Source: a virus. From it: DNA of 64,000 nt. Each line of letters opens with the position of its first letter. Positions within the stretch are counted from its first letter, which is position 1. The notes under the pieces are model-generated. The model did no database searches, was not told the DNA's origin, and saw only the letters and a program-made list of their open reading frames with translations. Position numbers and translations under genes: made by a program. This document shows, piece by piece, positions 1-64,000 of the stretch. The stretch spans positions 15,485-79,484 of the IMG/VR virus record IMGVR_UViG_3300032782_000005; one strand, given 5' to 3'.

Positions 1-89
1 TGTGTCGCCTGCGCCAAAACGCCGGCGTCTACGAGCGGCTGACTTTAGCTGCAACCCCGGATCACCCCGTTCATTTTAGGAGCCTGAAA

Positions 90-552
90 ATGTCCGAACA
101 GATCATCCCTGCGGATGTGGAAAAGACGCTCATAGGCAAGGTGGACGGCAAGAGCGTCTTCCTTGTGGACGGGGACGAGATCAAAGTAAAATACGAAATG
201 GACTATCTTTGAAGGCGGCAATGGCTACCGCTATCCATTCATCCCCAAGGACGAAATCTGGATTGATGGGGTGGAAGTCCAGTCGCAGGACATCGCCTTC
301 ATCATCTACCACGAAGCCTACGAGTCGCGGCTGATAAAGCAGGGCCTCAGTTACGACGATGCCCACAAGCGGGCCAACGGCGTCGAGCGGCAGTTGCGGC
401 TGCGGCAGTTGCGGCAGCGCGAGGAAGAAGCCTCCGAATACGCCTACGGCACCGAGCCTCCCTCGTCCGGCTGGGAGTGCGTCGGCGAAATGAAATGGCG
501 GCGCACGGGCAAAAGGATACAATCGGACGGGACACACGGAGAAAAAACATGA
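90..552 (+). CDS. Phage hypothetical protein (D-x-x-EGG...FIP..EIWID type) split by a +1 frameshift at CTT-TGA (207-212)
   Basis: AGGAG RBS at 78-82 and ATG at 90. Frame 0 ends ...EMDYL* at 212. The +1 frame continues EGGNGYRYPFIPKDEIWID...HEAYE (HExxE) to the stop at 552. Confidence 0.6.
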
Positions 553-995
553 CGGCAGTTGCAGAAGTCGAGACGAAGTTCGAGCGGCAACAGGACGGCT
601 CCCTGATCTACAAGCGCGAGCCCAAGCCCACCGACCCCTCGATCCTCCGCACGGCCCAAAACAACGTCCACATCTTCGAGCGCATCTGCACCAAGCCGCG
701 CCAGACCGGAACGGACCCAATGACGCTGGCCGTGCGCATGGCGCCAGGCGTGCCCCGCGAAGAGGCGGAGAAGATGCTTCTCGAACGGATCGAGTCGGCC
801 AAGGCCAAGTACGGCAAGCTTGTCATCGACGCAGACACCGGCGAGGAGCGCTGCGTCGAGCCGGCCGTCCTGACCTTCGCGCGCGTGGGTCTGAAGGAAG
901 GCTGGGTGATCGCCGAGTCGGTCTACGCCTCCAGGCAAAAGCCGCTGGAGATTCACGCCGTCGTTCACGCGGACGGGTCCGTCGAGGGGTACTGA
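549..995 (+). CDS. Hypothetical phage protein
   Basis: GGAG RBS, ATG overlapping the previous stop, GC3-rich codons. Confidence 0.7.
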   Translation: MTAVAEVETKFERQQDGSLIYKREPKPTDPSILRTAQNNVHIFERICTKPRQTGTDPMTLAVRMAPGVPREEAEKMLLERIESAKAKYGKLVIDADTGEERCVEPAVLTFARVGLKEGWVIAESVYASRQKPLEIHAVVHADGSVEGY

Positions 996-1282
996 TGGTC
1001 TTCTACGACAGGGCGACGCGCGTGGTCATGAACGACCACGGCGGCCTCACCCTTCATTTCGACGGCTTCCAGATCAGCAACACCATCGGCGGCGAGTGGT
1101 GCATGAGCCGCCCTGAAGGCAATCGCTGGGTCGAGCAGACGTACCACAAGAGCATCATGGAAGCCTTCTGGGCCGGTATGAAGTGGCCTGAAAATGTTCC
1201 GCCCGACCAGTTCATCATCGAGCCTCCATGCCAACCAACGCGCTCTTCCAGGCGTACCAACAAGGCGTGCAGGCGGCCGTAA
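995..1282 (+). CDS. Hypothetical phage protein
   Basis: TGATG coupling to the upstream gene. Confidence 0.55.
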   Translation: MVFYDRATRVVMNDHGGLTLHFDGFQISNTIGGEWCMSRPEGNRWVEQTYHKSIMEAFWAGMKWPENVPPDQFIIEPPCQPTRSSRRTNKACRRP

Positions 1283-2487
1283 CCTTGCCCCTGCAAGACC
1301 CGATCCCCGAACGCGCCAACAGGATTCGCTTCGGACGGGAGAGGGCGCACAGGCTCGAACTGGCGAACTCGCTCTACTGCCCCGCCGGAAGATGGCCGTC
1401 ACGAGGCTACGTTCTCGTCCTTCGCAGCGACCTCAACAACGTCCAGAACAAGTACGCCACGAATTTCCAGTTGAACTTCACCGATGTTAAGACCGGAACC
1501 TCCCTTACCTTCCAGAACCTCTCGATCATCCATGCCTGGTGCGTCAGCCGGGGGAACACCGCCGATCCGGATGCGGTATACCTCGTTGAGTTGACAGACA
1601 ACCGTGGAATCCTCTGGTCGCCGTGGTTTCAGTTCCCCACGACAAGTCAATACAACATCGTCGCGCCGGCGTATCCGGGGCAGTATTACTCAGGGTCGAT
1701 GAACGCGGGAGTTCCGTGGGACTGGAACGGGATGGTCGGGGACCTGTGGGGCCAGATGGGGACGTTTCTGGGAACTTTTCCGGGGTTGCCTTCGTTTCCC
1801 ACTGCCACACCGGAAGGGTTCAGTTTCCCCGGCGTCGGCGCGTGGGACGCCCTGAACCGAATCCTCGAACTGACCGGGATGCAGGTCTCCGCGGATCACA
1901 CCAACTCCCCTCAGTACGGGATCGTCGTCGTCGGCGCGACCGATGCTGCCTTTGCAGGCTTGCAGGCCAAGTACGAGGGGGACGCGATCGAGGACGATTA
2001 CGAGTACATCGACCTCGGCGCGGGGCGCGTTCCCGGCAATATCATCGTTCTTTTCCACCGCAGGAATGAATACTACGGGACCGAGGAGACGGTTCGCAGA
2101 GACAGCCTCCAGTGGTGGACGACGCCCTTTCATCAGGAGACGATCACCGCGACGCAGGCCGGTTTCTCTCAATTCGCTTCCGCCCCAGGAACGGAGTATA
2201 TTTGGGACGACTTCACGGTCCGGTTCGACATCGACGGGAATGCCTTGGCGGCTGACGTGGCGCAAGCGAACGCGATAGCGATCCAGAGAGCCGGCCAGTA
2301 TTACCAGAGGGTCTACCGCGGCACGTTCGGTTATCTGCGGCAGGTTTACACGGGCGTCCTTCCATTCATCACCGGCTCGATGGTGGACGGAATAAGGTGG
2401 GCGCAGGCTCGGACGGGGCAAGGGTTCACGACGACAATCACTCGAGGCCCCCAACCGCCGTTCGGGGAGTTGTGGGATGGATCGTGA
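1228..2487 (+). CDS. Putative tail/baseplate structural protein
   Basis: 419 aa rich in Gly/Thr/aromatic residues, directly upstream of fibre-like genes; function inferred from position. Confidence 0.5.
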   Translation: MPTNALFQAYQQGVQAAVTLPLQDPIPERANRIRFGRERAHRLELANSLYCPAGRWPSRGYVLVLRSDLNNVQNKYATNFQLNFTDVKTGTSLTFQNLSIIHAWCVSRGNTADPDAVYLVELTDNRGILWSPWFQFPTTSQYNIVAPAYPGQYYSGSMNAGVPWDWNGMVGDLWGQMGTFLGTFPGLPSFPTATPEGFSFPGVGAWDALNRILELTGMQVSADHTNSPQYGIVVVGATDAAFAGLQAKYEGDAIEDDYEYIDLGAGRVPGNIIVLFHRRNEYYGTEETVRRDSLQWWTTPFHQETITATQAGFSQFASAPGTEYIWDDFTVRFDIDGNALAADVAQANAIAIQRAGQYYQRVYRGTFGYLRQVYTGVLPFITGSMVDGIRWAQARTGQGFTTTITRGPQPPFGELWDGS

Positions 2488-3454
2488 CTCGACCAATCTT
2501 CAGGCGCCGCGTCTTGGGCCAACCGCCCCCCTGTATCCGGAGCTTCCCCAACTCTGCGAGGTCAGCGGACCCGTCACCGTCAACAACATCTATCCGGGGT
2601 TCGTTCAGCAGTTCTCACCGGCCCTGGTTCTGAGACGCCGCGAGGCGTGCTGGGTCCACGAGCCAAACGGACTGCAACTTTATCCCATTCCCGGTCTCTC
2701 GCGCCCCGTCTACGACTGCCGACTTGTCTCCTCGTATCATGGCCTCCCTCTTTACGTTGCGACCTGTTGCCCGACGCAGGGATTTTCGTCGGCTTCCTCA
2801 TCCAGTTCCGCCGCGCCGGTCGCGCGAGCGTCGCTGGGAAAAACTCAAGGAGGCTACCCCGTCCCCGTCTCAACGCTGACGCTTTCCTCACTCACGATCC
2901 CCAGCAATTCCCTCCTCGTCGCCGTCGCAAGCGTCGTCGGCAGCGCCGGTCTGGTCGGATCAGTGCGCTGGGGGCCATACACGCTGGGCGTCGATGCGGA
3001 GGCGATCCTGCCCGGCGCTGCGTCATTGGCCGGCAGTCTGGCGATCCTGTCCGCGACGATTGATTCTGGCGGGACGAACGATCTGGTTCTGACCTCAACG
3101 CTGCCCGGCGCGTTGACTCTTCAGGCCATGCGCGTCTCCGGCCTTTACGACGACGTGCCGGATCAGTCGGCTTCGGCGACTGGCGTGGCCTCAGCGCCGG
3201 ATTCCGGCTCGACTGGAAACACGACCGCCGTTCCCGAATATGTCCAGGGCGCGTTCCTGATGCTCACACCGCCCTCGTGGTCGTGGCTGAATGGGTTTCT
3301 GTCCGGCGGGCAGGATTTGAGCCAGACCGTGCAGGGCGTCTCGGTCTCGGTCACAGAAGGGTGGAAGCAATTGGCGGCGCTTCAGGCGGTCGATGCCGCG
3401 CTGGGCGGCGGGAACGCGGCGGCGTGGGCCGGGGCTTGCGTCACCTATTTCTGA
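2477..3454 (+). CDS. Putative tail fibre/appendage protein 1 (anchor domain, short Ser linker, beta-rich head)
   Basis: First ~95 aa paralogous to 3462..4382; SSASSSSS linker; C-terminal domain resembles the N-terminal domain of 40480..42378. Confidence 0.6.
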   Translation: MDRDSTNLQAPRLGPTAPLYPELPQLCEVSGPVTVNNIYPGFVQQFSPALVLRRREACWVHEPNGLQLYPIPGLSRPVYDCRLVSSYHGLPLYVATCCPTQGFSSASSSSSAAPVARASLGKTQGGYPVPVSTLTLSSLTIPSNSLLVAVASVVGSAGLVGSVRWGPYTLGVDAEAILPGAASLAGSLAILSATIDSGGTNDLVLTSTLPGALTLQAMRVSGLYDDVPDQSASATGVASAPDSGSTGNTTAVPEYVQGAFLMLTPPSWSWLNGFLSGGQDLSQTVQGVSVSVTEGWKQLAALQAVDAALGGGNAAAWAGACVTYF

Positions 3455-3461
3455 GGTTGCG

Positions 3462-4382
3462 ATGGACGACAACCTCACCGGCATTCGACCGCCCTACCTT
3501 GGGCCAATTCCTCCCGGCTATCCTCCCCTTCGCCAACTCATGCGGGTCACAGGGCCTTCGGTCGGAGGCGTCGCGCCTGCCCTATTGGAACAGTGGGACG
3601 ACAAGAACCTCGTCCTGCGCGACCGTGAGCCCGCGTTCGCGTGGGAGCCGAATCTTCTGAGTTTCCCCAAAGGAGTCTTTCAAGGACGCCTCATCTCGAC
3701 CTGGCAGGGCAAGCCTCTCTTCGTCGTCAGTCTGGCCTGCTGCGGTGGAATTCCGGCGAGTTCTTCCAGTCCGTCGGTCGCGTCACCCTCGGTTCCGTCT
3801 TCAAGTTTTCCATCGTCGAGGCTGCCGTCGTCTTCCGGCATCCCATCTCCGTCGTCGCCATCCTCGCCGAAGCCGTCGCTCAGTTCCCAACCATCGGTAA
3901 GCCTTCCATCTACCAGTCCGCCGCCAACATCGTCGGTTCAGCCGCCTCCCGTTTCGTCGGCCGCTCCGAGCGCGAGCCCGTCGTCCAGTTCATCTTCCTC
4001 ATCGAGCGGTTCGAGTTCTTCCAGTTCGTCATCTGGAATTGCCGGGACGATTTCAACGACGTGCTGCCCGAACCTTCTGCCGACGACGCTTTACGCAACC
4101 TTTTCGGGCTTCCTGAGCGGGACCGTGCCGATTCAATGGGCTGGCGGCCAAACGTGGACCGCAAGCACGACCCTGTGCGGCTTCACGTCGTCGGTTCAGT
4201 TGGTGTGCTCCGGAAGTGTGTGGACGCTGCAAATCTCGGCAGGCGGCGGGTCATCATGCTTCGTGCCTACGACATCAGCCCAGGCTGGAGGAATGTGCCT
4301 CCCCTTCATGCAGACGTTCAACATGACTGGCCTGAGCGGATGCTGCGCCGGCCAGAACTTTACGGTCGTCGTGACTGAGTGA
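3462..4382 (+). CDS. Putative tail fibre/appendage protein 2 with ~90 aa Ser/Pro stalk and Cys-rich head
   Basis: GAGG RBS and ATG at 3462; paralogous anchor domain; S/P tract; C-terminal domain containing CC pairs. Confidence 0.6.
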   Translation: MDDNLTGIRPPYLGPIPPGYPPLRQLMRVTGPSVGGVAPALLEQWDDKNLVLRDREPAFAWEPNLLSFPKGVFQGRLISTWQGKPLFVVSLACCGGIPASSSSPSVASPSVPSSSFPSSRLPSSSGIPSPSSPSSPKPSLSSQPSVSLPSTSPPPTSSVQPPPVSSAAPSASPSSSSSSSSSGSSSSSSSSGIAGTISTTCCPNLLPTTLYATFSGFLSGTVPIQWAGGQTWTASTTLCGFTSSVQLVCSGSVWTLQISAGGGSSCFVPTTSAQAGGMCLPFMQTFNMTGLSGCCAGQNFTVVVTE

Positions 4383-4755
4383 TCCGGGCCACGACCTTTC
4401 TGGTTATGTCCCGGTCCCCGCGGATGAGCCACGGACCCATGCGAACACCGTCCCAGTCCATGACGTGGCTGGGGCCGATCCGGGAACAACACACGACGCC
4501 CTTCCACCGCGACGAGTCCTCCTCGGAGGTCGTCAAATGATTGAGATCGTCAAAGGGCACGTCGTCAACGCTGAGGTAGAGGCAGGAAGGGCAGACGGAG
4601 GAATGGAGGCCGAGATCGGAAGTGCGACTGACGAACTCGGCGTAATCGCTCGGCGGATTCTCCCGTGGATGCGCCATCTTCCACGCGGCGGCGAACAGAC
4701 AGGCTCCGGCCAGCGCGACCGGGACGAGGACGAAGAGGATATTGCGGCGTTTCAT
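4360..4755 (-). CDS. Hypothetical membrane-anchored or secreted protein (moron)
   Basis: GGAGG RBS; MKRRNILFVLVPVALAGACLFAAAW hydrophobic N-terminus. Confidence 0.6.
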   Translation of the reverse strand: MKRRNILFVLVPVALAGACLFAAAWKMAHPRENPPSDYAEFVSRTSDLGLHSSVCPSCLYLSVDDVPFDDLNHLTTSEEDSSRWKGVVCCSRIGPSHVMDWDGVRMGPWLIRGDRDITRKVVARITQSRRP

Positions 4756-4766
4756 GGATGAGCCTC

Positions 4767-5003
4767 CTATCGGATTATACGCGGCAAGCACGGCCCCATC
4801 GGCAGGTTCTTCCTCTCCAGCCTCACCGCCTTCTTCGCCGCCCAGCGCAGGTGCCTCATGGCATAGTCCAGCGGGATGGAGCGCCACTCCTGATCGTCGG
4901 GCTGGGTGACGATGCCGGGGCGCGCCTTGGGGACGAGGTAGTCGAGCCGGTCCATCAGGGACAGGCCCAAAAGGATGTGGGCGGCGCGGCGGGAGAGGAT
5001 CAT
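4767..5003 (-). CDS. Hypothetical protein (moron)
   Basis: AAGGGG RBS before the ATG at 5003. Confidence 0.45.
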   Translation of the reverse strand: MILSRRAAHILLGLSLMDRLDYLVPKARPGIVTQPDDQEWRSIPLDYAMRHLRWAAKKAVRLERKNLPMGPCLPRIIR

Positions 5004-5068
5004 GCGAGCCCCTTTTGTTCGGCGATCCATTCGGTCACGGAGCGGCGTTAGTCATGGGTGGACTCCTT

Positions 5069-5494
5069 TCAGGAAACGTGAGACGCGGTGATTCCGTAAT
5101 GGCGGTAAGACGCCGTGCCGGAGTAGGTTGAGCGAAGCGTCCGAATCAGCCCATCAGGATCGTTTATGTGCGGATAGTTGAGGCTCCCATCTCTATTATT
5201 CCGTGGAGACCGACTCCAATGGCTGTCCGAGAATGGCACCTCGTTTCCTCCCTTGAAGACTCCGCATTCGTGCAGTCGTTTCTTGAGCCACAGACGCCAC
5301 ATTCCCCGGCTCCAGTAGTGGAAAGCGACGTTCCTCATTTCCGCAAGAACCCGCTCGCAGGCTTGGCCCAGGGCGTGAACGTCAACGCCAACCTGATATT
5401 CCCACATGAGGCGCACGGCGAGCGTCGGCCAGTCGCGACGGTTGACTTCGTGAAAGATGATGCATTCCGGTCGTTCTGGCGTGAAACTCATCAT
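5069..5494 (-). CDS. Hypothetical protein (moron)
   Basis: GAGGAG RBS; lower GC than flanking genes. Confidence 0.5.
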   Translation of the reverse strand: MMSFTPERPECIIFHEVNRRDWPTLAVRLMWEYQVGVDVHALGQACERVLAEMRNVAFHYWSRGMWRLWLKKRLHECGVFKGGNEVPFSDSHWSRSPRNNRDGSLNYPHINDPDGLIRTLRSTYSGTASYRHYGITASHVS

Positions 5495-5619
5495 GGGTAT
5501 TCGACTCCTCTTCTTTCCACCTGCCCAAGGTGACAACCCATCCCCTAGGCGCATGGAAGTGATTTCACAATCACAACCCGCGTGCCGCTATCACGGACAA
5601 TGCGGATGGGTGACTAGCG

Positions 5620-5886
5620 AAAGTGTACCACTACCGGCTTCCGGCCAGAAGATCGGGGCGATGCCCAGCTCGCACTCTTCCTGAATCAGACAGCAGAGAT
5701 TGTGGCAGAGGAACTTGCACAGCACGCGATTCGAGCAACCAGATACTTGAGTTCCCGTTCTAAAAGCTGGGGGCACGGCTCGTGGCCGTGCCCAAGGTGC
5801 GTCACAAGTTCTCGGGAGGGGTGCGCTACGGCGCCAACCATCACGCACACTTCCGAGTAGAGGGACGTAATCTACCATGAAGTGCC
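5620..5886 (-). mobile_element. IS debris: C-terminal fragment of a DDE transposase plus candidate IS ends
   Basis: Minus strand reads NRVLCKFLCHNLCCLIQEECELGIAPIFW, resembling the C-terminus of IS4/IS5-superfamily transposases. IS-end-like motifs at 5620-5635, 5735-5756 and 5862-5886. Confidence 0.55.
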
Positions 5887-6259
5887 GTAAGAAAGCAATC
5901 CCGCTTTCGCCGGATGAAGACCAACTTCTACGTCATTTGTACGTAGAACGACGGATTCCGAGCCGGACGACCCTATCGACGTTCAGGTGGACGTAGTTTG
6001 ATGACCCCATGCCCATCTCCTTCGCTTGTACTCCGAACGAATAGCGCACCTCCCCTACCCCTCCATACTTTTCGCGTGGAATCCATGCGCAGCGGCCTTT
6101 CGCCACGTCTCACGACGTTGCTGTTTTATCGGTCGTAATTAGCCTTGCCGCTGGCCGTGTCACTTCGCAGACCTCTTGATTCAGCGTTGCCCATCCGGGG
6201 GCTATGGCCTAGACGGCGAGAAGTGCAATTTGATATGCTGATCTCGCCGTCACGTGTTT

Positions 6260-6303
6260 GGCCGTCGAGAAGTCTTGGCAGGCTCTCGGCGGCCTTTTTC
6301 TTT
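6260..6303 (+). terminator. Rho-independent terminator-like hairpin
   Basis: GGCCGTCGAGA...CTCGGCGGCC followed by TTTTTCTTT. Confidence 0.6.
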
Positions 6304-6352
6304 CAGGCCCACTCTACCGCGCCCGCCCCGAGAATCAAATAGAATCTTCTTC

Positions 6353-7606
6353 ATGAAGCCCTGCGGCCATCCCCCGGACCAGCCCGTCGAATCCTGCCGT
6401 GTGTGTTTCTTGTACTCCACCCGCCTCGACTACCGCGCCCTCTGGGACGCTACTGGTAATTTTACCAGTAGAAAATTGTCGTATCTCAAATGCGCCTTTT
6501 TAAGCCGCCGCGCCCGCAACGAAGACGGCACGGTGAAGACGCGAGCCTGCGCCCCCTGCGGCGGCAAACAACTGGAGGTATTCCGGTGCGTCTGTCCGTC
6601 GCTTAGAATCGGCGAATCGGATCACGAGACGACGCTGGCCGAATGCGAGACGTGCCCACACAGGACGAGGGGAACGATGCCCGACGCGCGGAAACTGATC
6701 CTCAGGAACCACCTTTCCCCCGGCGACGTTCTCGTGATGACCGCCGCGATCCACTCGCTGCACAAGGCGCACCCCGGAAGGTTCCGGATCGCCGTCGATA
6801 CAGCCTGCCCGGCGATCTTCGAGAACAGCCCGGAGGTCGAGCCGCTGGATAAGGCGCGCGAGGAGAAATGGGAGGAAATGGATACGCATTATCCTTTGGT
6901 GAACGAGTGCAACCAGAGGGGCATCCATTTCATGCAAGCGTACTGCTCATATTTCGAGGACAATCTGCAAGTCCGCGTTCCACTGGCGACGAACAGGCCG
7001 ATGGTGTGGCTCAGCGCCGAGGAGAAGGGCTGGATGAATCAGGTCGAGGAGGCGTTCAAATACAAGGGGAGGTTCTGGCTCGTCAACGCCGGGCGAAAGA
7101 ATGACTACACCTGCAAGCACTGGGGAACGGAATCCTTCCAGCGCGTCGTCGATTCACTCCGGGGCAAGGTCGTGTTCGTGCAAGTCGGCGCGGCAGAGCA
7201 TCATCATCCACCGCTCAGGAACGTCCTGAACCTCGTCGGCAAGACCGACCTGAGGCAATTGATCCGCCTCTGCTGGCACGCGGACGGCGTTCTGTGCGGC
7301 GTGACGATGCTCCACCATTTGGCGGCGGCCCTGGAAAAACGCTGCGTGACGATCATGGGCGGGCGCGAGCCGGTCCAATGGAACTCGTACCCTCGTTGCC
7401 AACTCCTGCACACCATCGGCTCGCTCTCCTGCTGTCGAGACGGAGGGTGCTGGAAGTCGCGCGTCATCGCCCTGCCCGACAACGCCGAACAGAACAACTC
7501 GCTTTGCGAGCAACCTCAACCGGGCGACGAACCGATTCCCCGTTGTATGAGCCTTATCCGCCCCGACGACGTGGCGTCGAAGGTCGCGCTCTTGACGACG
7601 GCATGA
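6353..7606 (+). CDS. GT9-family (ADP-heptose-type) glycosyltransferase with an N-terminal Cys-rich domain
   Basis: SPGDVLV, K.W..E.FQ.VVD, VQVG, NLVGKTDLRQLIRL and HLAAAL motifs; C-terminal CC...C...C...CM; possible internal start at 6677 with a GAGGGG RBS. Confidence 0.85.
   Translation: MKPCGHPPDQPVESCRVCFLYSTRLDYRALWDATGNFTSRKLSYLKCAFLSRRARNEDGTVKTRACAPCGGKQLEVFRCVCPSLRIGESDHETTLAECETCPHRTRGTMPDARKLILRNHLSPGDVLVMTAAIHSLHKAHPGRFRIAVDTACPAIFENSPEVEPLDKAREEKWEEMDTHYPLVNECNQRGIHFMQAYCSYFEDNLQVRVPLATNRPMVWLSAEEKGWMNQVEEAFKYKGRFWLVNAGRKNDYTCKHWGTESFQRVVDSLRGKVVFVQVGAAEHHHPPLRNVLNLVGKTDLRQLIRLCWHADGVLCGVTMLHHLAAALEKRCVTIMGGREPVQWNSYPRCQLLHTIGSLSCCRDGGCWKSRVIALPDNAEQNNSLCEQPQPGDEPIPRCMSLIRPDDVASKVALLTTA
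6450..6471. repeat. 22-bp palindrome, copy 1 (inside the GT9 ORF)
   Basis: CTACTGGTAATTTTACCAGTAG followed by AAAATT. Confidence 0.95.
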
Positions 7607-7620
7607 GGCCGGGTTACTAT
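7592..7620 (+). promoter_or_regulatory. Sigma70-like promoter
   Basis: TTGACG-N17-TACTAT; ATG 8 nt downstream (leaderless). Confidence 0.7.
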
Positions 7621-7628
7621 CCCTCCAC

Positions 7629-7766
7629 ATGGGAACCGCGCTGAGGGAATTAAAGACCTGCTTGCGTTGCGGATGGCGCTGGTTTTCGCGCAAGCCGTTC
7701 CCGCCGCGCTGTCCGAACCCGAAGTGCCGAAGCCCATACTGGAACAAGCCAAAGGCGAAGTTATGA
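7629..7766 (+). CDS. Small zinc-ribbon protein (below the ORF-track size cutoff)
   Basis: MGTALRELKTCLRCGWRWFSRKPFPPRCPNPKCRSPYWNKPKAKL; paralog of 55121..55261. Confidence 0.8.
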   Translation: MGTALRELKTCLRCGWRWFSRKPFPPRCPNPKCRSPYWNKPKAKL

Positions 7767-8236
7767 TTGCCTCGGAATGCCGCTGCTGCGAAATGAACGC
7801 CGCCGACCGCCCTTCATGGGGAGACGGTCCGTGGGCCAACGAGCCGGATCGCGCCGAATGGGAACACAATGGTCTGCCTTGCATCACTCACCGTGGCGGA
7901 AACGGCGCATGGTGCGGTTACGTCGGCGTGCCTCCAACTCACCCGTTGCACGGCAAGCGCTACGGCGAGGTTGACTTGGAGGTGCATGGCGGCCTGACCT
8001 ATTCGGACGCTTGCCATGGCCACATCTGCCACACTCCCAAGCCGGGCGAGGGCGACGATGTGTGGTGGTTCGGGTTTGACTGCGCTCATGCCTTTGATCT
8101 CTGTCCGACCATCGACGCGAAAATGCGAGATTACATCTTCCACGGCATACCAGAAGGCCACTACTGGACGCTGGAAGAGGTCCGCGCCGAAGTGAACCAG
8201 CTTGCCGATCAATTGGCGGCCTTGATGGTGAAGTGA
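7763..8236 (+). CDS. Conserved phage hypothetical protein
   Basis: WCGYVGVP..HP, VHGGLTYS and WWFGFDCAH motifs. Confidence 0.75.
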   Translation: MIASECRCCEMNAADRPSWGDGPWANEPDRAEWEHNGLPCITHRGGNGAWCGYVGVPPTHPLHGKRYGEVDLEVHGGLTYSDACHGHICHTPKPGEGDDVWWFGFDCAHAFDLCPTIDAKMRDYIFHGIPEGHYWTLEEVRAEVNQLADQLAALMVK

Positions 8237-8436
8237 TGGGCTACTTCCCCGGCTACGACAACGAACCATGCTGGTTCTGTGGTCGCTCAGACTGCAACGG
8301 CAACCATTCAGGACCGTCGGCTGACGCGGCGCGGGAGAGGATCACGCACTTCGAGCGCGGCTTCGGCCATCCGTCTTGCCCGTGTCAGTCGTGCCGCGAA
8401 ATGCGTGAACGGGAAGCGAACCGGAGGAAGGAATGA
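8233..8436 (+). CDS. Small Cys-rich hypothetical protein
   Basis: Translationally coupled ORF with CxxC motifs. Confidence 0.5.
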   Translation: MMGYFPGYDNEPCWFCGRSDCNGNHSGPSADAARERITHFERGFGHPSCPCQSCREMREREANRRKE

Positions 8437-8732
8437 AGTCGGACAAGAAGATCATCCCCCTTGGCGACCGCGTTCTCCTGCGTCTATCCGAGCCGCAGAA
8501 GCAGCAGGGCCGCATCCTCCTGCCCGAGAAGTTCGCTCCCAAACCGCAGAGCGGGGAAGTGCTTGCGGTGGGGCCGGACTGCAAGTGCGAAAAGAGCATG
8601 AAAGGCGATGAGCAGCGCATTCGCCCAGAAATGGTCGTCATCTTCAACCAGTACGCCGGCACCACTGTCCCCGGCGACGACACACTCCTTCTGATCCGCG
8701 AGGACGAGTTGCTGGGGGTCATGGAAGCGTGA
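8433..8732 (+). CDS. groES: Co-chaperonin GroES
   Basis: PLGDRVL, GEVLAVGP, YAGT and LLIREDELLGV motifs. Confidence 0.93.
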   Translation: MKSDKKIIPLGDRVLLRLSEPQKQQGRILLPEKFAPKPQSGEVLAVGPDCKCEKSMKGDEQRIRPEMVVIFNQYAGTTVPGDDTLLLIREDELLGVMEA

Positions 8733-9334
8733 GAAGCCCCGATCTAGCCTCTTGGCATTCCAGTCGGGTCGCTAAACTCGTTGAGGCGGCGCGTTACAAC
8801 GAGGCTCTTGACGAAGAAAACGACCGTCTGAAGCCTTCAGGGGAAGAGACGTTGTTCGTGGATGGCCTGCGAGCGCTGGGATTCAGCGACAAGCAGATCA
8901 GACTTCTTCATGAGGTCGATTCCCTGCTCTGCAAGTCATGCCGCGACGACTGGGCAGGTTGCCGTTGCTGGGACGATTCGTAATCGGAGTCATGGAATGA
9001 AACTGACCAAGGGCGACTGGCTCCTTCGCCTCACCGAGGTCGAGGACGACCTTCTCCGGGCGCGAGAATGTCGCTTCGGCCATTACCGCGACAGAGACAT
9101 CATCGCGTTGGAGGCTTATCTTCAATGGCTCGAGAGCAAGGCACGGAAAGCGGGGTGGGAGAGTCCGACGCAGACCGTTTCGAGGCCGTCCTGAAAGAAC
9201 TGGTCTCTACCGTCCGCGAGGCCATCGAGAAACGAAAGAACATGGGCGACCACCGGCAGCGCAAACGGCTGGAGGCCGCGCTGGAGGCGTACACGGTGCT
9301 GGTCGAGGAGTTGTACGGGAGCGAACGCGAATGA
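8729..9334 (+). CDS. Two or three small hypothetical genes (8729..8983, 8997..9194, and one ending at 9334)
   Basis: Coupled short ORFs; starts uncertain. Confidence 0.4.
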
Positions 9335-11199
9335 GCGTGCTTTATCTGGCCTTTAACGGCCACCCCGACATGGGCCAGTTCCTCGGCGACACCATCGTCT
9401 CCGTCAAGGCGGCGTACCTGATGGCGCGGGCAACTCCCTGCTCGCGCTACCTGCTCGGCCTCTCCCCCAAATCCCCACTCAACTTCCTCTGGGACAAGTT
9501 CATCGAGACCTTCCACGTCGAGGTCGTCTACGACACGTTCCATCCGGGGAACATGGACCAACGGTTCGACAGTTGGAACAAGGCGTTCAACCGCCGCGAG
9601 ATCGACGGGCGGAAATTCGACCACTACCGCGAACTCTACCGGCGGATCGACGGAGGCCACAGGCAGGGCGTTCTCTGCGGCGGTGAGCGCGGATTGGGTC
9701 GAAAGAACGTCTTCGAGTACGTCTACTATGGCCAGGAGAACAAGCCAGAAGGGCCATGCGAAGGCGGCGCGGAGTTTGCCGACGACCTGATCGCGCATCC
9801 CGTCGTCCCACCAGAATACGACGTGCTGATCGCGCCCTATGCCAAATGCCAGGGCAACGGGACGTTCACGTTTGCGTTCTGGGACAGAGTGACTCGCTTG
9901 CTTGTGGAGAGCGGCGTCAAGGTCACGGTCAACCATCACGGAGAGTTCTGCGAGGACCTGAAAGCCGGCGGTCTCTACCGTCGCATCTACCCTCCGTTCA
10001 AGGACCTGCTCCCCGAAGTCTGTCGTCACCGCCTCGTGTCCTGTGGGAACACTGGCGTCGGCTGGGTCGCAGGCGCCTGCGGAATTCCGCTTCTGGCCAT
10101 GCAGCCGCCCGACTCGAACATGCAGGACTACCGTTACGAATGGTGCGGCGTGCAATCCCTGCGCGAGTTTGTGGAGGACCCCGATGCCGAGTACGTCGTC
10201 AAACGGATTCAGGAGGAACTGGAAACGAGGACGGTGCTCACCACGGGCTGCTTCGACATACTCCATGCAGGCCACATACGCCACCTTGAGGAATCGCGCT
10301 CATTCGGAAATCGTCTGGTCGTGGCGCTCAATTCCGACGCTTCCGTCCGCTCCCTCAAGGGCGCGGATCGCCCCATACACAATCAGGCCGAAAGGGAATT
10401 CGTCTTGAGGGCCATGCGCTGCGTCGATGACGTTCAGGTCTTCGACGGCGACAACGCCCTTCGTCTGATTCACAAACTTCGCCCCGCGGTCCTGACCAAC
10501 GGCTCCGACCACAAACTGGAAGAGATCGTCGGCAAGGACTTCGTGGAATCCTACGGTGGAAAGGTGGTCGTCACCGACGGCTCGCGCACACAGACTTCAA
10601 CCAGGATCATCCAGACCGTCATCAAGCAGGTGGACGTTCTGACGGCATGTCGGGAGGCCGCCAATCTGAGCCCGAACCCGTTCCCAAAGATGAAGCTCCT
10701 GGCCGATCAGTTCCTGTCGGTGAAGGACTTGCCAGCCGCCGCAGCGGACGTTGGAGCATACCGGGGGGCATGTTCCCTCGTCATGCGGCGGCTGGCGCCG
10801 GAGAAGGAGCTGCACCTGTTCGACACATGGTCGGGCAATCCCCACGAGGACCCGCTATGTCACCACAGAAAAGGGGAATGGGCCGCCGACCTCGCCGAGT
10901 GCAAGAAGGTCGTGGGTTCAGACGCACGAACCCATTACCACGTCGGCGTCTTCCCCGAATCGGTGAATGGCGAATCGTCGGCGAGGTTCTGCTTCGTCGT
11001 GATCGACGGCGACACTTACCAGACCACAAAGGACGCCATCGCCTTCTTCTGGCCCCGCCTAGTCGAGGGCGGGAAGCTGTTCATCGACGATTACGATTGG
11101 CAACCATGCGCTGGCGTCCGCAAGGCCGTGGACGAGGCGTTCACGGACGCACAGCGGACAGTGTTCGGCAGCGAGAAAACCTGCGTGGTGAAGAAATGA
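9331..11199 (+). CDS. Tri-domain fusion: GT9-like glycosyltransferase, HldE/RfaE-II nucleotidyltransferase, TylF/MycF O-methyltransferase
   Basis: FLGDTIV...GNTGVGW (GT9-like); TTGCFDILHAGH, ALNSDASV..LKG..RP (HxGH nucleotidyltransferase); DVGAYRG, FDTW, IDGDTY, DDY (TylF-type). Confidence 0.88.
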   Translation: MSVLYLAFNGHPDMGQFLGDTIVSVKAAYLMARATPCSRYLLGLSPKSPLNFLWDKFIETFHVEVVYDTFHPGNMDQRFDSWNKAFNRREIDGRKFDHYRELYRRIDGGHRQGVLCGGERGLGRKNVFEYVYYGQENKPEGPCEGGAEFADDLIAHPVVPPEYDVLIAPYAKCQGNGTFTFAFWDRVTRLLVESGVKVTVNHHGEFCEDLKAGGLYRRIYPPFKDLLPEVCRHRLVSCGNTGVGWVAGACGIPLLAMQPPDSNMQDYRYEWCGVQSLREFVEDPDAEYVVKRIQEELETRTVLTTGCFDILHAGHIRHLEESRSFGNRLVVALNSDASVRSLKGADRPIHNQAEREFVLRAMRCVDDVQVFDGDNALRLIHKLRPAVLTNGSDHKLEEIVGKDFVESYGGKVVVTDGSRTQTSTRIIQTVIKQVDVLTACREAANLSPNPFPKMKLLADQFLSVKDLPAAAADVGAYRGACSLVMRRLAPEKELHLFDTWSGNPHEDPLCHHRKGEWAADLAECKKVVGSDARTHYHVGVFPESVNGESSARFCFVVIDGDTYQTTKDAIAFFWPRLVEGGKLFIDDYDWQPCAGVRKAVDEAFTDAQRTVFGSEKTCVVKK

Positions 11200-11819
11200 G
11201 CGGCGAAGCCTACGACGAGTCGTACTTCCTTCGCGGCAAGGAAACAGGCAAGTCGTGCTACACGAACTACTCATGGATGCCGATGCTGACGATCCCCATG
11301 GCGCGGGTGATGGCCGCCCGGCTGGGGATCAAGCCCGAAGAGACGATCTGCGACTTCGGCGCGGCCAGGGGCTACGTCGTCAAGGCGTTCCGCGAACTCG
11401 GCTACACGGCGTTCGGCGTCGATGCCTCACAATGGGCCGTGGAAAATTGTCACCCCGACGTGAAGCCGTTCCTGACCTGCGACAAGCGGGTGAGCCGTTA
11501 CTACGACTGGATCATCGCCAAGGACGTTCTGGAGCATGTCGTCGAACTTGAGGCGACGGTCGAGAACTTGATGCAGAAGGCGCACGTCGGCCTCTTCGTC
11601 GTCGTGCCGCTGTCCGCGAAGGACGGAGAGCGCTACATAGCCGAAGAATATGAACTGGACATGACCCACGTTCACCGACTGACGCTGGCGACATGGGCGG
11701 CGATGTTCATTCGCCCCGGTTGGTCGGTCGAGGCGACCTACCGCGCCAAGGGCATCAAGGACAGTTGGGACCACCTGGGGCCGTGCAACGGATTCTTGGT
11801 TGTTAAGAGGAACGGCTGA
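11196..11819 (+). CDS. Class I SAM-dependent methyltransferase
   Basis: CDFGAARG, GVDAS and DVLEHV motifs. Confidence 0.85.
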   Translation: MSGEAYDESYFLRGKETGKSCYTNYSWMPMLTIPMARVMAARLGIKPEETICDFGAARGYVVKAFRELGYTAFGVDASQWAVENCHPDVKPFLTCDKRVSRYYDWIIAKDVLEHVVELEATVENLMQKAHVGLFVVVPLSAKDGERYIAEEYELDMTHVHRLTLATWAAMFIRPGWSVEATYRAKGIKDSWDHLGPCNGFLVVKRNG

Positions 11820-12646
11820 TGAAGACGCTTGGGGCGTGCTTGAACTTTTTTAATGAGGCAGACGCCCTCCCAGGCTGGCTCGAATCCGCTTCGCGCTGGG
11901 CCGACGACATTGCCGCCTACCAGGCCGGTCCGAACGGCGAGGAAAGCGACGATGGCTCCATTGAGATACTGGAAAAGTGGCGCATCCCCATCCACCGCGG
12001 CTCGATCAACGAGGGCTTCGGCATCGTCCGCACGGCGGCTGTCAGAGCCTGCAAGACGGACTACGTGATGCTGCTCGACGCCGACGAACGATTCCTCCAC
12101 TCGGGCCAGGTTCTGACCTGTTCGGGTGAGAACACATCGCTGGAAGTTGAGCAACAGGTCTTGCAGGAGTACGACACCGGCGAGCCGGGCCAATGTCCGG
12201 CCAACTGGGAGAACCTGTCTAAACTGGGCGCGAAACTGTCCGTCTCGTTCGGCGAAGTATACAACCAGGCGGCCTGGGTCAAGGACTTCATCCAGCACGG
12301 CGACCTCGACGCCGTGTGCATGATCCGCCGCCACTGGCACGACTTCACCTTCAAGCGCCCCACGCAGAACTGGCACACGCGGCCGGACTACCAGATTCGG
12401 CTGGTGCGCAACCGCGACGACGTTCACTGGGACGCCAACACGAAGATGCACGAGACGCTGGTTCCTGGCAACCGGAACATCTACCAGCCCAACCACACCC
12501 ACGGCCCCTTCTACGACCACTTCCACTGCTTCTTCAAGAGGCTGTCTCCCCTCAAGCGCCAGTTCGCCGTGCGCGTTTACCGTGCCATCCATTACGGTCA
12601 CGCGGTGCCGTCGTGGAAGGCGTTCAAGAAGGAGTACGGCGGGTGA
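11819..12646 (+). CDS. GT2-family glycosyltransferase
   Basis: FFNE, SDDGS, LLDADE, PDYQIRL and HE motifs. Confidence 0.85.
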   Translation: MKTLGACLNFFNEADALPGWLESASRWADDIAAYQAGPNGEESDDGSIEILEKWRIPIHRGSINEGFGIVRTAAVRACKTDYVMLLDADERFLHSGQVLTCSGENTSLEVEQQVLQEYDTGEPGQCPANWENLSKLGAKLSVSFGEVYNQAAWVKDFIQHGDLDAVCMIRRHWHDFTFKRPTQNWHTRPDYQIRLVRNRDDVHWDANTKMHETLVPGNRNIYQPNHTHGPFYDHFHCFFKRLSPLKRQFAVRVYRAIHYGHAVPSWKAFKKEYGG

Positions 12647-13308
12647 AGACTTTGCTGCTGACCGGCTACGACGACGCATTCGCGCCGCTGGGTAAACTGA
12701 CCGAGCCGCTGATGCTCGCCTATGCCAAGCGCCAAGGCTTCACTTTCGCGTGCATGAGGGAGGGTCTGGGCAACACGGAACACCCGTCGTGGTGGAAGAT
12801 GCGTCGCCTCCTGAGCGCCTTCGACCTTCCGCCGAAATCATCCTATTCGCCTTATCACGACGGTTCCGGCCTCTGTGACCACGTGATCTGGATGGACGCC
12901 GACATGGTGATAACCAACCCCCATTTCGTCCCGCCGGGCGAATCGGGCTATCACTGCTCGCGCGACTGGGGGCAGGACGCGACCGAGCCGTGGATGCTGA
13001 CCAACTGCTGCTTCGCCGCCTTCCCCGACAGCCTGCCCCTGATCCGGTGGGTGCTGGAACACAAGGACGATTATTCCTGCGAGTTTCACGAACAGAACCA
13101 TGTGCGCGAGGCGGCCAGGGGTCCGTTCAAGGGCGTGATTCACGTCCACCCCAGCCGCGTTTTCTCCGCCGTACCCGTCGAGATTCACCCCAGCGTGCGC
13201 GAGCCGTGGCGGCCGGGGGACTGGGCGGCGCACCTGACGATGGTTCCACTGGCCGAGCGTGTGCGTCTAGCCCGTGAGTTCATCAAACGCACAAAAGGGG
13301 CATGGTGA
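12643..13308 (+). CDS. GT34/GMA12-MNN10-like glycosyltransferase
   Basis: YAKRQG, PSWWK, WMDAD, EQ and GDWAAH motifs; GTG start overlaps the upstream stop. Confidence 0.75.
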   Translation: MKTLLLTGYDDAFAPLGKLTEPLMLAYAKRQGFTFACMREGLGNTEHPSWWKMRRLLSAFDLPPKSSYSPYHDGSGLCDHVIWMDADMVITNPHFVPPGESGYHCSRDWGQDATEPWMLTNCCFAAFPDSLPLIRWVLEHKDDYSCEFHEQNHVREAARGPFKGVIHVHPSRVFSAVPVEIHPSVREPWRPGDWAAHLTMVPLAERVRLAREFIKRTKGAW

Positions 13309-14801
13309 AGCCAGTCTGCCTCGTCATCCCGCCGTCCTGCTTCCTCCTGGACGAGCGCGTGTTTATGTCGCTCGGCGTCCTGCGCGTCGCCGCCGTCTTG
13401 GAACGCGCCGGCGTTCCCGTCGAGATTCTGGACTTGTCCGGGATTATGAATTACGAGGAAGCCGTCCGATTCCACGCCCGCCACTTTAGCGGGTGGACTT
13501 ACGGGATCACCGCCACGACCCCGCAGATGCCGGCCGTCGCGCGGATCGTCTCCGTGCTGCGGGAGCAGATCGGCCTGCGTCTGATCCTGGGCGGCCCGCA
13601 CGTCACGCTGGTCCACGCGGCCTTCAAGAAAGGCGCCGCCCGCGCCGGCGAAGCGCTGTCGCGGTTGAAAGAGATGTTTGACGTGCTGGTGGCCGGCGAT
13701 GGAGAGGGGGCTATCTTTGCCGCCGTCGCGGTCGAAGCGCCCCGCCTGATCGACGCCGACGACCCCAAGGGGCCGTACTTCCTGACCGACGCCCGCTACG
13801 AGAGCCTGCCCTGGGCCGCCCGGCATCTGGTGGACGTGAGGAGTTACCACTACTCCATCGACGGAGTTCCGGCCCTGTCGATGATCGCGCAGCTAGGCTG
13901 CCCGTTCGCCTGCGCCTTCTGCGGAGGGCGCGAGTCGCCCATGCTGCGCCGCATCCGCACGAGGTCCACCGAAAGCATCGTCGCCGAAATGGCGCATTTG
14001 CATGAGGCCTACGGCGTGCGTGGGCTCATGTTCTACGACGACGAGTTGAACGTGAACAGGCAGGTCGTTGAACTCATGGACGCCATCGCCGCGATGGGGA
14101 TTGACTGGCACTTGCGCGGCTTCGTCAAGGCGGAACTGTTCACCGACCGTCAGGCCGAGGCCATGTACCGCGCCGGCTTCCGCTGGCTCCTGGTCGGCTT
14201 TGAGTCGGGTTCGCCACGGGTTCTGGAAAACATCAACAAGAAGGCCACGCGCGAGGACAACACGCGCTGCCTGCGGACGGCGCGAAGGCACGGTCTGAAA
14301 GTCAAGGCGCTCATGTCGCTGGGTCACGCGGGGGAGAGTCTGCGTACGGTTCAGGACACGGAGGATTGGTTGCTGGAAGAAAGGCCGGACGACTTCGACG
14401 CCACGGTGATTACCACCTACCCCGGAACCCCGTACTACGATCGCGCCGTCGAGACGACGCCCGGAATATGGACATACACCGCCAGGTCGGGGGACCGCCT
14501 GCACGCCTGCGAGACGGACTTCCAGGGAGAGGCGGTCTACTACAAGGGGATTCCGGGGCAATACAAATCCTTCGTCTTCACCGATCATTTGTCGGCCGAC
14601 GAGATCGTGGCCCTGCGCGACTGCTTGGAGGCCGACGTGCGGCGTCAACTGGGCGTTCCGTTTAACGCGGGCGCCCCTGGCGTTCGCTATGAGGCGTCGA
14701 TGGGGATGCTGCCGGGACACATCCTGCGGCGGTCGATGACGGATCATGAGCAACAGCGGCTTCTCGATTGGGAGCCGATCCCTGACTTCTGCGGAGATTG
14801 A
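13302..14801 (+). CDS. B12-binding radical SAM protein (class B methyltransferase-like)
   Basis: N-terminal cobalamin domain (ILGGPH, GDGE); GCPFACAFC; GFESGS; YPGT. Confidence 0.9.
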   Translation: MVKPVCLVIPPSCFLLDERVFMSLGVLRVAAVLERAGVPVEILDLSGIMNYEEAVRFHARHFSGWTYGITATTPQMPAVARIVSVLREQIGLRLILGGPHVTLVHAAFKKGAARAGEALSRLKEMFDVLVAGDGEGAIFAAVAVEAPRLIDADDPKGPYFLTDARYESLPWAARHLVDVRSYHYSIDGVPALSMIAQLGCPFACAFCGGRESPMLRRIRTRSTESIVAEMAHLHEAYGVRGLMFYDDELNVNRQVVELMDAIAAMGIDWHLRGFVKAELFTDRQAEAMYRAGFRWLLVGFESGSPRVLENINKKATREDNTRCLRTARRHGLKVKALMSLGHAGESLRTVQDTEDWLLEERPDDFDATVITTYPGTPYYDRAVETTPGIWTYTARSGDRLHACETDFQGEAVYYKGIPGQYKSFVFTDHLSADEIVALRDCLEADVRRQLGVPFNAGAPGVRYEASMGMLPGHILRRSMTDHEQQRLLDWEPIPDFCGD

Positions 14802-15865
14802 ACGTGCCTAGGATCGTCGTCGCCATTACACACAGTTACACGTGGTTCTGGACGCAGGCGTGCTTGGCCGCGCTGAAGCGGACGCTGGCCGAGGGCGCGG
14901 CGGACGGCTTCGGCGTGGAGATCGTGGTCGTCGATAATTCGTGGGAGAATAGTCCGTCCATTTACGGCGTCACGAAGACGCGACTGGGCGAGGGCGTGCG
15001 GGTCGTCGAGAACAAGGTCTTGCACAGCCACTCGGTCGCCATCGACATTGCGTTCAAGTCATCCTGGCCGATGGACTACTTCGTCCCCATCGACAGCGAC
15101 TGCATCGTCATGCGCCCGAGTTGGCTCACGGAGTTCCTTTCTCGCCTGCGCCCAACGGACTACGGCATTGGCGCGCTTCACTCCGAACTCGGCGTCTGCT
15201 GTTCCTTCGCCTTGTACAACGCTCAGGCCGTCAAGCGGATGGCCGATGCGAGCGCCGCGAACCCCGACCGCCATTTCCGGTGGGGCGACGGCTTCGCGCT
15301 ATCCGAGCCGATCCCAGATGGTCACGAAGAAATCCTGAAAGGCCCGTTCTCCGACCGGCGCGGCTGGCCGCCCGGAACGGTTCTGAGGGAGAGGCCGGCG
15401 GGTTTGACGCGCGGTCCGGGCTGGTACGAGCCGGGTCAGATGTTCCACTTCTGGGCCTTGGAGGCAGGCTACACTTATTCGATCTGCCCGTCCCGGACGA
15501 TCCGCGACGACGCGCGGGGCATACCGCTGGGCACGTTCTACGGCGTCGATCCGGCGCTGCCGATGGGCTACAACGAGTGCCGCGACGCCTGCTGGGCCGT
15601 CCACTTCTGGGGCGGGACGCGCGCCCAGGATATGGTCAATTTGCAGGGCGGAAGTCTGACCGATCCGGCGATCATCAGCAACATCGGCTTCTGGCTGGAG
15701 AGGGAGGCCGGTTGGTGGATGAATCAGGTCCCCGCCGACGTTCGCGCCGAGACGCTGAACCTCATCAGGGAATACGGGTGGGTGCGCAAGGTGAGGCCGG
15801 ACGCCCGCCCTGATTCACTGACGCGAATGAAGGCGTGGTACAAGGCCGGAGGCGTCGATCTGTGA
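14798..15865 (+). CDS. GT-A fold glycosyltransferase-like protein
   Basis: VVVDNS and IDSDC motifs; TTG start. Confidence 0.65.
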   Translation: MNVPRIVVAITHSYTWFWTQACLAALKRTLAEGAADGFGVEIVVVDNSWENSPSIYGVTKTRLGEGVRVVENKVLHSHSVAIDIAFKSSWPMDYFVPIDSDCIVMRPSWLTEFLSRLRPTDYGIGALHSELGVCCSFALYNAQAVKRMADASAANPDRHFRWGDGFALSEPIPDGHEEILKGPFSDRRGWPPGTVLRERPAGLTRGPGWYEPGQMFHFWALEAGYTYSICPSRTIRDDARGIPLGTFYGVDPALPMGYNECRDACWAVHFWGGTRAQDMVNLQGGSLTDPAIISNIGFWLEREAGWWMNQVPADVRAETLNLIREYGWVRKVRPDARPDSLTRMKAWYKAGGVDL

Positions 15866-16965
15866 AGCCAATCCCTCTGTTCAAGGTCTTCATGCACCCG
15901 GACGCCTCGCCGGCCGTGGCGAAGGTGCTGGAGAGCGGCTACGTCGGCCAGGGTCCGCGCGTCGAGAAGTTTGAGAACGAATTGCGATGCCACTTCAATT
16001 ATCCGTGGATCAACACGCTCAACAGCGCCACGTCTGGGTTGCAGTTGGCCGTCCACATGCTCAAGGGAACGTACCCTGACACCGAAGTTCTGACGACGCC
16101 GCTGACCTGCACGGCGACCAGTTTCGCCATTCTTGCCGAAGGGCTGAAGATTCGCTGGGCGGACGTGGACCCTAACACGGGCAACATGGATTTGAACGAT
16201 GCGTGCCGCAAAATAAACGCCAACACGCTCGCCATTATGGTAGTGCATTGGGGTGGATATCCTTGCGACCTTGATCGCATTGAGGCGATTCGCAAAGGGT
16301 GCAAGATGATGTTCGTCATCGAGGACTGCGCCCATGCGTGGGGCGCGACCTATCGAGGCAAGCCCATCGGGGCGCACGGCAACACGGCCGTCTTTTCGTT
16401 CCAGGCCATCAAGCACCTGACGACCGGCGACGGCGGCTGCATGGTCTCGCCAAATGAGGCCCACTACCGTCGGGCCAAACTCCTCCGCTGGTACGGCCTC
16501 GACCGCGACAGCTCCGCCGACTTCCGCTGCGCCCAGAACGTGAAGGAATGGGGCTTCAAGTTCCACATGAACGACATCGCCGCGAGCATCGGGCTGGCAA
16601 ACTTTCCATACGTCGATGGGTTGGTGGGCGTCCACCGTTCCAATGGCCGCTTCTACAACAAGGCGCTGGCAAGCACGCCCGGCCTGACTCTGATGGAGAA
16701 CAAGCCGGACCGTGAATCCTCCTTCTGGGTCTACACCGTCCGCGTGGAGGACCGAGATGGCTTCGTCCGTAAGATGACGGAGAAGGGAATCGCCGTCAGC
16801 CAGGTCCACGCCCGCAACGACAAGCACGACTGCGTGAAGGAGTTCCGCTGTCACCTGCCGGGGATGGATATTCTGGAGCGGGAGATGATCTGCATCCCTT
16901 GCGGCTGGTGGGTGACGGCGGAGGACCGCGAGTACATCGTCGATTGCATCAGGGAGGGATGGTGA
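15862..16965 (+). CDS. DegT/DnrJ/EryC1/StrS PLP-dependent sugar aminotransferase
   Basis: NSATSGL, IEDCAHA and FSFQAIKHLTTGDGG motifs. Confidence 0.93.
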   Translation: MKPIPLFKVFMHPDASPAVAKVLESGYVGQGPRVEKFENELRCHFNYPWINTLNSATSGLQLAVHMLKGTYPDTEVLTTPLTCTATSFAILAEGLKIRWADVDPNTGNMDLNDACRKINANTLAIMVVHWGGYPCDLDRIEAIRKGCKMMFVIEDCAHAWGATYRGKPIGAHGNTAVFSFQAIKHLTTGDGGCMVSPNEAHYRRAKLLRWYGLDRDSSADFRCAQNVKEWGFKFHMNDIAASIGLANFPYVDGLVGVHRSNGRFYNKALASTPGLTLMENKPDRESSFWVYTVRVEDRDGFVRKMTEKGIAVSQVHARNDKHDCVKEFRCHLPGMDILEREMICIPCGWWVTAEDREYIVDCIREGW

Positions 16966-17546
16966 TGGAATACCTCTACCGACACCGGAACGGCATCCTG
17001 TTCCGCCGCGTCAATGCGGGCGACCTGTCGGACCTGACCGACCTCAAGAACGAGAGTTGGTTCGGCACGCACCGCATCTCCTTCGTCAGCGCGGACAGTC
17101 AGAGGCGATGGCTGGAGGCGCTGGACCGCGAGAACGTTCACGCCCCCGGCAATCTAGTCCTCGTGGCCTGTACGGACGAGCCGGCAGACGACATGCCCGC
17201 CCCGGCGCCGCGTCCGAACCACGCCGGCCTGAGCAACGTCGGGGTGTTCAAGATACTAGGCATCGACTGGCAATCCCGCCGCGCCTCTGTCGGCTGGGAC
17301 ATTTACCGCCCCTATCGAGGCGAGGGCCTGGGCAAGAATCTGGTCGAGGCGGGAATCGCTTTCTGCTTCAACGTCCTGAACCTTCACCGTCTTCAGGCCG
17401 ACGTGCTGGACACCAACCACGCCTCGCAGAAGTGCGCACTGGCCGCCGGCTTCATCAAGGAAGGCTTCCAGCCCAGGTGCATCCTGCGGGGCGGGAAGTG
17501 GATCGACAACGTGATCTATGGGATCGTGGCCCCGGAACCGGAGTGA
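16962..17546 (+). CDS. GNAT N-acetyltransferase (RimJ/PseH-like)
   Basis: YRGEGLGK, LNLHRL, N.AS and GF..EG motifs. Confidence 0.85.
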   Translation: MMEYLYRHRNGILFRRVNAGDLSDLTDLKNESWFGTHRISFVSADSQRRWLEALDRENVHAPGNLVLVACTDEPADDMPAPAPRPNHAGLSNVGVFKILGIDWQSRRASVGWDIYRPYRGEGLGKNLVEAGIAFCFNVLNLHRLQADVLDTNHASQKCALAAGFIKEGFQPRCILRGGKWIDNVIYGIVAPEPE

Positions 17547-17549
17547 GGC

Positions 17550-17834
17550 ATGACGGACGCTGAGCGCACGGCTGAATGGAAGCGGCAGGAATTGGCGAAG
17601 TTGGATTCCGTGGGCTGGCCCCCAAACGTGAAGGATGCTCTTGCCGATGCCTGCGTGGCACTTCGTAAGTATCGCAGTGATCTCGACCAGCCCTGTCATA
17701 CAAGTGCCTATGCCAGCGGTCATGCACTGGATGATGCAATGAGGCGCTTGCTTTCGTTGCGTTCGCCGAGCGATTACGGGTTGATGCAAGCGTTCCTTGA
17801 AATGATTCCCGAAGACGAAAGGGACGAACTGTGA
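17550..17834 (+). CDS. Hypothetical protein
   Basis: RBS plus ORF; lower GC. Confidence 0.5.
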   Translation: MTDAERTAEWKRQELAKLDSVGWPPNVKDALADACVALRKYRSDLDQPCHTSAYASGHALDDAMRRLLSLRSPSDYGLMQAFLEMIPEDERDEL

Positions 17835-18994
17835 AGACCGCGCTGCCGCTGAAGGACACGTTCACGTCCACGGGGCACAAATTTTTTGCCCATCAGGAAA
17901 CGATGCGCAACTTGCGGAACGGCAAGGGTCAGCCGGTCGTCACGCACTTGATGCCCACATCGGTCTGCGCTCACTCTTGCGCCTTCTGCTCCGTCCATCA
18001 TCGCCCGCACGAGGTTCTGCCGCTGGCCGACATGACGACCTATCTCGACATCCTGCTCCGCTACGGCCTGAAGGCGGTCATCATCAGTGGCGGCGGCAAC
18101 CCGATCTTATACAGGTGCCCCGACACGGGAGCCGACTTCAACCGGCTTGTCGATGAGGTCTATCGGCGGGGACTGGAGATCGGCGTCATCAGCGACGGAA
18201 TGCCATTGCGAGTTGACGAGCCGACGATGCGGCAGATGTGGAAGGCTGTGCATCCGGAGACAATCGACAAGTTGACTTGGCTGCGGATCAGCATGGCCGG
18301 CTTGGATCACCAGGAGAACTGCGTCCACGTCCCAGACGTGGACCCGTCACGGACGACGCTGGGCTTTTCCTACGTCCTGCATGACATCTATGACGAACCG
18401 GCGGATAAGGCTCACGGCAAAGTATCCACGCCAGCCGACCTCATCACCGTCGGTTACGAACGACTGCATAACGACAACATTAAGCCAGTTCGGTTCGCCG
18501 AGGACCGCGTTCCGGTGCTGACCAGCCAGATCGACGAGATCGTGCGGAAGTACAAACCGACCTATGTTCGATTGCTCCCGAACTGCTTGCAACCGGAGCT
18601 GATCCAGCAGCGGTGCGATCTGCTCCAACGGATGGCCGACGCCATCGACCCGGACGTGGTGTTCGTGCAGTACAAGCCGCCGGCCGCGCCGAATGTATGC
18701 CTGCTCGGCAGCATTCATCCAGTCCTCAATACAGATGGTTTTTGTTATCCTTGCGACAGCTGTGTATTAAACGACTCAGCAGGTCACAAATTCGCCAACC
18801 CATGGAGGATGTGTCACTGGAGCGAGATCGCCAGCATCTACGAAAGACCGCTCCGCAGCCTGATAGATAACCCACATGAGAGATGTCCAGGGTGCGTATT
18901 TACCCAAAGCAACCTCTTGCTGGAAAAGGTGTGGAAGGGCGAGGTCGAGCCGACGCCTCCGGTCGAGACGCCGGAGCACGTCAACTTCGTCTAA
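17831..18994 (+). CDS. Radical SAM protein with SPASM/twitch domain
   Basis: CAHSCAFC and SGGGNP; C-terminal C...DG..YPC...CPGC. Confidence 0.85.
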   Translation: MKTALPLKDTFTSTGHKFFAHQETMRNLRNGKGQPVVTHLMPTSVCAHSCAFCSVHHRPHEVLPLADMTTYLDILLRYGLKAVIISGGGNPILYRCPDTGADFNRLVDEVYRRGLEIGVISDGMPLRVDEPTMRQMWKAVHPETIDKLTWLRISMAGLDHQENCVHVPDVDPSRTTLGFSYVLHDIYDEPADKAHGKVSTPADLITVGYERLHNDNIKPVRFAEDRVPVLTSQIDEIVRKYKPTYVRLLPNCLQPELIQQRCDLLQRMADAIDPDVVFVQYKPPAAPNVCLLGSIHPVLNTDGFCYPCDSCVLNDSAGHKFANPWRMCHWSEIASIYERPLRSLIDNPHERCPGCVFTQSNLLLEKVWKGEVEPTPPVETPEHVNFV

Positions 18995-19022
18995 AGAAGT
19001 ATAATAGCTATCGTTAAATTTC

Positions 19023-19044
19023 CTACTGGTAAAATTACCAGTAG
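19023..19044. repeat. 22-bp palindrome, copy 2
   Basis: CTACTGGTAAAATTACCAGTAG; its left flank (18991-19022) aligns with the flank of copy 4. Confidence 0.95.
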
Positions 19045-19139
19045 CCGAGGCCAGTCATGGAAGCCGCCTATAGAATAATGAAGCCGGAGCGCGCGACCGC
19101 CCCGGCTTCCAGACACAGCGAACCATGTGGGGGTCCGCC

Positions 19140-19817
19140 ATGCCGAAGAAAAGCCTATCCGTTCGCACCGATCTTGTCCACCGGCCTCCCCCTCCAGATG
19201 AAAACATCTCTGGCAAGGAATTCGGTCAGTGGAAAGTTCTTGAGTATGCCGGATCGAAACAGGGTCGGTGGTATCGCTGCCGCTGCTCATGCGGTTACAT
19301 TGCCGTCGTTCATGGTGGAGAGTTAAAAGGAGGCCGTTCTTTGAGTTGCGGGCATGATGGATCGACTTACAGGCATGGCCATGGAAGTCGCGCGCATGAG
19401 AAAAGGCCAGCAGAATACAATGTGTGGGTTCTGATGCGTGACCGCTGCAATAACACAAACTCAAGGCACTACAAGAACTATGGTGGCCGTGGAATCAAAG
19501 TGTGTGAGCGATGGGACGACTTCGCTGCCTTCCTCGCCGACATGGGGCCGCGCCCATCGCCGCAACACACCATCGACAGAATCAACAACGACGGCAACTA
19601 CGAGCCAAGTAACTGCCGATGGGCGACGAGGGCTGAGCAGGCGAGGAACAAGAGAACGAACATCCAAATCTCGCACAATGGCACGGTCTTGTGTCTTGCG
19701 GAGTGGTGCAAGAAATTGAATCTTCCTTATCTGCGGTCTTATCGTCGCCTCCGTAATGGCGAGAGCGTGACTGCAGTATTTGCTGAGAAAGGAGGTCAAC
19801 CAAGCCATGACGACTGA
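19140..19817 (+). CDS. HNH homing endonuclease
   Basis: M.DRC, NYGGRGIKVCERW, TIDRINNDGNYEPSNCRWAT. Confidence 0.9.
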   Translation: MPKKSLSVRTDLVHRPPPPDENISGKEFGQWKVLEYAGSKQGRWYRCRCSCGYIAVVHGGELKGGRSLSCGHDGSTYRHGHGSRAHEKRPAEYNVWVLMRDRCNNTNSRHYKNYGGRGIKVCERWDDFAAFLADMGPRPSPQHTIDRINNDGNYEPSNCRWATRAEQARNKRTNIQISHNGTVLCLAEWCKKLNLPYLRSYRRLRNGESVTAVFAEKGGQPSHDD

Positions 19818-21157
19818 AAAACCAGTCCGCATCCTGCTCTCGCTGAGAGGAGGGTATGGCTTGGGTTGAGGGCGATGTCGTGACATTTGGCGTTATCCTG
19901 AAACACCTGCGAAAACACCGCCCCAACTGGCTTATCGACGTGGCCGCCCCGCGCGGTTCTCACTCCGCCCTCTTCGGCCTTTGCAACCGCGTCCTCTATC
20001 ACGGCGAGCCGGAAGGCAAGTACGACAAGGCGGTGGACCTTGACCTGGAGGACTCCTACGTCCACTTCAAGGACCGTCCCAGCAGCAAGACCGTCTTCAA
20101 CCTGCGTCTTCAGTTCGGTCTGGAATACGACCCGGAGTGCGGGGGCTACGAGATCGCTGTTGGGCCAGAGGCGACGGATCGCGCCGAGCGATGGCTGCGG
20201 AGCGTCATCAGTCCGACGCCCGGCGTGTTCTCGCCGTATCCGGCGGTCGTCCTCCACTACCGCGGTGGCTCCAGCAAGGCTCGCAAGGACCTCGAACACT
20301 GGCAGGGCGAGGTTCTGGTCAACGCCATCCGCCAATCCGGACGCACGCCGATCCTTCTGGACTGGTCCGACTCTCCCATGGACGCCGTGCGCGTCCCCGA
20401 CAAGGTGTGGGGAGGTTTCGGAAACGGCGACGCCGAGACGATGGCCGCCCTGATTAGGCTCTCGGAAGCCTTCATTGGCATCGACTCCGGGCCTGGCAAG
20501 GTTGCCTCGGCGACGGACACGCCAAGCCTGATCGTCTGGACCAAGCATCATCCGGCGCGTTACCACGACCCTGCTCCGAACACCGAACATCTGATCCCGC
20601 ACGACTGGCGGGGAATGCAGCCGATCGAGTGGGACGCCGAACGGGAGAAATTCTTCACGGAGAACTACCGCTTCCGGACATACGCCGGCGAGCACGGTCT
20701 TGTGGGCGAGATCATCCAGTGGCTTCAGAAGACTCTGCGCTGGGAAGGCTGGCTCGACCCCGGCGTGAAGTTCGTGATCCCGGCTCGAATCGAATCGGCG
20801 GCGTGGGTGATGGCGAAGATCAGGAACATCGCCGGGAAGCGCGTCGCCGACTGCATCGTGTCGGCTCAGCCCGGCGACAGCGAGGGCCTGAAGGTTGTGG
20901 AGTTTGTGCGAAGCTTCGGCTTCTTCCGCGACGTGCGAGTTCTTCCCATTGCGGTGCATCAGGGTCCGGAGAAGCCACGGGACACGCGCGGACGCTATCT
21001 CTACGTCTCCGACGGTTTGAGGGACGGCTACCATTACCTCGTGCCGGATACCGTGTCCCAGTTAGGGAAGCCGTTGGCCGACTGGTTGCCGGACGTTCCG
21101 GCTGACTTCGAGATGGTCAAGAGGGCGGAGGAATGGCTGCAATTGACGAATGCTTGA
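19807..21157 (+). CDS. GT9-family glycosyltransferase, probably with a +1 frameshift near 19866
   Basis: AAGGAGGT RBS and ATG at 19807 give MTTEKPVRILLSLRGGYGLG*. The +1 frame continues EGDVVTFG...FIGIDSGP. Confidence 0.75.
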
Positions 21158-21332
21158 GGCCCATCATGTTCGGGGCCAAATGCTCGCGCTGCCCTTATTG
21201 GGTGAATATTTCAGCAAACGCGACTCATGAAGTGCGAGATTATTTGGTCGATAGCGGCTGGGAAATTCTGACGCAGCCAGTGCAATTGCTCTGTCCATGG
21301 TGCGTTGACAAAAAGAGGGCCAAGGAAAAGCC

Positions 21333-22691
21333 ATGACTCCCATCGACCGACTGATCCAGTCCACGCAGGCGACCGAGAAGCGCATCGTCGTCCTCGGCGA
21401 CTCGATGCGCGACGTTCATGTCCATGGCGACCTTCTCCCTTCCCAGGACGGCGTGCAGAAATTCGTGGAACGCCGCCGTCTTGAGACTCCCGGCGGCGCA
21501 GCGGGGGCGGCGCGGCAACTTTGCCGGTGGAGCGCGGAGACAATTCTGCTATCGGTCGGTCACTGTGGCGATCCTCCATACCACGAATCATGGAACGCTG
21601 TTGACTGGTCGCATTGCATGATGAGTCGTCGTATGCCCGAAAAGCACCGCTTCCTCGACGACTCCGGGCGCATCCTCTGGAGACACGACAAGGACCACGG
21701 CTACGGCGCTGACGCGAACCTGATGGAGTCGTGGCGGAAGACGATCCTGGAGCGGCTGTACGAGTTGGCCCCGGACGCCGTGCTGATTTCCGATTACGAC
21801 AAGGGCTTCCTGACGGAGGCGATGATCCGCGAAGTCATCGGGTGGTGCAATGAGAAGGGCGTCCCGATTGTAGCGGACGCGAAGCGCGAGCCGAAAGTAT
21901 ACGACGGCGCGATCTTGAAATTCAACCACGACTATTGGCTCAACCACACGACAACAGGTAAGAGCGAAGTGATAACCTTGGGGGCCGAGCCTCCTGGGGT
22001 CAATGGCCGGGTGCTTCCTAAGATGGCCATTGGCGGCATTGTTTGCAAAAATCACGTCGGAGCTGGCGATTGCTTTTCCGCCACGCTCGCACTCGCCCTG
22101 GCTCACGGCTTCTCATTGGAGGACGCCGCCGCCATCGCCCATTCCGCCGGACGCATTTACGTCCAGCATCTTCACGGTCGTCCGCCATGGCCTTTTGAGA
22201 TTCGGCGCGACCTAAATCCGGTCGGGGGAAAGGTCTTATCAGCGTTCGACCTCGCCGCCTTGTGTAGGGCGGCCCCCGGCCGGATTTGCTGGGCCAACGG
22301 GTGCTTTGACCTCCTCGGCCCACACCACGTCCAGTTCCTCCAGAATGCCCGCAGACAGGGCGATCTCCTGGTGGTCGGGCTGAACGACGACCAGAGCGTG
22401 AGGCGGCTTAAAGGGCCAAAACGCCCCATCATGGCCCTTCCCGAACGGACTGCCATGCTGGCAGCGCTCGATTGCGTGGATTGGGTCGTGCCGTTCTCCG
22501 CCGACGCCCCCGTGGAAGAACTGTCGGCGCTGCGTCCCCATGTGCGCGTCTGCGCCGACATTCCGGATCGCAACGGCGCCGGGGACGAATACGCAGGCGA
22601 GGTCAAACTGCTCCCGATGGTTCCGCAGGCTTCAACCACGGCGATGGTGGAGAGGATAATCCGGTTGCAGCGAACCCCGTCTCCGGCGTAG
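21333..22691 (+). CDS. hldE: HldE-like bifunctional heptose kinase/nucleotidyltransferase
   Basis: VLGDSMRD, GGAA, ISDYDKG, GAGD (PfkB kinase); NGCFDLLGPHH, GLNDD.SV..LKG..RP, STT. Confidence 0.85.
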   Translation: MTPIDRLIQSTQATEKRIVVLGDSMRDVHVHGDLLPSQDGVQKFVERRRLETPGGAAGAARQLCRWSAETILLSVGHCGDPPYHESWNAVDWSHCMMSRRMPEKHRFLDDSGRILWRHDKDHGYGADANLMESWRKTILERLYELAPDAVLISDYDKGFLTEAMIREVIGWCNEKGVPIVADAKREPKVYDGAILKFNHDYWLNHTTTGKSEVITLGAEPPGVNGRVLPKMAIGGIVCKNHVGAGDCFSATLALALAHGFSLEDAAAIAHSAGRIYVQHLHGRPPWPFEIRRDLNPVGGKVLSAFDLAALCRAAPGRICWANGCFDLLGPHHVQFLQNARRQGDLLVVGLNDDQSVRRLKGPKRPIMALPERTAMLAALDCVDWVVPFSADAPVEELSALRPHVRVCADIPDRNGAGDEYAGEVKLLPMVPQASTTAMVERIIRLQRTPSPA

Positions 22692-22695
22692 ACTG

Positions 22696-23112
22696 ATGCT
22701 GCATTGCAGATCGGAGGACGCTTTGCTCGCTCAAATACCCGCCCCTCCAACCGATTTTTTCAGCAACTCGATTCTGTTTGTGATCGCTGGCATCTTCATC
22801 GCGGATCGTGGGTTGTCGGTGTTCATTCAACTTCGGGCGCTGATCGGCTCCGGCGACAGCAGGTTGGCGACCAAGGGAGACGTGAAGGAGGCTCGAACTG
22901 AAGTAGTGGGCGACCTGGAGTTGCACAAGCGCGAGGATTCCAAGCATTTTGGCGAGGTCAAGGAGGAGATCAAGGGCGTCAAGGCTGACATCAAGGAAGT
23001 GCGAGAGGCAGTGAACGAAACGCGGATCAGCACGGCGGAAATCGCGGCGGCATTGCGCGAGCATTTCAACATGACGCCATCACGGGTGGGGAGAAAGGAC
23101 GGGGCGAAATGA
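22696..23112 (+). CDS. Membrane protein with coiled coil (holin-like)
   Basis: One hydrophobic segment followed by a heptad-rich C-terminus. Confidence 0.45.
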   Translation: MLHCRSEDALLAQIPAPPTDFFSNSILFVIAGIFIADRGLSVFIQLRALIGSGDSRLATKGDVKEARTEVVGDLELHKREDSKHFGEVKEEIKGVKADIKEVREAVNETRISTAEIAAALREHFNMTPSRVGRKDGAK

Positions 23113-23414
23113 CGCCAGTGCGGAACGGTCTGGTGATGGTGGAGCGTCCGCCGACCGCAGAGAAAACACTGTCTCGCTTCGCGCTGTGGGTGCAGATCGT
23201 CATTGCCATCCTGTTCGCTGGGGCGTGGTTGCAATTGGAATTCTTCACGTTGCCGCGACTCGACGCCGCCTCGGCTGAATTGCAACAAGACAAGCAGCAC
23301 CGGATGGAAATGCAAACCGTCCGCGACGGCGAGATCAAGCAGAACGCCGACATCTTGCTCCAACTGGAACAGGAGCGGCGAATCCTCAAAGCCATGCAGG
23401 AGACTAAACCGTGA
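23109..23414 (+). CDS. Single-TM protein with coiled coil
   Basis: Hydrophobic segment FALWVQIVIAILFAGAWL. Confidence 0.55.
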   Translation: MTPVRNGLVMVERPPTAEKTLSRFALWVQIVIAILFAGAWLQLEFFTLPRLDAASAELQQDKQHRMEMQTVRDGEIKQNADILLQLEQERRILKAMQETKP

Positions 23415-23611
23415 GTGGAGCCCAGCAAGTTTGGCAGGCGTATGTGGCGCTGGCGGCGGCTCAAAAGACATGGCGGCTGGCGATGCAAGCTTACGCCACG
23501 GCTCAGACGCAGCAGAACGCGGCGAGCCTGAATGCGGCGGAGCAAGCTGTCGAGGTTGCCGACTCGTACTACCAGGCGGCGCTGAACAACTGGGCCAATG
23601 GCGGACATTAA
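23411..23611 (+). CDS. Ala/Gln-rich helical hypothetical protein
   Basis: Coupled GTG start. Confidence 0.5.
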   Translation: MSGAQQVWQAYVALAAAQKTWRLAMQAYATAQTQQNAASLNAAEQAVEVADSYYQAALNNWANGGH

Positions 23612-23628
23612 CGATAGGAGCCTGTTCA

Positions 23629-23910
23629 ATGAAGAACGAAACCGCGCAGGAAGTGAACCCCTCATGGCTGCTGGCCGCTATCGTCGCCGTCTGCATCGGC
23701 ACGCTCATCGTATGCGTGATCCTCGACGTGACGGGGAACCAGGATCAAGTGCCGGTTGTCATGACCTTCGTAGTCCCCATCGCATCCGGCCTCATCGCGT
23801 GGAAGATCGACCTCAACCGCCGCATCAGTCAGGCGGGGCAGCAGATCATTGAGAGCAAGGTCAACGGCCAGCGGGAACGGATTGAGGCGCTTGAGAAAAA
23901 GGTGAAGTGA
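23629..23910 (+). CDS. Two-TM holin-like protein
   Basis: AGGAG RBS; two TM segments; charged C-terminus. Confidence 0.55.
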   Translation: MKNETAQEVNPSWLLAAIVAVCIGTLIVCVILDVTGNQDQVPVVMTFVVPIASGLIAWKIDLNRRISQAGQQIIESKVNGQRERIEALEKKVK

Positions 23911-24009
23911 TACACACGGGGCGGGTGACGGGCCGGCTGGGAGGGGCGACCCGCCGGAGGCGTGAAGAGCGCCGCCCGCCCCACCTTTTACGGAGAGCGA
24001 GGAAACACA

Positions 24010-24734
24010 ATGCAACTGGACGAAGCTAGAGGATTCGCGGCACATGCGTGGTGCGAAGACGCCAACAGCGGCAAGGTCTTAGACGTGGACTTAGCCGAGT
24101 CGTTCGCTCATATCCTGATGACGCGAGTGAACGAGGCAGTGCAGTCGCACAAGATCAGGGAAGCCCGTCGCGTCATGCGGTCGGCGTTGGCTGGGGACGC
24201 TGGATTCCGGCAGGGATACATCGCCAACGTCGCCATGCTGTTGCACGACCACTATGGCATCACGGACTACGAAAAGCGGAACAAGGCCGCTGAGGAAATT
24301 CTCGACCTGATCTTCGGATGACTTTTTACGGAGAGCGACATGGGAGTCGCAATACGCCGGCTGAGGAACAAGACGGCCGAGGAGTGCCTGCTGCGGGCCG
24401 TCTCTCGGCGTGTGAACTATCGACGCTTTATTGCCGCCACGGAGTTGTTGGCGGGGATGCTCTCCAACCCGGAAGTGGTGTCCGCTCGTGCGATGGGCGA
24501 GAACCGTGCCGACGCCGCCCTTGACCGGCTCGCCGATACGGCATGGCGACTGGTGGGGCGGCTGATGGGAAAGGCGGGGGTGATATGAACGACCTCTGGA
24601 CCGTGATGCAGAACAACCTCATCGTTCGCGCCGGCCTGCCCAAGGACGTGGCCGAAAAGGAACGGGACAAGCTCCAGGAGGCGGCCGGCAATATTGCCGT
24701 GACGTACTGGATCACTCCTACGGAGAAACCATGA
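24010..24734 (+). CDS. Three small hypothetical genes (24010..24321, 24340..24588, 24585..24734)
   Basis: RBS present or translationally coupled. Confidence 0.55.
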
Positions 24735-26134
24735 AGCGACTCCTCTATCTTCTGCCTATTCTGTTCGGCCTCGCCGCCGTGGCATCTATCCCGGCCGCCG
24801 ATCCGCCGGACGCGCCGCCGGCGCCGGTTCACCATCCGCGCGGCTACAAACCTCTTCTCGCCGAGCAGGCCAAGGCCCTTCATGACGCCGCCTTCAAACG
24901 CCACGGATATCTGATGGCGTGGTTGGCCAAGCGTGCAACCCCGCCGGCCGTGTTCGACGCCGTCACGCAGGGATGGGTGCAGCCGATCGTGGATCAAGGC
25001 CAGTGCGGGGATTGCTACGGGGTAAGTGCATCCGACGCGGTGACGGGCAGTTTCATCAAGGCCGGCTGGGGAAAGAACGACGGCAGTTTCAAGCTGAGCG
25101 ACCAGTACGGCCTCGACTGCGGCATGTACGAGGGAGGCTGCAACGGCGGCGACGAGGCCCAGGTGATCGACGCATACAAATCGAAGGGAGGCCCAGCCGA
25201 GCACTACGTCGATGCCAGCGGCAAGGCCGTTTCGGACTATGGCCCTTACACGGCAAACCCCGGCTCGTGCAAGCTAAAGGCCGGTGCGAAACTGTGGCAG
25301 GTTCAGGATTGGGGTTATGTCGCGGGAGATCAGGGACAGGGGCCGGCGTCGCTGGCGGCGTACAAGGCCGCCCTGATGCAATACGGCCAGCTATCCATCG
25401 CCCTCGACGCCTCCAGTTTCGACAATTACAACAGCGGCGTCATCACGAACCTCGGCAACTCCATCGATCATGCGATTACCTGCGTGGGGTGGGACGATAC
25501 TAAGCAGGCCCTTCACTGCCGCAACAACTGGGGAACGTCGTGGGGCGAGCAAGGCTACTGCTGGATCAGCTACAAGGCAGTTCCGCAGATCGTGGAACCG
25601 ATCTGGATTCTGGCTCCGGCCGTGACGCCTCCGCCAGTGCCGCCGCCTCCGGGGCCGACACCACCGCCGACGCCCAGCGGCAACCTCTACACCATGACGA
25701 CCGATCCGACGACGGGGGTTATCAGCTTCACGCCGACCACGACGCCGACGCCGGCCGGGAGCGTCACGCTGACGCCGGATCAGGTGAAGCAATTGCAGCA
25801 ATGGTTGGGTGGGCAGAACAAGGAGGCGCCTCTGCCGCCGCCTGAGCAGAAGAAGCCTGCCAAGCCGATGCCTCCGCCCGAGCCGCCGGAGTCGTTGGAA
25901 TGGCGTCGGCCGCGCGACCCCAGCATCACCAACGCGGCGGAGTTGTGGAGTCCGACGGCTCTCCGAGGTGAATGGATCACGCATCCCGGTGTGTATCTGC
26001 CTCGCCGGGGCGACGGCTGGGGCGAGGCATCTGAACCTCCCATCCCACCACCCGATAGTCGATGGGACCACAACCATTCGTATGTTTGGCAGACGCCGGG
26101 AGGACGCATCCCGGTGTCGGAGTTGAGACCTTAA
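24731..26134 (+). CDS. Secreted papain-like (C1A) cysteine peptidase with Pro-rich tail
   Basis: Signal peptide; DQGQCGDCY, GCNGG, DHAITCVGW, RNNWGTSWGEQGY (catalytic Q/C/H/N present). Confidence 0.9.
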   Translation: MKRLLYLLPILFGLAAVASIPAADPPDAPPAPVHHPRGYKPLLAEQAKALHDAAFKRHGYLMAWLAKRATPPAVFDAVTQGWVQPIVDQGQCGDCYGVSASDAVTGSFIKAGWGKNDGSFKLSDQYGLDCGMYEGGCNGGDEAQVIDAYKSKGGPAEHYVDASGKAVSDYGPYTANPGSCKLKAGAKLWQVQDWGYVAGDQGQGPASLAAYKAALMQYGQLSIALDASSFDNYNSGVITNLGNSIDHAITCVGWDDTKQALHCRNNWGTSWGEQGYCWISYKAVPQIVEPIWILAPAVTPPPVPPPPGPTPPPTPSGNLYTMTTDPTTGVISFTPTTTPTPAGSVTLTPDQVKQLQQWLGGQNKEAPLPPPEQKKPAKPMPPPEPPESLEWRRPRDPSITNAAELWSPTALRGEWITHPGVYLPRRGDGWGEASEPPIPPPDSRWDHNHSYVWQTPGGRIPVSELRP

Positions 26135-26139
26135 CGTAT

Positions 26140-26247
26140 TTCGGCGGCTGCGGCCGAATCCGCATCCAGGGAAGCGGCTTCGACTCGCACGGGCAACTGT
26201 GCGGGCGGCAGAAAACTCGAAGGAAACCTGATCGGCCAGCCGCCGAA
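26140..26247 (+). ncRNA. Structured intergenic RNA candidate
   Basis: TTCGGCGGCTG/CAGCCGCCGAA closing stem; internal hairpin with a GCAA tetraloop. Confidence 0.4.
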
Positions 26248-26284
26248 CCTTACACCTTCGCCCCTCTCACGGGAGACCTGTTTC

Positions 26285-26497
26285 ATGAGTCTGCTTCTGA
26301 AAATCCTGGCCCTGCTGTCGCAGCTCCAAAACCTCCAGCTGGTGCAGGACATTGAACAGTGCGTCATCACCAACACGTCGGCCGCCGCGATCTGGGCGTG
26401 CATCCTCGGCAAGCTGAACGGCCATCCAACCGTGACGGCGCACGACATGGCCCACATCGAGGCGGCGAAGACGTTGGCGACTGCGGCGAAGCTGTAA
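26285..26497 (+). CDS. Small hypothetical protein
   Basis: GGGAG RBS. Confidence 0.55.
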   Translation: MSLLLKILALLSQLQNLQLVQDIEQCVITNTSAAAIWACILGKLNGHPTVTAHDMAHIEAAKTLATAAKL

Positions 26498-26648
26498 CCG
26501 CCGATGTTTGACCACGAGGAGGGCGTGCCGTGTGGCAGCGCATCCAAAACTCCATCACGACCGTCCTCCTCGTGCTGTTCGGCGTCTTCATGATCGTGGG
26601 CGACTGGCTCGCCCGCAGCCTCGGATATGATCCGTGGAAGGGGAAAAA

Positions 26649-26984
26649 ATGAGCGCTCCTACCGTGCAACTCAGAGGCGTCTGGCTACGGCGTGAAGGAA
26701 ATTACGCCGTGGTAGAGGCATGGATGCCGGACGGCAGTTATCGGGAGATTATCCGCGAGCCGCTTGACTCGCCATTTTCCCATTGCGTTCACGCGGGCGG
26801 CATCAAAACGAGCCGGGTTGTCCGATCCACTTGCGCCGACTGCGGCGCGACCTTCGTTGGTTGGCCTCCGGGCCTTTGCTCCGCGTGCGCCCAGAAGGCA
26901 TACGACACTACCGAACCTGTTCCGATGTCCGAGAAGCGGATTCAGGAGATCGTTGACTACGCCGTGAGCAAGGAGCATTCATGA
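26649..26984 (+). CDS. Hypothetical protein with zinc finger
   Basis: CADC...CSAC. Confidence 0.55.
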   Translation: MSAPTVQLRGVWLRREGNYAVVEAWMPDGSYREIIREPLDSPFSHCVHAGGIKTSRVVRSTCADCGATFVGWPPGLCSACAQKAYDTTEPVPMSEKRIQEIVDYAVSKEHS

Positions 26985-27652
26985 GCAAGATTCTAATCGC
27001 CATCGTCCTCTTGTCCGCCGCCCTCCCTTCGGCCCGCGCCGACTCACTCTCCGACGCGCTATACGCCGTGGAGGTCCGGGGCGTCCACTACTTCAACGCG
27101 GGCGACGTGGCGACGTGCAGGAGCGAGTACCACGCGGCCCTCGAGGTCGCCGGCCCGAAGCTGCCGCCCGATCTCCAAGCCGTGGTCGCCGACGCCCTGG
27201 CCCGTGAGCAGGGTGAGCCGACCGATGAGGATGCCGCGTTCTTGTTGCGGGCGACGATTGACAAAGTGCGGAAGGGGCTGAAGGCTCCTATCATCCACCT
27301 CGACGCGACCCCGCTCAAAACCACCTGCCTCTGTCAGCAGGGCGGGCAATGCTTGTGCTTGCAGGCCGGTCTCGCTTGTCATTGCAACTCGGCTCACTCG
27401 CACGTGTTCACGTCGGCCCGTTACCGCTGGTCCATACATGGCGATTGGGCCGAACTGATCGACGCGGGGACGGGCAAGCAGGTTGGCGGGCTTATGTTCG
27501 ACACGGGGCACTTTTTCCCCTACGTCGATGGCGTCTGGGGCGCGGCGTGCGAGCCGCCGATTGCGGCGCCGGCCAAGCCGCAGGTCAGCGTGGCCGCACC
27601 AATGCCAGTCATGACAATGCGGAGCGTGCGCGGGTGTGCGTCGGGGACGTGA
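26981..27652 (+). CDS. Secreted Cys-rich hypothetical protein
   Basis: Signal peptide ending A-R-A; CLC..CLC..CHC. Confidence 0.65.
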   Translation: MSKILIAIVLLSAALPSARADSLSDALYAVEVRGVHYFNAGDVATCRSEYHAALEVAGPKLPPDLQAVVADALAREQGEPTDEDAAFLLRATIDKVRKGLKAPIIHLDATPLKTTCLCQQGGQCLCLQAGLACHCNSAHSHVFTSARYRWSIHGDWAELIDAGTGKQVGGLMFDTGHFFPYVDGVWGAACEPPIAAPAKPQVSVAAPMPVMTMRSVRGCASGT

Positions 27653-27801
27653 AGGTGAACCAAGAGCCCCCGTGCGGGGCTGGAGGGAACGATGATCCTA
27701 ACCCCCAACTACGCCATGTCGCCCTTCTTCTGGCTCTCCGGCGGCCCGTGGAGCTGCTGGCACAGCGAACCGCCGCGAAGGATGATGGTGAAGGGAAGGC
27801 C

Positions 27802-28023
27802 ATGAGAAGCCACAAGTGTGAACAGTGCGGCGAGTTCTTCACGGCGCTAGATTCACCTCGCCTGTGTCCGGCGTGCGAGGAATATGAGGCGCTCATAGCT
27901 GACGATCTTCCCGAATTGACCGATGAGGAGCGAGTCGCCATGAACTCGCTGCCGCCTGAGTTTGTGGAGCGAATTCTGCGAGGCGAGCGGCCTTTAACCG
28001 ATCCAAAGACGTTTGCGAACTGA
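27802..28023 (+). CDS. Small zinc-finger protein
   Basis: CEQC...CPAC. Confidence 0.5.
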   Translation: MRSHKCEQCGEFFTALDSPRLCPACEEYEALIADDLPELTDEERVAMNSLPPEFVERILRGERPLTDPKTFAN

Positions 28024-28050
28024 TTCGCCCCCTACTCATGGAGGTCCGAA

Positions 28051-28287
28051 ATGAAAACCCTTGTGTCCGCCGCCCTCGCCCTCTGTCTGCTGTGTCTCGT
28101 GGCCTGCTTCGCGCGAGCCGACTGCCGCAACGGCTCCTGCTCTGCTCCGCCGACGTACACCTACGTCCAGACCAGCGGTGTCGTGGTGCAGGTCACGACC
28201 TCGGCTCCAGTTGGATTTCGTCAGCGTCACCTGCAACGCCGCATCGACCGGCTGAATCGGCGGGCGGTGCGAGTGGCGGCGAGGTAA
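28051..28287 (+). CDS. Small secreted protein
   Basis: GGAGG RBS; signal peptide followed by CRNGSC. Confidence 0.6.
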   Translation: MKTLVSAALALCLLCLVACFARADCRNGSCSAPPTYTYVQTSGVVVQVTTSAPVGFRQRHLQRRIDRLNRRAVRVAAR

Positions 28288-28387
28288 GGATGATCTTTCG
28301 GGGTGGGGTCGCAAAAACCTCGTGGGAGCGACAACGTGTCGTAGGATTCTTTCCCATTGAACGAGGCTGGGTGCCCCGCCCCGATTC

Positions 28388-28409
28388 CTACTGGTAAAAT
28401 TACCAGTAG
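28388..28409. repeat. 22-bp palindrome, copy 3
   Basis: CTACTGGTAAAATTACCAGTAG followed by AAAATT. Confidence 0.95.
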
Positions 28410-28448
28410 AAAATTATCCCCTCTCATTTATAGCACATCAAGCTCCTC

Positions 28449-28476
28449 TTGCCTGCATCTACCAGGACGCTATCAT
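28449..28476 (+). promoter_or_regulatory. Promoter for the leaderless regulator gene
   Basis: TTGCCT-N16-TATCAT; ATG at 28484. Confidence 0.5.
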
Positions 28477-28483
28477 GTAACGC

Positions 28484-28678
28484 ATGGACGCCACCAATCT
28501 GCGACCGACAAGCTTCCGCTTCGACCCTAAGTTTCTGGCCGAGCTAAAAGAACTGACTGATCTGTTGAGCAGCGGGGACGCCGGGCGTCTGACGCGCACG
28601 CAGGTCATCAGGGTTGCGGTCAGGCGACAACTCGATTTCGAGAAAGCCCGAAGGAAAAATTTCTCAAAATCGGATTGA
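28484..28678 (+). CDS. Ribbon-helix-helix (CopG/Arc-like) regulator
   Basis: PTSFRF strand, helix, then TRTQVIRVAV. Confidence 0.65.
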   Translation: MDATNLRPTSFRFDPKFLAELKELTDLLSSGDAGRLTRTQVIRVAVRRQLDFEKARRKNFSKSD

Positions 28679-28703
28679 CATTTCGCTATGCGGTAGCGAA
28701 GAT
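28675..28703 (+). promoter_or_regulatory. Promoter with overlapping operator palindrome
   Basis: TTGACA-N17-GAAGAT; TTCGCTA-N5-TAGCGAA at 28682-28700. Confidence 0.55.
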
Positions 28704-28739
28704 GAGGATGTGGACGGAAGGCTCAACAAAGGAGACGCA

Positions 28740-29929
28740 ATGTTTCAGGGCTTTTTCGCCTGGCTCCGCAACCGCGTCAAGCAGGCGGTCGTGGCCGGCG
28801 TGCAGGAGGCGATGGACGAACTGGCGACGGCGAAGGTGCAGGACGCGCCCGCCGAGCCGCAGTTGTTGACGTTCAAGGAGTCGGAAACGCCGGCCAAGCG
28901 CCGCAAGGCCGAGTGATCGTCCCAAAGGGAGGACGGGCGATGTATTACATGTACGACGACGGGCAGTACATCATCTGCACACGTCTAGCGCCGCAAACGG
29001 CGCGAGCGGCGCAGGATTGTCTTGCGGGGCCACTCACACTGGAGCAGGCCCGCGAATGGGCTTCTGCGGAAGAACGGTCGGTTATTTGGCGCTGACGCAC
29101 ACAAGCAAAGGGGAACGCAATGCCTCTCACCAAGTACCAAGAAGACGAACGTATTCGCTGGCTCGACAGCCTGCGAGCCATGATCGAGTACGCCGAGGCG
29201 CATCCAGAGATGCCCGCGCCGGCGTGCTGGGACATGGCAAGCTTCTTCCCGAAAACGCGGGAGGAAATGGCCGAAGTCGCCCGTTATCACGCTCCGGTCG
29301 AAAAGGTTTTCTCCGGTCCACTTGAGGATGACTGGTTCTATATCAGGAAGAAAATCGGTGGCATCCAGCTTCGGTTCAATATGAGACGTGGAGAGGTCTG
29401 CACGAAGGTTCCGACTGGCGTGAAGAAACTGACCGTTCCCGCCGAGCCGGCCAAACCCGCGCGTGAAATTGAAATCGAACAGTACGAGTGGCGGTGCGAC
29501 GCCATCCTCGCTCCGAGCGGCGAAGATGCGACGCCGGTTCCGGCCGAACACGCCATTTGATGGAGCATCGCCGCCATGCGCATCCTCGAAAACCGCTTTG
29601 ATATCGAAGTCGAGACGTGGGACGACCCAGGAGACTATCCAAACGCGCTCGCCGCCGGACCGCTGCCGTCTTACCAGTATGTCTGCGAAGTGCCAGGTCG
29701 GCTGATAGTCCAACTGGAGTTTGGCGATGACGATCCGGGCGAGGAGGCGGTGGAGATCGCACAAGAACACGCCGACTTGCCCGATGGCGTCACGGTCACG
29801 AAATGGGACATGCAGCGCGACGGCGACAAACTGACCTTCGAGGTCGCGGACTTCGAGGCAGAACGGCCAGAGCGGGAAGGCCCGGACCCGGACGAGTTGC
29901 GCGATGCGTGGCTGGATCGGAATTACTGA
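28740..29929 (+). CDS. Four hypothetical genes (28740..28916, 28940..29095, 29120..29560, 29576..29929)
   Basis: Each has an RBS. Confidence 0.55.
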
Positions 29930-29937
29930 GGCAAGTT

Positions 29938-30024
29938 GGGAGCAATCACCGCAGTACAGGGTCAAAGGCTGCGACGGGATCGGGCATAACGTCCCGGAAG
30001 CGGGTTCGAGCCCCGCTGCTCCCC
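29938..30024 (+). ncRNA. tRNA-like cloverleaf (non-canonical, CAT in the anticodon-like loop)
   Basis: GGGAGCA/TGCTCCC acceptor stem; GCGGG-TTCGAGC-CCCGC T-arm; two further stems; no CCA. Confidence 0.55.
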
Positions 30025-30025
30025 C

Positions 30026-30181
30026 TGAATGCGTCTGCGGCGTGGAAGGACACGCAAAACTGTTCGCCGGGAAGCCGAATAGGAATCGAGGCGGCGAACC
30101 TGGACCTTTAGCTGCGTGGGCTATTTCCTCGATACCTAGACCCGGCGGCAGCCGGTACTCAAGCCCGGCCGGACGCATTCA
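30026..30181 (+). ncRNA. Second tRNA-like structured RNA
   Basis: TGAATGCGTCTG/CGGACGCATTCA closing stem; GCGTG-GAAGGA-CACGC hairpin; T-arm-like GCCGG-TACTCAAGC-CCGGC. Confidence 0.5.
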
Positions 30182-30200
30182 CAAACCAAGGGAGACACAA

Positions 30201-30911
30201 ATGTCCACGGCCATCGAGCCGTCCGCAATCACGCCGCTTTCCATCCTCCATGAAGCGATGGAGCGAGGCGTCAGTCCCGACCATCTGGAACGCCTTCTAG
30301 ACTTGCAGGAGCGGTGGGAGAAGAACCGCGCCGCCGAGGCGTTCGCCACCGCGATCACCGGCTTTCAAGCCGAGTGCCCGACCGTCTTCAAGTCGCGTCA
30401 GGCAGGCAAGGAAGGCGACAAGATGCGGTACAAGTTCGCCTCTTTTGACGACGTGATGCAGCAGGCGGCGCCGCTCCTCTCGAAGTGGAAGATCGCCGTC
30501 TCCTTCCGCACCGAGCAGGCCCAGGCCGCCCTCAAGGTCATCTGCCGCGTCCGGGTCGGCATCCACTACGAGGATCACGAGTTCACGACGCCCATCCCGG
30601 CCATGTCCGTCAACGACACGCAGAAGTTCGGGGCGGCCCTGTCCTACGCCAAGCGCTACTGTTTCTGCGCCGCCCTGAACATCGTGACGACCGACCGCGA
30701 CACGGACGCCGCCGGCCTGATGGAGATGATCGGCGGCGACGAGATCGCCGTCATCAACGGCCTTCTGGAGAAGCATGGACGCGAGTTGGACGCCTTTCTG
30801 GCGTGGGCGAGCAAGGCGGCCGGCTTCGAGATCGAGTCGCTGGATAAGTTGCCCAAGGCGATTTACGCCAAGGCCGTTGACGTGCTGAGCCGCGCGGCGA
30901 GGAGGGCATAA
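30201..30911 (+). CDS. ERF-family single-strand annealing protein
   Basis: L..LLDLQERWE, YKFASFDD, Q..GAALSYAKRY, DTDA. Confidence 0.85.
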   Translation: MSTAIEPSAITPLSILHEAMERGVSPDHLERLLDLQERWEKNRAAEAFATAITGFQAECPTVFKSRQAGKEGDKMRYKFASFDDVMQQAAPLLSKWKIAVSFRTEQAQAALKVICRVRVGIHYEDHEFTTPIPAMSVNDTQKFGAALSYAKRYCFCAALNIVTTDRDTDAAGLMEMIGGDEIAVINGLLEKHGRELDAFLAWASKAAGFEIESLDKLPKAIYAKAVDVLSRAARRA

Positions 30912-30984
30912 ATTCATAGAATGGTAGAGCCGGATGGCTGGAACCACCCGGCTCACGAACACAACCCGCTGTCAGGAGCGAGTC

Positions 30985-31548
30985 ATGTCCGAAAGCCATT
31001 CTACCGAAACTTGGCGTCCGGTCGTCGGTTACGAAGGCTTCTACGAGGTCTCAGATCGCGGCCGCATTCGCGGCGTGGACAGGTTGGTTGGGAGCAAAAT
31101 ACCCGGAACACTCAAGCCGTGGAAAGGAAAGATTTTGGCTCCTGGCGTCACAGAGACGGGACGCCTGCGCATAAGGCTGATGAAGTATGGTAAATCGAAA
31201 ATGGAATTCGTTCATCGTCTCGTTCTTCTCGCTTTCGTTGGCCCATGCCCAGAAGGAATGGAAGCGTGCCATGATCCAGACCCAGACCCAAGCAATTGCC
31301 GACTCAATAATCTCCGCTGGGACACGCATATTGCGAACAAAGTGGATCAAATGCGCCATGGAAGGGGAACGAGTGGTGAGCGTCATGGCATGGCAAAACT
31401 GACGACGGTACAGGTTGAAGTAATCCGTCGGGAATACAGAAGGACGCATTACCATCGGTCTAATGCAAAGGAATTAGCAGCCCGCTATGGAGTTACGGTT
31501 GATATGGTGGGCCGCATTCTAAGAGGCGATAACTGGCGAAAAACATGA
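30985..31548 (+). CDS. NUMOD4-HNH homing endonuclease
   Basis: WRPVVGYEGFYEVSDRG, VHRLVLLAFVG, CH...N..NNLRWDT..N. Confidence 0.92.
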   Translation: MSESHSTETWRPVVGYEGFYEVSDRGRIRGVDRLVGSKIPGTLKPWKGKILAPGVTETGRLRIRLMKYGKSKMEFVHRLVLLAFVGPCPEGMEACHDPDPDPSNCRLNNLRWDTHIANKVDQMRHGRGTSGERHGMAKLTTVQVEVIRREYRRTHYHRSNAKELAARYGVTVDMVGRILRGDNWRKT

Positions 31549-32174
31549 AGATAATTGAGTGCGAGCAGGGCAGTTCTGAGTGGTTTGAGGCTCGAAAAGG
31601 CGTTCCGACAGCTTCAAGATTCGGCATGGTCCTGACTGCGAAGACGATGCGCTTATCGGCCCAGGCCGACGAACTCATAAACCAACTTATAGGAGAAAAG
31701 TTATCTCTGATTCCGCCCGAAGGCGTTGAGCATTTTACAAATCGCGCTATACGCTGGGGCGAGCAGACCGAGGACGAGGCGCGCGCTTGGTATTCGCTAG
31801 AGACGAACCATGATGTGCAGCAGGTCGGCTTTTGCCTCACCGACGACGGACGTTTCGGCTGTTCGCCTGACGGCCTGATTGGCGACGACGGCGTTTTGGA
31901 GTTGAAGTGCCCCCAGGCGGCGACCCAGGTGTCCTATCTGCTGGCAGGCGGCCTTCCCAGCGAATATCGCGCCCAGTGCGCCGGCGCGTTGATCGTCACA
32001 GGCCGTCCATGGCTCCATTTTGTCTCGTACTCGCCCGGCCTGCCGCCATTGCTCGTCAAGGTCCAACGGGACGAATACGTGGAAAAACTCGCCGCCGCCC
32101 TGGAGGAATTCCACATCCGCTACCAGGACGCCCTCGAACGCATCACGTCGATGGGTGGAGGGAGGGGCGAATGA
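31545..32174 (+). CDS. YqaJ/lambda-exonuclease family protein
   Basis: QGSSEW..AR, TAS, CSPDGL, LELKCP. Confidence 0.92.
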   Translation: MKIIECEQGSSEWFEARKGVPTASRFGMVLTAKTMRLSAQADELINQLIGEKLSLIPPEGVEHFTNRAIRWGEQTEDEARAWYSLETNHDVQQVGFCLTDDGRFGCSPDGLIGDDGVLELKCPQAATQVSYLLAGGLPSEYRAQCAGALIVTGRPWLHFVSYSPGLPPLLVKVQRDEYVEKLAAALEEFHIRYQDALERITSMGGGRGE

Positions 32175-32557
32175 ACGTCGGCGATCTGACCCACCGGCAG
32201 CGCGAATTCCTGTGCGCCATCTGGGATTTTCTCGTCTACCAGGGCGAGTATCCCACCGTGCGGCAACTATGCGATCTCCTAGACATCAATTCGCCCAACG
32301 GCGTCATGAGTCACATCATGTATTTGAAGAAAAAGGGCTTTGTGGAATGGCACGGCAAACATCGTGGCGTCGGCGATGGGCGGCCTTCACGGGCGCGCTG
32401 CGTCCGCCTCAGCGGCGTTCGGATGAGACCCGTTTTTGACGACACATTGGATGGCCAGGAGATGCGCAAGGTGATCTGCGAGCCTGTCTGCGCAGCAACC
32501 GCTGGCCCTCATGAGTCGTCAGCGTCGGCCATGACAGGAGAACCCGAATTAGCTTAA
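32171..32557 (+). CDS. LexA-like winged HTH protein without peptidase domain
   Basis: LTHRQ...YPTVRQLC..LDINSPNGV..H...LKKKG. Confidence 0.8.
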   Translation: MNVGDLTHRQREFLCAIWDFLVYQGEYPTVRQLCDLLDINSPNGVMSHIMYLKKKGFVEWHGKHRGVGDGRPSRARCVRLSGVRMRPVFDDTLDGQEMRKVICEPVCAATAGPHESSASAMTGEPELA

Positions 32558-32616
32558 AGTCGTCCATACACAAATGATACGAACCGTGTCTAGTAGGTTC
32601 ACAAGGGAGCGAAGCG

Positions 32617-33675
32617 ATGGCAGTTGCAGCACGATCGGTGCCGATCTCCAAAATTCGTCTCAGCGACGGTACGCAGACGCGCGTGAAGACCGACCCGGAT
32701 GTCGTGGCGGACTACGCGGAACACGCGCAGGAGCTTCCGCAGGCCGAGGGCGAGGACCCCATCGTTCTCTTCACCGAGGACGAGGAGGCGTACTGGCCCG
32801 GCGCGGGTCATCACCGCATCCCGGCTCTGGCAAGCGCCGGCTACGAACACATCAAGGCCGACGTGCGCAAAGGGACGCAAAGGGACGCAAAGCTCTACAG
32901 CCTGGGCTCCAACGCCGCCCACGGCCTTCAACGGACGCGCGCCGACAAGCGCCACATGATCGAAGCCTTGTTGGAAGACGACGAGTGGTCGCAATGGTCC
33001 AGCCGCGCCATCGCCGATCACCTGCACGTCTCCCACCCTCTCGTCGAGGAAGTCCGGGCTGGCAAAAATGGACAAATGGGAGAGGATAAAAAATCAACTG
33101 GTAAAATTTCCAGCACCCGCACCTCCAAGTCGGGGAAGCAGGTGCCGGCCTCGCGCGGCCCAAAATGCCCGAAGTGCGCCAAGGCAAAGGAGCGCGACCC
33201 CAACTGCGCCGCGTGCAAGAAGCTTCAGGACGAGGCGGAGAAGAAGCGGACGGCCGCTCAGTTCGAGAAGGACCGCCTCAAGCAGGAGCAGGCTGAGAAG
33301 AAGGCCCAACGCGAGCGAGCTGCGCGCGAGGTCAAGGAGCGTCGGGAGGCTGAGAAGGAAAAGAAGGCCGAGGCCCGGCGTCTCGCAGCCGAGCAGAAGG
33401 CGCGCGAACGCGAGGAGGAGAAAACCCGCAAGGAGGTCGCCAAGGCGCAAAGGGAACTGGCCGCCGAAACGCGCCGCAAGGAACGAGAGGCGATGGCGAC
33501 GGGCAAACCGATTTACGACGACCCCAAGGTCCACGCCGCGATCATCGGCCTGTCCCGCCTGTTCAACGACCGGGCTACGGCGTTGAAACAGCAGAAATCC
33601 CTCCTGTTCGCCGCCGTGCGGCAGGGGATGGACATTGTTCTAAAGGCGTGGGAAGCGTGGAGGAAGGCCAAATGA
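32617..33675 (+). CDS. ParB-like protein (ParB-N domain, HTH, coiled coil)
   Basis: GHHR box, N..HGL, WSSRAIADHLHVSHPLV HTH; degenerate palindrome at 33095-33116. Confidence 0.8.
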   Translation: MAVAARSVPISKIRLSDGTQTRVKTDPDVVADYAEHAQELPQAEGEDPIVLFTEDEEAYWPGAGHHRIPALASAGYEHIKADVRKGTQRDAKLYSLGSNAAHGLQRTRADKRHMIEALLEDDEWSQWSSRAIADHLHVSHPLVEEVRAGKNGQMGEDKKSTGKISSTRTSKSGKQVPASRGPKCPKCAKAKERDPNCAACKKLQDEAEKKRTAAQFEKDRLKQEQAEKKAQRERAAREVKERREAEKEKKAEARRLAAEQKAREREEEKTRKEVAKAQRELAAETRRKEREAMATGKPIYDDPKVHAAIIGLSRLFNDRATALKQQKSLLFAAVRQGMDIVLKAWEAWRKAK

Positions 33676-33920
33676 GTTGCCCGACGTGCGATCACACGAT
33701 GCACAACCTCGGCGTCACGTATTACTGGTGTCCGCGCTGCGGGACGATACAGCAGTCGCTGGACTTCAAGCCGTTCAACGTCAATGTTCCGAAACTGGTG
33801 GGTCGGTGCCGACAATATGAGTGCATTCCTGTTCCGTTCAACGTGCAACCACTGCTCGCATCCGAGTGGCAGCGCCTGGGAATCGCGGAGTCGATCAACA
33901 AGCCGGAGGACAGGTCGTGA
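33672..33920 (+). CDS. Small zinc-finger protein
   Basis: CPTC...WCPRCG. Confidence 0.55.
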   Translation: MSCPTCDHTMHNLGVTYYWCPRCGTIQQSLDFKPFNVNVPKLVGRCRQYECIPVPFNVQPLLASEWQRLGIAESINKPEDRS

Positions 33921-35470
33921 GCGACGCCCGCGAGCGATGGACCCATCAGAAATTTGCCCTCGCCGAGGCCATGCGCCGCATGGAAGCAGGAGCGAAGAGA
34001 ATCTGCGTTACAACCCCCACCGGCGGCGGCAAGAGCCTCATAATCTGCGACCTGATCGAGCAGGCCGTCGCAAGAGAATGCAAGGCCGTGCTTTACACCA
34101 ACCGGAGACTCCTCATCAACCAGTTGGAGCGGGTTCTGGAAGGCCACGGCATCCGCTTCGGCGTCCGGGCTGCCGGGCATGAGGATCGGCGCGAGTTGGA
34201 CGTGCAGGTGTCCTCGCTTCCGACCGAGAACGCCCGCGTGTTCAAGAGCGAGAAGTGGGACCTGCATGGGAACGGCAAGCCGATCCTCGTGATCGTTGAC
34301 GAGGCGCATTTGAACAAGGGCGAGGTCGCTCAAAAAGTCCTGAACAGGCACGTCGAGGACGGGAGCGCCTGCATCGGCTTCACGGCGACGCCAATTGGGC
34401 TGAAAGGCGTCTACGACGAACTGGTGATCGCCGGCACGCCGTCAGAACTCCGCCAGTGCGGCGCCCTGGTCCCCGCTTATCACTACGGCATCGACGAGCC
34501 GGACATGAGCAACTTTCGGCAGAACGTGAAGACGGGGGAATTCTCCGAAGGGGACGTGCGCAAGGCCATCATGACCAAGTGCATCTTCGGCCGCGTCCTC
34601 GAACACTACCGAGCCTTGAACCCGGACGGCAGGCCGACGATCCTGTTCGCGCCCGGCGTGAAAGAGAGCGTCTGGTTCGCGCAACAACTGTGCGAGGCCG
34701 GCGTCAGGGCCGCGCACATCGACGGGGAAGGAGTTTGGGCCGACGGGGAATACGAGCGCGGCGGCGACCGGGAGCGAATCCTGCGCGCTTGCATGGGCGG
34801 CGAGGTCGTTCTGTGCAACCGCTTCGTGGCCCGCGAAGGGCTGGACCTGAAGCCGGTGAGCCATTGCATCCTTGCGACCGTGATGGGCTCGCTCCAGTCG
34901 TATTTGCAAAGCGTGGGGCGCGTCTTACGAGCCTGCCAGGGCAAGGAGCGGGCAAGTATCCAAGATCATGGCGGCCACTTCTGGCGGCATGGCAGCGTCA
35001 ACGCCGACCGCGAATGGAAACTGGAGTACACCGAGAACATCCTGTCCGGCATGAGGGCGGAGCGGTTCACGGAGAAGAAAGAGCCCGAGCCGATCCGCTG
35101 CCCCAAGTGCGGCCTGGTCCGCGCCGCCGGCCCCCTGTGCAAGGGTTGCGGCTTCGAGTCCACCAAACGGACGCGGATGGTCATGCAGCAGGACGGGACG
35201 CTCGTGGAGCACGAAGGCGACATCTTCAAGCCGAGGCGCGTCAAGCAATTCCAGAACACGGAGCAAATCTGGATCAGGTGCTACTACCGGGCGAAGAACT
35301 CGAAGAACCGGATGACCTTCAGGCAGGCGGCTTCACTCATGAATTACGAGGAGCATTACTGGCCTCCCAACAACCTGCGCTTCATGCCCAAGGAAGCGCT
35401 GGATTGGTACAACGCCGTCGCCGATGTGCCTGTCGAGCGCCTGATCGGCGGCAAACAGGAGGCAGGATGA
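33917..35470 (+). CDS. SF2 DEAH helicase with zinc finger
   Basis: PTGGGKS, DEAH, TATP, QSVGRVLR, CPKC..CKGC. Confidence 0.92.
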   Translation: MSDARERWTHQKFALAEAMRRMEAGAKRICVTTPTGGGKSLIICDLIEQAVARECKAVLYTNRRLLINQLERVLEGHGIRFGVRAAGHEDRRELDVQVSSLPTENARVFKSEKWDLHGNGKPILVIVDEAHLNKGEVAQKVLNRHVEDGSACIGFTATPIGLKGVYDELVIAGTPSELRQCGALVPAYHYGIDEPDMSNFRQNVKTGEFSEGDVRKAIMTKCIFGRVLEHYRALNPDGRPTILFAPGVKESVWFAQQLCEAGVRAAHIDGEGVWADGEYERGGDRERILRACMGGEVVLCNRFVAREGLDLKPVSHCILATVMGSLQSYLQSVGRVLRACQGKERASIQDHGGHFWRHGSVNADREWKLEYTENILSGMRAERFTEKKEPEPIRCPKCGLVRAAGPLCKGCGFESTKRTRMVMQQDGTLVEHEGDIFKPRRVKQFQNTEQIWIRCYYRAKNSKNRMTFRQAASLMNYEEHYWPPNNLRFMPKEALDWYNAVADVPVERLIGGKQEAG

Positions 35471-36318
35471 AGACTGAGCAGGAAATACGCAAGGTGATGG
35501 CCGATTTGCGGGACATAATCAGCAGATGTCCCTGTGATGCGAGTAAGTGCGAGCCATGCCAAATCAAGGCTGCATTTCTATGCGCCTTGGAATGGGTTCT
35601 CGATGAGGCCGGCGTTGTAGGAGATTCGGCCATAGAAAAAGTCGCCGCCATGGCGAGGCGCACATGAAAACGCCCGAGGACCTTCTATCCGCCTTCTCCG
35701 ACGAACTCTACGGCTTCGCGCTGTCGGCGTTCGCCGAGGAGCACGCGACGCGCGGCAACCTTTCGGCTCAGGGCCGATGGATGAAGCAGCGGATGATTCA
35801 GGCGAGAAGCCTGCTCCTGCGCATCCACGCCTTCGTCACGGAATCAAAACCCGAACCCAAGCCGGCTCCCAGCGGGACGCCGGCTCAAACCCCAGCGAGG
35901 AAAACATGAAACAGGCAGTAGAGGAAAAGCCCAAGGGCGCCGTCGTCACCGACCCCGAAGCCGTGGCCCTGGCCCGGATCGCCAAGGCGTTGCAAGCCGA
36001 GCAGACGGAGAAGGTGAATGGACTCGACCCGCGCGACTGAGGGACATGATGCAAGGACGCTGGTTTTCGTGGGACGACCTCGCCAAGAAGGATGATGAGA
36101 TGACAACGCAAACTCGCCAATGCCCATTTGACGGCTGTGCAAGGCGAATTCGGCCAGAGATTTTCGCCTGCCGCTCTCACTGGTTCAGTCTCAATGGGCG
36201 CCAGAAGGCGGCGATCTGGTCCGCCTATGAAGCATGGAAAACTGGAAATATTGACGGAGACGAGTTGCGCCGTCGCCAAAAGGCGGTACTTGATGAAGTT
36301 CAGGGAAAGGCATCATGA
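35467..36318 (+). CDS. Four small hypothetical genes (35467..35667, 35664..35909, 35906..36040, 36046..36318)
   Basis: Coupled ORFs. Confidence 0.5.
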
Positions 36319-36674
36319 ATCGTCGCCACTGGATGCGAAAAAAGCCTCGACGAAAGAACAGGGGTGTCGTGCCGGACAACGAGGCGCTGCTGGACGAGTT
36401 CCGCTTCAAGCCGCGTTGCGAATGGTGCGGGCGTCTCATGTGCAACGAGCGCCTGCACCCCCACCACATCTTCGGTCGGGGAATGGGCGGCTGGTCGCGG
36501 ATGGATGTTCGGATCAACCTTGTGGGGCTGTGCGCGGAAGACCACGCCGCGCACCATAACGGCCAGCGCCCCTTGACCATCGACCTCTTGGCCATCGTCG
36601 CGGCCAGAGAGAAGACGACGCAAGACGCCATCCGCGACGAGATCAACTGCCTGCGCTGGGGGAGGCGAGCATGA
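36315..36674 (+). CDS. HNH-like nuclease
   Basis: CEWCG...HHI..RG.GG...NLVGLC..DH. Confidence 0.7.
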   Translation: MNRRHWMRKKPRRKNRGVVPDNEALLDEFRFKPRCEWCGRLMCNERLHPHHIFGRGMGGWSRMDVRINLVGLCAEDHAAHHNGQRPLTIDLLAIVAAREKTTQDAIRDEINCLRWGRRA

Positions 36675-36976
36675 GCGTGTTCGCCGCCGCCTGTGAGGCA
36701 GCCGGACTGTCGCGCCCTGAGCCGGAATACCGCTTCTGCAAGGATCGCCGATGGAGGGCGGATTGGGCCTTCCTCAAAGAGAAGGTCGCCGTGGAGATTC
36801 AAGGCGGTCTCCACGTTGGCGGCCGACATACCAGAGGAGCCGCGCTGGAGCGCGAGTACGAGAAACTGAACGAGTTGGCGATCATGGGCTTCCGGGTGCT
36901 GCTCGTGACGCCGGAACAGTTCGAGCGCGGCGATGTCGTCGGACTTGTTGCCCGAGCCGTCTGCGCCAAGGAGTAA
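36671..36976 (+). CDS. PD-(D/E)XK / Vsr-like endonuclease
   Basis: EYRF...RRWRADWA...AVEIQGG..H.RG..EK.N. Confidence 0.8.
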   Translation: MSVFAAACEAAGLSRPEPEYRFCKDRRWRADWAFLKEKVAVEIQGGLHVGGRHTRGAALEREYEKLNELAIMGFRVLLVTPEQFERGDVVGLVARAVCAKE

Positions 36977-36981
36977 TCACG

Positions 36982-37182
36982 ATGCCCCAGAATGCAGAGG
37001 GCGCCATTGCCGGTCATTATCGCGCTAGACTGGCGATTCGCTCCCAGGCAGAGATCGCAGCCTCTTGGGGCGTCTCGCGGGCGCGCGTGGAGCAGATCGA
37101 GCAGACGGCGCTCGCCAAACTCCGTCGGCATCCGGTGATGCGAAGATTGGCGAAAGAGTACGGAATCGAAATACAGGAGTGA
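36982..37182 (+). CDS. Stand-alone sigma70 region-4 HTH protein
   Basis: EIAASWGVSRARVEQIEQTALAKLR. Confidence 0.8.
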   Translation: MPQNAEGAIAGHYRARLAIRSQAEIAASWGVSRARVEQIEQTALAKLRRHPVMRRLAKEYGIEIQE

Positions 37183-37185
37183 CCC

Positions 37186-37428
37186 ATGCGAGCCTTCTGG
37201 ACCCCGCCCTTCCTGTTCGACCCGATCCCCGTCAACCTCGTCGGCAAGGAGTTGGTCGGGGAGTTCGGAGTCGTGCCGCTCAACGAGGAAATCGTGGTCG
37301 TCAGGGACGTTTCGGGTGGTGAGGAGGAGCCTTGGCGCGACCTGCATCTCCTGATCGACAAAGGCTACTGGAACACCCGCATCGCCCTGGAGTCTGAAAT
37401 CAGCAAAGGAGTCTTCCCATGCGTCTGA
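37186..37428 (+). CDS. Hypothetical protein
   Basis: AGGAG RBS. Confidence 0.5.
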   Translation: MRAFWTPPFLFDPIPVNLVGKELVGEFGVVPLNEEIVVVRDVSGGEEEPWRDLHLLIDKGYWNTRIALESEISKGVFPCV

Positions 37429-38549
37429 GCATTCCCCGCGCGCTCCTGGCCAAGGCCGTCGGGCTTGTGGCCCGAGCGCTGCCGTCCAAGTCCATCAAGC
37501 CGATCCTCGACGGCATCCTGATCCGGGCCACCGATAAACTCTCTCTCTTCGCCACCGACCTCGAAATCGGCTGCCGCGCCGAGACATTCGTACTGGAGGT
37601 CGAGGAGCCCGGCGAGCCCGGCGAGGCAATTCTTCCAGGCGAGCAGATCGTCAAACTTCTCTCCGAAACGGACGACGAGCGCGTCAGGATCGAGGCCAAC
37701 GAGAAGGACGTTCGCGTCGTGACGGACTCGGCGGACTTCCACCTGCCCGCGAGCAATCCAGCGGACTTCCCGCTCTGGCCCGATTTCCCGACCGAGAAGC
37801 GTCACGAAATCGCCGCCGACGAATTGGCGACCTTGATCCGCCATGCCATATTCGCGGCAGCGAAGAAGGGAGGCGCGGTCGGCGCGTTCGCCTTCACTGG
37901 CGTCGGCTGGAGTTGCGGAGAAGGGAAACTGGAACTGGCGGCGATGGACAGATACCGCTGCGCCGTGGATGAGCGCCCCTGCGCGGCGTTCAACGGCCAT
38001 AGACCGGAAAAGATTCCGGTCGTGCCAAGAAAAGCGATGGACCTGCTCGCCTTGATGGTCAGCAATGCCGAGAAGGATGATGTCGCCTCGGTGAGTTTCC
38101 GCCCTAACGACGCACTCTTCCGCTGCGGCGGCTTCTCGGTTTACACGAGGCTGATCGCCGGCTGCTTCATTGAAGTAGCGAGGCAACTACCAAAGGGAAA
38201 GCACGACGAGGCTGTCATCAACGCTGCCGCACTCGCCAAAGCATTGAAACAGGCCCGCCTTACGACCGGCGCAGAATGGGACAACCGCGTCGTCTTCTCG
38301 TTCGCGAAGAACCGGCTTACGCTGGAGAGTCAGGGTAAAGGCCGCTCCAAGATCGAACTGGCCTGTGGTTGGACTTCCAAGGACATGAAGGTCGCCATCC
38401 CGCCCGAGCGCGTCTCCGACTTTCTCGCCATCCTCGATGAAGGCGCGGAGATCAGGATGCAGATATTCTCCCCCGACGCGCCCATCCTCTGCCGGGTCGG
38501 GGAAACGCACCGATTCTTGGTCTCCCCATTGGCCATGACGAAATCCTGA
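37419..38549 (+). CDS. dnaN: DNA polymerase III beta sliding clamp
   Basis: PILDGILI, ATDLE, DFP, AMDRYR, TRLI.G.F; 376 aa. Confidence 0.9.
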   Translation: MRLSIPRALLAKAVGLVARALPSKSIKPILDGILIRATDKLSLFATDLEIGCRAETFVLEVEEPGEPGEAILPGEQIVKLLSETDDERVRIEANEKDVRVVTDSADFHLPASNPADFPLWPDFPTEKRHEIAADELATLIRHAIFAAAKKGGAVGAFAFTGVGWSCGEGKLELAAMDRYRCAVDERPCAAFNGHRPEKIPVVPRKAMDLLALMVSNAEKDDVASVSFRPNDALFRCGGFSVYTRLIAGCFIEVARQLPKGKHDEAVINAAALAKALKQARLTTGAEWDNRVVFSFAKNRLTLESQGKGRSKIELACGWTSKDMKVAIPPERVSDFLAILDEGAEIRMQIFSPDAPILCRVGETHRFLVSPLAMTKS

Positions 38550-38586
38550 TTGCACCGACCCCCCATTCTCGCCTATCCTCTCTCTC

Positions 38587-38790
38587 ATGCACCAACCGCG
38601 CCTGGACGTGAGCGTCGTGGCTGAAAGAAGGCCCGATGGACGGTACGAGGTCTTCTTGTACGACCCAGGAGACCATCGCGCCGCCAAGATTGGGCACGTC
38701 GTCGAGCCGTGGGAAAAGGACGCGACGATGGCCAGGATCGCGGATCAGGCGCGGGCCAACGGAATGCGCGTCACGTTCCGAACCGTATAG
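38587..38790 (+). CDS. Hypothetical protein
   Basis: Short ORF. Confidence 0.45.
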   Translation: MHQPRLDVSVVAERRPDGRYEVFLYDPGDHRAAKIGHVVEPWEKDATMARIADQARANGMRVTFRTV

Positions 38791-38810
38791 CACTTCTTCA
38801 AGGAGCCTCT

Positions 38811-39098
38811 ATGCAGCAGCGACTTGATCTCGTTTTCACCGTCCCCGTGGCCGGTCTATTGACTGAGTCGCAATTCACCGTCCCCACGCAGGAACCGAAC
38901 GCTGGCTCCTACCAACTGCCCTCGCCGACTGGCGGCGTCGCACCATACTCATGGGGCATCACGCCTGGCCAGACGCCGCCGACGGGCTGGGCGATCTCCG
39001 CAAGCGGTCTGCTATCGTGGACGGCCGCCGCCGGTGCTGCCGCCGCCGGCACGACCGTTACCGTGAACTGGGTCAGCGTCTACGACAGCGGGAGTTGA
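38811..39098 (+). CDS. Putative Ig-like virion protein
   Basis: TGGVAPYSW...P.GWAIS.SGLLSW resembles a putative Ig domain. Confidence 0.6.
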   Translation: MQQRLDLVFTVPVAGLLTESQFTVPTQEPNAGSYQLPSPTGGVAPYSWGITPGQTPPTGWAISASGLLSWTAAAGAAAAGTTVTVNWVSVYDSGS

Positions 39099-39099
39099 C

Positions 39100-40473
39100 A
39101 TGCGACAGCGCCATGACCTGTCGCCGTTTGGTGTGGCATTCGCAAGCGGCGGCAAGCCGCTGCTCCAGCCGTCCGACTTTACCTATCTCGGCTCCTATCC
39201 CGTAGCCGGCGGGGGCGGCGTCGGCAACGGGTTGGGGTCGGGCAATGGGTTGGTGCTGCGCTACGTCGGTGGGCAGTTGCGGTTTCTGACGCAGGCGTAC
39301 AACGGCGGTGCTTACGATCTCGTGGAGTTCACGCTGCCGGGCTCCTTCGGCACGTATATCAATAGTCGCGTCACGCGCTGGGCCGGGGCGGGACTGTGGG
39401 CAAAAACGCCTGACAACCAATCTCCGCGAGCGGCGACAGGTTTATTCTGGGACCCGAACACGGCGGGGCTTCTGTGGAGCGTCTGGGGGCCGGACTATCC
39501 CAGCAGCACTTACCACGAGAATGACCCGAGCAATAACAACTACTACTGGTCTGTGCAGACCCGGCAATTGACGGACGGCAACCCCGGCACGGTCTCCGGG
39601 TTGACTGGCCTGTTCGGCTTCACCGGGATCAATAGCCGCTTCGTCAAGGGCGGCGTTCAGCCCGTGCCGTCCTGGGTGCAGACGCAGTACGGCGTCGGGC
39701 CTTACGCCTACGGCTGGGGCGGCTACCAATCGACGAAGACGGTCGGCCCGGTCTCTTTTGGTCTGGCGATGCTGCTGGGCAAGGCCATCACGACTTACAG
39801 CAATCCCAACACTCTGATTCCGACGGTCGACTTCAAGATCGCCGCGGATCACCGTGCGGCGGCCATAACAGGCGACTGGTACACGAACCCCGGCAGTCCG
39901 TCTCAACTGGACCGAGGCCAGCGGGCGTCGGACGTATTGAATTACTTCAACGATCCCAGCTATCCGAGCAACCCGGCGACGTTCCCGGCCGGCTACGGCA
40001 ATCCTCACACCGGCTCGCAATGGCTTTCCCCGGCTCCCGATGGGCAGGGGCGTTGGGTGGATGGCGACAACTACTGGTCCACGGGCGTCAGCATCGACGG
40101 CCCGAACAAGCAGGGGTTCTTGGCGGTCGGCTGGACCAGCACGGGCAAGGCGTATTACGCCGGCTCGACCATCAATTTTGACGGCAAACATGCCGAGCTG
40201 CATTGCTTCGATTGGAACATGTTGGGCAAGGCGGCGACGGGACAACTCAACCCGTGGAACGTGCAGCCGTCGTGGGCGAAGCTTCTGGACGCCGACCTGA
40301 AACCGCTGGGGCCGCAAGTGCTGACGGCCGGCTACCAGAGTGGGCTGGGTGGACCTGGAACAGGGGTCGGGGCTGCGGTATTCGACCCGACGACGAAGCG
40401 GCTGTACGCGTGGATTCCGGCGGCGCAGACCAGCGGGGATTGCGCCTTGGCGTGCTACTCCGTGAACTGCTGA
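39100..40473 (+). CDS. Putative receptor-binding or virion protein (beta-propeller-like)
   Basis: Rich in G/Y/W/N; DFTYLGS start; FDPTTKRLY end. Confidence 0.5.
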   Translation: MRQRHDLSPFGVAFASGGKPLLQPSDFTYLGSYPVAGGGGVGNGLGSGNGLVLRYVGGQLRFLTQAYNGGAYDLVEFTLPGSFGTYINSRVTRWAGAGLWAKTPDNQSPRAATGLFWDPNTAGLLWSVWGPDYPSSTYHENDPSNNNYYWSVQTRQLTDGNPGTVSGLTGLFGFTGINSRFVKGGVQPVPSWVQTQYGVGPYAYGWGGYQSTKTVGPVSFGLAMLLGKAITTYSNPNTLIPTVDFKIAADHRAAAITGDWYTNPGSPSQLDRGQRASDVLNYFNDPSYPSNPATFPAGYGNPHTGSQWLSPAPDGQGRWVDGDNYWSTGVSIDGPNKQGFLAVGWTSTGKAYYAGSTINFDGKHAELHCFDWNMLGKAATGQLNPWNVQPSWAKLLDADLKPLGPQVLTAGYQSGLGGPGTGVGAAVFDPTTKRLYAWIPAAQTSGDCALACYSVNC

Positions 40474-40479
40474 GGCAGC

Positions 40480-42378
40480 ATGGGCTTTCCGGGAACAGGT
40501 CCGTTCGCGCACAAGGGGGCGGCGTCCTCTAACACGAACAACGTCACGACGGCCGGCATCGACACGACCGGGGCCGATCTTTTGATCTGCCTTGTGGCGA
40601 CATACATCGGAGGCCCTTCGCCGACGTTGACGGATTCGGTCGGCGGCAACAGCAATAGCTGGACAAAGTACGGCGAACACACTGGCGGCGGCGGCAACGA
40701 CGCGGGCCGCATCACGATATTTTACTGCCAGGCCCCGGCCCACGTCGGCTCGGGGCACACGTTCACGGCGACCTCTACAGGCGGCTACCCGGCGATCAAC
40801 GTGCAGGCGTGGACGGGCAGTGCATCAACTCCTGCGGACGGAACCAACGGGGCGACGGGCGCTGGCATCACGTCGCTGGCCACGGGCAACGTGTCGCCGA
40901 CTCAGGACGGCGATTTATTGGTGTCCGGCTGCTGCATCGGCAGCAGTCTGGCTCCCACGTCCATCGACAGCGGCTTTACCTACATCACCGCCGATAAGAT
41001 CACGAACGCCGGAAACAACGAGGGCTTGGGCGGGGCGTGGCTGGTGCAAGGGGCGCATGCAACGGTCAATCCGACATGGAGTTTCAGCACCGCAAATCAG
41101 GTCGCTGTGAACGTGGCGGCGTTCAAGGGATCGCCAGCGGCAAGCAGTTCTTCCGTTTTGAGCAGCAGTTCGTCGATTAGGGCGTCCCCGTCATCCTCGC
41201 CATCTTCGTCCCTTTCGGTCGCGCCGCCGTCCTCAAGTCCTTCGCCATCCGCCAGCGTCCTTCCATCAAGTAGCCCTTCCAGCGCATTGCCGTCCGCATC
41301 ACCAAGCCCATCGAGCAGCATTGCGGTTTCGCCGTCGCCAAGCGCTTCCCCAAGTCCATCCAGCAGCGGGCCATCCTTAACAAGCCCAGCCATTGCGCCG
41401 TCGAGCAGTCCAAGCCCATCGCCTTCTCCGTCGAGCCCTTCTCCTTCTGCGAGCGCTTCGCCCAGCGCAGCGAAGAGTCCGTCAGCATCGCCATCAGTCA
41501 GTCCTTCGTCGTCGCCATCGACTAGTCCGTCGGTCAGCGCATCCGTATCAACTTCAGCGTCTCTAAATCCGTCTGTGAGCGCCGCGCCGTCCGTTTCTTC
41601 CTCGTCGTCGCTGAGCAGTTCCCTGATCGTCTCGGCGAGTCCCCGGGTCAGTTCATCGTCGCCTAGTCCATCATCGAGCCTCGGTCCATCTGCGTCGGCC
41701 AGCGCATCTCCGAGCAAGAGCGTGGCGCCATCTTCCTCAGCGAGTCTGTCGTCATCCCTGTTCGTGGCCCCATCTGTTTCATCCAGCAGTGGACCGTCTC
41801 CGTCCGTCTCGATCAGCGCCTCTGTCGCATCCTCACGCGCCCCGAGCAGCCTGTCGTCAATTATCTCAATCTCATCGAGTGTTTCGCCAAGTGCGTCGGT
41901 CAGCCCATCGGCCAGCGCCTCGGCTTCACCCTCAGTCTCGTCGGCTAAAAGCCCGTCAGCGAGTCCATTCGCCTCGTCGTCGCCGTCTGTCGTGGCATCG
42001 TCCGGCTCTCCATCACCGTTTTCCAGCAAGATAAGCCCGTCGAGCAGCCTGAGCAGCATCTTCGCCGTCCCAAGTTCATCGCTGCTGTCGAGCCTGAGTC
42101 CGTTCAGCCTTAGCATTTCCTCGCTGAGTCCGTCTCCGCGCTCGTCGCCATCTATTTCCCCAAGCAGTCGGTCGCCGGCCTCGCTCCCCTCGATCTCACC
42201 TGTCTCATCCTCAGCCGCCTCGGCGTCGAGCGCGCAGCCCGTGATCCTCATTGGAGCCCTCGTTCTGGATAAGCTATATTTCGATTCTGTCGTGGTGGAC
42301 CATGGGAAGTTCGAGACGCCGGTGCTCGACAAGGCGGCGTTCGTCTCGACCATTGTTGACAGGGCCAAACTACCCTAA
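40480..42378 (+). CDS. Mucin-like virion protein: beta-rich head, ~360 aa Ser/Pro stalk, short C-terminal domain
   Basis: S/P/A/V low-complexity tract at ~41140-42240 with diverse Ser codons. Confidence 0.75.
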   Translation: MGFPGTGPFAHKGAASSNTNNVTTAGIDTTGADLLICLVATYIGGPSPTLTDSVGGNSNSWTKYGEHTGGGGNDAGRITIFYCQAPAHVGSGHTFTATSTGGYPAINVQAWTGSASTPADGTNGATGAGITSLATGNVSPTQDGDLLVSGCCIGSSLAPTSIDSGFTYITADKITNAGNNEGLGGAWLVQGAHATVNPTWSFSTANQVAVNVAAFKGSPAASSSSVLSSSSSIRASPSSSPSSSLSVAPPSSSPSPSASVLPSSSPSSALPSASPSPSSSIAVSPSPSASPSPSSSGPSLTSPAIAPSSSPSPSPSPSSPSPSASASPSAAKSPSASPSVSPSSSPSTSPSVSASVSTSASLNPSVSAAPSVSSSSSLSSSLIVSASPRVSSSSPSPSSSLGPSASASASPSKSVAPSSSASLSSSLFVAPSVSSSSGPSPSVSISASVASSRAPSSLSSIISISSSVSPSASVSPSASASASPSVSSAKSPSASPFASSSPSVVASSGSPSPFSSKISPSSSLSSIFAVPSSSLLSSLSPFSLSISSLSPSPRSSPSISPSSRSPASLPSISPVSSSAASASSAQPVILIGALVLDKLYFDSVVVDHGKFETPVLDKAAFVSTIVDRAKLP

Positions 42379-42406
42379 AGGGGCACAATAGCTATCTCAC
42401 AATTTC

Positions 42407-42428
42407 CTACTGGTAATTTTACCAGTAG
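42407..42428. repeat. 22-bp palindrome, copy 4
   Basis: CTACTGGTAATTTTACCAGTAG. Confidence 0.95.
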
Positions 42429-42441
42429 CGGAGAGAACCTT

Positions 42442-42756
42442 ATGCAAACGGGCGCAACTACAACAGGGCTAAGGGATTTCGCCATCGGCTCGGTCGAGAA
42501 ATTCGTGCTGTCGGTGGACCTGAACGGCCTGCCGAACAGTCTGGCGGGAGGGTCGGCGACGATCACGTTCGCTGACCCGGCGGCGAATCTTTATGGCCCA
42601 TTCGCGGCGAGCATCGTGGGGGATGATGCTCAGTATACGTTCATGATCATTGGGCCGTCGGGGGGATGGGCACGGAGTTGGACTTTCACGGATGCGAACG
42701 GAGTGCATCAGGTGTCCCTGCCCATACCTTTCGATGTTGTCAGCAGTCCGGTGTGA
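42442..42756 (+). CDS. Small Ig-like adaptor/structural protein
   Basis: All-beta pattern ending PIPFDV; follows the stalk protein. Confidence 0.5.
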   Translation: MQTGATTTGLRDFAIGSVEKFVLSVDLNGLPNSLAGGSATITFADPAANLYGPFAASIVGDDAQYTFMIIGPSGGWARSWTFTDANGVHQVSLPIPFDVVSSPV

Positions 42757-42829
42757 ATTTCCCTTGTTTTCCTGCGATTTTTGCCTAGAATCGTGCTTAG
42801 ACCGCTCAAGCAGCGGATCGGAGGTTCCT

Positions 42830-43021
42830 GTGGCGAAGCGCGACCGTGCGACCAACCTGAAATTGGCGGCCCAGATGCTTGGCAAGAGGGGCGGCAAGAA
42901 GGGCGGACCAGCCCGCGCCAGAATGCTGACACATGACGAAAGAGTCAAGATTGCCTCGGCGGGCGGCCATGCCAAGGCGGCACAGCACGGCGGCAAGAAA
43001 AAGGGAGATGCGGACAAATGA
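42830..43021 (+). CDS. Small basic protein with GGK-AR..LT..ER motif
   Basis: TAGAAT at 42786, GGAGG RBS, GTG start. Confidence 0.65.
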   Translation: MAKRDRATNLKLAAQMLGKRGGKKGGPARARMLTHDERVKIASAGGHAKAAQHGGKKKGDADK

Positions 43022-43353
43022 CGTTCGACGAGGAGAAGGAAGGCAAGATCGGCCTCAAGATATGGATGGAAAAGGCCGAACGAGAAATCTGCGAGAAGGC
43101 GGCGACGCTCGCCGGCCTTGACCTATGGGAGTGGGCCAAGAGGGAAATGCTGAGCGCAGCGCTGAGAACGTTCAAGCAGCCGGTTCTTTTTCCGGGCTGC
43201 GAGCCGGACAAGAACGCCGCAGCCATCGGCAGCGTGGGCGGCAAGCGCCGGGCCGAGAAGTTGACCGCCGAACAGAGAAGCGAAATCGCGCGGCTGGGCG
43301 GAAAGGCGCGGGCTGCTAAGAACGCTCAAGCAAACGGCAATTTTCCCCAATAG
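43018..43353 (+). CDS. RHH-like protein with the same basic motif
   Basis: AAAIGSVGGKRRAEKLTAEQRSEIARLGGKARA. Confidence 0.65.
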   Translation: MTFDEEKEGKIGLKIWMEKAEREICEKAATLAGLDLWEWAKREMLSAALRTFKQPVLFPGCEPDKNAAAIGSVGGKRRAEKLTAEQRSEIARLGGKARAAKNAQANGNFPQ

Positions 43354-43363
43354 GAGCGGACCC

Positions 43364-43660
43364 ATGCCCCCCAAAGTCGTCTACCACCTGCCCGCCGCGA
43401 CGGCCGCCCAACTCCGCGCCCTCGCTGAGCGCTGGGGCCAAGTGAGCGCCGGCGCCGTCATCTGCAACCTTGCCGCGGAAGCATGCGCGAGAGAAGGGAT
43501 AGACCTTCCCCCTGGTATCGTTCACAAGTCCGGGCGTCCCCGTATCCACCCTATCATTCCCCCCGAACTCCGGCGCCGGCCCGGCAGACCGCGCATCCGA
43601 CCGATTCCGACCGGTCCTAAGCGCCGTCCAGGGCGCCCGCGCAAACATCCGGCCGCATAG
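43364..43660 (+). CDS. RHH-like protein with three AT-hooks
   Basis: GRPR occurs three times, the last as KRRPGRPRK. Confidence 0.7.
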   Translation: MPPKVVYHLPAATAAQLRALAERWGQVSAGAVICNLAAEACAREGIDLPPGIVHKSGRPRIHPIIPPELRRRPGRPRIRPIPTGPKRRPGRPRKHPAA

Positions 43661-43895
43661 GTCGCAGATTGCACCATTTGCCCTAGGACGGCCGATCTGC
43701 CTTCAACCCGCCCTATCCCCCATCCGCTCGCCCCGTCAGCGTAGGAGCCAATTCCCGCTCTGTTCACTACTTCCACTGTACGCCACGTGAAGAATTGATG
43801 AAATCAAGAAAAACGCGGATTTTCATTGCAACCTTTCGGCCAGTTCGGCGTATATATAGGTGTAGACTCGCCCGCGACACACAAGAGGGACGGTC

Positions 43896-46800
43896 ATGCA
43901 GGCGGAAAGTAAAGATCGGGATGCCCGCCCGATCTTCCGTTGGCGTATGTACGTCATCGGGCGCCGCCTTGCATCGGTGACGTGGGCCGCAACGGCGGAC
44001 GAGGCAAGGCGGCGCTGCGAAGCGCGCGGCCTAAAAGTGGTCCGCATCGAACCGGCCGGCGGAATGTTGGACTAATGAGACTGACTCGCCCGCAAAGGGG
44101 AATGACCAATGGCCAATGCAACAATCGACCTGGCAACGCCGACGGAGGAAGTCGCACGCAGCGCCTACTTGACGTTGGCGCGACTTTGGCAAGCGGCGCG
44201 CGACCGCGCCCATGCGCGGGGCGAGCACTTGGAAGCGCTCACCTACGCCAATCGCGCCGCCGACGCAGCGTATCACGCTCACACAATTCGCCCGCTGTAC
44301 TGAGCACGAGTGGTCGCCCTGGAGGACTGAGACATGGCGCAGACGACGGAAAGGGTCATCGGATTGTGGCTGGATTGCGACAGTGGCGATGAGCCGGGCT
44401 GGATCGTGTCGGCCGACGAAGTGAATGAGGCACTGGAGACGCAGCACACCACCACACTGGCCGTCTACGGCGAGGACGAGGCGGATGAGGCGCGGGCGCA
44501 TGCCGTGCGGATCGGTCAAGAGCGCGGGCTGCGCGTGCTGGAGATGTCGGATGCGGCTGGCGGATTCCGCAATCGGGTCATTGACGCGCGGGGAAAAATC
44601 ATGGCGTTGAAACCTGGCGAACATTATGGCCTGCCCAATAGGGGCTGGCCGCCTTCCACGGTCTTTCGGGATACGGAGGGCAATTACTGGCTCTCCCGTC
44701 TGACAAAAGACCTGCGCTCCGAGCGACGCGAGCCGCTCACGAAGGAGCAGGCTGAGGCGCTGATAGAGGATGACGGTGACACGCCCTTGCAGCCAGCGAT
44801 CTGCTGCTATTGCGGCGGTAAGAATCCGGATGCGCCGGCCACAGGCTCATTCGCATGCTGGTGCTGCGGCCAAACCGTCACAATCGACCCGTCGTGACCG
44901 ACCACAGCAAGCGGCGCCCCGGACGTTCCGGGCGCCGCAAATGAAACGACCGGAGCGCCGCTTACGACGGCGCTCCGGTCTGAACAGCAAAGGAGTCAGC
45001 ACATGCAAGCTATCCTATCTGCCGCGCCCTGGATACCCCCGATTCTCCTTTCCGCCGGCGCCGCCCTCATGATCGGCCTGGCAATCGCCGCGGATCGTTG
45101 CGCCGCTGCCCTGTCCCGCAAGTGGGATGCGCGGCCCCAGTGGCGCGCCGAACAGCTCGCCCGAACTCGCCCCGGATGGACGCCGGCCTTTCCGCCCCCT
45201 CCGTCCAATCCCTTCCCCTGTCCCTGACCGCGACCTTCGCCCGCAAAGGAGCAAAACCATGGCTGATGCAGACTTCCGGCGGCGCTGGCAATTCTTTCTT
45301 GAACATGCCGGATACTGTACTCCTCCGGGGCGCGCCGCCTGCGCCCTGTCTCTCGCCCGTGCGGAACGGGACGCGGAGTTTCACGAACTGGCGTTTCGCT
45401 GGGAAGATGATGCGGACGGCTGGAGTGATATTCGATGCGACGAAAAGCGCTGGCCCGGCAAAGGTCCGCGCGAAACGTGCGAGAGTTGCGGATGCTACGA
45501 TCCGGACGGCGTTTACTTGACTGGACTCGGCGGAATATGGGATGCGGACGCCGATTACCGCCGAGTCATCCAGGCTCAACTCGCCCTTGAAGCGCTGGAC
45601 GAACTGGTTTTCACAATTGCCGAAACTGTCCCGCAAATCTGAACCCCGCTCGCCCGCAAGAGGATGCAGAACATGCCGCAACACAAACCGTTTCCGTACA
45701 CTTTGGACCCCGAGCAAATCCCCACGAAGAAAAACCTGGACATGACACGCGCCGATTATGAAGGCGGCCCGTGCGTGCGTTACTCCTGCCCGGATGCGTG
45801 CTGGAAAGAGCACGTGGACGCATGGGTCCGCGAGAGACGCAAGGGAAACAATACTTCCCCCTGTCCCGAGCCTTACGGCCATTGCATGTTCATTCGCCCC
45901 GTCGGCTATGGCATGGTTCCCTACGGATGCACCGATCCCGCGACAATCCGCGCTGCCTGGGAATCGCACGTCCGCGCCATGCTCTCGGGTGGATGGGACC
46001 GCGACGTGAGCAAGGAGCAACTGGACAAGATCATCAACGCCACGGTTGAAGCGAAAATGAACGGCAAGGACATAGGCGCTGCTCCCTTCATGGCATGCGT
46101 CATGGCAACAATCTAGGCCACGGCGCCGCGGACGGAACGATAACCGGCTTTCGACGGCCGGCGGCGCACTCGCCCGGAAAGGGGAAACGATCATGACGAA
46201 ACGGGAGTATGCGGCATACGTCGAACGGGTGGAATTCTATCTGAAAGGTCTGGAGTTCGTTTCGACCGGACCTTGCCCTGGATGCGAGGAATGCGCCGAA
46301 TTCTTTCCGGACGGACAGGACGGCGAATCGGTCTGCGAGCCGTGGTTTTCATGGTCGCCTTGCGAAATCTGCAATCGACCGCTCGGAGGGAACCGCGAAC
46401 CATGGCACGGAGTTCTGGACGGCGAAATCGTTCATGGTTCGTGCTGCGTCGATTGCGTTTACTTCCTCAATTATGGCCAACTGGACGATATGACGATGGA
46501 TGAAATCGAATCGTCCAACTAATCCGCCCTGGCAAAGGAGAAGCGATGATACTTCACCCACCATTCAAGATCGGCTCGCGCTTGCTGCCTTCCTTGGAAG
46601 TTGGGGGCGCATGGATTTCGTTGGAACACGTCGGATACAGCAACAGCGGGCGCGACGTGTTCCGATGGTACATAGACCTCGCGGACGGAACCGAGTACAG
46701 CGCTGCGGACCTACGCAGCGGCTGCCAAGGATGCACAACGCAAGAGGCTTTCGGGACGTTGCTGGCGTTCCTTGATGCCTACGCCGAAGCGATTGCCTGG

Positions 46801-48372
46801 AAAGAGCGGACCGGCCGCGACTCGGAAAACGCGGATATCTTTCCGCCTGGCATGCGGCAGTGGGCGCGCGAGAACGCGGACGAACTCGGGATGCTGCGGT
46901 TAGAGATTGAAGAATCCGGCGCCGTCCTAATGGAGGAATGACGATGGGCGCCCGCGCGGAAACATCATCAACCTTGGGATATCTGCTTATTCACGCGGAC
47001 AACTCCCACTACTGGGATGGGCAGACTTGGCGCCGGATATCCGGGCGCATCAATGGGGCGGAGTTCTTGGTGCGGACCCCCGTCGATCCGCTCACCAAAC
47101 TGTATTCCGACCAAAAGACCGCGACGGCGGCCGCGCTCACCCTGGCCAAGCAACGGGGCGAGCACGCGCGGCCTTGCAGACTGCGTTTTGTGTGTCAGTA
47201 ACTCGCCCGCAAAGGAGCAAAGACCAATGGCCGAAACAACCGCCTACGCTGCCGCAATCGCGGGAATCGCGCCCGACTTGTCCTACTCCGCCGAGTTCGT
47301 TCCGTGGAAACTGTCCCGGAACGCCGGAGAGAAATCGCCGTCCTTGAACTGGAAAATCACCCTGAAAACCCCGCGCGGTTCGCTCACAACGGACTACATG
47401 CAAGGAATTGGGCATTTGCCCGGATACAAGCATGGCCCCAAAAGCATCATGCAAGACGAACTGGAGCGCGTCGCCGCAGACTCGGGAAAGCTTCCGGGGC
47501 GCGGCGTGTTTGCCAAACCGCTCGCCGCGCCCGCCCTGGCCGACGTGCTCCATTCGCTGCTCCTTGACGCCGAAGCGCTGGACTCCGCGACCTTTGAAGA
47601 TTGGGCATGCGATCTCGGGTATGACACCGATTCCCGCAAGGCGGAATCCATCTATCGCGCGTGCCTTGCAATCGGCTTGAAACTGCGTCGGATGCTTGGC
47701 GACGAAACGATAGCAGCGCTCCGTGAAGCGCTGCGCGACCTGTAACCCATCCCCCCTTCGCCCGGAGGTAAACGAACGATGGCACACCGAACCTTCCCGA
47801 CTCTGAAAGTCATCGGCTGCGACATATTCGACGATGACGCAAATCCAATTGCGCACATCGACCCACAAGAGGAGCAACCCTCTCAGACCGTTGCGGCCTA
47901 TGCCAGACTATTCAGCGCCGCCCCGGAACTCCTCGCAGCGCTGCAAGCGCTGGCCAATGCGTGCCACGAAGCGCGAAAGCATCTCATTCTGGATGATGAC
48001 AAGAAAACAGTGGAGGCGCTGAAGTCAGCCCGCGCCGCAATCCGCAAGGCGACAGGAGAGTAACCCACAATCGCCGCACGGACCGCAACGCGCGGCCAGC
48101 TCGCCCGCACAAAGGAGCAAGCAATGCGAAGGTACACAACGGTCGGGAATGTTCGCGGTTCATGCGGCCATCACCACCAGACCATCGAGAGCGCCGTGCG
48201 CTGCATGCAGCGCGATCAGGCGGATTGTAAACGTCAAGGCGGTTATTCCGATCGCAATCTAATCGCCTTGGAGGACGGCCGGCGCGTCCCCTTGAAAGAG
48301 GCGGAATATCTGTATTCCGTCTCGGATGAATGCGACCGAAGAATCCATTCTCACAGACGCCGCCGCACCTAA
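43896..48372 (+). other. Array of 12 small early-type genes: 43896..44075, 44109..44303, 44334..44897, 45003..45227, 45259..45642, 45673..46116, 46193..46522, 46546..46941, 46938..47201, 47227..47745, 47779..48063, 48124..48372
   Basis: Strong RBSs; most genes are preceded by a YTCGCCCG-type leader motif. Confidence 0.7.
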
Positions 48373-48504
48373 CATGTTCTTGGAGCGCCGCACGGAAAGC
48401 AAACGTGCGGCGTTTCCATGCGCCAACCCGTCCAGGATGCCCTAGAATCGCCGATCGTCGCGCCGGCCGGTCTATCGTGCGTGCGAAGTGAGCGGCCCGT
48501 AGGC

Positions 48505-48724
48505 GCAAAGACCGGAAAATTCCTTCCCCTTCTAACTCTTCTCAAACTTCCCTCACTTCCCCAGCGCCGCAGCCGATGACCTCGGGAGCGCGCGGCGTGA
48601 ATTGACGGCAAAGACCGGAAAATCCTTTCACACTCTCCCCTCTTCCAAGTCTTCCATACCTTCCCGCGACGCGCCGGCGGAACGCGCGCGGACTTTATGC
48701 GCGCGAGGCGCGAAGAATTGACGG
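48505..48724. repeat. Direct repeats with CTTC-rich tracts of ~9-nt period (origin or pac candidate)
   Basis: GCAAAGACCGGAAAAT at 48505 and 48608; GAATTGACGG at 48599 and 48715. Confidence 0.6.
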
Positions 48725-48732
48725 GGCGAAGG

Positions 48733-49371
48733 ATGCGGCGTACATTCGACCGCATGGCCGCACATCTCACGCGCCGCGCCTGCGGTTTGGCTCGCTCGCG
48801 ATGGGGTGAGCGGGACACATTGTCCAACGTCACTGGTCGCGGTCCGGATCACCCAAAGACCATTCTCCGCGGCGTTCTTTCCTGGGGCCTCAACAGAGCG
48901 CAACTAGCTAAGGCAATGAGAGTTGCGGACGCGCTGCTTGACGATCCCGATCCGGCAATGCGAGCAATCGCCGTCAAGCTCCACATCGCCATTCACGAGC
49001 AAGACCGGCGGATTGCTCGTGACGAGGCCGATGTGGATCATGGCGCCGCCCGCCTACAGCTAGACGCCCATCTCGCAAGACTAGCAAGCGATTCAACTTA
49101 CGCCAACGCGATAGCTTCTCTCCCCGTCCCGCGCATTTCGCCCGAAACTGGACAGAGTGAGGGGGAAGAATCCGCTACTGGTAATTTTACCAGTGCGACC
49201 GCTGACGCCATAACTGTCTGTCCGCTCGGCGCTTGCGACGGCGGCGGATACGTCGTGAGTCCGGCCGGCGCCGTCCCGTGCGAATGTCAACGGCCGGAGC
49301 GCGGACAGAACGGTCCGGGTGGACGCGGGCGCATCGTCGGCGGACGGACTGGGGACGCCTACGAGCGCTAA
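48733..49371 (+). CDS. Hypothetical protein, possibly terminase small subunit
   Basis: Helical ORF upstream of the TerL operon; start uncertain; contains palindrome copy 5. Confidence 0.35.
   Translation: MRRTFDRMAAHLTRRACGLARSRWGERDTLSNVTGRGPDHPKTILRGVLSWGLNRAQLAKAMRVADALLDDPDPAMRAIAVKLHIAIHEQDRRIARDEADVDHGAARLQLDAHLARLASDSTYANAIASLPVPRISPETGQSEGEESATGNFTSATADAITVCPLGACDGGGYVVSPAGAVPCECQRPERGQNGPGGRGRIVGGRTGDAYER
49175..49196. repeat. 22-bp palindrome, copy 5 (20/22 match)
   Basis: CTACTGGTAATTTTACCAGTGC. Confidence 0.9.
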
Positions 49372-49447
49372 GGGCGGCGCGCAGGGCGAGATCGCCATAT
49401 AGCCTCCGCACCCATCCCTCCAAAACACACCAAAAATCAAATCGAAA

Positions 49448-49492
49448 ACCGCATCTGTTTATATTGACCGCATCGGTTTACGCGGATAGGAT
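49448..49492 (+). promoter_or_regulatory. Promoter with tandem operator repeats
   Basis: TTGACC-N17-TAGGAT; ACCGCATC(T/G)GTTTA at 49448 and 49467. Confidence 0.65.
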
Positions 49493-49522
49493 GACGTTGC
49501 CTGAATGGAGGAGTGTGAAGTC

Positions 49523-49774
49523 ATGGGGCGCAAGCCGTTGCCAGAAGGAAGCGCGAGGAAGCCAAGGACGGTGTGGTTAACGGACGCCGAAAATAGTTTC
49601 TTGATCGAGCGTCACGGCTCGCTTCGCGGGGCTGTACAGGCAATGTTGCCACCGCCCTCCACATCGACCAAAGTTCGCCAACCGGGCGACCGGCGATGCG
49701 ACAAATGCTTCGATCTGGACCTGCACTACAAGGGATGCCCCCAATGCCGCGAAAGAATGGGAGGGAAGTCATGA
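49523..49774 (+). CDS. RHH-like regulator with zinc finger
   Basis: GRKP..RTVWLTDAE; CDKC...CPQC. Confidence 0.6.
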   Translation: MGRKPLPEGSARKPRTVWLTDAENSFLIERHGSLRGAVQAMLPPPSTSTKVRQPGDRRCDKCFDLDLHYKGCPQCRERMGGKS

Positions 49775-51104
49775 CGAAGTTGCCAGGCGACGGCGTGTGC
49801 GTGATGGTCTCGCTCACGAGGGAGCAGGCCGACTACTTGATCTGGACGCAGACAAGGCTGCGCGAGATCGGCAAGCCGGACGCGACGCTGGCCGACGCCG
49901 TGCGGGCCGTCTTGGACAGCGACATCGAACAAGCACACGGCTTCGGAAGGGATACTGCCGTGGCGAGCGTGGACCACAAGCCCTTGTTCTGCACGGACGA
50001 TAAGAAAGCGGCGGAACTCATGTCGAGGCCGTGGGCAGGCCCGAACGCGGGGGGCGGGAAGTGATCGACTGCGTGTTCTGCCGGAGGAAGCCATGACGCC
50101 GGAGAAGATCGAACAATACGATCACGCGGACGATGTAGCGTTCCAGGTTTGGAAGCTATGCAAGGACGCTGAGCCTCTGACCCGGCAAGAGCGGGACGAT
50201 GCTCATAGGAAGGCCGCCGATGTCATCGCCTCCGCCCTCCGCGAAACCGTGAAGTCCTCCCTGGACCGCGCCGCCGCGCACTTCGAGGCGATGAGCGACC
50301 GGGAACGGAAGGCGGCGGATGGTGTGCATTCTTCCGACGTTCCAAACAGGATAAAACATTTCGCTCGCGCCGAGGCCCTGCGCGACGCCGCCTTGCACCT
50401 GCGGATGAATGGAGGAGGAACATGACGCTCGACGACGCCAAGCACTGGTTAAAAAAGTACGCAGAACGGTACGCGCCGGACGCCGGAATAGCCGAGATGA
50501 TCCGCACCGTCCTTGCCGCCTTGGAACGGCAGACAGTCTTTGCCACAATTGGCGCAAACGACGCCGACGTGGACCTGCTCTTGGAGCGATTCGACCAAAC
50601 AGCGCCTGAATTGCAGCGGAAGATTGTCGTCGCCTTCGTGGTTAAGGCCCATGCCGCCGAGGCCGAGCGGGACGCTCTGAAAGAACAAGTGATTGAACTG
50701 TCGGAAGGCTATGCCATGAGTGGTTACGCCGACCGGATTCGACACCTTGCCGAAGAGCGGGACGCGGCGCTTGCCCGCGAGGTGGCGCTGCGGGAGGCGC
50801 TGCTATACCTCTACGAGAGCGGACCAACGAGCGGCAATAATGAGTCGGAGCGCGCTGCTCTGGTGCAGGCGAAAGCCGCCCTCGCCGCCCCAGCCCCGCA
50901 GCTGGCCATGTGGAGCGGGTGAAACGGCTGGAAGATGACAGAACGGCGTTGACTGTTCTTGTGCGCGAGGCCGCGACGGAAGCGACTGTGGATCACTGCG
51001 ACGAGATGCGCCCCGGCTGCTGGTGGTGTCAGAGGCCAGCGCGTCGTGGCCATTCAAAGGACTGCAAAGCGGCTCCCATTCTCGCCCGCCTCACGGAGAC
51101 ATAA
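49771..51104 (+). CDS. Four hypothetical genes (49771..50064, 50093..50425, 50422..50922, 50919..51104)
   Basis: Coupled ORFs with RBS. Confidence 0.55.
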
Positions 51105-51131
51105 CGCCACCAGGGTCCTACGATTGCCATC

Positions 51132-52652
51132 ATGGACGACTTCCTCACGCGCTATCCCTTCATGGCGAGCCCGCTGCACCTGATGTCGGCCCACCACGCG
51201 GACACCTACCTCAAGACGCCTCCCCACCTGTACGCCCTCAACCGGGAACTCATCAAATTCCACCTGGCCGACGGTGGGACGTGGTTAGGCGTCAACATGC
51301 CCCGAAGGTGTGCGAAAACGGAGATTGCCTCCATCGGCTTCGCGGCCTGGGAACTTCTCTCTCGTCCGGACACGCAAATCCTCATCGTCGGCCACGCCGA
51401 GACGTTCGCCATCGAGCAGATCGGCAGGCCCATCCGGGACATCGTGGAAAGGTTCGGACCCAAGATAGGAGTCAATATCCGCGCCGACGTGAAGGCCGCC
51501 GGCAGCTGGAAGATCGAGGGCAGAGAGGGTGGAGTCAAATGCTTCGGCCCGGCCAAGGGTGGAGTCGGCTACGAGGCGAAAATCTACATCATCGACGACC
51601 TGATCGCCGACATCGAGGACGCCTTTTCCCCCGACCAGTCCGAGAAGCACTGGCGCTTCTTCATGGGCACCGTTTATGGCCTCCTCACCAACCAGACAAA
51701 ACTCCTGGTCGTCGGCACTCGTTGGTCCAAGCGCGACATCTTCGGCCGACTGGCCAAGTTCTGCGCCTCCGTCGAGAGGGAATTCCCCATCGTCCGCTAC
51801 CCCGCGATCGCGCCCAAGGAAGACATCGACCCGGACACGGGACTCGACCCCATTGGTCGAAAGGAAGGCGAAACGCTCTGGCCCGAGCGCGTCAGCCTCA
51901 GCCACGTCCTTGGGGCCAAAAAGCTCATGGGACCGTTCTGGAACGGCTATTACCAGCAGGTCCCCATCGAGAAGGAAGAGGCGCTTTTCAAGGTGTGGGA
52001 ATGGCCGACTTTCCGAATCGACGGCCACCTGTACGTCCTCGTGCAGAAGGGAGTTCCCAGACCGATCCCTCAGTCTCATGTACCGATCTTCGTCACCGTG
52101 GACTGGGCCTACAGCGAGAAGAAGAAGGCCGACCGGACCTGCATCCTGACCCTTGGGCTCCTTCCCGACGGCGGGATAATGGTTCTTAATTGCATCGCCA
52201 ACCGCTTTGGGGTAGAAAAGGGGCCGGCGATGCTGGCAACGGTCTGCCAGGCCGTCCACCCGTTCGTCGTCGGCATGGAAGGCCACACGGCGATGGTCCT
52301 GGAATGTAGAAGGCATCCGCAGATACCGGAGCCCCGGCAACTTCAGGTGCGGAGCAAGACGAAGCTATTGCGAGCAGCGCCAGCCATCGACATGGGCGGC
52401 AGCGACGACGACGGCAGACCGCACAAAATCTGGCTGCCCGAGGACGCCCCGTGGCTCGACGACTTCAAGGCGGAAGTCGGGGATTTCACGGGAATTGACG
52501 ACGCTCACGACGACATCGTGGACGCTCTGGCCTGGGCCTGCCAACTTGCTCAGGAATTTCGCGGGACCGGATCGGGTTCGGGAGAGCCGGAAATCCTGAC
52601 CCCCGCGCCCCAGAGGTTCCCGTCCACGCCGTACATGGGGGGTCTGACTTGA
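51132..52652 (+). CDS. terL: Terminase large subunit
   Basis: Walker A variant NMPRRCAKTE; IIDD; GTRW; YQQ.P; VDWA; HDDIVDA. Confidence 0.92.
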   Translation: MDDFLTRYPFMASPLHLMSAHHADTYLKTPPHLYALNRELIKFHLADGGTWLGVNMPRRCAKTEIASIGFAAWELLSRPDTQILIVGHAETFAIEQIGRPIRDIVERFGPKIGVNIRADVKAAGSWKIEGREGGVKCFGPAKGGVGYEAKIYIIDDLIADIEDAFSPDQSEKHWRFFMGTVYGLLTNQTKLLVVGTRWSKRDIFGRLAKFCASVEREFPIVRYPAIAPKEDIDPDTGLDPIGRKEGETLWPERVSLSHVLGAKKLMGPFWNGYYQQVPIEKEEALFKVWEWPTFRIDGHLYVLVQKGVPRPIPQSHVPIFVTVDWAYSEKKKADRTCILTLGLLPDGGIMVLNCIANRFGVEKGPAMLATVCQAVHPFVVGMEGHTAMVLECRRHPQIPEPRQLQVRSKTKLLRAAPAIDMGGSDDDGRPHKIWLPEDAPWLDDFKAEVGDFTGIDDAHDDIVDALAWACQLAQEFRGTGSGSGEPEILTPAPQRFPSTPYMGGLT

Positions 52653-53453
52653 CCGAAGCGCGTCCGTCCCTGAACGGCCTCCCCTTCCACCTGAAAAACG
52701 ACGGCGGCGCCCGCTTCCTCGAATACACGGGCGATTTCGGAGGGGGCTACCGGACTGTCTGCTATCTCTACGACCACGAGCCGATGTTCAGCCCCGTAGT
52801 CAGGCTCATGAAGCAATACCGCGACCTGGAGCAGAAGTTGCGCGATGTCGAGAAGGAGCGCGACGACGCCCTGGCCGCGGTCGAGACGCAAAAGGCCGTG
52901 GTAGCGCACAAGGACAAGGTGATGGCCGGCTACGAGGCCCAGATCGGACGAAGCAAGAAGACAAGGGAGCATCAATGAACAGGCGAGAAATGATGGGGAA
53001 GACGCTGGCGTCGTCGGCAGGCGTGATGACGTTTCCAAAGATCGCCAACGCCGAAGAGACGAAGGACGCGCCGCGCTTCAAAGGCGTCGGCGTCCTGCGC
53101 TATCCGCAGGGCTACGGCTCGACGGTCGAAGATGCCGAACGGCGCGGCAAGTTGAACCGGGAGATTGCTCAGAACATCGCCGAAAACGTCCGCGAAGGGT
53201 CGGTGATCGCGTTTCCCAACAACCGGGACAGTTGCGGCGAATACGATTGGGACTTCCGGATCGAGGGCGGCGATCCGGGGCAGGTGAAGGTCGTGCGCGG
53301 CGACGTGGAGACGCAAAAATGAGATGCGCCGCGGTCTGCAAGCCCTGCAAGTTGCGCGTGCGCTGTCCCTGCGGGAAGGCGCACCTGATCTCGTCCGAGG
53401 TCAGGACAGTGTTGTGCGAGTGCGGCCGGAAAATCCTCGTGGACAGGCGGTGA
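52649..53453 (+). CDS. Three small genes (52649..52978; 52975..53322 with Tat-like NRREMM start; 53319..53453 Cys-rich)
   Basis: Coupled ORFs. Confidence 0.55.
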
Positions 53454-53456
53454 GCC

Positions 53457-54749
53457 ATGCCCTCGTCCAGTTCGTCATCGGGTCCGGCGCAGACAGCGTA
53501 CTGGAATCCCACGGCTCCCCCTGTGGCGCAGGTTGATTCGCTCACCGTTGGCGCAGTCGCCCTTGGCGGAGTCATAACCGCGACCGTCGGGATTTACCCC
53601 AATCAGGGCTCCGTTTCTTACACCTGCACCGGCTCCGATACGACCTCAACCGCAGCCTCCGCCCTTCAGGCGCTGCTCGCAGCGCTACAGGACGGAAGGT
53701 TTCAGGAGATCGCATGGACCGTCTCGGGCGCGGTCATTACTGCTACTGCCCAGACGGCTGGGACGCCATTCACCCTCGCGGCCTCATCTTCCGGAGGCGC
53801 GACGCTGACCCGCGCCGCCGTGACGGCGAACTCTTCTCCCAATGACGCCGGAAACGCCCAGAACTGGAACCGCAACGGTCAACAACAGTTGCCTCAAAAC
53901 GGCGACGCGGTGATCGTCCAGAACAGCGCCGTCTCGCTCCTGTGGAACCTTGGAACACTGGCAAGCGTCCAGTTCGCCTCCTACACGCGCTGGCAGTCCT
54001 TCACCGGACAGATCGGCTTGCCCCCGGTCAACAAAAACGGATACGTCGAGTATCGGCCCCAATATCTGCAATTCGCCGGCCCACCCGGCGGAACGCTGAC
54101 GATGAACTTGGGTCCGGGACAGACGGGGAACGGCCCGAGCCTGGAGCGCTACAACGTCGGGACTCAGCAGACGACCCTGAACCTCCTGGGCTCCGGAACG
54201 GCCTCTCTCGACTACGCCGTCTACTTCCTTGGCTCGAACGTCTTCAACGTCCTCAACGTCTACGCCGCTTCAATCGGAGTCGCCACGCTTCCCGGCGAGA
54301 CGGCCTCGATCCAGACTGCGACGGTCCTGAACGGCGCGACCGCGACCTTTGGAGCGGGTTGTACGTTCTCCGGGACCCTGACCCTGAACAACTCGGGCGC
54401 GGTCCTGTTCGACGCCCCCAACACGATCTACGCCCAGCAATCTTCTCAGGTCGTCGTGGAGTCGAGCGGCGGCCTCCAGTATCCAACCGTGACGGCCATT
54501 TCCGGCTCGACCATTACATGGTTGAGCGACGGGAACATCTCCACGCTCACCCTCCAGACGGGCGCCACCTTCGATAAATCGCAGGACGCCCGCCCCATCG
54601 TCGTCACGAGCAGCAATCAGGATGGCGATAGCACTGTATCGAAGGACCCGTGGTCCGCTATCACCTGGACGAATCCGATCACTTTCCGGAACGCGGTCCA
54701 GAATGGGCCGGTCCAGACGGGACCTGGACGCACGTTCAAGCTCGTCTGA
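53457..54749 (+). CDS. Putative virion protein (beta-helix-like) with N-terminal poly-Ser
   Basis: T/S/G/N-rich and almost uncharged; starts MPSSSSSSG. Confidence 0.6.
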   Translation: MPSSSSSSGPAQTAYWNPTAPPVAQVDSLTVGAVALGGVITATVGIYPNQGSVSYTCTGSDTTSTAASALQALLAALQDGRFQEIAWTVSGAVITATAQTAGTPFTLAASSSGGATLTRAAVTANSSPNDAGNAQNWNRNGQQQLPQNGDAVIVQNSAVSLLWNLGTLASVQFASYTRWQSFTGQIGLPPVNKNGYVEYRPQYLQFAGPPGGTLTMNLGPGQTGNGPSLERYNVGTQQTTLNLLGSGTASLDYAVYFLGSNVFNVLNVYAASIGVATLPGETASIQTATVLNGATATFGAGCTFSGTLTLNNSGAVLFDAPNTIYAQQSSQVVVESSGGLQYPTVTAISGSTITWLSDGNISTLTLQTGATFDKSQDARPIVVTSSNQDGDSTVSKDPWSAITWTNPITFRNAVQNGPVQTGPGRTFKLV

Positions 54750-54751
54750 CG

Positions 54752-54773
54752 CTACTGGTAAAATTACCAGTAG
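54752..54773. repeat. 22-bp palindrome, copy 6
   Basis: CTACTGGTAAAATTACCAGTAG followed by GAAAATT. Confidence 0.95.
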
Positions 54774-54806
54774 GAAAATTAAAGATCACTAAAATGGGTT
54801 TTTGAC

Positions 54807-55088
54807 ATGGGCAAGATTCTGACGACCGAGAACGGCGAGCAGAAGGCGCAGGCCGTGGAACTCGACCCCGAGGCTAAGGGCTGGCTCCTGATCCAGTTCC
54901 ACCCGCAGAAGGGCTTCTTCAACCACTCCGGCGGCGAGATTCCCGCCGACCAGATGTACATCCACCTGTCCGTCCTGCGGCAGAAGATCATGGGCATGAT
55001 GATGGCTATTGAGGCTCAGGCCCAGGCCAAGCAGGCGGCGACGCGCGTGCAGCCGGCCTCGGCCATGCGGTCGCCGTTCGGGCCTTGA
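54807..55088 (+). CDS. Hypothetical protein
   Basis: GC3-rich ORF. Confidence 0.6.
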   Translation: MGKILTTENGEQKAQAVELDPEAKGWLLIQFHPQKGFFNHSGGEIPADQMYIHLSVLRQKIMGMMMAIEAQAQAKQAATRVQPASAMRSPFGP

Positions 55089-55113
55089 CTGCCGGCGCGA
55101 GTCCATCTACACT
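55085..55113 (+). promoter_or_regulatory. Sigma70-like promoter
   Basis: TTGACT-N17-TACACT; GTG 7 nt downstream. Confidence 0.7.
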
Positions 55114-55120
55114 TCCCTAT

Positions 55121-55261
55121 GTGAATACCTCATCGACAGTCCGGTTGAGAAAGTGTAAGCGCTGCGGGCATTCGTGGCTGCCGCGCACCTTGCGCGTCCC
55201 CATTACTTGCCCGAAGTGCAAGTCGCCGTACTGGGACAGGCCAAAAACCAAGGCCGGATAG
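55121..55261 (+). CDS. Small zinc-ribbon protein (below the ORF-track size cutoff)
   Basis: ...KCKRCGHSWLPRTLRVPITCPKCKSPYWDRPKTKAG. Confidence 0.8.
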   Translation: MNTSSTVRLRKCKRCGHSWLPRTLRVPITCPKCKSPYWDRPKTKAG

Positions 55262-55265
55262 CGAA

Positions 55266-56051
55266 ATGAAATTCCACCCCGTCGCCGACATGTTCACCCT
55301 GATCGAAGGCGAGGATTTTGCCGCGCTGGTAAAGGACATACGCTCCAATGGCCTTCAAGAATCCATCAAGGTCATGGAGGGGGCCATTCTGGACGGTCGC
55401 AACCGCTTCCGCGCCTGCGAGGAGGCCGGCGTCGAGCCGTATTACCAGAACGTCTCCCCTCAAGACCCAGCCGCCTACGTCATGTCGGCGAATCTTCATC
55501 GCCGCCATCTAACTCCCGGACAGAGGGCGATGGTCGGTGCGCGGGCGAGGAAGTGGTATGACGAGGAGGCGAAAAGGAGGCAACAGCAACACGCCAGCAC
55601 GGCGCCCGGCAAGAGGAAAACACTTCCGGCAAATTTACCGGAAGTGAATGGCGACGCCCGCGACCAGATCGGCAAGGTGGTAGGCGTCTCAGGGAAATAC
55701 ATCGACTACGCCACGAAGGTTCTCAACAACGCGACGCCGGAAGTGGTCAAGGCCGTGGACGAGGGCAGGATGGCCGTCCAGACGGCCGCCATCCTCTCCA
55801 CCGAACCCGAAGAGGTTCAGAAGAAAGAGGCCAACGACCCGAAGCGTCGGCGCGATTACAAATCGTGCAGCGCGCCGCAGGCGACCGACTCTCATCAGGA
55901 AGAGGAGGAAAACGAAGAGATCAAAGCCAAGGGCGTCGGCGTCATCCGCGCCAGCGAAGCCATTAACTGCCTGATCCGGATTCCAAAAAACGACGCATTA
56001 CGGAGGCGTGGCCTCCAACTCGTAACGGATTGGATCAGGCACAACCAGTGA
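55266..56051 (+). CDS. ParB-like protein with HTH
   Basis: HPVAD.F, LDGRNR, SANLHRRHLT..QR; internal palindrome at 55621-55646. Confidence 0.85.
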   Translation: MKFHPVADMFTLIEGEDFAALVKDIRSNGLQESIKVMEGAILDGRNRFRACEEAGVEPYYQNVSPQDPAAYVMSANLHRRHLTPGQRAMVGARARKWYDEEAKRRQQQHASTAPGKRKTLPANLPEVNGDARDQIGKVVGVSGKYIDYATKVLNNATPEVVKAVDEGRMAVQTAAILSTEPEEVQKKEANDPKRRRDYKSCSAPQATDSHQEEEENEEIKAKGVGVIRASEAINCLIRIPKNDALRRRGLQLVTDWIRHNQ

Positions 56052-56059
56052 GGCGAACC

Positions 56060-56872
56060 ATGTCTTCGAGGAAAATCCAGGTCACGAAGAACTACGCGAT
56101 CTTCGTGCAGCACAGCAACGAGAACAGGCCGCTCGACCTTCGGAAGCACAAGAAGCTCATGGATTCCATGAAAATCTACGGCTTCCTGAAGTGCTTCCCC
56201 ATCGTCGTGCGCCGAGAACGCGGCGGCGACGGCAAGGAAAGGCTGCTCGTCAAGGACGGACAGCATCGCCTCATCATCGCGCAGACGCTTGGCCTGGCGG
56301 TGTACTGGGTCGAGGAGGAAGTGGACTTCGACGTTGCCGTGGTCAACAGCGCCGCCAAGCCGTGGCAATTGCGCGACTACGCGCAGAAGTTCGCCGCCAA
56401 TGGCAACCTCCAATATCAGGAAGGTATGGACTTCTCGGACCAATACGCCCTGCCGATTGGGACGGCCTTCGCGCTACTGGCGGGAACGACGACGTTTTCC
56501 AACTGCCAGAACGCCTTCATTCAGGGGTCATTCAAGGTCAAGGACAGGGCATGGGCAGACGCAGTGGCTGGCCTGTACGGACCTCTGACGGCCATGTCTC
56601 CGCATGTGAAGAACGCCCGCCTGCTGGAAGCGTGCATGGCAGTCTGTCGCGTCAAGGAATTCGACCGCAACCGCCTGCTGTCTAACGCGGATCGCTGCCG
56701 GGAAAAATTGGCGTCCTATTCGACCAGGGACGCCTACCTCGACATGATGGAGACGATCTACAACTTCGGACGCAAGCAACTTCTGGGTTTGAAATCAGCC
56801 GCCGTCATGGCGATGCGTGAGCGCGACGCGATCAGCAAGAACAAAAAGAACAAGAAAAGCGAGGCAGCCTGA
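56060..56872 (+). CDS. ParB/Srx N-terminal domain protein
   Basis: NRP, PIVV, DGQHRL, N...KPW. Confidence 0.8.
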   Translation: MSSRKIQVTKNYAIFVQHSNENRPLDLRKHKKLMDSMKIYGFLKCFPIVVRRERGGDGKERLLVKDGQHRLIIAQTLGLAVYWVEEEVDFDVAVVNSAAKPWQLRDYAQKFAANGNLQYQEGMDFSDQYALPIGTAFALLAGTTTFSNCQNAFIQGSFKVKDRAWADAVAGLYGPLTAMSPHVKNARLLEACMAVCRVKEFDRNRLLSNADRCREKLASYSTRDAYLDMMETIYNFGRKQLLGLKSAAVMAMRERDAISKNKKNKKSEAA

Positions 56873-56873
56873 C

Positions 56874-57119
56874 GTGACTCGCCGCACCTTCTTCGCCGCG
56901 CTGGCCGCCCTGTTCGGGGCGGCGGCGCTGCCGAAACTTCCGCCGAATTGCCGCCCACGCCGTCCGGCTCGTGACGTTGCCCGTTTCATGATGCCGTCCC
57001 AGAAATACCCCTGGATGGCATCGAGCGCCGCCCTCAACGCCCACATGAATCGCCTCATGACCGACCCCGCCTACGCCGACGCTGTGGCGCGGCTGCCGAT
57101 AACGGGAGAGAAGACATGA
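56874..57119 (+). CDS. Small protein with twin-arginine-like signal
   Basis: TRRTFFAALAALFGAAALP. Confidence 0.5.
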   Translation: MTRRTFFAALAALFGAAALPKLPPNCRPRRPARDVARFMMPSQKYPWMASSAALNAHMNRLMTDPAYADAVARLPITGEKT

Positions 57120-57331
57120 TGCCGGCCCGCGTTACCTTTCTTTCCCTTTTCGTCTTTTGGTCGATGCTGCTGTTTTTTGAGCGCACGGTCGGTGACTGGC
57201 TCTTTCTCGTCATCTGTGCCATCGCCTTCGTCGTCGGGGAATATCGCAGTTTCCACAAGTGTAAAACGTGAAATCCCCAAACTGCCCTTGACTCTACCTC
57301 CCCCATCCTCACTACGCTAAGCCCCATCCTC

Positions 57332-58873
57332 ATGGGGTCAGGCGCAATGCCGCAAGTTTGGAAAGAGATCATCAGGCCAGGAAAGCACGTCTACATCGAC
57401 GGCGACAACAAGCCGGCGGTCCTGAATGCCACTCCCGAACACCTGAAGCACTGGTTCGACAGCGGCAAGGCCATGCTGACGGCGGGCCTGGCGATTCCGG
57501 TTCCCTTGGAACACGATCCCAAAGCCAAGCCGATGACTGCCGCCGAGAAGGCGGCCAATCAGGTACTCCACAACGCCGGCTGGATTCAGGATTACAAGAT
57601 CGAGAAGATCAAGGACGAGAAGGGGCGCGAAACTCAGGCCCTATTCGGCCTTCACGACATCCCCGACCCGAACATCTTCAAGCGCCTTCCCCACACAATC
57701 AAGTGGGTCAGCCCGTGGATTTCCTCGTTCGTCGATGGCGCGGGGCGGGCGTGGTCGAACGTCATCTCGCACTCAGCCCTGACGACCCGGCCAAGGATCG
57801 CGCAACAACTTCCCTTCCCCAACGTGTCCGCCGCTTTGTCATTGGCTGCTCCAGCTCCCGACCCGATGACGATGCCCATCGGCGGCGGCTTCGCGTTATC
57901 GCGCGCCGGCCTCCTGAATGACGACGGCAAACCGGCCTACCCGCGAGTCTTCTCCCTCATGGCCGGCGTCCGCCTCGCCGTCGAGGACTTGAAGGCATCG
58001 CCCAAGAAGAAGCCAGAAGCCAAGCCGCCTCCCAAGAAGGAAGGCGCGGAACCAGTCGCGTCCGAAGGCGGCGGCGAACCCCCCAAGCCCGAAGGCGAAA
58101 AGCCTCCGATGGGCGGTGAGGACCCCAACGCCCTCCTCCAGCCCATCGAGGAGGCGCTGGTCGATCCCGACGGAGACATCTCCGTCCACGAGGTACTGTG
58201 CGACCTTCTGGAAACAGTGGACATCATGCTTGAAGAGGGGACGCCCGAGAACTTCGAGGAGCGTCTTTACAAGGCCCTCATGGACAAGATGAAGATGGAC
58301 AAGGCAGGAGACGACACGATGGCTGACCAAACCAACCCGAATCCTGCCGCCCCGCCGAGTCCCGAACCGAAGGTCGCGCCTCCTCCCATGTATATGAGCC
58401 AGCAACCCGTGGCCCTGTCTCTGGAGCAGATCAAGGCTATCACCGACCCCACGCTCAAGAGCCTCGCCTTCTCCCTTCATCAGCAGCAGGAGCGGAACGC
58501 CGCCCTGGAAAAACACGCCTTCACACAAGCAGGCGAGGCCCGTCAGAAGCGGCTGGGGAAAATCCTCCCCATGCTCAACGAGGCGGCGCAGAAGAAGCTC
58601 CTGGAACGCGCCAAGGGGGCGCAGTTCAGCCTCGGCGCCGACGGCACGGTGAAGGACGACCTCGACGAGGTTCTGGACATGCTCGACGGCCACGTCCTGA
58701 ACGGCATCGACCTTCCGGCTCTCTTGACCAACCCGCAGGCGGCGCTGGCGGTCATGCCCCACCCCAAGGAACTCGGCGGTGGAACCACGACGGATCGCGT
58801 GAAGCAGGTGGTCAACGAGCAGATGAAGAACTCCGGCAAGAAGCCGGTGTACGAGACCAACGGAGCGAAGTGA
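57332..58873 (+). CDS. Mu gpI-like prohead protease/scaffold
   Basis: LEHD, AGWI, WVSP, HSALTTRP; low-complexity and helical C-terminal half. Confidence 0.7.
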   Translation: MGSGAMPQVWKEIIRPGKHVYIDGDNKPAVLNATPEHLKHWFDSGKAMLTAGLAIPVPLEHDPKAKPMTAAEKAANQVLHNAGWIQDYKIEKIKDEKGRETQALFGLHDIPDPNIFKRLPHTIKWVSPWISSFVDGAGRAWSNVISHSALTTRPRIAQQLPFPNVSAALSLAAPAPDPMTMPIGGGFALSRAGLLNDDGKPAYPRVFSLMAGVRLAVEDLKASPKKKPEAKPPPKKEGAEPVASEGGGEPPKPEGEKPPMGGEDPNALLQPIEEALVDPDGDISVHEVLCDLLETVDIMLEEGTPENFEERLYKALMDKMKMDKAGDDTMADQTNPNPAAPPSPEPKVAPPPMYMSQQPVALSLEQIKAITDPTLKSLAFSLHQQQERNAALEKHAFTQAGEARQKRLGKILPMLNEAAQKKLLERAKGAQFSLGADGTVKDDLDEVLDMLDGHVLNGIDLPALLTNPQAALAVMPHPKELGGGTTTDRVKQVVNEQMKNSGKKPVYETNGAK

Positions 58874-58879
58874 ACGAGA

Positions 58880-58987
58880 GGGGCCGGTTCCTCGCCGGCC
58901 AACGACAGGCACAGGCGGAGTAATTACCCGCCGCATCGTGCCCGAAACACGCAGCCTTCGGGGGCTGGCGAGAAGCCGGCCCTTTTT
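58880..58987 (+). promoter_or_regulatory. Multi-stem RNA structure ending in a U-tract (attenuator or stabiliser)
   Basis: GGGCCGGTTCCTCGCC pairs with GGCGAGAAGCCGGCCC, followed by TTTTT. Confidence 0.45.
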
Positions 58988-59006
58988 CGTCTGGAGGCTG
59001 CGGCCA

Positions 59007-59780
59007 ATGAGCCAGATCAGTTCCATCATCGGCAACCTGCCCGGCATGGGCAGCCTGATCGAGACCTACGAGGCCGCGATCACCTGGGGTCCCGCCTACC
59101 AACTCCTGTGGTGGAACGGCTACATCAACGCCAACGCCATCGACTCGGGCAACACCCCGACGTGGAAGCTCCGTCCCGGTCTTGTCCTGGGCCAGCGCTG
59201 GACGGACGGGACGTACACCAATTACTCCCCGACGGCCACGGATGGCTCGCAGATCGCCTCTGCCGTGCTGGCTTACGGCCTGCGCATGCAGGACGTTCTG
59301 ACGGGCGTGAACACCACAAAGTTCTACGCCATCGTCGTCGGCGGCCGAGTGAAGGGCGCGAACCTGATCGGCCTGGACAACCTGGCCCGCGCGCAATTGT
59401 CCAGCAAGTTCATCTTCGACGACAACATCGTCGGCAACGCGCCTTACGACTGGATCGGCTTCCAGACCAAGACCGCCAACTACCCGCTGGTCGCCACGGA
59501 CAACTTCTCCCTCTTCGACAACACGGGCGCAACTGGCGAAGTGGACCTCACGCTCCCGGCCATCGCCAACGGCTACAAGTTCGGCCTGCACTGCTCCGTG
59601 TCGCAGACGTTCAAGTTCGTGTCGTTCGAGGGCGGCAACATCGTCGGCGACACGGCGACGCGCTCCACGGTGAGCGTGGCGGCCATCGGCGGCGGACTGC
59701 TGATTTACTCCAACGCGGCCGGGACGAAGTGGTACGTCTCGAACTACTCGTCCGGCTCGCAGACGGTCTCGTATTCGTGA
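59007..59780 (+). CDS. Head decoration protein with C-terminal extension
   Basis: LRPGLVLG...Y.P.ATDGSQ.A.AVL (lambda gpD-like pattern); immediately precedes the major capsid gene. Confidence 0.7.
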   Translation: MSQISSIIGNLPGMGSLIETYEAAITWGPAYQLLWWNGYINANAIDSGNTPTWKLRPGLVLGQRWTDGTYTNYSPTATDGSQIASAVLAYGLRMQDVLTGVNTTKFYAIVVGGRVKGANLIGLDNLARAQLSSKFIFDDNIVGNAPYDWIGFQTKTANYPLVATDNFSLFDNTGATGEVDLTLPAIANGYKFGLHCSVSQTFKFVSFEGGNIVGDTATRSTVSVAAIGGGLLIYSNAAGTKWYVSNYSSGSQTVSYS

Positions 59781-59815
59781 GCGATCCGCCGCAAGGCGCT
59801 GACGGAGATTGAAAG

Positions 59816-61087
59816 ATGGCGACCGCAACGCTTGGTGAATTGCTCCTACCTCAATCCATTTTGTCCGTGATCTCCAGAGTCAAAGGCGGTCGCGGCCCCA
59901 TCGCGTCGTGGCTGGGCTTCCTCCCGTCCGGCTTCGACCCCGACACCTTGACCGTGCGCGGCCCCAACGTCATCAACGACGCGGCCAGGGTCACATCGGG
60001 AGTCGGCGCAGGTGGAAGTCTCCGTTACTACACCTACCGCATCTTCGATCACACCCGTACCACACTGAAACTCCGCGCTCCGGGAACCGGGCCGGGGACC
60101 ATCGCCGAACAACCGATGGGCCAGAACACCGTGGTCGTGGCGCGCTTCCACGACAAGATTCCGCTCAACTACGAGCGGCTGGGGAACCTGTCCCCGATGA
60201 TGGGGCCGAACAGTCAGATCGACCCCGGCGGCCAGAACTACATCACCCAGCAGGAAGAGGTTCTGGCGCGCAAGTCGAACAAGACGGTCGAGGTCATGGC
60301 CGCCGGCATGATGCGCGACTCGCTCTATGTCGTGCAGGTCGGCGACGACTGGTGGCCGCAATTCGCCGCGCCCAACAACCCTGCGTTCGGCGGAACGGGA
60401 ACGCAGGTCGGCTTCCAGATTCCGTTTCAGGTTCCAGCGTCCAACAAGTCGCAGCTGAACTTGCTGGGAACCGGCAACATCATCACCGTCTCCTGGGCCA
60501 ACCCGAACGCGAACCTGATTCAGCAGTTCGAGTCGCTGAAGGCGGCGTACATCCAGTTGCACGGCTTCTCGCTGACCGACGCCTGGATCAACTCGACCCT
60601 GTGGCCCGCCATCGGGCTCAACACCTACGTCCGCAACATGGCCGGCTCGGTGAACAAGCCGTTTGCGACCTACACCCGCAAGGACTACGGCGGGATGGAA
60701 GGAACGGGACCGGAGGACACGTTCTACATCGAGTTGGAAGGCGTGCCGTGGCTGCGCTGGCACACGACCGACGACGTTGCGGTGTTGAACTCCGACATCG
60801 ACGTGTCCTACTCGACGGCGCCGGCTGCGGCAAACGTGGCGAAACTCGTCCCGGACAACATGTGCATCTTCGCCACCGACCCCAAGCCGCAGGAGTGGTG
60901 CGTGCTGGTCGAAGGTGGGGAATACGTCGTGGAGAATCCGGGGATGCCGGGTGCGCTCAGGACGGGGTGGTATGCGTGGCATGAGTACACGACTCAGCCG
61001 AGCCAGATCGAGCTTCTGGTTTTGCTCAATTGTGTACCTGCCTTATATATTCCCTCCGTAGTCGCTCCGGCAACTGTCATATTCTAG
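59816..61087 (+). CDS. Major capsid protein (lambda gpE-like)
   Basis: Position, 423 aa length, WANPNAN motif, C-terminal P...L....VPALY.P. Confidence 0.75.
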   Translation: MATATLGELLLPQSILSVISRVKGGRGPIASWLGFLPSGFDPDTLTVRGPNVINDAARVTSGVGAGGSLRYYTYRIFDHTRTTLKLRAPGTGPGTIAEQPMGQNTVVVARFHDKIPLNYERLGNLSPMMGPNSQIDPGGQNYITQQEEVLARKSNKTVEVMAAGMMRDSLYVVQVGDDWWPQFAAPNNPAFGGTGTQVGFQIPFQVPASNKSQLNLLGTGNIITVSWANPNANLIQQFESLKAAYIQLHGFSLTDAWINSTLWPAIGLNTYVRNMAGSVNKPFATYTRKDYGGMEGTGPEDTFYIELEGVPWLRWHTTDDVAVLNSDIDVSYSTAPAAANVAKLVPDNMCIFATDPKPQEWCVLVEGGEYVVENPGMPGALRTGWYAWHEYTTQPSQIELLVLLNCVPALYIPSVVAPATVIF

Positions 61088-61962
61088 CGATCTGCTTTGT
61101 CCGCTTTGTGCGGGCAGACGCCGAAGTGGCTGCGGGCGATGTTGCAGTTGAAGCAGAGGACTTGGAGATGATCGGGGTAGCCGAGCTTCTTCATGCGAGC
61201 ATAAAACACGGCGCCCAAGCCGTGGTTCTTCCGGTCCTCTTTGCCGTCGTCATTGATATGGTCGAGCGTCAGAAACTCGATCTCCTTGATGCCGCAGCAG
61301 GCGCAACGAGGCTCACCATGGCTGTAATGGGAAAGGACTTCCAATTTCAGCCGGCGGCGGAAGCGAAGATGGCGGGCGCGAGCGATGGGTCGCCAACAGG
61401 TTCGGCAAATTGGCGCGAGGCCCCAACGGAATCCGGGCTTTTTGGCGAAGAATTCATCCGTGAACGGAAACTTATCACGGCACCTGTTGCAGACCTTGAA
61501 ATCGGGGCGAGGCTTGCCTTCGTGTGCGATGCAGCCACAGGACCACGAGTCGCCCCGCCTCAGCGAGTTTGTTGTCACGACGCGCTCTGTTTTGGCGGCG
61601 CAGGAGCACTGGACATTCCAATGGTGGTGCGTCTTCCAGTAACCCGCATACGAGATGACGTTCCAGCGCTCAAAGATTTGGCCGGTGAGGTCGATAAAGC
61701 CGCGGTCGGCGCTCGGTTTGGCGAAATCGGCCTTGCGGCACGCGAGAGAGCAAAATTTGCCAGCGCGGATGGATGGGTAGAACCAGAAGGGCTTGCCGCA
61801 GGTGATGCAGATCGCTTCAGTCTTGCCGGCCCCCTTGCGATAACCCTGGCCCTTCCGCTGGCACGCCTTTGAGCAGTATTTGGCGTGGCCTCGGTTGTTG
61901 GTTTGGACGACGAAAGGCTTCTGGCACACGGCGCAATTTTTAGTGAGAGCGGCTTCTGTCAT
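61084..61962 (-). CDS. HNH endonuclease with N-terminal Cys4 repeats, antisense insertion
   Basis: C..C.KPF...YCS..C twice; LTLDHINDDG...LQVLCFNCN; own promoter TGGACT-N17-TATAAT at 62016-61988. Confidence 0.85.
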   Translation of the reverse strand: MTEAALTKNCAVCQKPFVVQTNNRGHAKYCSKACQRKGQGYRKGAGKTEAICITCGKPFWFYPSIRAGKFCSLACRKADFAKPSADRGFIDLTGQIFERWNVISYAGYWKTHHHWNVQCSCAAKTERVVTTNSLRRGDSWSCGCIAHEGKPRPDFKVCNRCRDKFPFTDEFFAKKPGFRWGLAPICRTCWRPIARARHLRFRRRLKLEVLSHYSHGEPRCACCGIKEIEFLTLDHINDDGKEDRKNHGLGAVFYARMKKLGYPDHLQVLCFNCNIARSHFGVCPHKADKADR

Positions 61963-62020
61963 GGAATCCTCGTGTTAGGGCACTCTCATTATATGCTGCG
62001 TGACATAGAGAGTCCAATGG

Positions 62021-62779
62021 ATGCCGGTCCCGCTTCCGAATCTCTACTGTTCGCCCCAGGACGTGTACGATTCGCTTGGCGCAGAAGGGACGGACCTCCT
62101 TCTCGACGACCGCAACGAGGCGACCGGCCAGAAAGTCGTGGCCACGCAGACTGCGGCCCTGAATGCGACGACGCTCCCGATTCAGGCCCTGACGTTCCCG
62201 ATCCTCGCCGGCTCGACGCTACAGTTCGCCGGCTCCGGGTCGGATCAGATTGGGGTGACGCTTTCGAGCGTTGCGAGAACGGGCGACACGACGCTCACAG
62301 TCAACCCGCTCTCGGCGCAGGTCAACGCCCTGGCCAGCGCGATCGACAGCGGGGCCAACGTCGCGGCGGCTCGCAGGCTCGTGAAAGCCTGCCAGTACGG
62401 GACCAGCGAGGTCAAGTTCTATTGCTGCACGCGCTACGACGACAGCCAGTTGGTGCTGGCGTGGTCCTGCAATAGATGGGCGACGGCGCTGGGAGCCAGG
62501 TGGCTCGCTCGCAGGCGAAGACAGTCGGCGTCCAAGGGAATCGAGGCCGACGCGGAGCACGCCCTGGAACAGATGCTCATGGTTTCGACCGGGGCGCGGT
62601 CCATCGAGGACATCGGCACGAGAACGTCGGGTTGGCCGTACATGAGCAACATCGACGTGGACGTGAGGTACGAGTTGGGCAAGGTTCGCGTGATCCCGGT
62701 TCTGTCCGAAGGAACCCCAACGCAGTACGCCCAACTGATCGACTTCAACAGTATCTTCTATACGGGATACACTTGGTAG
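62021..62779 (+). CDS. Head-tail connector/adaptor (Mu gp36-like) with an inserted domain
   Basis: YCSPQDV start, EV.FY...RY, A...L.RRR; follows the major capsid gene. Confidence 0.6.
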   Translation: MPVPLPNLYCSPQDVYDSLGAEGTDLLLDDRNEATGQKVVATQTAALNATTLPIQALTFPILAGSTLQFAGSGSDQIGVTLSSVARTGDTTLTVNPLSAQVNALASAIDSGANVAAARRLVKACQYGTSEVKFYCCTRYDDSQLVLAWSCNRWATALGARWLARRRRQSASKGIEADAEHALEQMLMVSTGARSIEDIGTRTSGWPYMSNIDVDVRYELGKVRVIPVLSEGTPTQYAQLIDFNSIFYTGYTW

Positions 62780-62789
62780 GAGAGGAACG

Positions 62790-63497
62790 ATGGCGACGAT
62801 CACCCGCGAGGCCCTGACGGTCCAGGGGCAGGTCCTCAAACTCTCCACCGCCGGCCAGTCCCGCGTCGGCTTCGGGATCACCGGGACGTGGGTGGGAACC
62901 CTGTCGTTCTACGTCTCCTACGACGGGATCAATTACCTGACGTTCCCCGGCGGCGCGCTCACCGTTCAGCCGTTCCCGGCAGGGACGGGCCAGCAGACAA
63001 CGAGCGCCAACGGCAACTTCTTCGCCGACGTGAACAACGCCCTCTTCGTCGCCGTCGTCCTGACGACCCTCACAAGCGGGGCGCCGTCCGTCGCCATCGC
63101 GGCGGCCAACGACGGCTCGTGGCAAGACGCTTTTCTTGCCGCGACCAGTCTGGAGATCAGCCAGAATGTGGCCGGAGGCGCGGTCAACAGCCAGGTCGTC
63201 GCCGCCGTCCCAAGCCGGGCGTGGCGCTGTCGCTCGGCCTCCGTCGGCTTCTCCGCCGCTCCCGCCGCAGCGGTCGAGTTTCAGATTCTCGACGGCGCGT
63301 CCAGCGTCCTCTTCGATTGCTACATTCCCAAGGACACGCCCGTCGGCTTCTACACCGTCCCGTTGCCTCCCCCTGACCCGGCTACTCCGAGTTCGGGCGG
63401 CGTCGTGGGGACCATCGGCAACAGCATGACCCTGAAGCTGTCCGCGCCGGGCGGGTCGGTGGTGAGTACCGTAAACGGAGAAATGCACTGCGGTTAG
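62790..63497 (+). CDS. Virion structural protein
   Basis: GAGG RBS; TGTWVGT..F..S.DG.NY beta-sandwich pattern. Confidence 0.6.
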   Translation: MATITREALTVQGQVLKLSTAGQSRVGFGITGTWVGTLSFYVSYDGINYLTFPGGALTVQPFPAGTGQQTTSANGNFFADVNNALFVAVVLTTLTSGAPSVAIAAANDGSWQDAFLAATSLEISQNVAGGAVNSQVVAAVPSRAWRCRSASVGFSAAPAAAVEFQILDGASSVLFDCYIPKDTPVGFYTVPLPPPDPATPSSGGVVGTIGNSMTLKLSAPGGSVVSTVNGEMHCG

Positions 63498-63522
63498 GAT
63501 CAGCGTCCGCGTCGGTCCCTTG

Positions 63523-63560
63523 GCGCCGCCGTCTGGCTTCGTGACAGGCGGCGGCGTTTT
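63523..63560 (+). terminator. Rho-independent terminator-like hairpin
   Basis: GCGCCGCCGTCTG/CAGGCGGCGGCGT followed by TTT. Confidence 0.55.
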
Positions 63561-63575
63561 CGTTGGTGGTGAGTC

Positions 63576-64000
63576 ATGCCGAACTGGGCCAACATCCTGC
63601 CTCCGGCGTTCGTGCCCAACACGGCGTATTGCATCAATAACGTCGTGCCCGCGGCCGAGGGGGACCTGTCCGACTCGAACAACCAGTCCGGCGATCCGAT
63701 CTCCATACCATTCGCCGCCGCCATTGATGCGCACGTCACACTCACGGCTTCAGGCCCGATCACGTCCCAGACCACCTACGTCGTCCTTCAGGAGGATATG
63801 GGCGACGGGACGTGGCTCGACATGGCCTGGTGCGTGTGGACGGGGATATCTGGATCGGCCTCCTTCAGTTTTTCGGCCGGGGTCGGGGGAGGGTCGGCGG
63901 TCCAGCAGACGCGCGCCGTGGGTTCCGCACCTGCTTCCAGCGGATACAACCAGGGGCCGATCTCCGGCAGGCTTCGCTTCGTCGGCAAAACCTCGCTTGG
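63576..64000 (+). CDS. Virion structural protein (runs off the window)
   Basis: Open frame from MPNWANIL to the window end. Confidence 0.6.
   Translation, partial: MPNWANILPPAFVPNTAYCINNVVPAAEGDLSDSNNQSGDPISIPFAAAIDAHVTLTASGPITSQTTYVVLQEDMGDGTWLDMAWCVWTGISGSASFSFSAGVGGGSAVQQTRAVGSAPASSGYNQGPISGRLRFVGKTSL

Follow-up and report, generated by a model that had tools for sequence, protein, structure and literature searches.

A regularly spaced 22-bp palindrome with a one-sided AT-rich arm in a phage genome, and its possible link to an orphan ParB-like protein

Which protein, if any, recognises a 22-bp palindrome recurring every few kilobases along a phage genome, and what is gained by keeping it there? 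The DNA is that of an uncultured phage with a 62% G+C genome (IMG/VR record IMGVR_UViG_3300032782_000005), a complete virus record of 79,484 bp with a 127-bp terminal repeat. The window, i.e. the whole stretch analysed, comprises the 64,000 nucleotides from base 15485 to base 79484 of this record, and positions are those of the window unless given as genome positions. A preliminary description had listed six copies of the palindrome, in both orientations, and had proposed a ParB-clamp system acting from them. All six were recovered, without mismatches at 6450, 19023, 28388, 42407 and 54752 and with two mismatches at 49175, against an expectation of zero (none in 100 dinucleotide-preserving shuffles). 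The scan of the full genome, which had been proposed as a check, added two copies beyond the window, a perfect one at genome position 12862 and one with two mismatches at genome 2044, and a ninth copy inside the window matching at 18 of 22 positions (33095-33116). The full 79,484 bp hold six perfect copies, two with two mismatches and the 18/22 copy; relative to the genes of the plus strand six are forward and three reverse. Distances between copies range from 4.7 to 12.6 kb with a coefficient of variation of 0.28, and nine random points on a circle give a value this low or lower with a probability of 0.0004.

Each palindrome is flanked on one side by an oriented arm of about 31 nt, and the elements differ widely in their position relative to genes. 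The element at 6450..6502 (minus strand, reverse; genome 21934) has a perfect palindrome at 6450-6471 and its arm to the right (6472-6502), and it lies in frame within the open frame 6254-7606. The forward element at 18992..19044 (plus strand; genome 34507), composed of the arm (18992-19022) and a perfect palindrome (19023-19044), occupies the 62-nt gap which separates a radical-SAM gene (stop at 18994, its TAA falling within the distal TAAAG of the arm) from the ATG at 19057. At 28388..28440 (minus strand, reverse; genome 43872) a perfect palindrome (28388-28409) with its arm to the right is found in a stretch with weak coding signal. The forward element at 42376..42428 (plus strand; genome 57891), the arm preceding a perfect palindrome at 42407-42428, lies between a stop at 42378 and a GGAGAG ribosome site with its ATG at 42442. 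The element at 49144..49196 (plus strand, forward; genome 64659) has two mismatches at the right end of its palindrome (49175-49196) and the weakest arm (42% A+T), and is in frame within the open frame 48697-49371. At 54752..54804 (minus strand, reverse; genome 70236) a perfect palindrome starts 2 nt past the stop of the portal gene, with an arm to the right reaching to the ATG at 54807. Four copies in total are in frame inside open frames. The peptide ATGNFTS, reported earlier for two open reading frames, was indeed seen in 6254-7606 (copy 1) and 48697-49371 (copy 5), and the corresponding peptides are PTGNFTS at genome 12862 and STGKISS at window 33095.

The arm is more than a local bias in composition. 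Over the 31 nt on the arm side the mean pairwise identity among copies is 0.466, as compared to 0.290 ± 0.013 in composition-preserving shuffles (0/5000 reach the observed value), while on the opposite side it is 0.271, which is chance level. The preliminary description was therefore right on the one-sided flank itself and too low in its count of five, since all nine copies have the arm. In eight of them the arm is 58-76% A+T, in a genome of 62% G+C, and this composition is kept at the intergenic copies. The arms of the palindrome are 0.915 identical among copies, compared with the 0.466 of the adjoining AT-rich arm, and six copies are perfect, which on sequence comparison argues that the palindrome itself is under selection.

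This pattern bears on the reading of the element as a selfish, MITE-like insertion, merely tolerated, in which the palindrome would be the recognition end and of no use to the phage. The copies all go back to one unit of about 55 bp, they stand in both orientations, both between genes and in frame within open frames, and the element is missing from two syntenic junctions of the relative L005, whose genes there adjoin in direct coupling; at the junction corresponding to 54752 the flanking genes of L005 overlap directly (ATGA), with nothing between them. But a palindrome kept perfectly while the rest of its unit decayed is the opposite of neutral decay, random insertion would not give regular spacing, and no transposase was recognised. 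Nor are there terminal inverted repeats besides the palindrome, and neither of the two junctions comparable with L005 has a clean target-site duplication. None of 185,579 species genomes has the 20-mer core in more than one copy, related metagenome contigs do not contain it, and the full 22-mer is absent from all other viral contigs searched. A host repeat or MITE with target-site duplications, named in advance as one finding that would overturn the ParB proposal, is rejected on these grounds, and we regard a tolerated selfish element as very improbable.

The element could also be an RNA-level or classical transcription signal, either a 9-bp stem-loop in polycistronic mRNAs (processing, stability, pausing) or the operator of an ordinary, non-ParB repressor at host-type promoters in the AT-rich arm. 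The transcript of the palindrome does fold into a 9-bp stem with a 4-nt loop, three forward copies are placed exactly between a stop codon and the following ribosome site, and the arm at some copies has TATAAT-like hexamers. Against this, in neither orientation is the stem followed by a U-tract, Rfam gives no matches, three copies are reversed with respect to the genes and four are in frame in open frames. Promoter-like matches (-35/-10, 16-18 nt spacing) are at chance level, the scan giving 4 where 2.7 would be expected and 4 where 3.4 would be, and a single one of them reaches a site, the sole match within an arm (minus strand, 28441-28413); a sigma-70 promoter was accordingly rejected. An intrinsic terminator was also rejected, as the top of the stem is A+T-rich, no T-run comes after the stem on either strand and the terminator scan picks no copy. 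Furthermore the mismatches of the three degenerate copies come without compensatory changes, and the palindromes in the family of the ParB-like protein described below are mostly symmetric to the centre (loops of 0-1), so that a two-fold symmetric dimer on duplex DNA appears to fit better than a hairpin. Taken together a signal of this kind seems to us quite improbable. A symmetric dimer alone, on the other hand, gives no account of the oriented AT-rich arm.

The ninth copy points to a candidate binder. With its arm it covers 33064..33116 (plus strand, forward, 18/22) and codes for residues ~149-167 (KNGQMGEDKKSTGKISS) of an orphan ParB-like protein, 352 aa long and encoded at 32617..33675 on the plus strand. 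Pfam and PHROGs at default sensitivity give no ParB call for this gene, whose assignment comes from fold and profile. A profile built from 11 homologues matches sulfiredoxin (5e-6) and Myxococcus ParB (2e-5), and the best Foldseek matches are the Noc-DNA complex 7OL9 (7.5e-8), ParB-CDP 6SDK and 7BNK, and KorB 8QA8, with PadC and Srx also matched. The alignments extend over 144-166 columns of ParB, Noc and KorB chains that are truncated at the C terminus, and they take in both the nucleotide-binding domain and the HTH. In the AF2 model residues 1-152 have pLDDT > 90; it predicts an N-terminal ParB/Srx nucleotide-binding fold with the HTH directly after it, then a disordered linker (155-189, pLDDT < 50), a CxxC...CxxC motif and a long coiled coil (198-351). 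The protein would be expected to form a dimer, and the degenerate copy is located in the part of the gene that codes for the linker.

The preliminary description had counted three ParB-like genes and no ParA in the window, and both statements hold: the other two genes, at 55266-56051 and 56030-56872, are recognised by PHROGs, and the search for a ParA-type ATPase (PF13614, PF01656), extended to the whole 79-kb genome, gave no match while control genomes matched in 14/14 cases. It is the absence of ParA which makes the 32617-33675 product an orphan. Among the genes searched for, none for lysogeny or plasmid maintenance was recognised in this phage.

The nucleotide-binding motifs of the 32617-33675 protein are unusual. 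Its P-motif (Box II) reads G64-H-H-R67-x-x-A70 instead of the canonical GERRxRA; across 50 homologues G64 and H66 never vary, conservation of R67 and A70 is at least 90%, and the canonical E and first R are replaced. The stretch aligned with Box III (canonical ENxxR, serving catalysis and Mg2+) is SNAAHGLQRT, in which N99 is invariant, and in the alignment both the acidic residue and the spacing of the arginine are non-canonical. Box III is frequently divergent among orphan ParBs (PMC12704722), and the nucleotide specificity of ParB-fold proteins is not predictable from sequence (PMC12704722, section 9). With GERR and ENxxR replaced by GHHR and SNAAH, the use of CTP by this protein is uncertain, and a CTP-dependent sliding clamp, as far as can be judged from these motifs, is not supported.

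Homologues of the protein strengthen the connection to the palindrome. A perfect in-gene palindrome (arms of at least 8, within 90 nt of the end of the HTH) is present at the corresponding place in 28/80 homologous phage loci, where the density of palindromes would predict 2.2. In P0004 and P0009, the closest homologues, the peptides STGNISS and PTGNISSS stand at the matching position of the linker, and in P0004 the flank peptide is homologous too. In a clade without the in-gene palindrome, related palindromes are found 5-8.6 kb away. The half-site CTATCTGG is common to L090 and L047, whose centres differ, and to the in-gene palindrome of L063, while the half-site of L066 is TCTATCTG and that of the present phage CTACTGG. 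Over ±10 kb the six clade relatives compared share with the present phage essentially only the homologue of 32617-33675, one of them also sharing part of the helicase described below. These observations, together with the degenerate in-gene copy and the fold, uphold the ParB link of the preliminary description and narrow it to the 32617-33675 protein. The relatives carry one or two palindromes per genome, so that the genome-wide array is not a family trait. Core similarity alone is not diagnostic, since L083 has similar-core palindromes that go with another gene, that of a separate O-like initiator with DnaA boxes; the association of palindrome class with recognition helix is confounded by phylogeny.

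The remaining two ParB-like genes serve as a control for this assignment. They lie 0.5-1.3 kb downstream of the perfect copy at 54752, and L005, which is devoid of both, is likewise devoid of the two element copies in the region that it covers. The translation of 55266..56051 (plus strand), read by eye, shows an HTH-like segment after a ParB-like domain. This gene, however, carries a different palindrome of its own, a single-copy in-gene one of 25/26 at 55621-55646, and perfect palindromes occur at the corresponding in-gene place in 4/10 of its relatives; each ParB-like gene thus appears to carry its own site, for which reason the array is assigned to 32617-33675. Moreover 55266-56051 has 2,330 homologues (the best 119 at 47-63% identity), yet the other viral contigs are without the 22-mer and the related metagenome contigs without its 20-nt core, and in 56030-56872 no in-gene palindrome was found. 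That the array belongs to the product of either of these genes is, in our judgement, extremely unlikely.

Just downstream of 32617-33675, and translationally coupled to it via an 82-aa gene, is an SF2 helicase (33917..35470, plus strand; domain match ResIII/DEAD and Helicase_C). In 53/80 homologue loci a helicase homologue follows on the same strand, in most of them directly, and in two relatives (L090 and L087) a primase comes after the helicase. This arrangement points to DNA replication or helicase loading at least as much as to partition, genome organisation or long-range regulation. The elements could be origin-like helicase-loading or initiation sites, at which the ParB-like protein would bind the palindrome, the AT-rich arm would unwind and the helicase, along with a primase encoded elsewhere, would be loaded, giving replication or recombination several start points at even intervals. 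The arm, AT-rich also at intergenic copies, and the absence of ParA are in keeping with this, even spacing would cut replication time, and lambda ori and SPP1 oriL are examples of a cis site within its binder's gene. But the in-gene palindromes of relatives have no AT-rich neighbour, each site here has one palindrome and no iteron array, and DnaA boxes are at chance level with none at a site. L083 has its separate O-like initiator with an ori-like array besides the ParB-like and helicase pair, some homologues of the ParB-like protein are fused to an MT-A70 methyltransferase and not to replication domains, and the three reversed copies form no pattern matching fork direction. We consider origin-like sites rather unlikely.

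We favour, with slightly better than even confidence, the reading that the orphan ParB-like protein of the phage itself (32617-33675) docks on the palindrome as its cognate site, and that the site derives from the gene of this protein as a unit of about 55 bp that was copied and kept as an even lattice. The site and the ~31 nt before it would originally have been part of the segment coding for the linker, the place where genes of this protein family typically have a palindrome, and the copy at 33064..33116, which is the most degenerate of the nine, is probably the ancestral 'home' copy. This piece would then have been copied into eight further places, between genes or in frame, in either orientation, the retained copies being those that give a lattice of ~9 kb across the chromosome. 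A dimer would bind each palindrome through its HTH and from there might exert its effect on the kilobases around it, whether as an NTP-gated clamp like ParB, Noc or KorB, or by recruiting the helicase encoded just downstream.

The closest precedents are only partly similar. The OB operators of KorB are short palindromes at about a dozen scattered places on the IncP-1 plasmid RK2. KorB (PMC11790492, PMC13584720) is likewise a member of the ParB family in which a nucleotide-binding domain is combined with an HTH, and its structure 8QA8 is among the fold matches. Both systems have a repeated palindrome on a mobile replicon in varied positions with respect to genes, and action at a distance is conceivable here as well. 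The CTP motifs of KorB, however, are canonical, and it works with KorA, TrbA and IncC (a ParA) as partners, whereas here there is GHHR, no ParA, and an SF2 helicase as the conserved partner gene, and the 22-bp palindrome differs in its oriented AT-rich arm, regular spacing and copies inside open frames. Noc of Bacillus subtilis has ~70 sites (NBS), and Lin and Grossman in 1998 reportedly placed one parS inside spo0J, which would parallel a site inside the gene of its binder. Several dispersed parS are described for Spo0J/ParB of the same species (PMC5016525). Noc-DNA and ParB-CDP give the best fold matches, palindromes are dispersed over the chromosome in these systems too, and Noc is also an orphan without ParA. 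But the sites of Spo0J and Noc are 14-16 bp long, have no arm and are clustered by chromosome region instead of evenly spaced, and the proteins have GERR and ENxxR, another C-terminal domain and a cellular function (segregation, nucleoid occlusion), not a viral one. Phage N15 has a few copies of the palindromic site of a ParB-type protein in distant genome regions, as here, but it encodes a ParA (SopA) and persists as a plasmid.

With regard to origins, lambda ori lies inside gene O and SPP1 oriL inside gene 38, with a second oriR far away. The present system would share with them the cis site in the linker-coding part of the binder's gene, the adjoining helicase-loading genes and the AT-rich stretch beside the binding site, and SPP1 also has its second distant site. 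Their initiators are of winged-helix or other folds, not ParB/Srx, and their origins consist of at least 4 iterons, in contrast to the single palindrome per site found here; we know of no origin of the lambda/SPP1 type with nine separate single sites.

ParB-fold proteins without ParA are abundant in phages, their roles being left open (PMC12704722). The same survey describes divergent proteins of the ParB-CTPase fold on mobile elements including phages, some of the phage ones fused to a DNA methyltransferase, and the 32617-33675 protein, with its MT-A70-fused homologues, falls in this class; what such proteins bind is outside the scope of that survey, which makes no mention of cognate palindromes (the term 'palindrom' occurs 0 times in its main text). 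The ParB activators of phage thymine dioxygenases (PMC13229309) are also divergent ParB-fold proteins without ParA; they have no DNA-binding domain, whereas here an HTH is present and Tet_JBP has no match in the phage genome. If the assignment holds, a simple rule would predict the DNA site of orphan ParB-like proteins, and the array would be a natural case of selected site number and spacing that informs on the reach of a ParB-type clamp or its partner helicase. Protein and 22-mer would also form a defined pair for EMSA, nucleotide-binding and sliding assays. That phage orphan ParB-like proteins generally keep a cognate palindrome in their own coding sequence, here copied with its arm into a ~9-kb lattice, is put forward tentatively, at somewhat less than even chances. 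In that case the targets of hundreds of uncharacterised ParB-fold proteins could be read from sequence alone, and the array would amount to a loading system that is encoded by the virus, covers its whole genome and works without ParA, so that an NTP-gated clamp or a recruited helicase could reach every part of the genome. In the present genome two unrelated ParB-like families have a long perfect palindrome at a fixed in-gene place, and in one of the two the site is amplified into an evenly spaced array.

The window is bases 15485-79484 of a virus record that is complete (79,484 bp, 62% G+C, 127-bp terminal repeat) and whose + strand carries nearly all genes; coordinates are those of the window unless marked as genome. 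The palindrome was searched for as two 10-nt arms separated by two W bases, a pattern that gave no match in 100 shuffles, and its 12-mer family is repeated far more often than any other in the genome. All six window copies claimed in the preliminary description are located exactly where it placed them, five being perfect and one carrying two mismatches. The full-genome scan which it recommended added two copies, a perfect one at genome 12862 and one with two mismatches at genome 2044. A degenerate copy (18/22) is present at genome 48579 (window 33095), inside the gene of the orphan ParB-like protein encoded at 32617-33675, here called the candidate binder.

The AT-rich one-sided flank of the palindrome is real, but it is not limited to five copies as first described: once the copies are oriented by their AT-rich side, an arm of about 31 nt abuts the palindrome in all nine (rough consensus AAAaagG.A.AA.tG.GA..g.A.AATTTc). 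Mean pairwise identity of the arm is 0.466 versus 0.290 +/- 0.013 in shuffles (0/5000 as high), and the side opposite the arm, at 0.271, is at chance. Both orientations do occur, with six copies forward and three backward relative to the genes. The central two bases are AA or TT in every copy, never AT or TA, and their orientation is independent of the arm; we infer a flip-flop at the middle of an inverted repeat. The nine copies are positioned far more regularly than random, with gaps of 4.7-12.6 kb, a CV of 0.28 (P(CV <= observed) = 0.0004) and a large minimum gap (P(min gap >= observed) = 0.002).

Of the forward copies, three (genome 2044, window 19023 and window 42407) sit exactly in the interval from a stop codon to the next ribosome site or start, the upstream stop TAA being part of the distal TAAAG of the arm. 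At genome 2044 the final three bases of the mutated palindrome, TTG, apparently represent the start codon of the next gene, and the reverse copy 54752 starts 2 nt past the stop of the portal gene. Copies in frame inside ORFs exist as reported, but number four rather than two; all are read in one common frame, giving the peptides xTGNFTS or STGKISS. L005, the sole relative found via the terminase (best segment 62% identical), keeps synteny with the studied phage from the terminase across the head genes and into the following module, and it lacks the element at both comparable junctions (genome 70236 and 2044). The genes are directly coupled there, by ATGA at one junction and by TAA with an immediate ATG at the other, which indicates that the element is an insertion of about 55 bp. 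No clean target duplication was seen at these two junctions.

A host repeat or MITE, the origin which the preliminary description set against its own proposal, is rejected by searches with the 22-mer and its 20-mer core. The exact 22-mer is in no other IMG/VR contig, and the 20-nt core was in no case multi-copy among 241 million metagenome records or within 185,579 species (one genome each). Its 29 metagenome and 9 genome matches are all single-copy and unrelated, mostly in low-G+C coding sequence or unrelated iteron arrays; the Paraburkholderia match, by eye at the end of a transposase-like open frame, is single within its 8-kb locus. Neither megablast nor tblastn searches of the phage collection gave any cultured relative. 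The core with an AT centre occurs in metagenome contigs of G+C 0.39-0.51 (L009, L019, L023, L026, L027, L029, L033-L036), embedded in dense arrays of ATTACCG-type short repeats. Several contigs from two samples carry these arrays, which resemble iteron arrays belonging to an unrelated element.

As RNA the palindrome would fold into a 9-bp stem, but the changes in the three degenerate copies are non-compensatory and confined to one half, and three copies are reversed. Rfam and tRNA searches were empty. Neither an intrinsic terminator (scan at chance level, no T-run after the stem) nor a sigma-70 promoter (scan at chance level) was retained.

The product of 32617-33675 has no match in Pfam and PHROGs. 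Its homologues include proteins with precomputed PF02195 matches, and a profile of 11 members matches sulfiredoxin (5e-6) and Myxococcus ParB (2e-5). The AlphaFold2 model, built on 50 sequences, has residues 1-152 with pLDDT above 90, a disordered linker (155-189) and a long coiled coil. The best PDB match of the model in Foldseek is the Noc-DNA complex 7OL9 (7.5e-8), and further matches include ParB-CDP (6SDK, 7BNK), Caulobacter ParB (7BM8, 6T1F), KorB (8QA8/9) and PadC; the alignments of 137-166 columns cover both the nucleotide-binding and HTH domains. The P-motif is GHHR instead of the canonical GERR; G64 and H66 never vary, and conservation of R67 and A70 reaches 90% or more. Box III is non-canonical and does not conform to ENxxR. 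A ParA-type ATPase, noted before as missing from the window, is absent genome-wide. The interpretation given in the preliminary description is supported in part. By its fold and architecture, but not by ENxxR or a ParA partner, the candidate binder is best described as an orphan, divergent member of the ParB family. Orphan ParB folds are frequent in phages, where they bind CTP, ATP or GTP, a specificity which is unpredictable from sequence (PMC12704722).

The in-gene copy of the element encodes residues ~149-167, within the disordered linker, and palindromes at this position are found across the family. About 290 relatives of the candidate binder are present in IMG/VR, of which 80 loci were fetched and compared. 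A perfect palindrome (arms at least 8, loop at most 4, total 17-29 nt) within 90 nt of the HTH-coding end was found in 28 of these, against 2.2 expected from the palindrome density in the same loci. Most lie 10 nt or less from that end and are symmetric right to the centre, and none of the 28 loci has a second copy within +/-10 kb. The palindrome sequence varies by lineage, with half-sites common to subsets: CTATCTGG is shared by the in-gene palindrome of locus L063 and the remote palindromes of L090, L067 and L047, which lie 7.5-8.6 kb downstream and have different centres; the L066 in-gene palindrome has TCTATCTG; CACTGG is found in L123 and L085; and the studied phage has CTACTGG. The clade without an in-gene palindrome carries a remote one, single in near-complete genomes of 58.6 kb and 61 kb, and over +/-10 kb the six relatives of this kind that were compared have essentially only the ParB-like gene in common with the studied phage. 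A 16-mer scan of IMG/VR returned mostly one conserved low-G+C coding segment; in the informative high-G+C subset the ParB-like gene is nearby in 5 of 9. Recognition-helix classes match palindrome classes roughly (xKTV with ATCT...GGAAATTCC...AGAT, VSHxxV with ...CTGG/...ATGG), a match confounded by descent.

At the linker position of the in-gene copy, the closest homologues P0004 and P0009 read STGNISS and PTGNISSS; just before it, P0004 has a peptide homologous to the one that the arm encodes in the studied phage. This comparison suggests that arm and palindrome are ancestral in the gene and that the eight dispersed copies derive from it.

The gene at 55266-56051, ParB-like by PHROG, provides an internal control. 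It contains a 26-nt palindrome (25/26; 55621-55646), the longest in the genome and single-copy. Ten IMG/VR relatives were found by alignment-based search and none by single-sequence search; in four of the ten (L180, L181, L186, L187) the corresponding place (+320 to +338 of the homologous gene) holds a perfect palindrome of 24-30 nt. That two different orphan ParB-like families each have their own in-gene palindrome, which may be a general trait of such phage genes, is an argument for assigning the CTACTGG array to 32617-33675 rather than to its neighbours. The surrounding interval 54774-57271 corresponds to L005 9600-9958, where the portal gene is followed by one small gene and the next head gene; in the studied phage the two ParB-like genes of this region (55266-56051 and 56030-56872) and two small genes are inserted.

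On the whole we lean towards the elements being docking sites of the 32617-33675 protein, which would act from them over the neighbourhood. In one of two readings that share this binder, protein and sites would constitute a loading platform of the ParB/Noc/KorB kind, which fits the fold, the in-gene site, and the dispersed sites with their regular spacing. An in-gene site of a ParB is known from parS inside spo0J, and the proposed system may work in a way analogous to KorB-OB, Noc-NBS, Spo0J-parS and the dispersed N15 centromeres.

Helicase loading or replication initiation at the elements by the same binder appears unlikely. In 53/80 loci an SF2 helicase (33917-35470 in the studied phage) is encoded downstream, on the same strand and in most cases directly, a primase follows in two relatives, and the AT-rich arm resembles an unwinding element. 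However, in-gene palindromes of the relatives have no AT-rich flank, DnaA boxes are at chance level with none at the element sites, iteron arrays are missing there, and some homologues are fused to an MT-A70 methyltransferase. In addition, a distinct O-like initiator, with DnaA boxes and palindromes of its own, is present in L083; these similar-core palindromes, located with two DnaA boxes in that winged-helix gene, were discounted as support. The probability left by docking of the candidate binder and by its replication variant is split among a selfish repeat, a signal of the RNA or ordinary-operator type, and the other ParB-like proteins as binders.

New relative to the published work that was found are the 22-bp site with its oriented arm, the even lattice spanning a whole phage genome, the putative origin of the site from the binder's own coding sequence and the in-gene palindrome that recurs family-wide in two groups of phage ParB-like proteins. 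The main text of the survey on orphan ParB folds does not mention palindromes (PMC12704722).

Some features of the relatives are of separate interest. In L083, 6780-6970 contains two perfect DnaA boxes, a 23-nt palindrome three times and an AT-rich inverted repeat, all inside open frame 6414-7385 with its N-terminal winged-helix domain, i.e. an origin of the lambda-O style within the gene of its initiator. In L085, a 16-20-nt GATC-rich palindrome occurs four times within 120 bp (6483-6650) and precedes a (GGAA)n run; the array is 3.5 kb upstream of the gene for a 966-aa ParB-like fusion. The homologues fused to an MT-A70 adenine methyltransferase domain are those of L071 and L099 and, by length, L079 and L084; the same site-reading module may thus deliver a DNA methylase in other phages.

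In the studied phage, 6353-22691 is a 16-kb block of sugar-pathway genes encoding GT9-like and GT2 glycosyltransferases, a DegT/EryC1 aminotransferase, two radical SAM enzymes, the first of them B12-binding, and two cytidylyltransferase-like proteins, of which one is fused to TylF/methyltransferase domains and the other has a PfkB kinase domain. A link to thymine dioxygenases (PMC13229309) was dropped, as the genome has no Tet_JBP match. A 12-bp G+C-rich stem-loop (19080-19109), 36 nt downstream of copy 19023, opens a stretch of about 800 nt with weak coding signal (19045-19855); relatives of one open frame in this stretch, 19125-19817, occur in 8 of the 80 ParB-like loci. The 632-aa open frame 40480-42378, which matches nothing in Pfam or PHROG, stops shortly before copy 42407; the gene call is ambiguous there, a crude gene model having also scored the minus-strand frame 41097-42251. 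Finally, 24731-26134 encodes a 467-aa phage protein with a papain-family cysteine protease domain (Peptidase_C1, E 1e-30).
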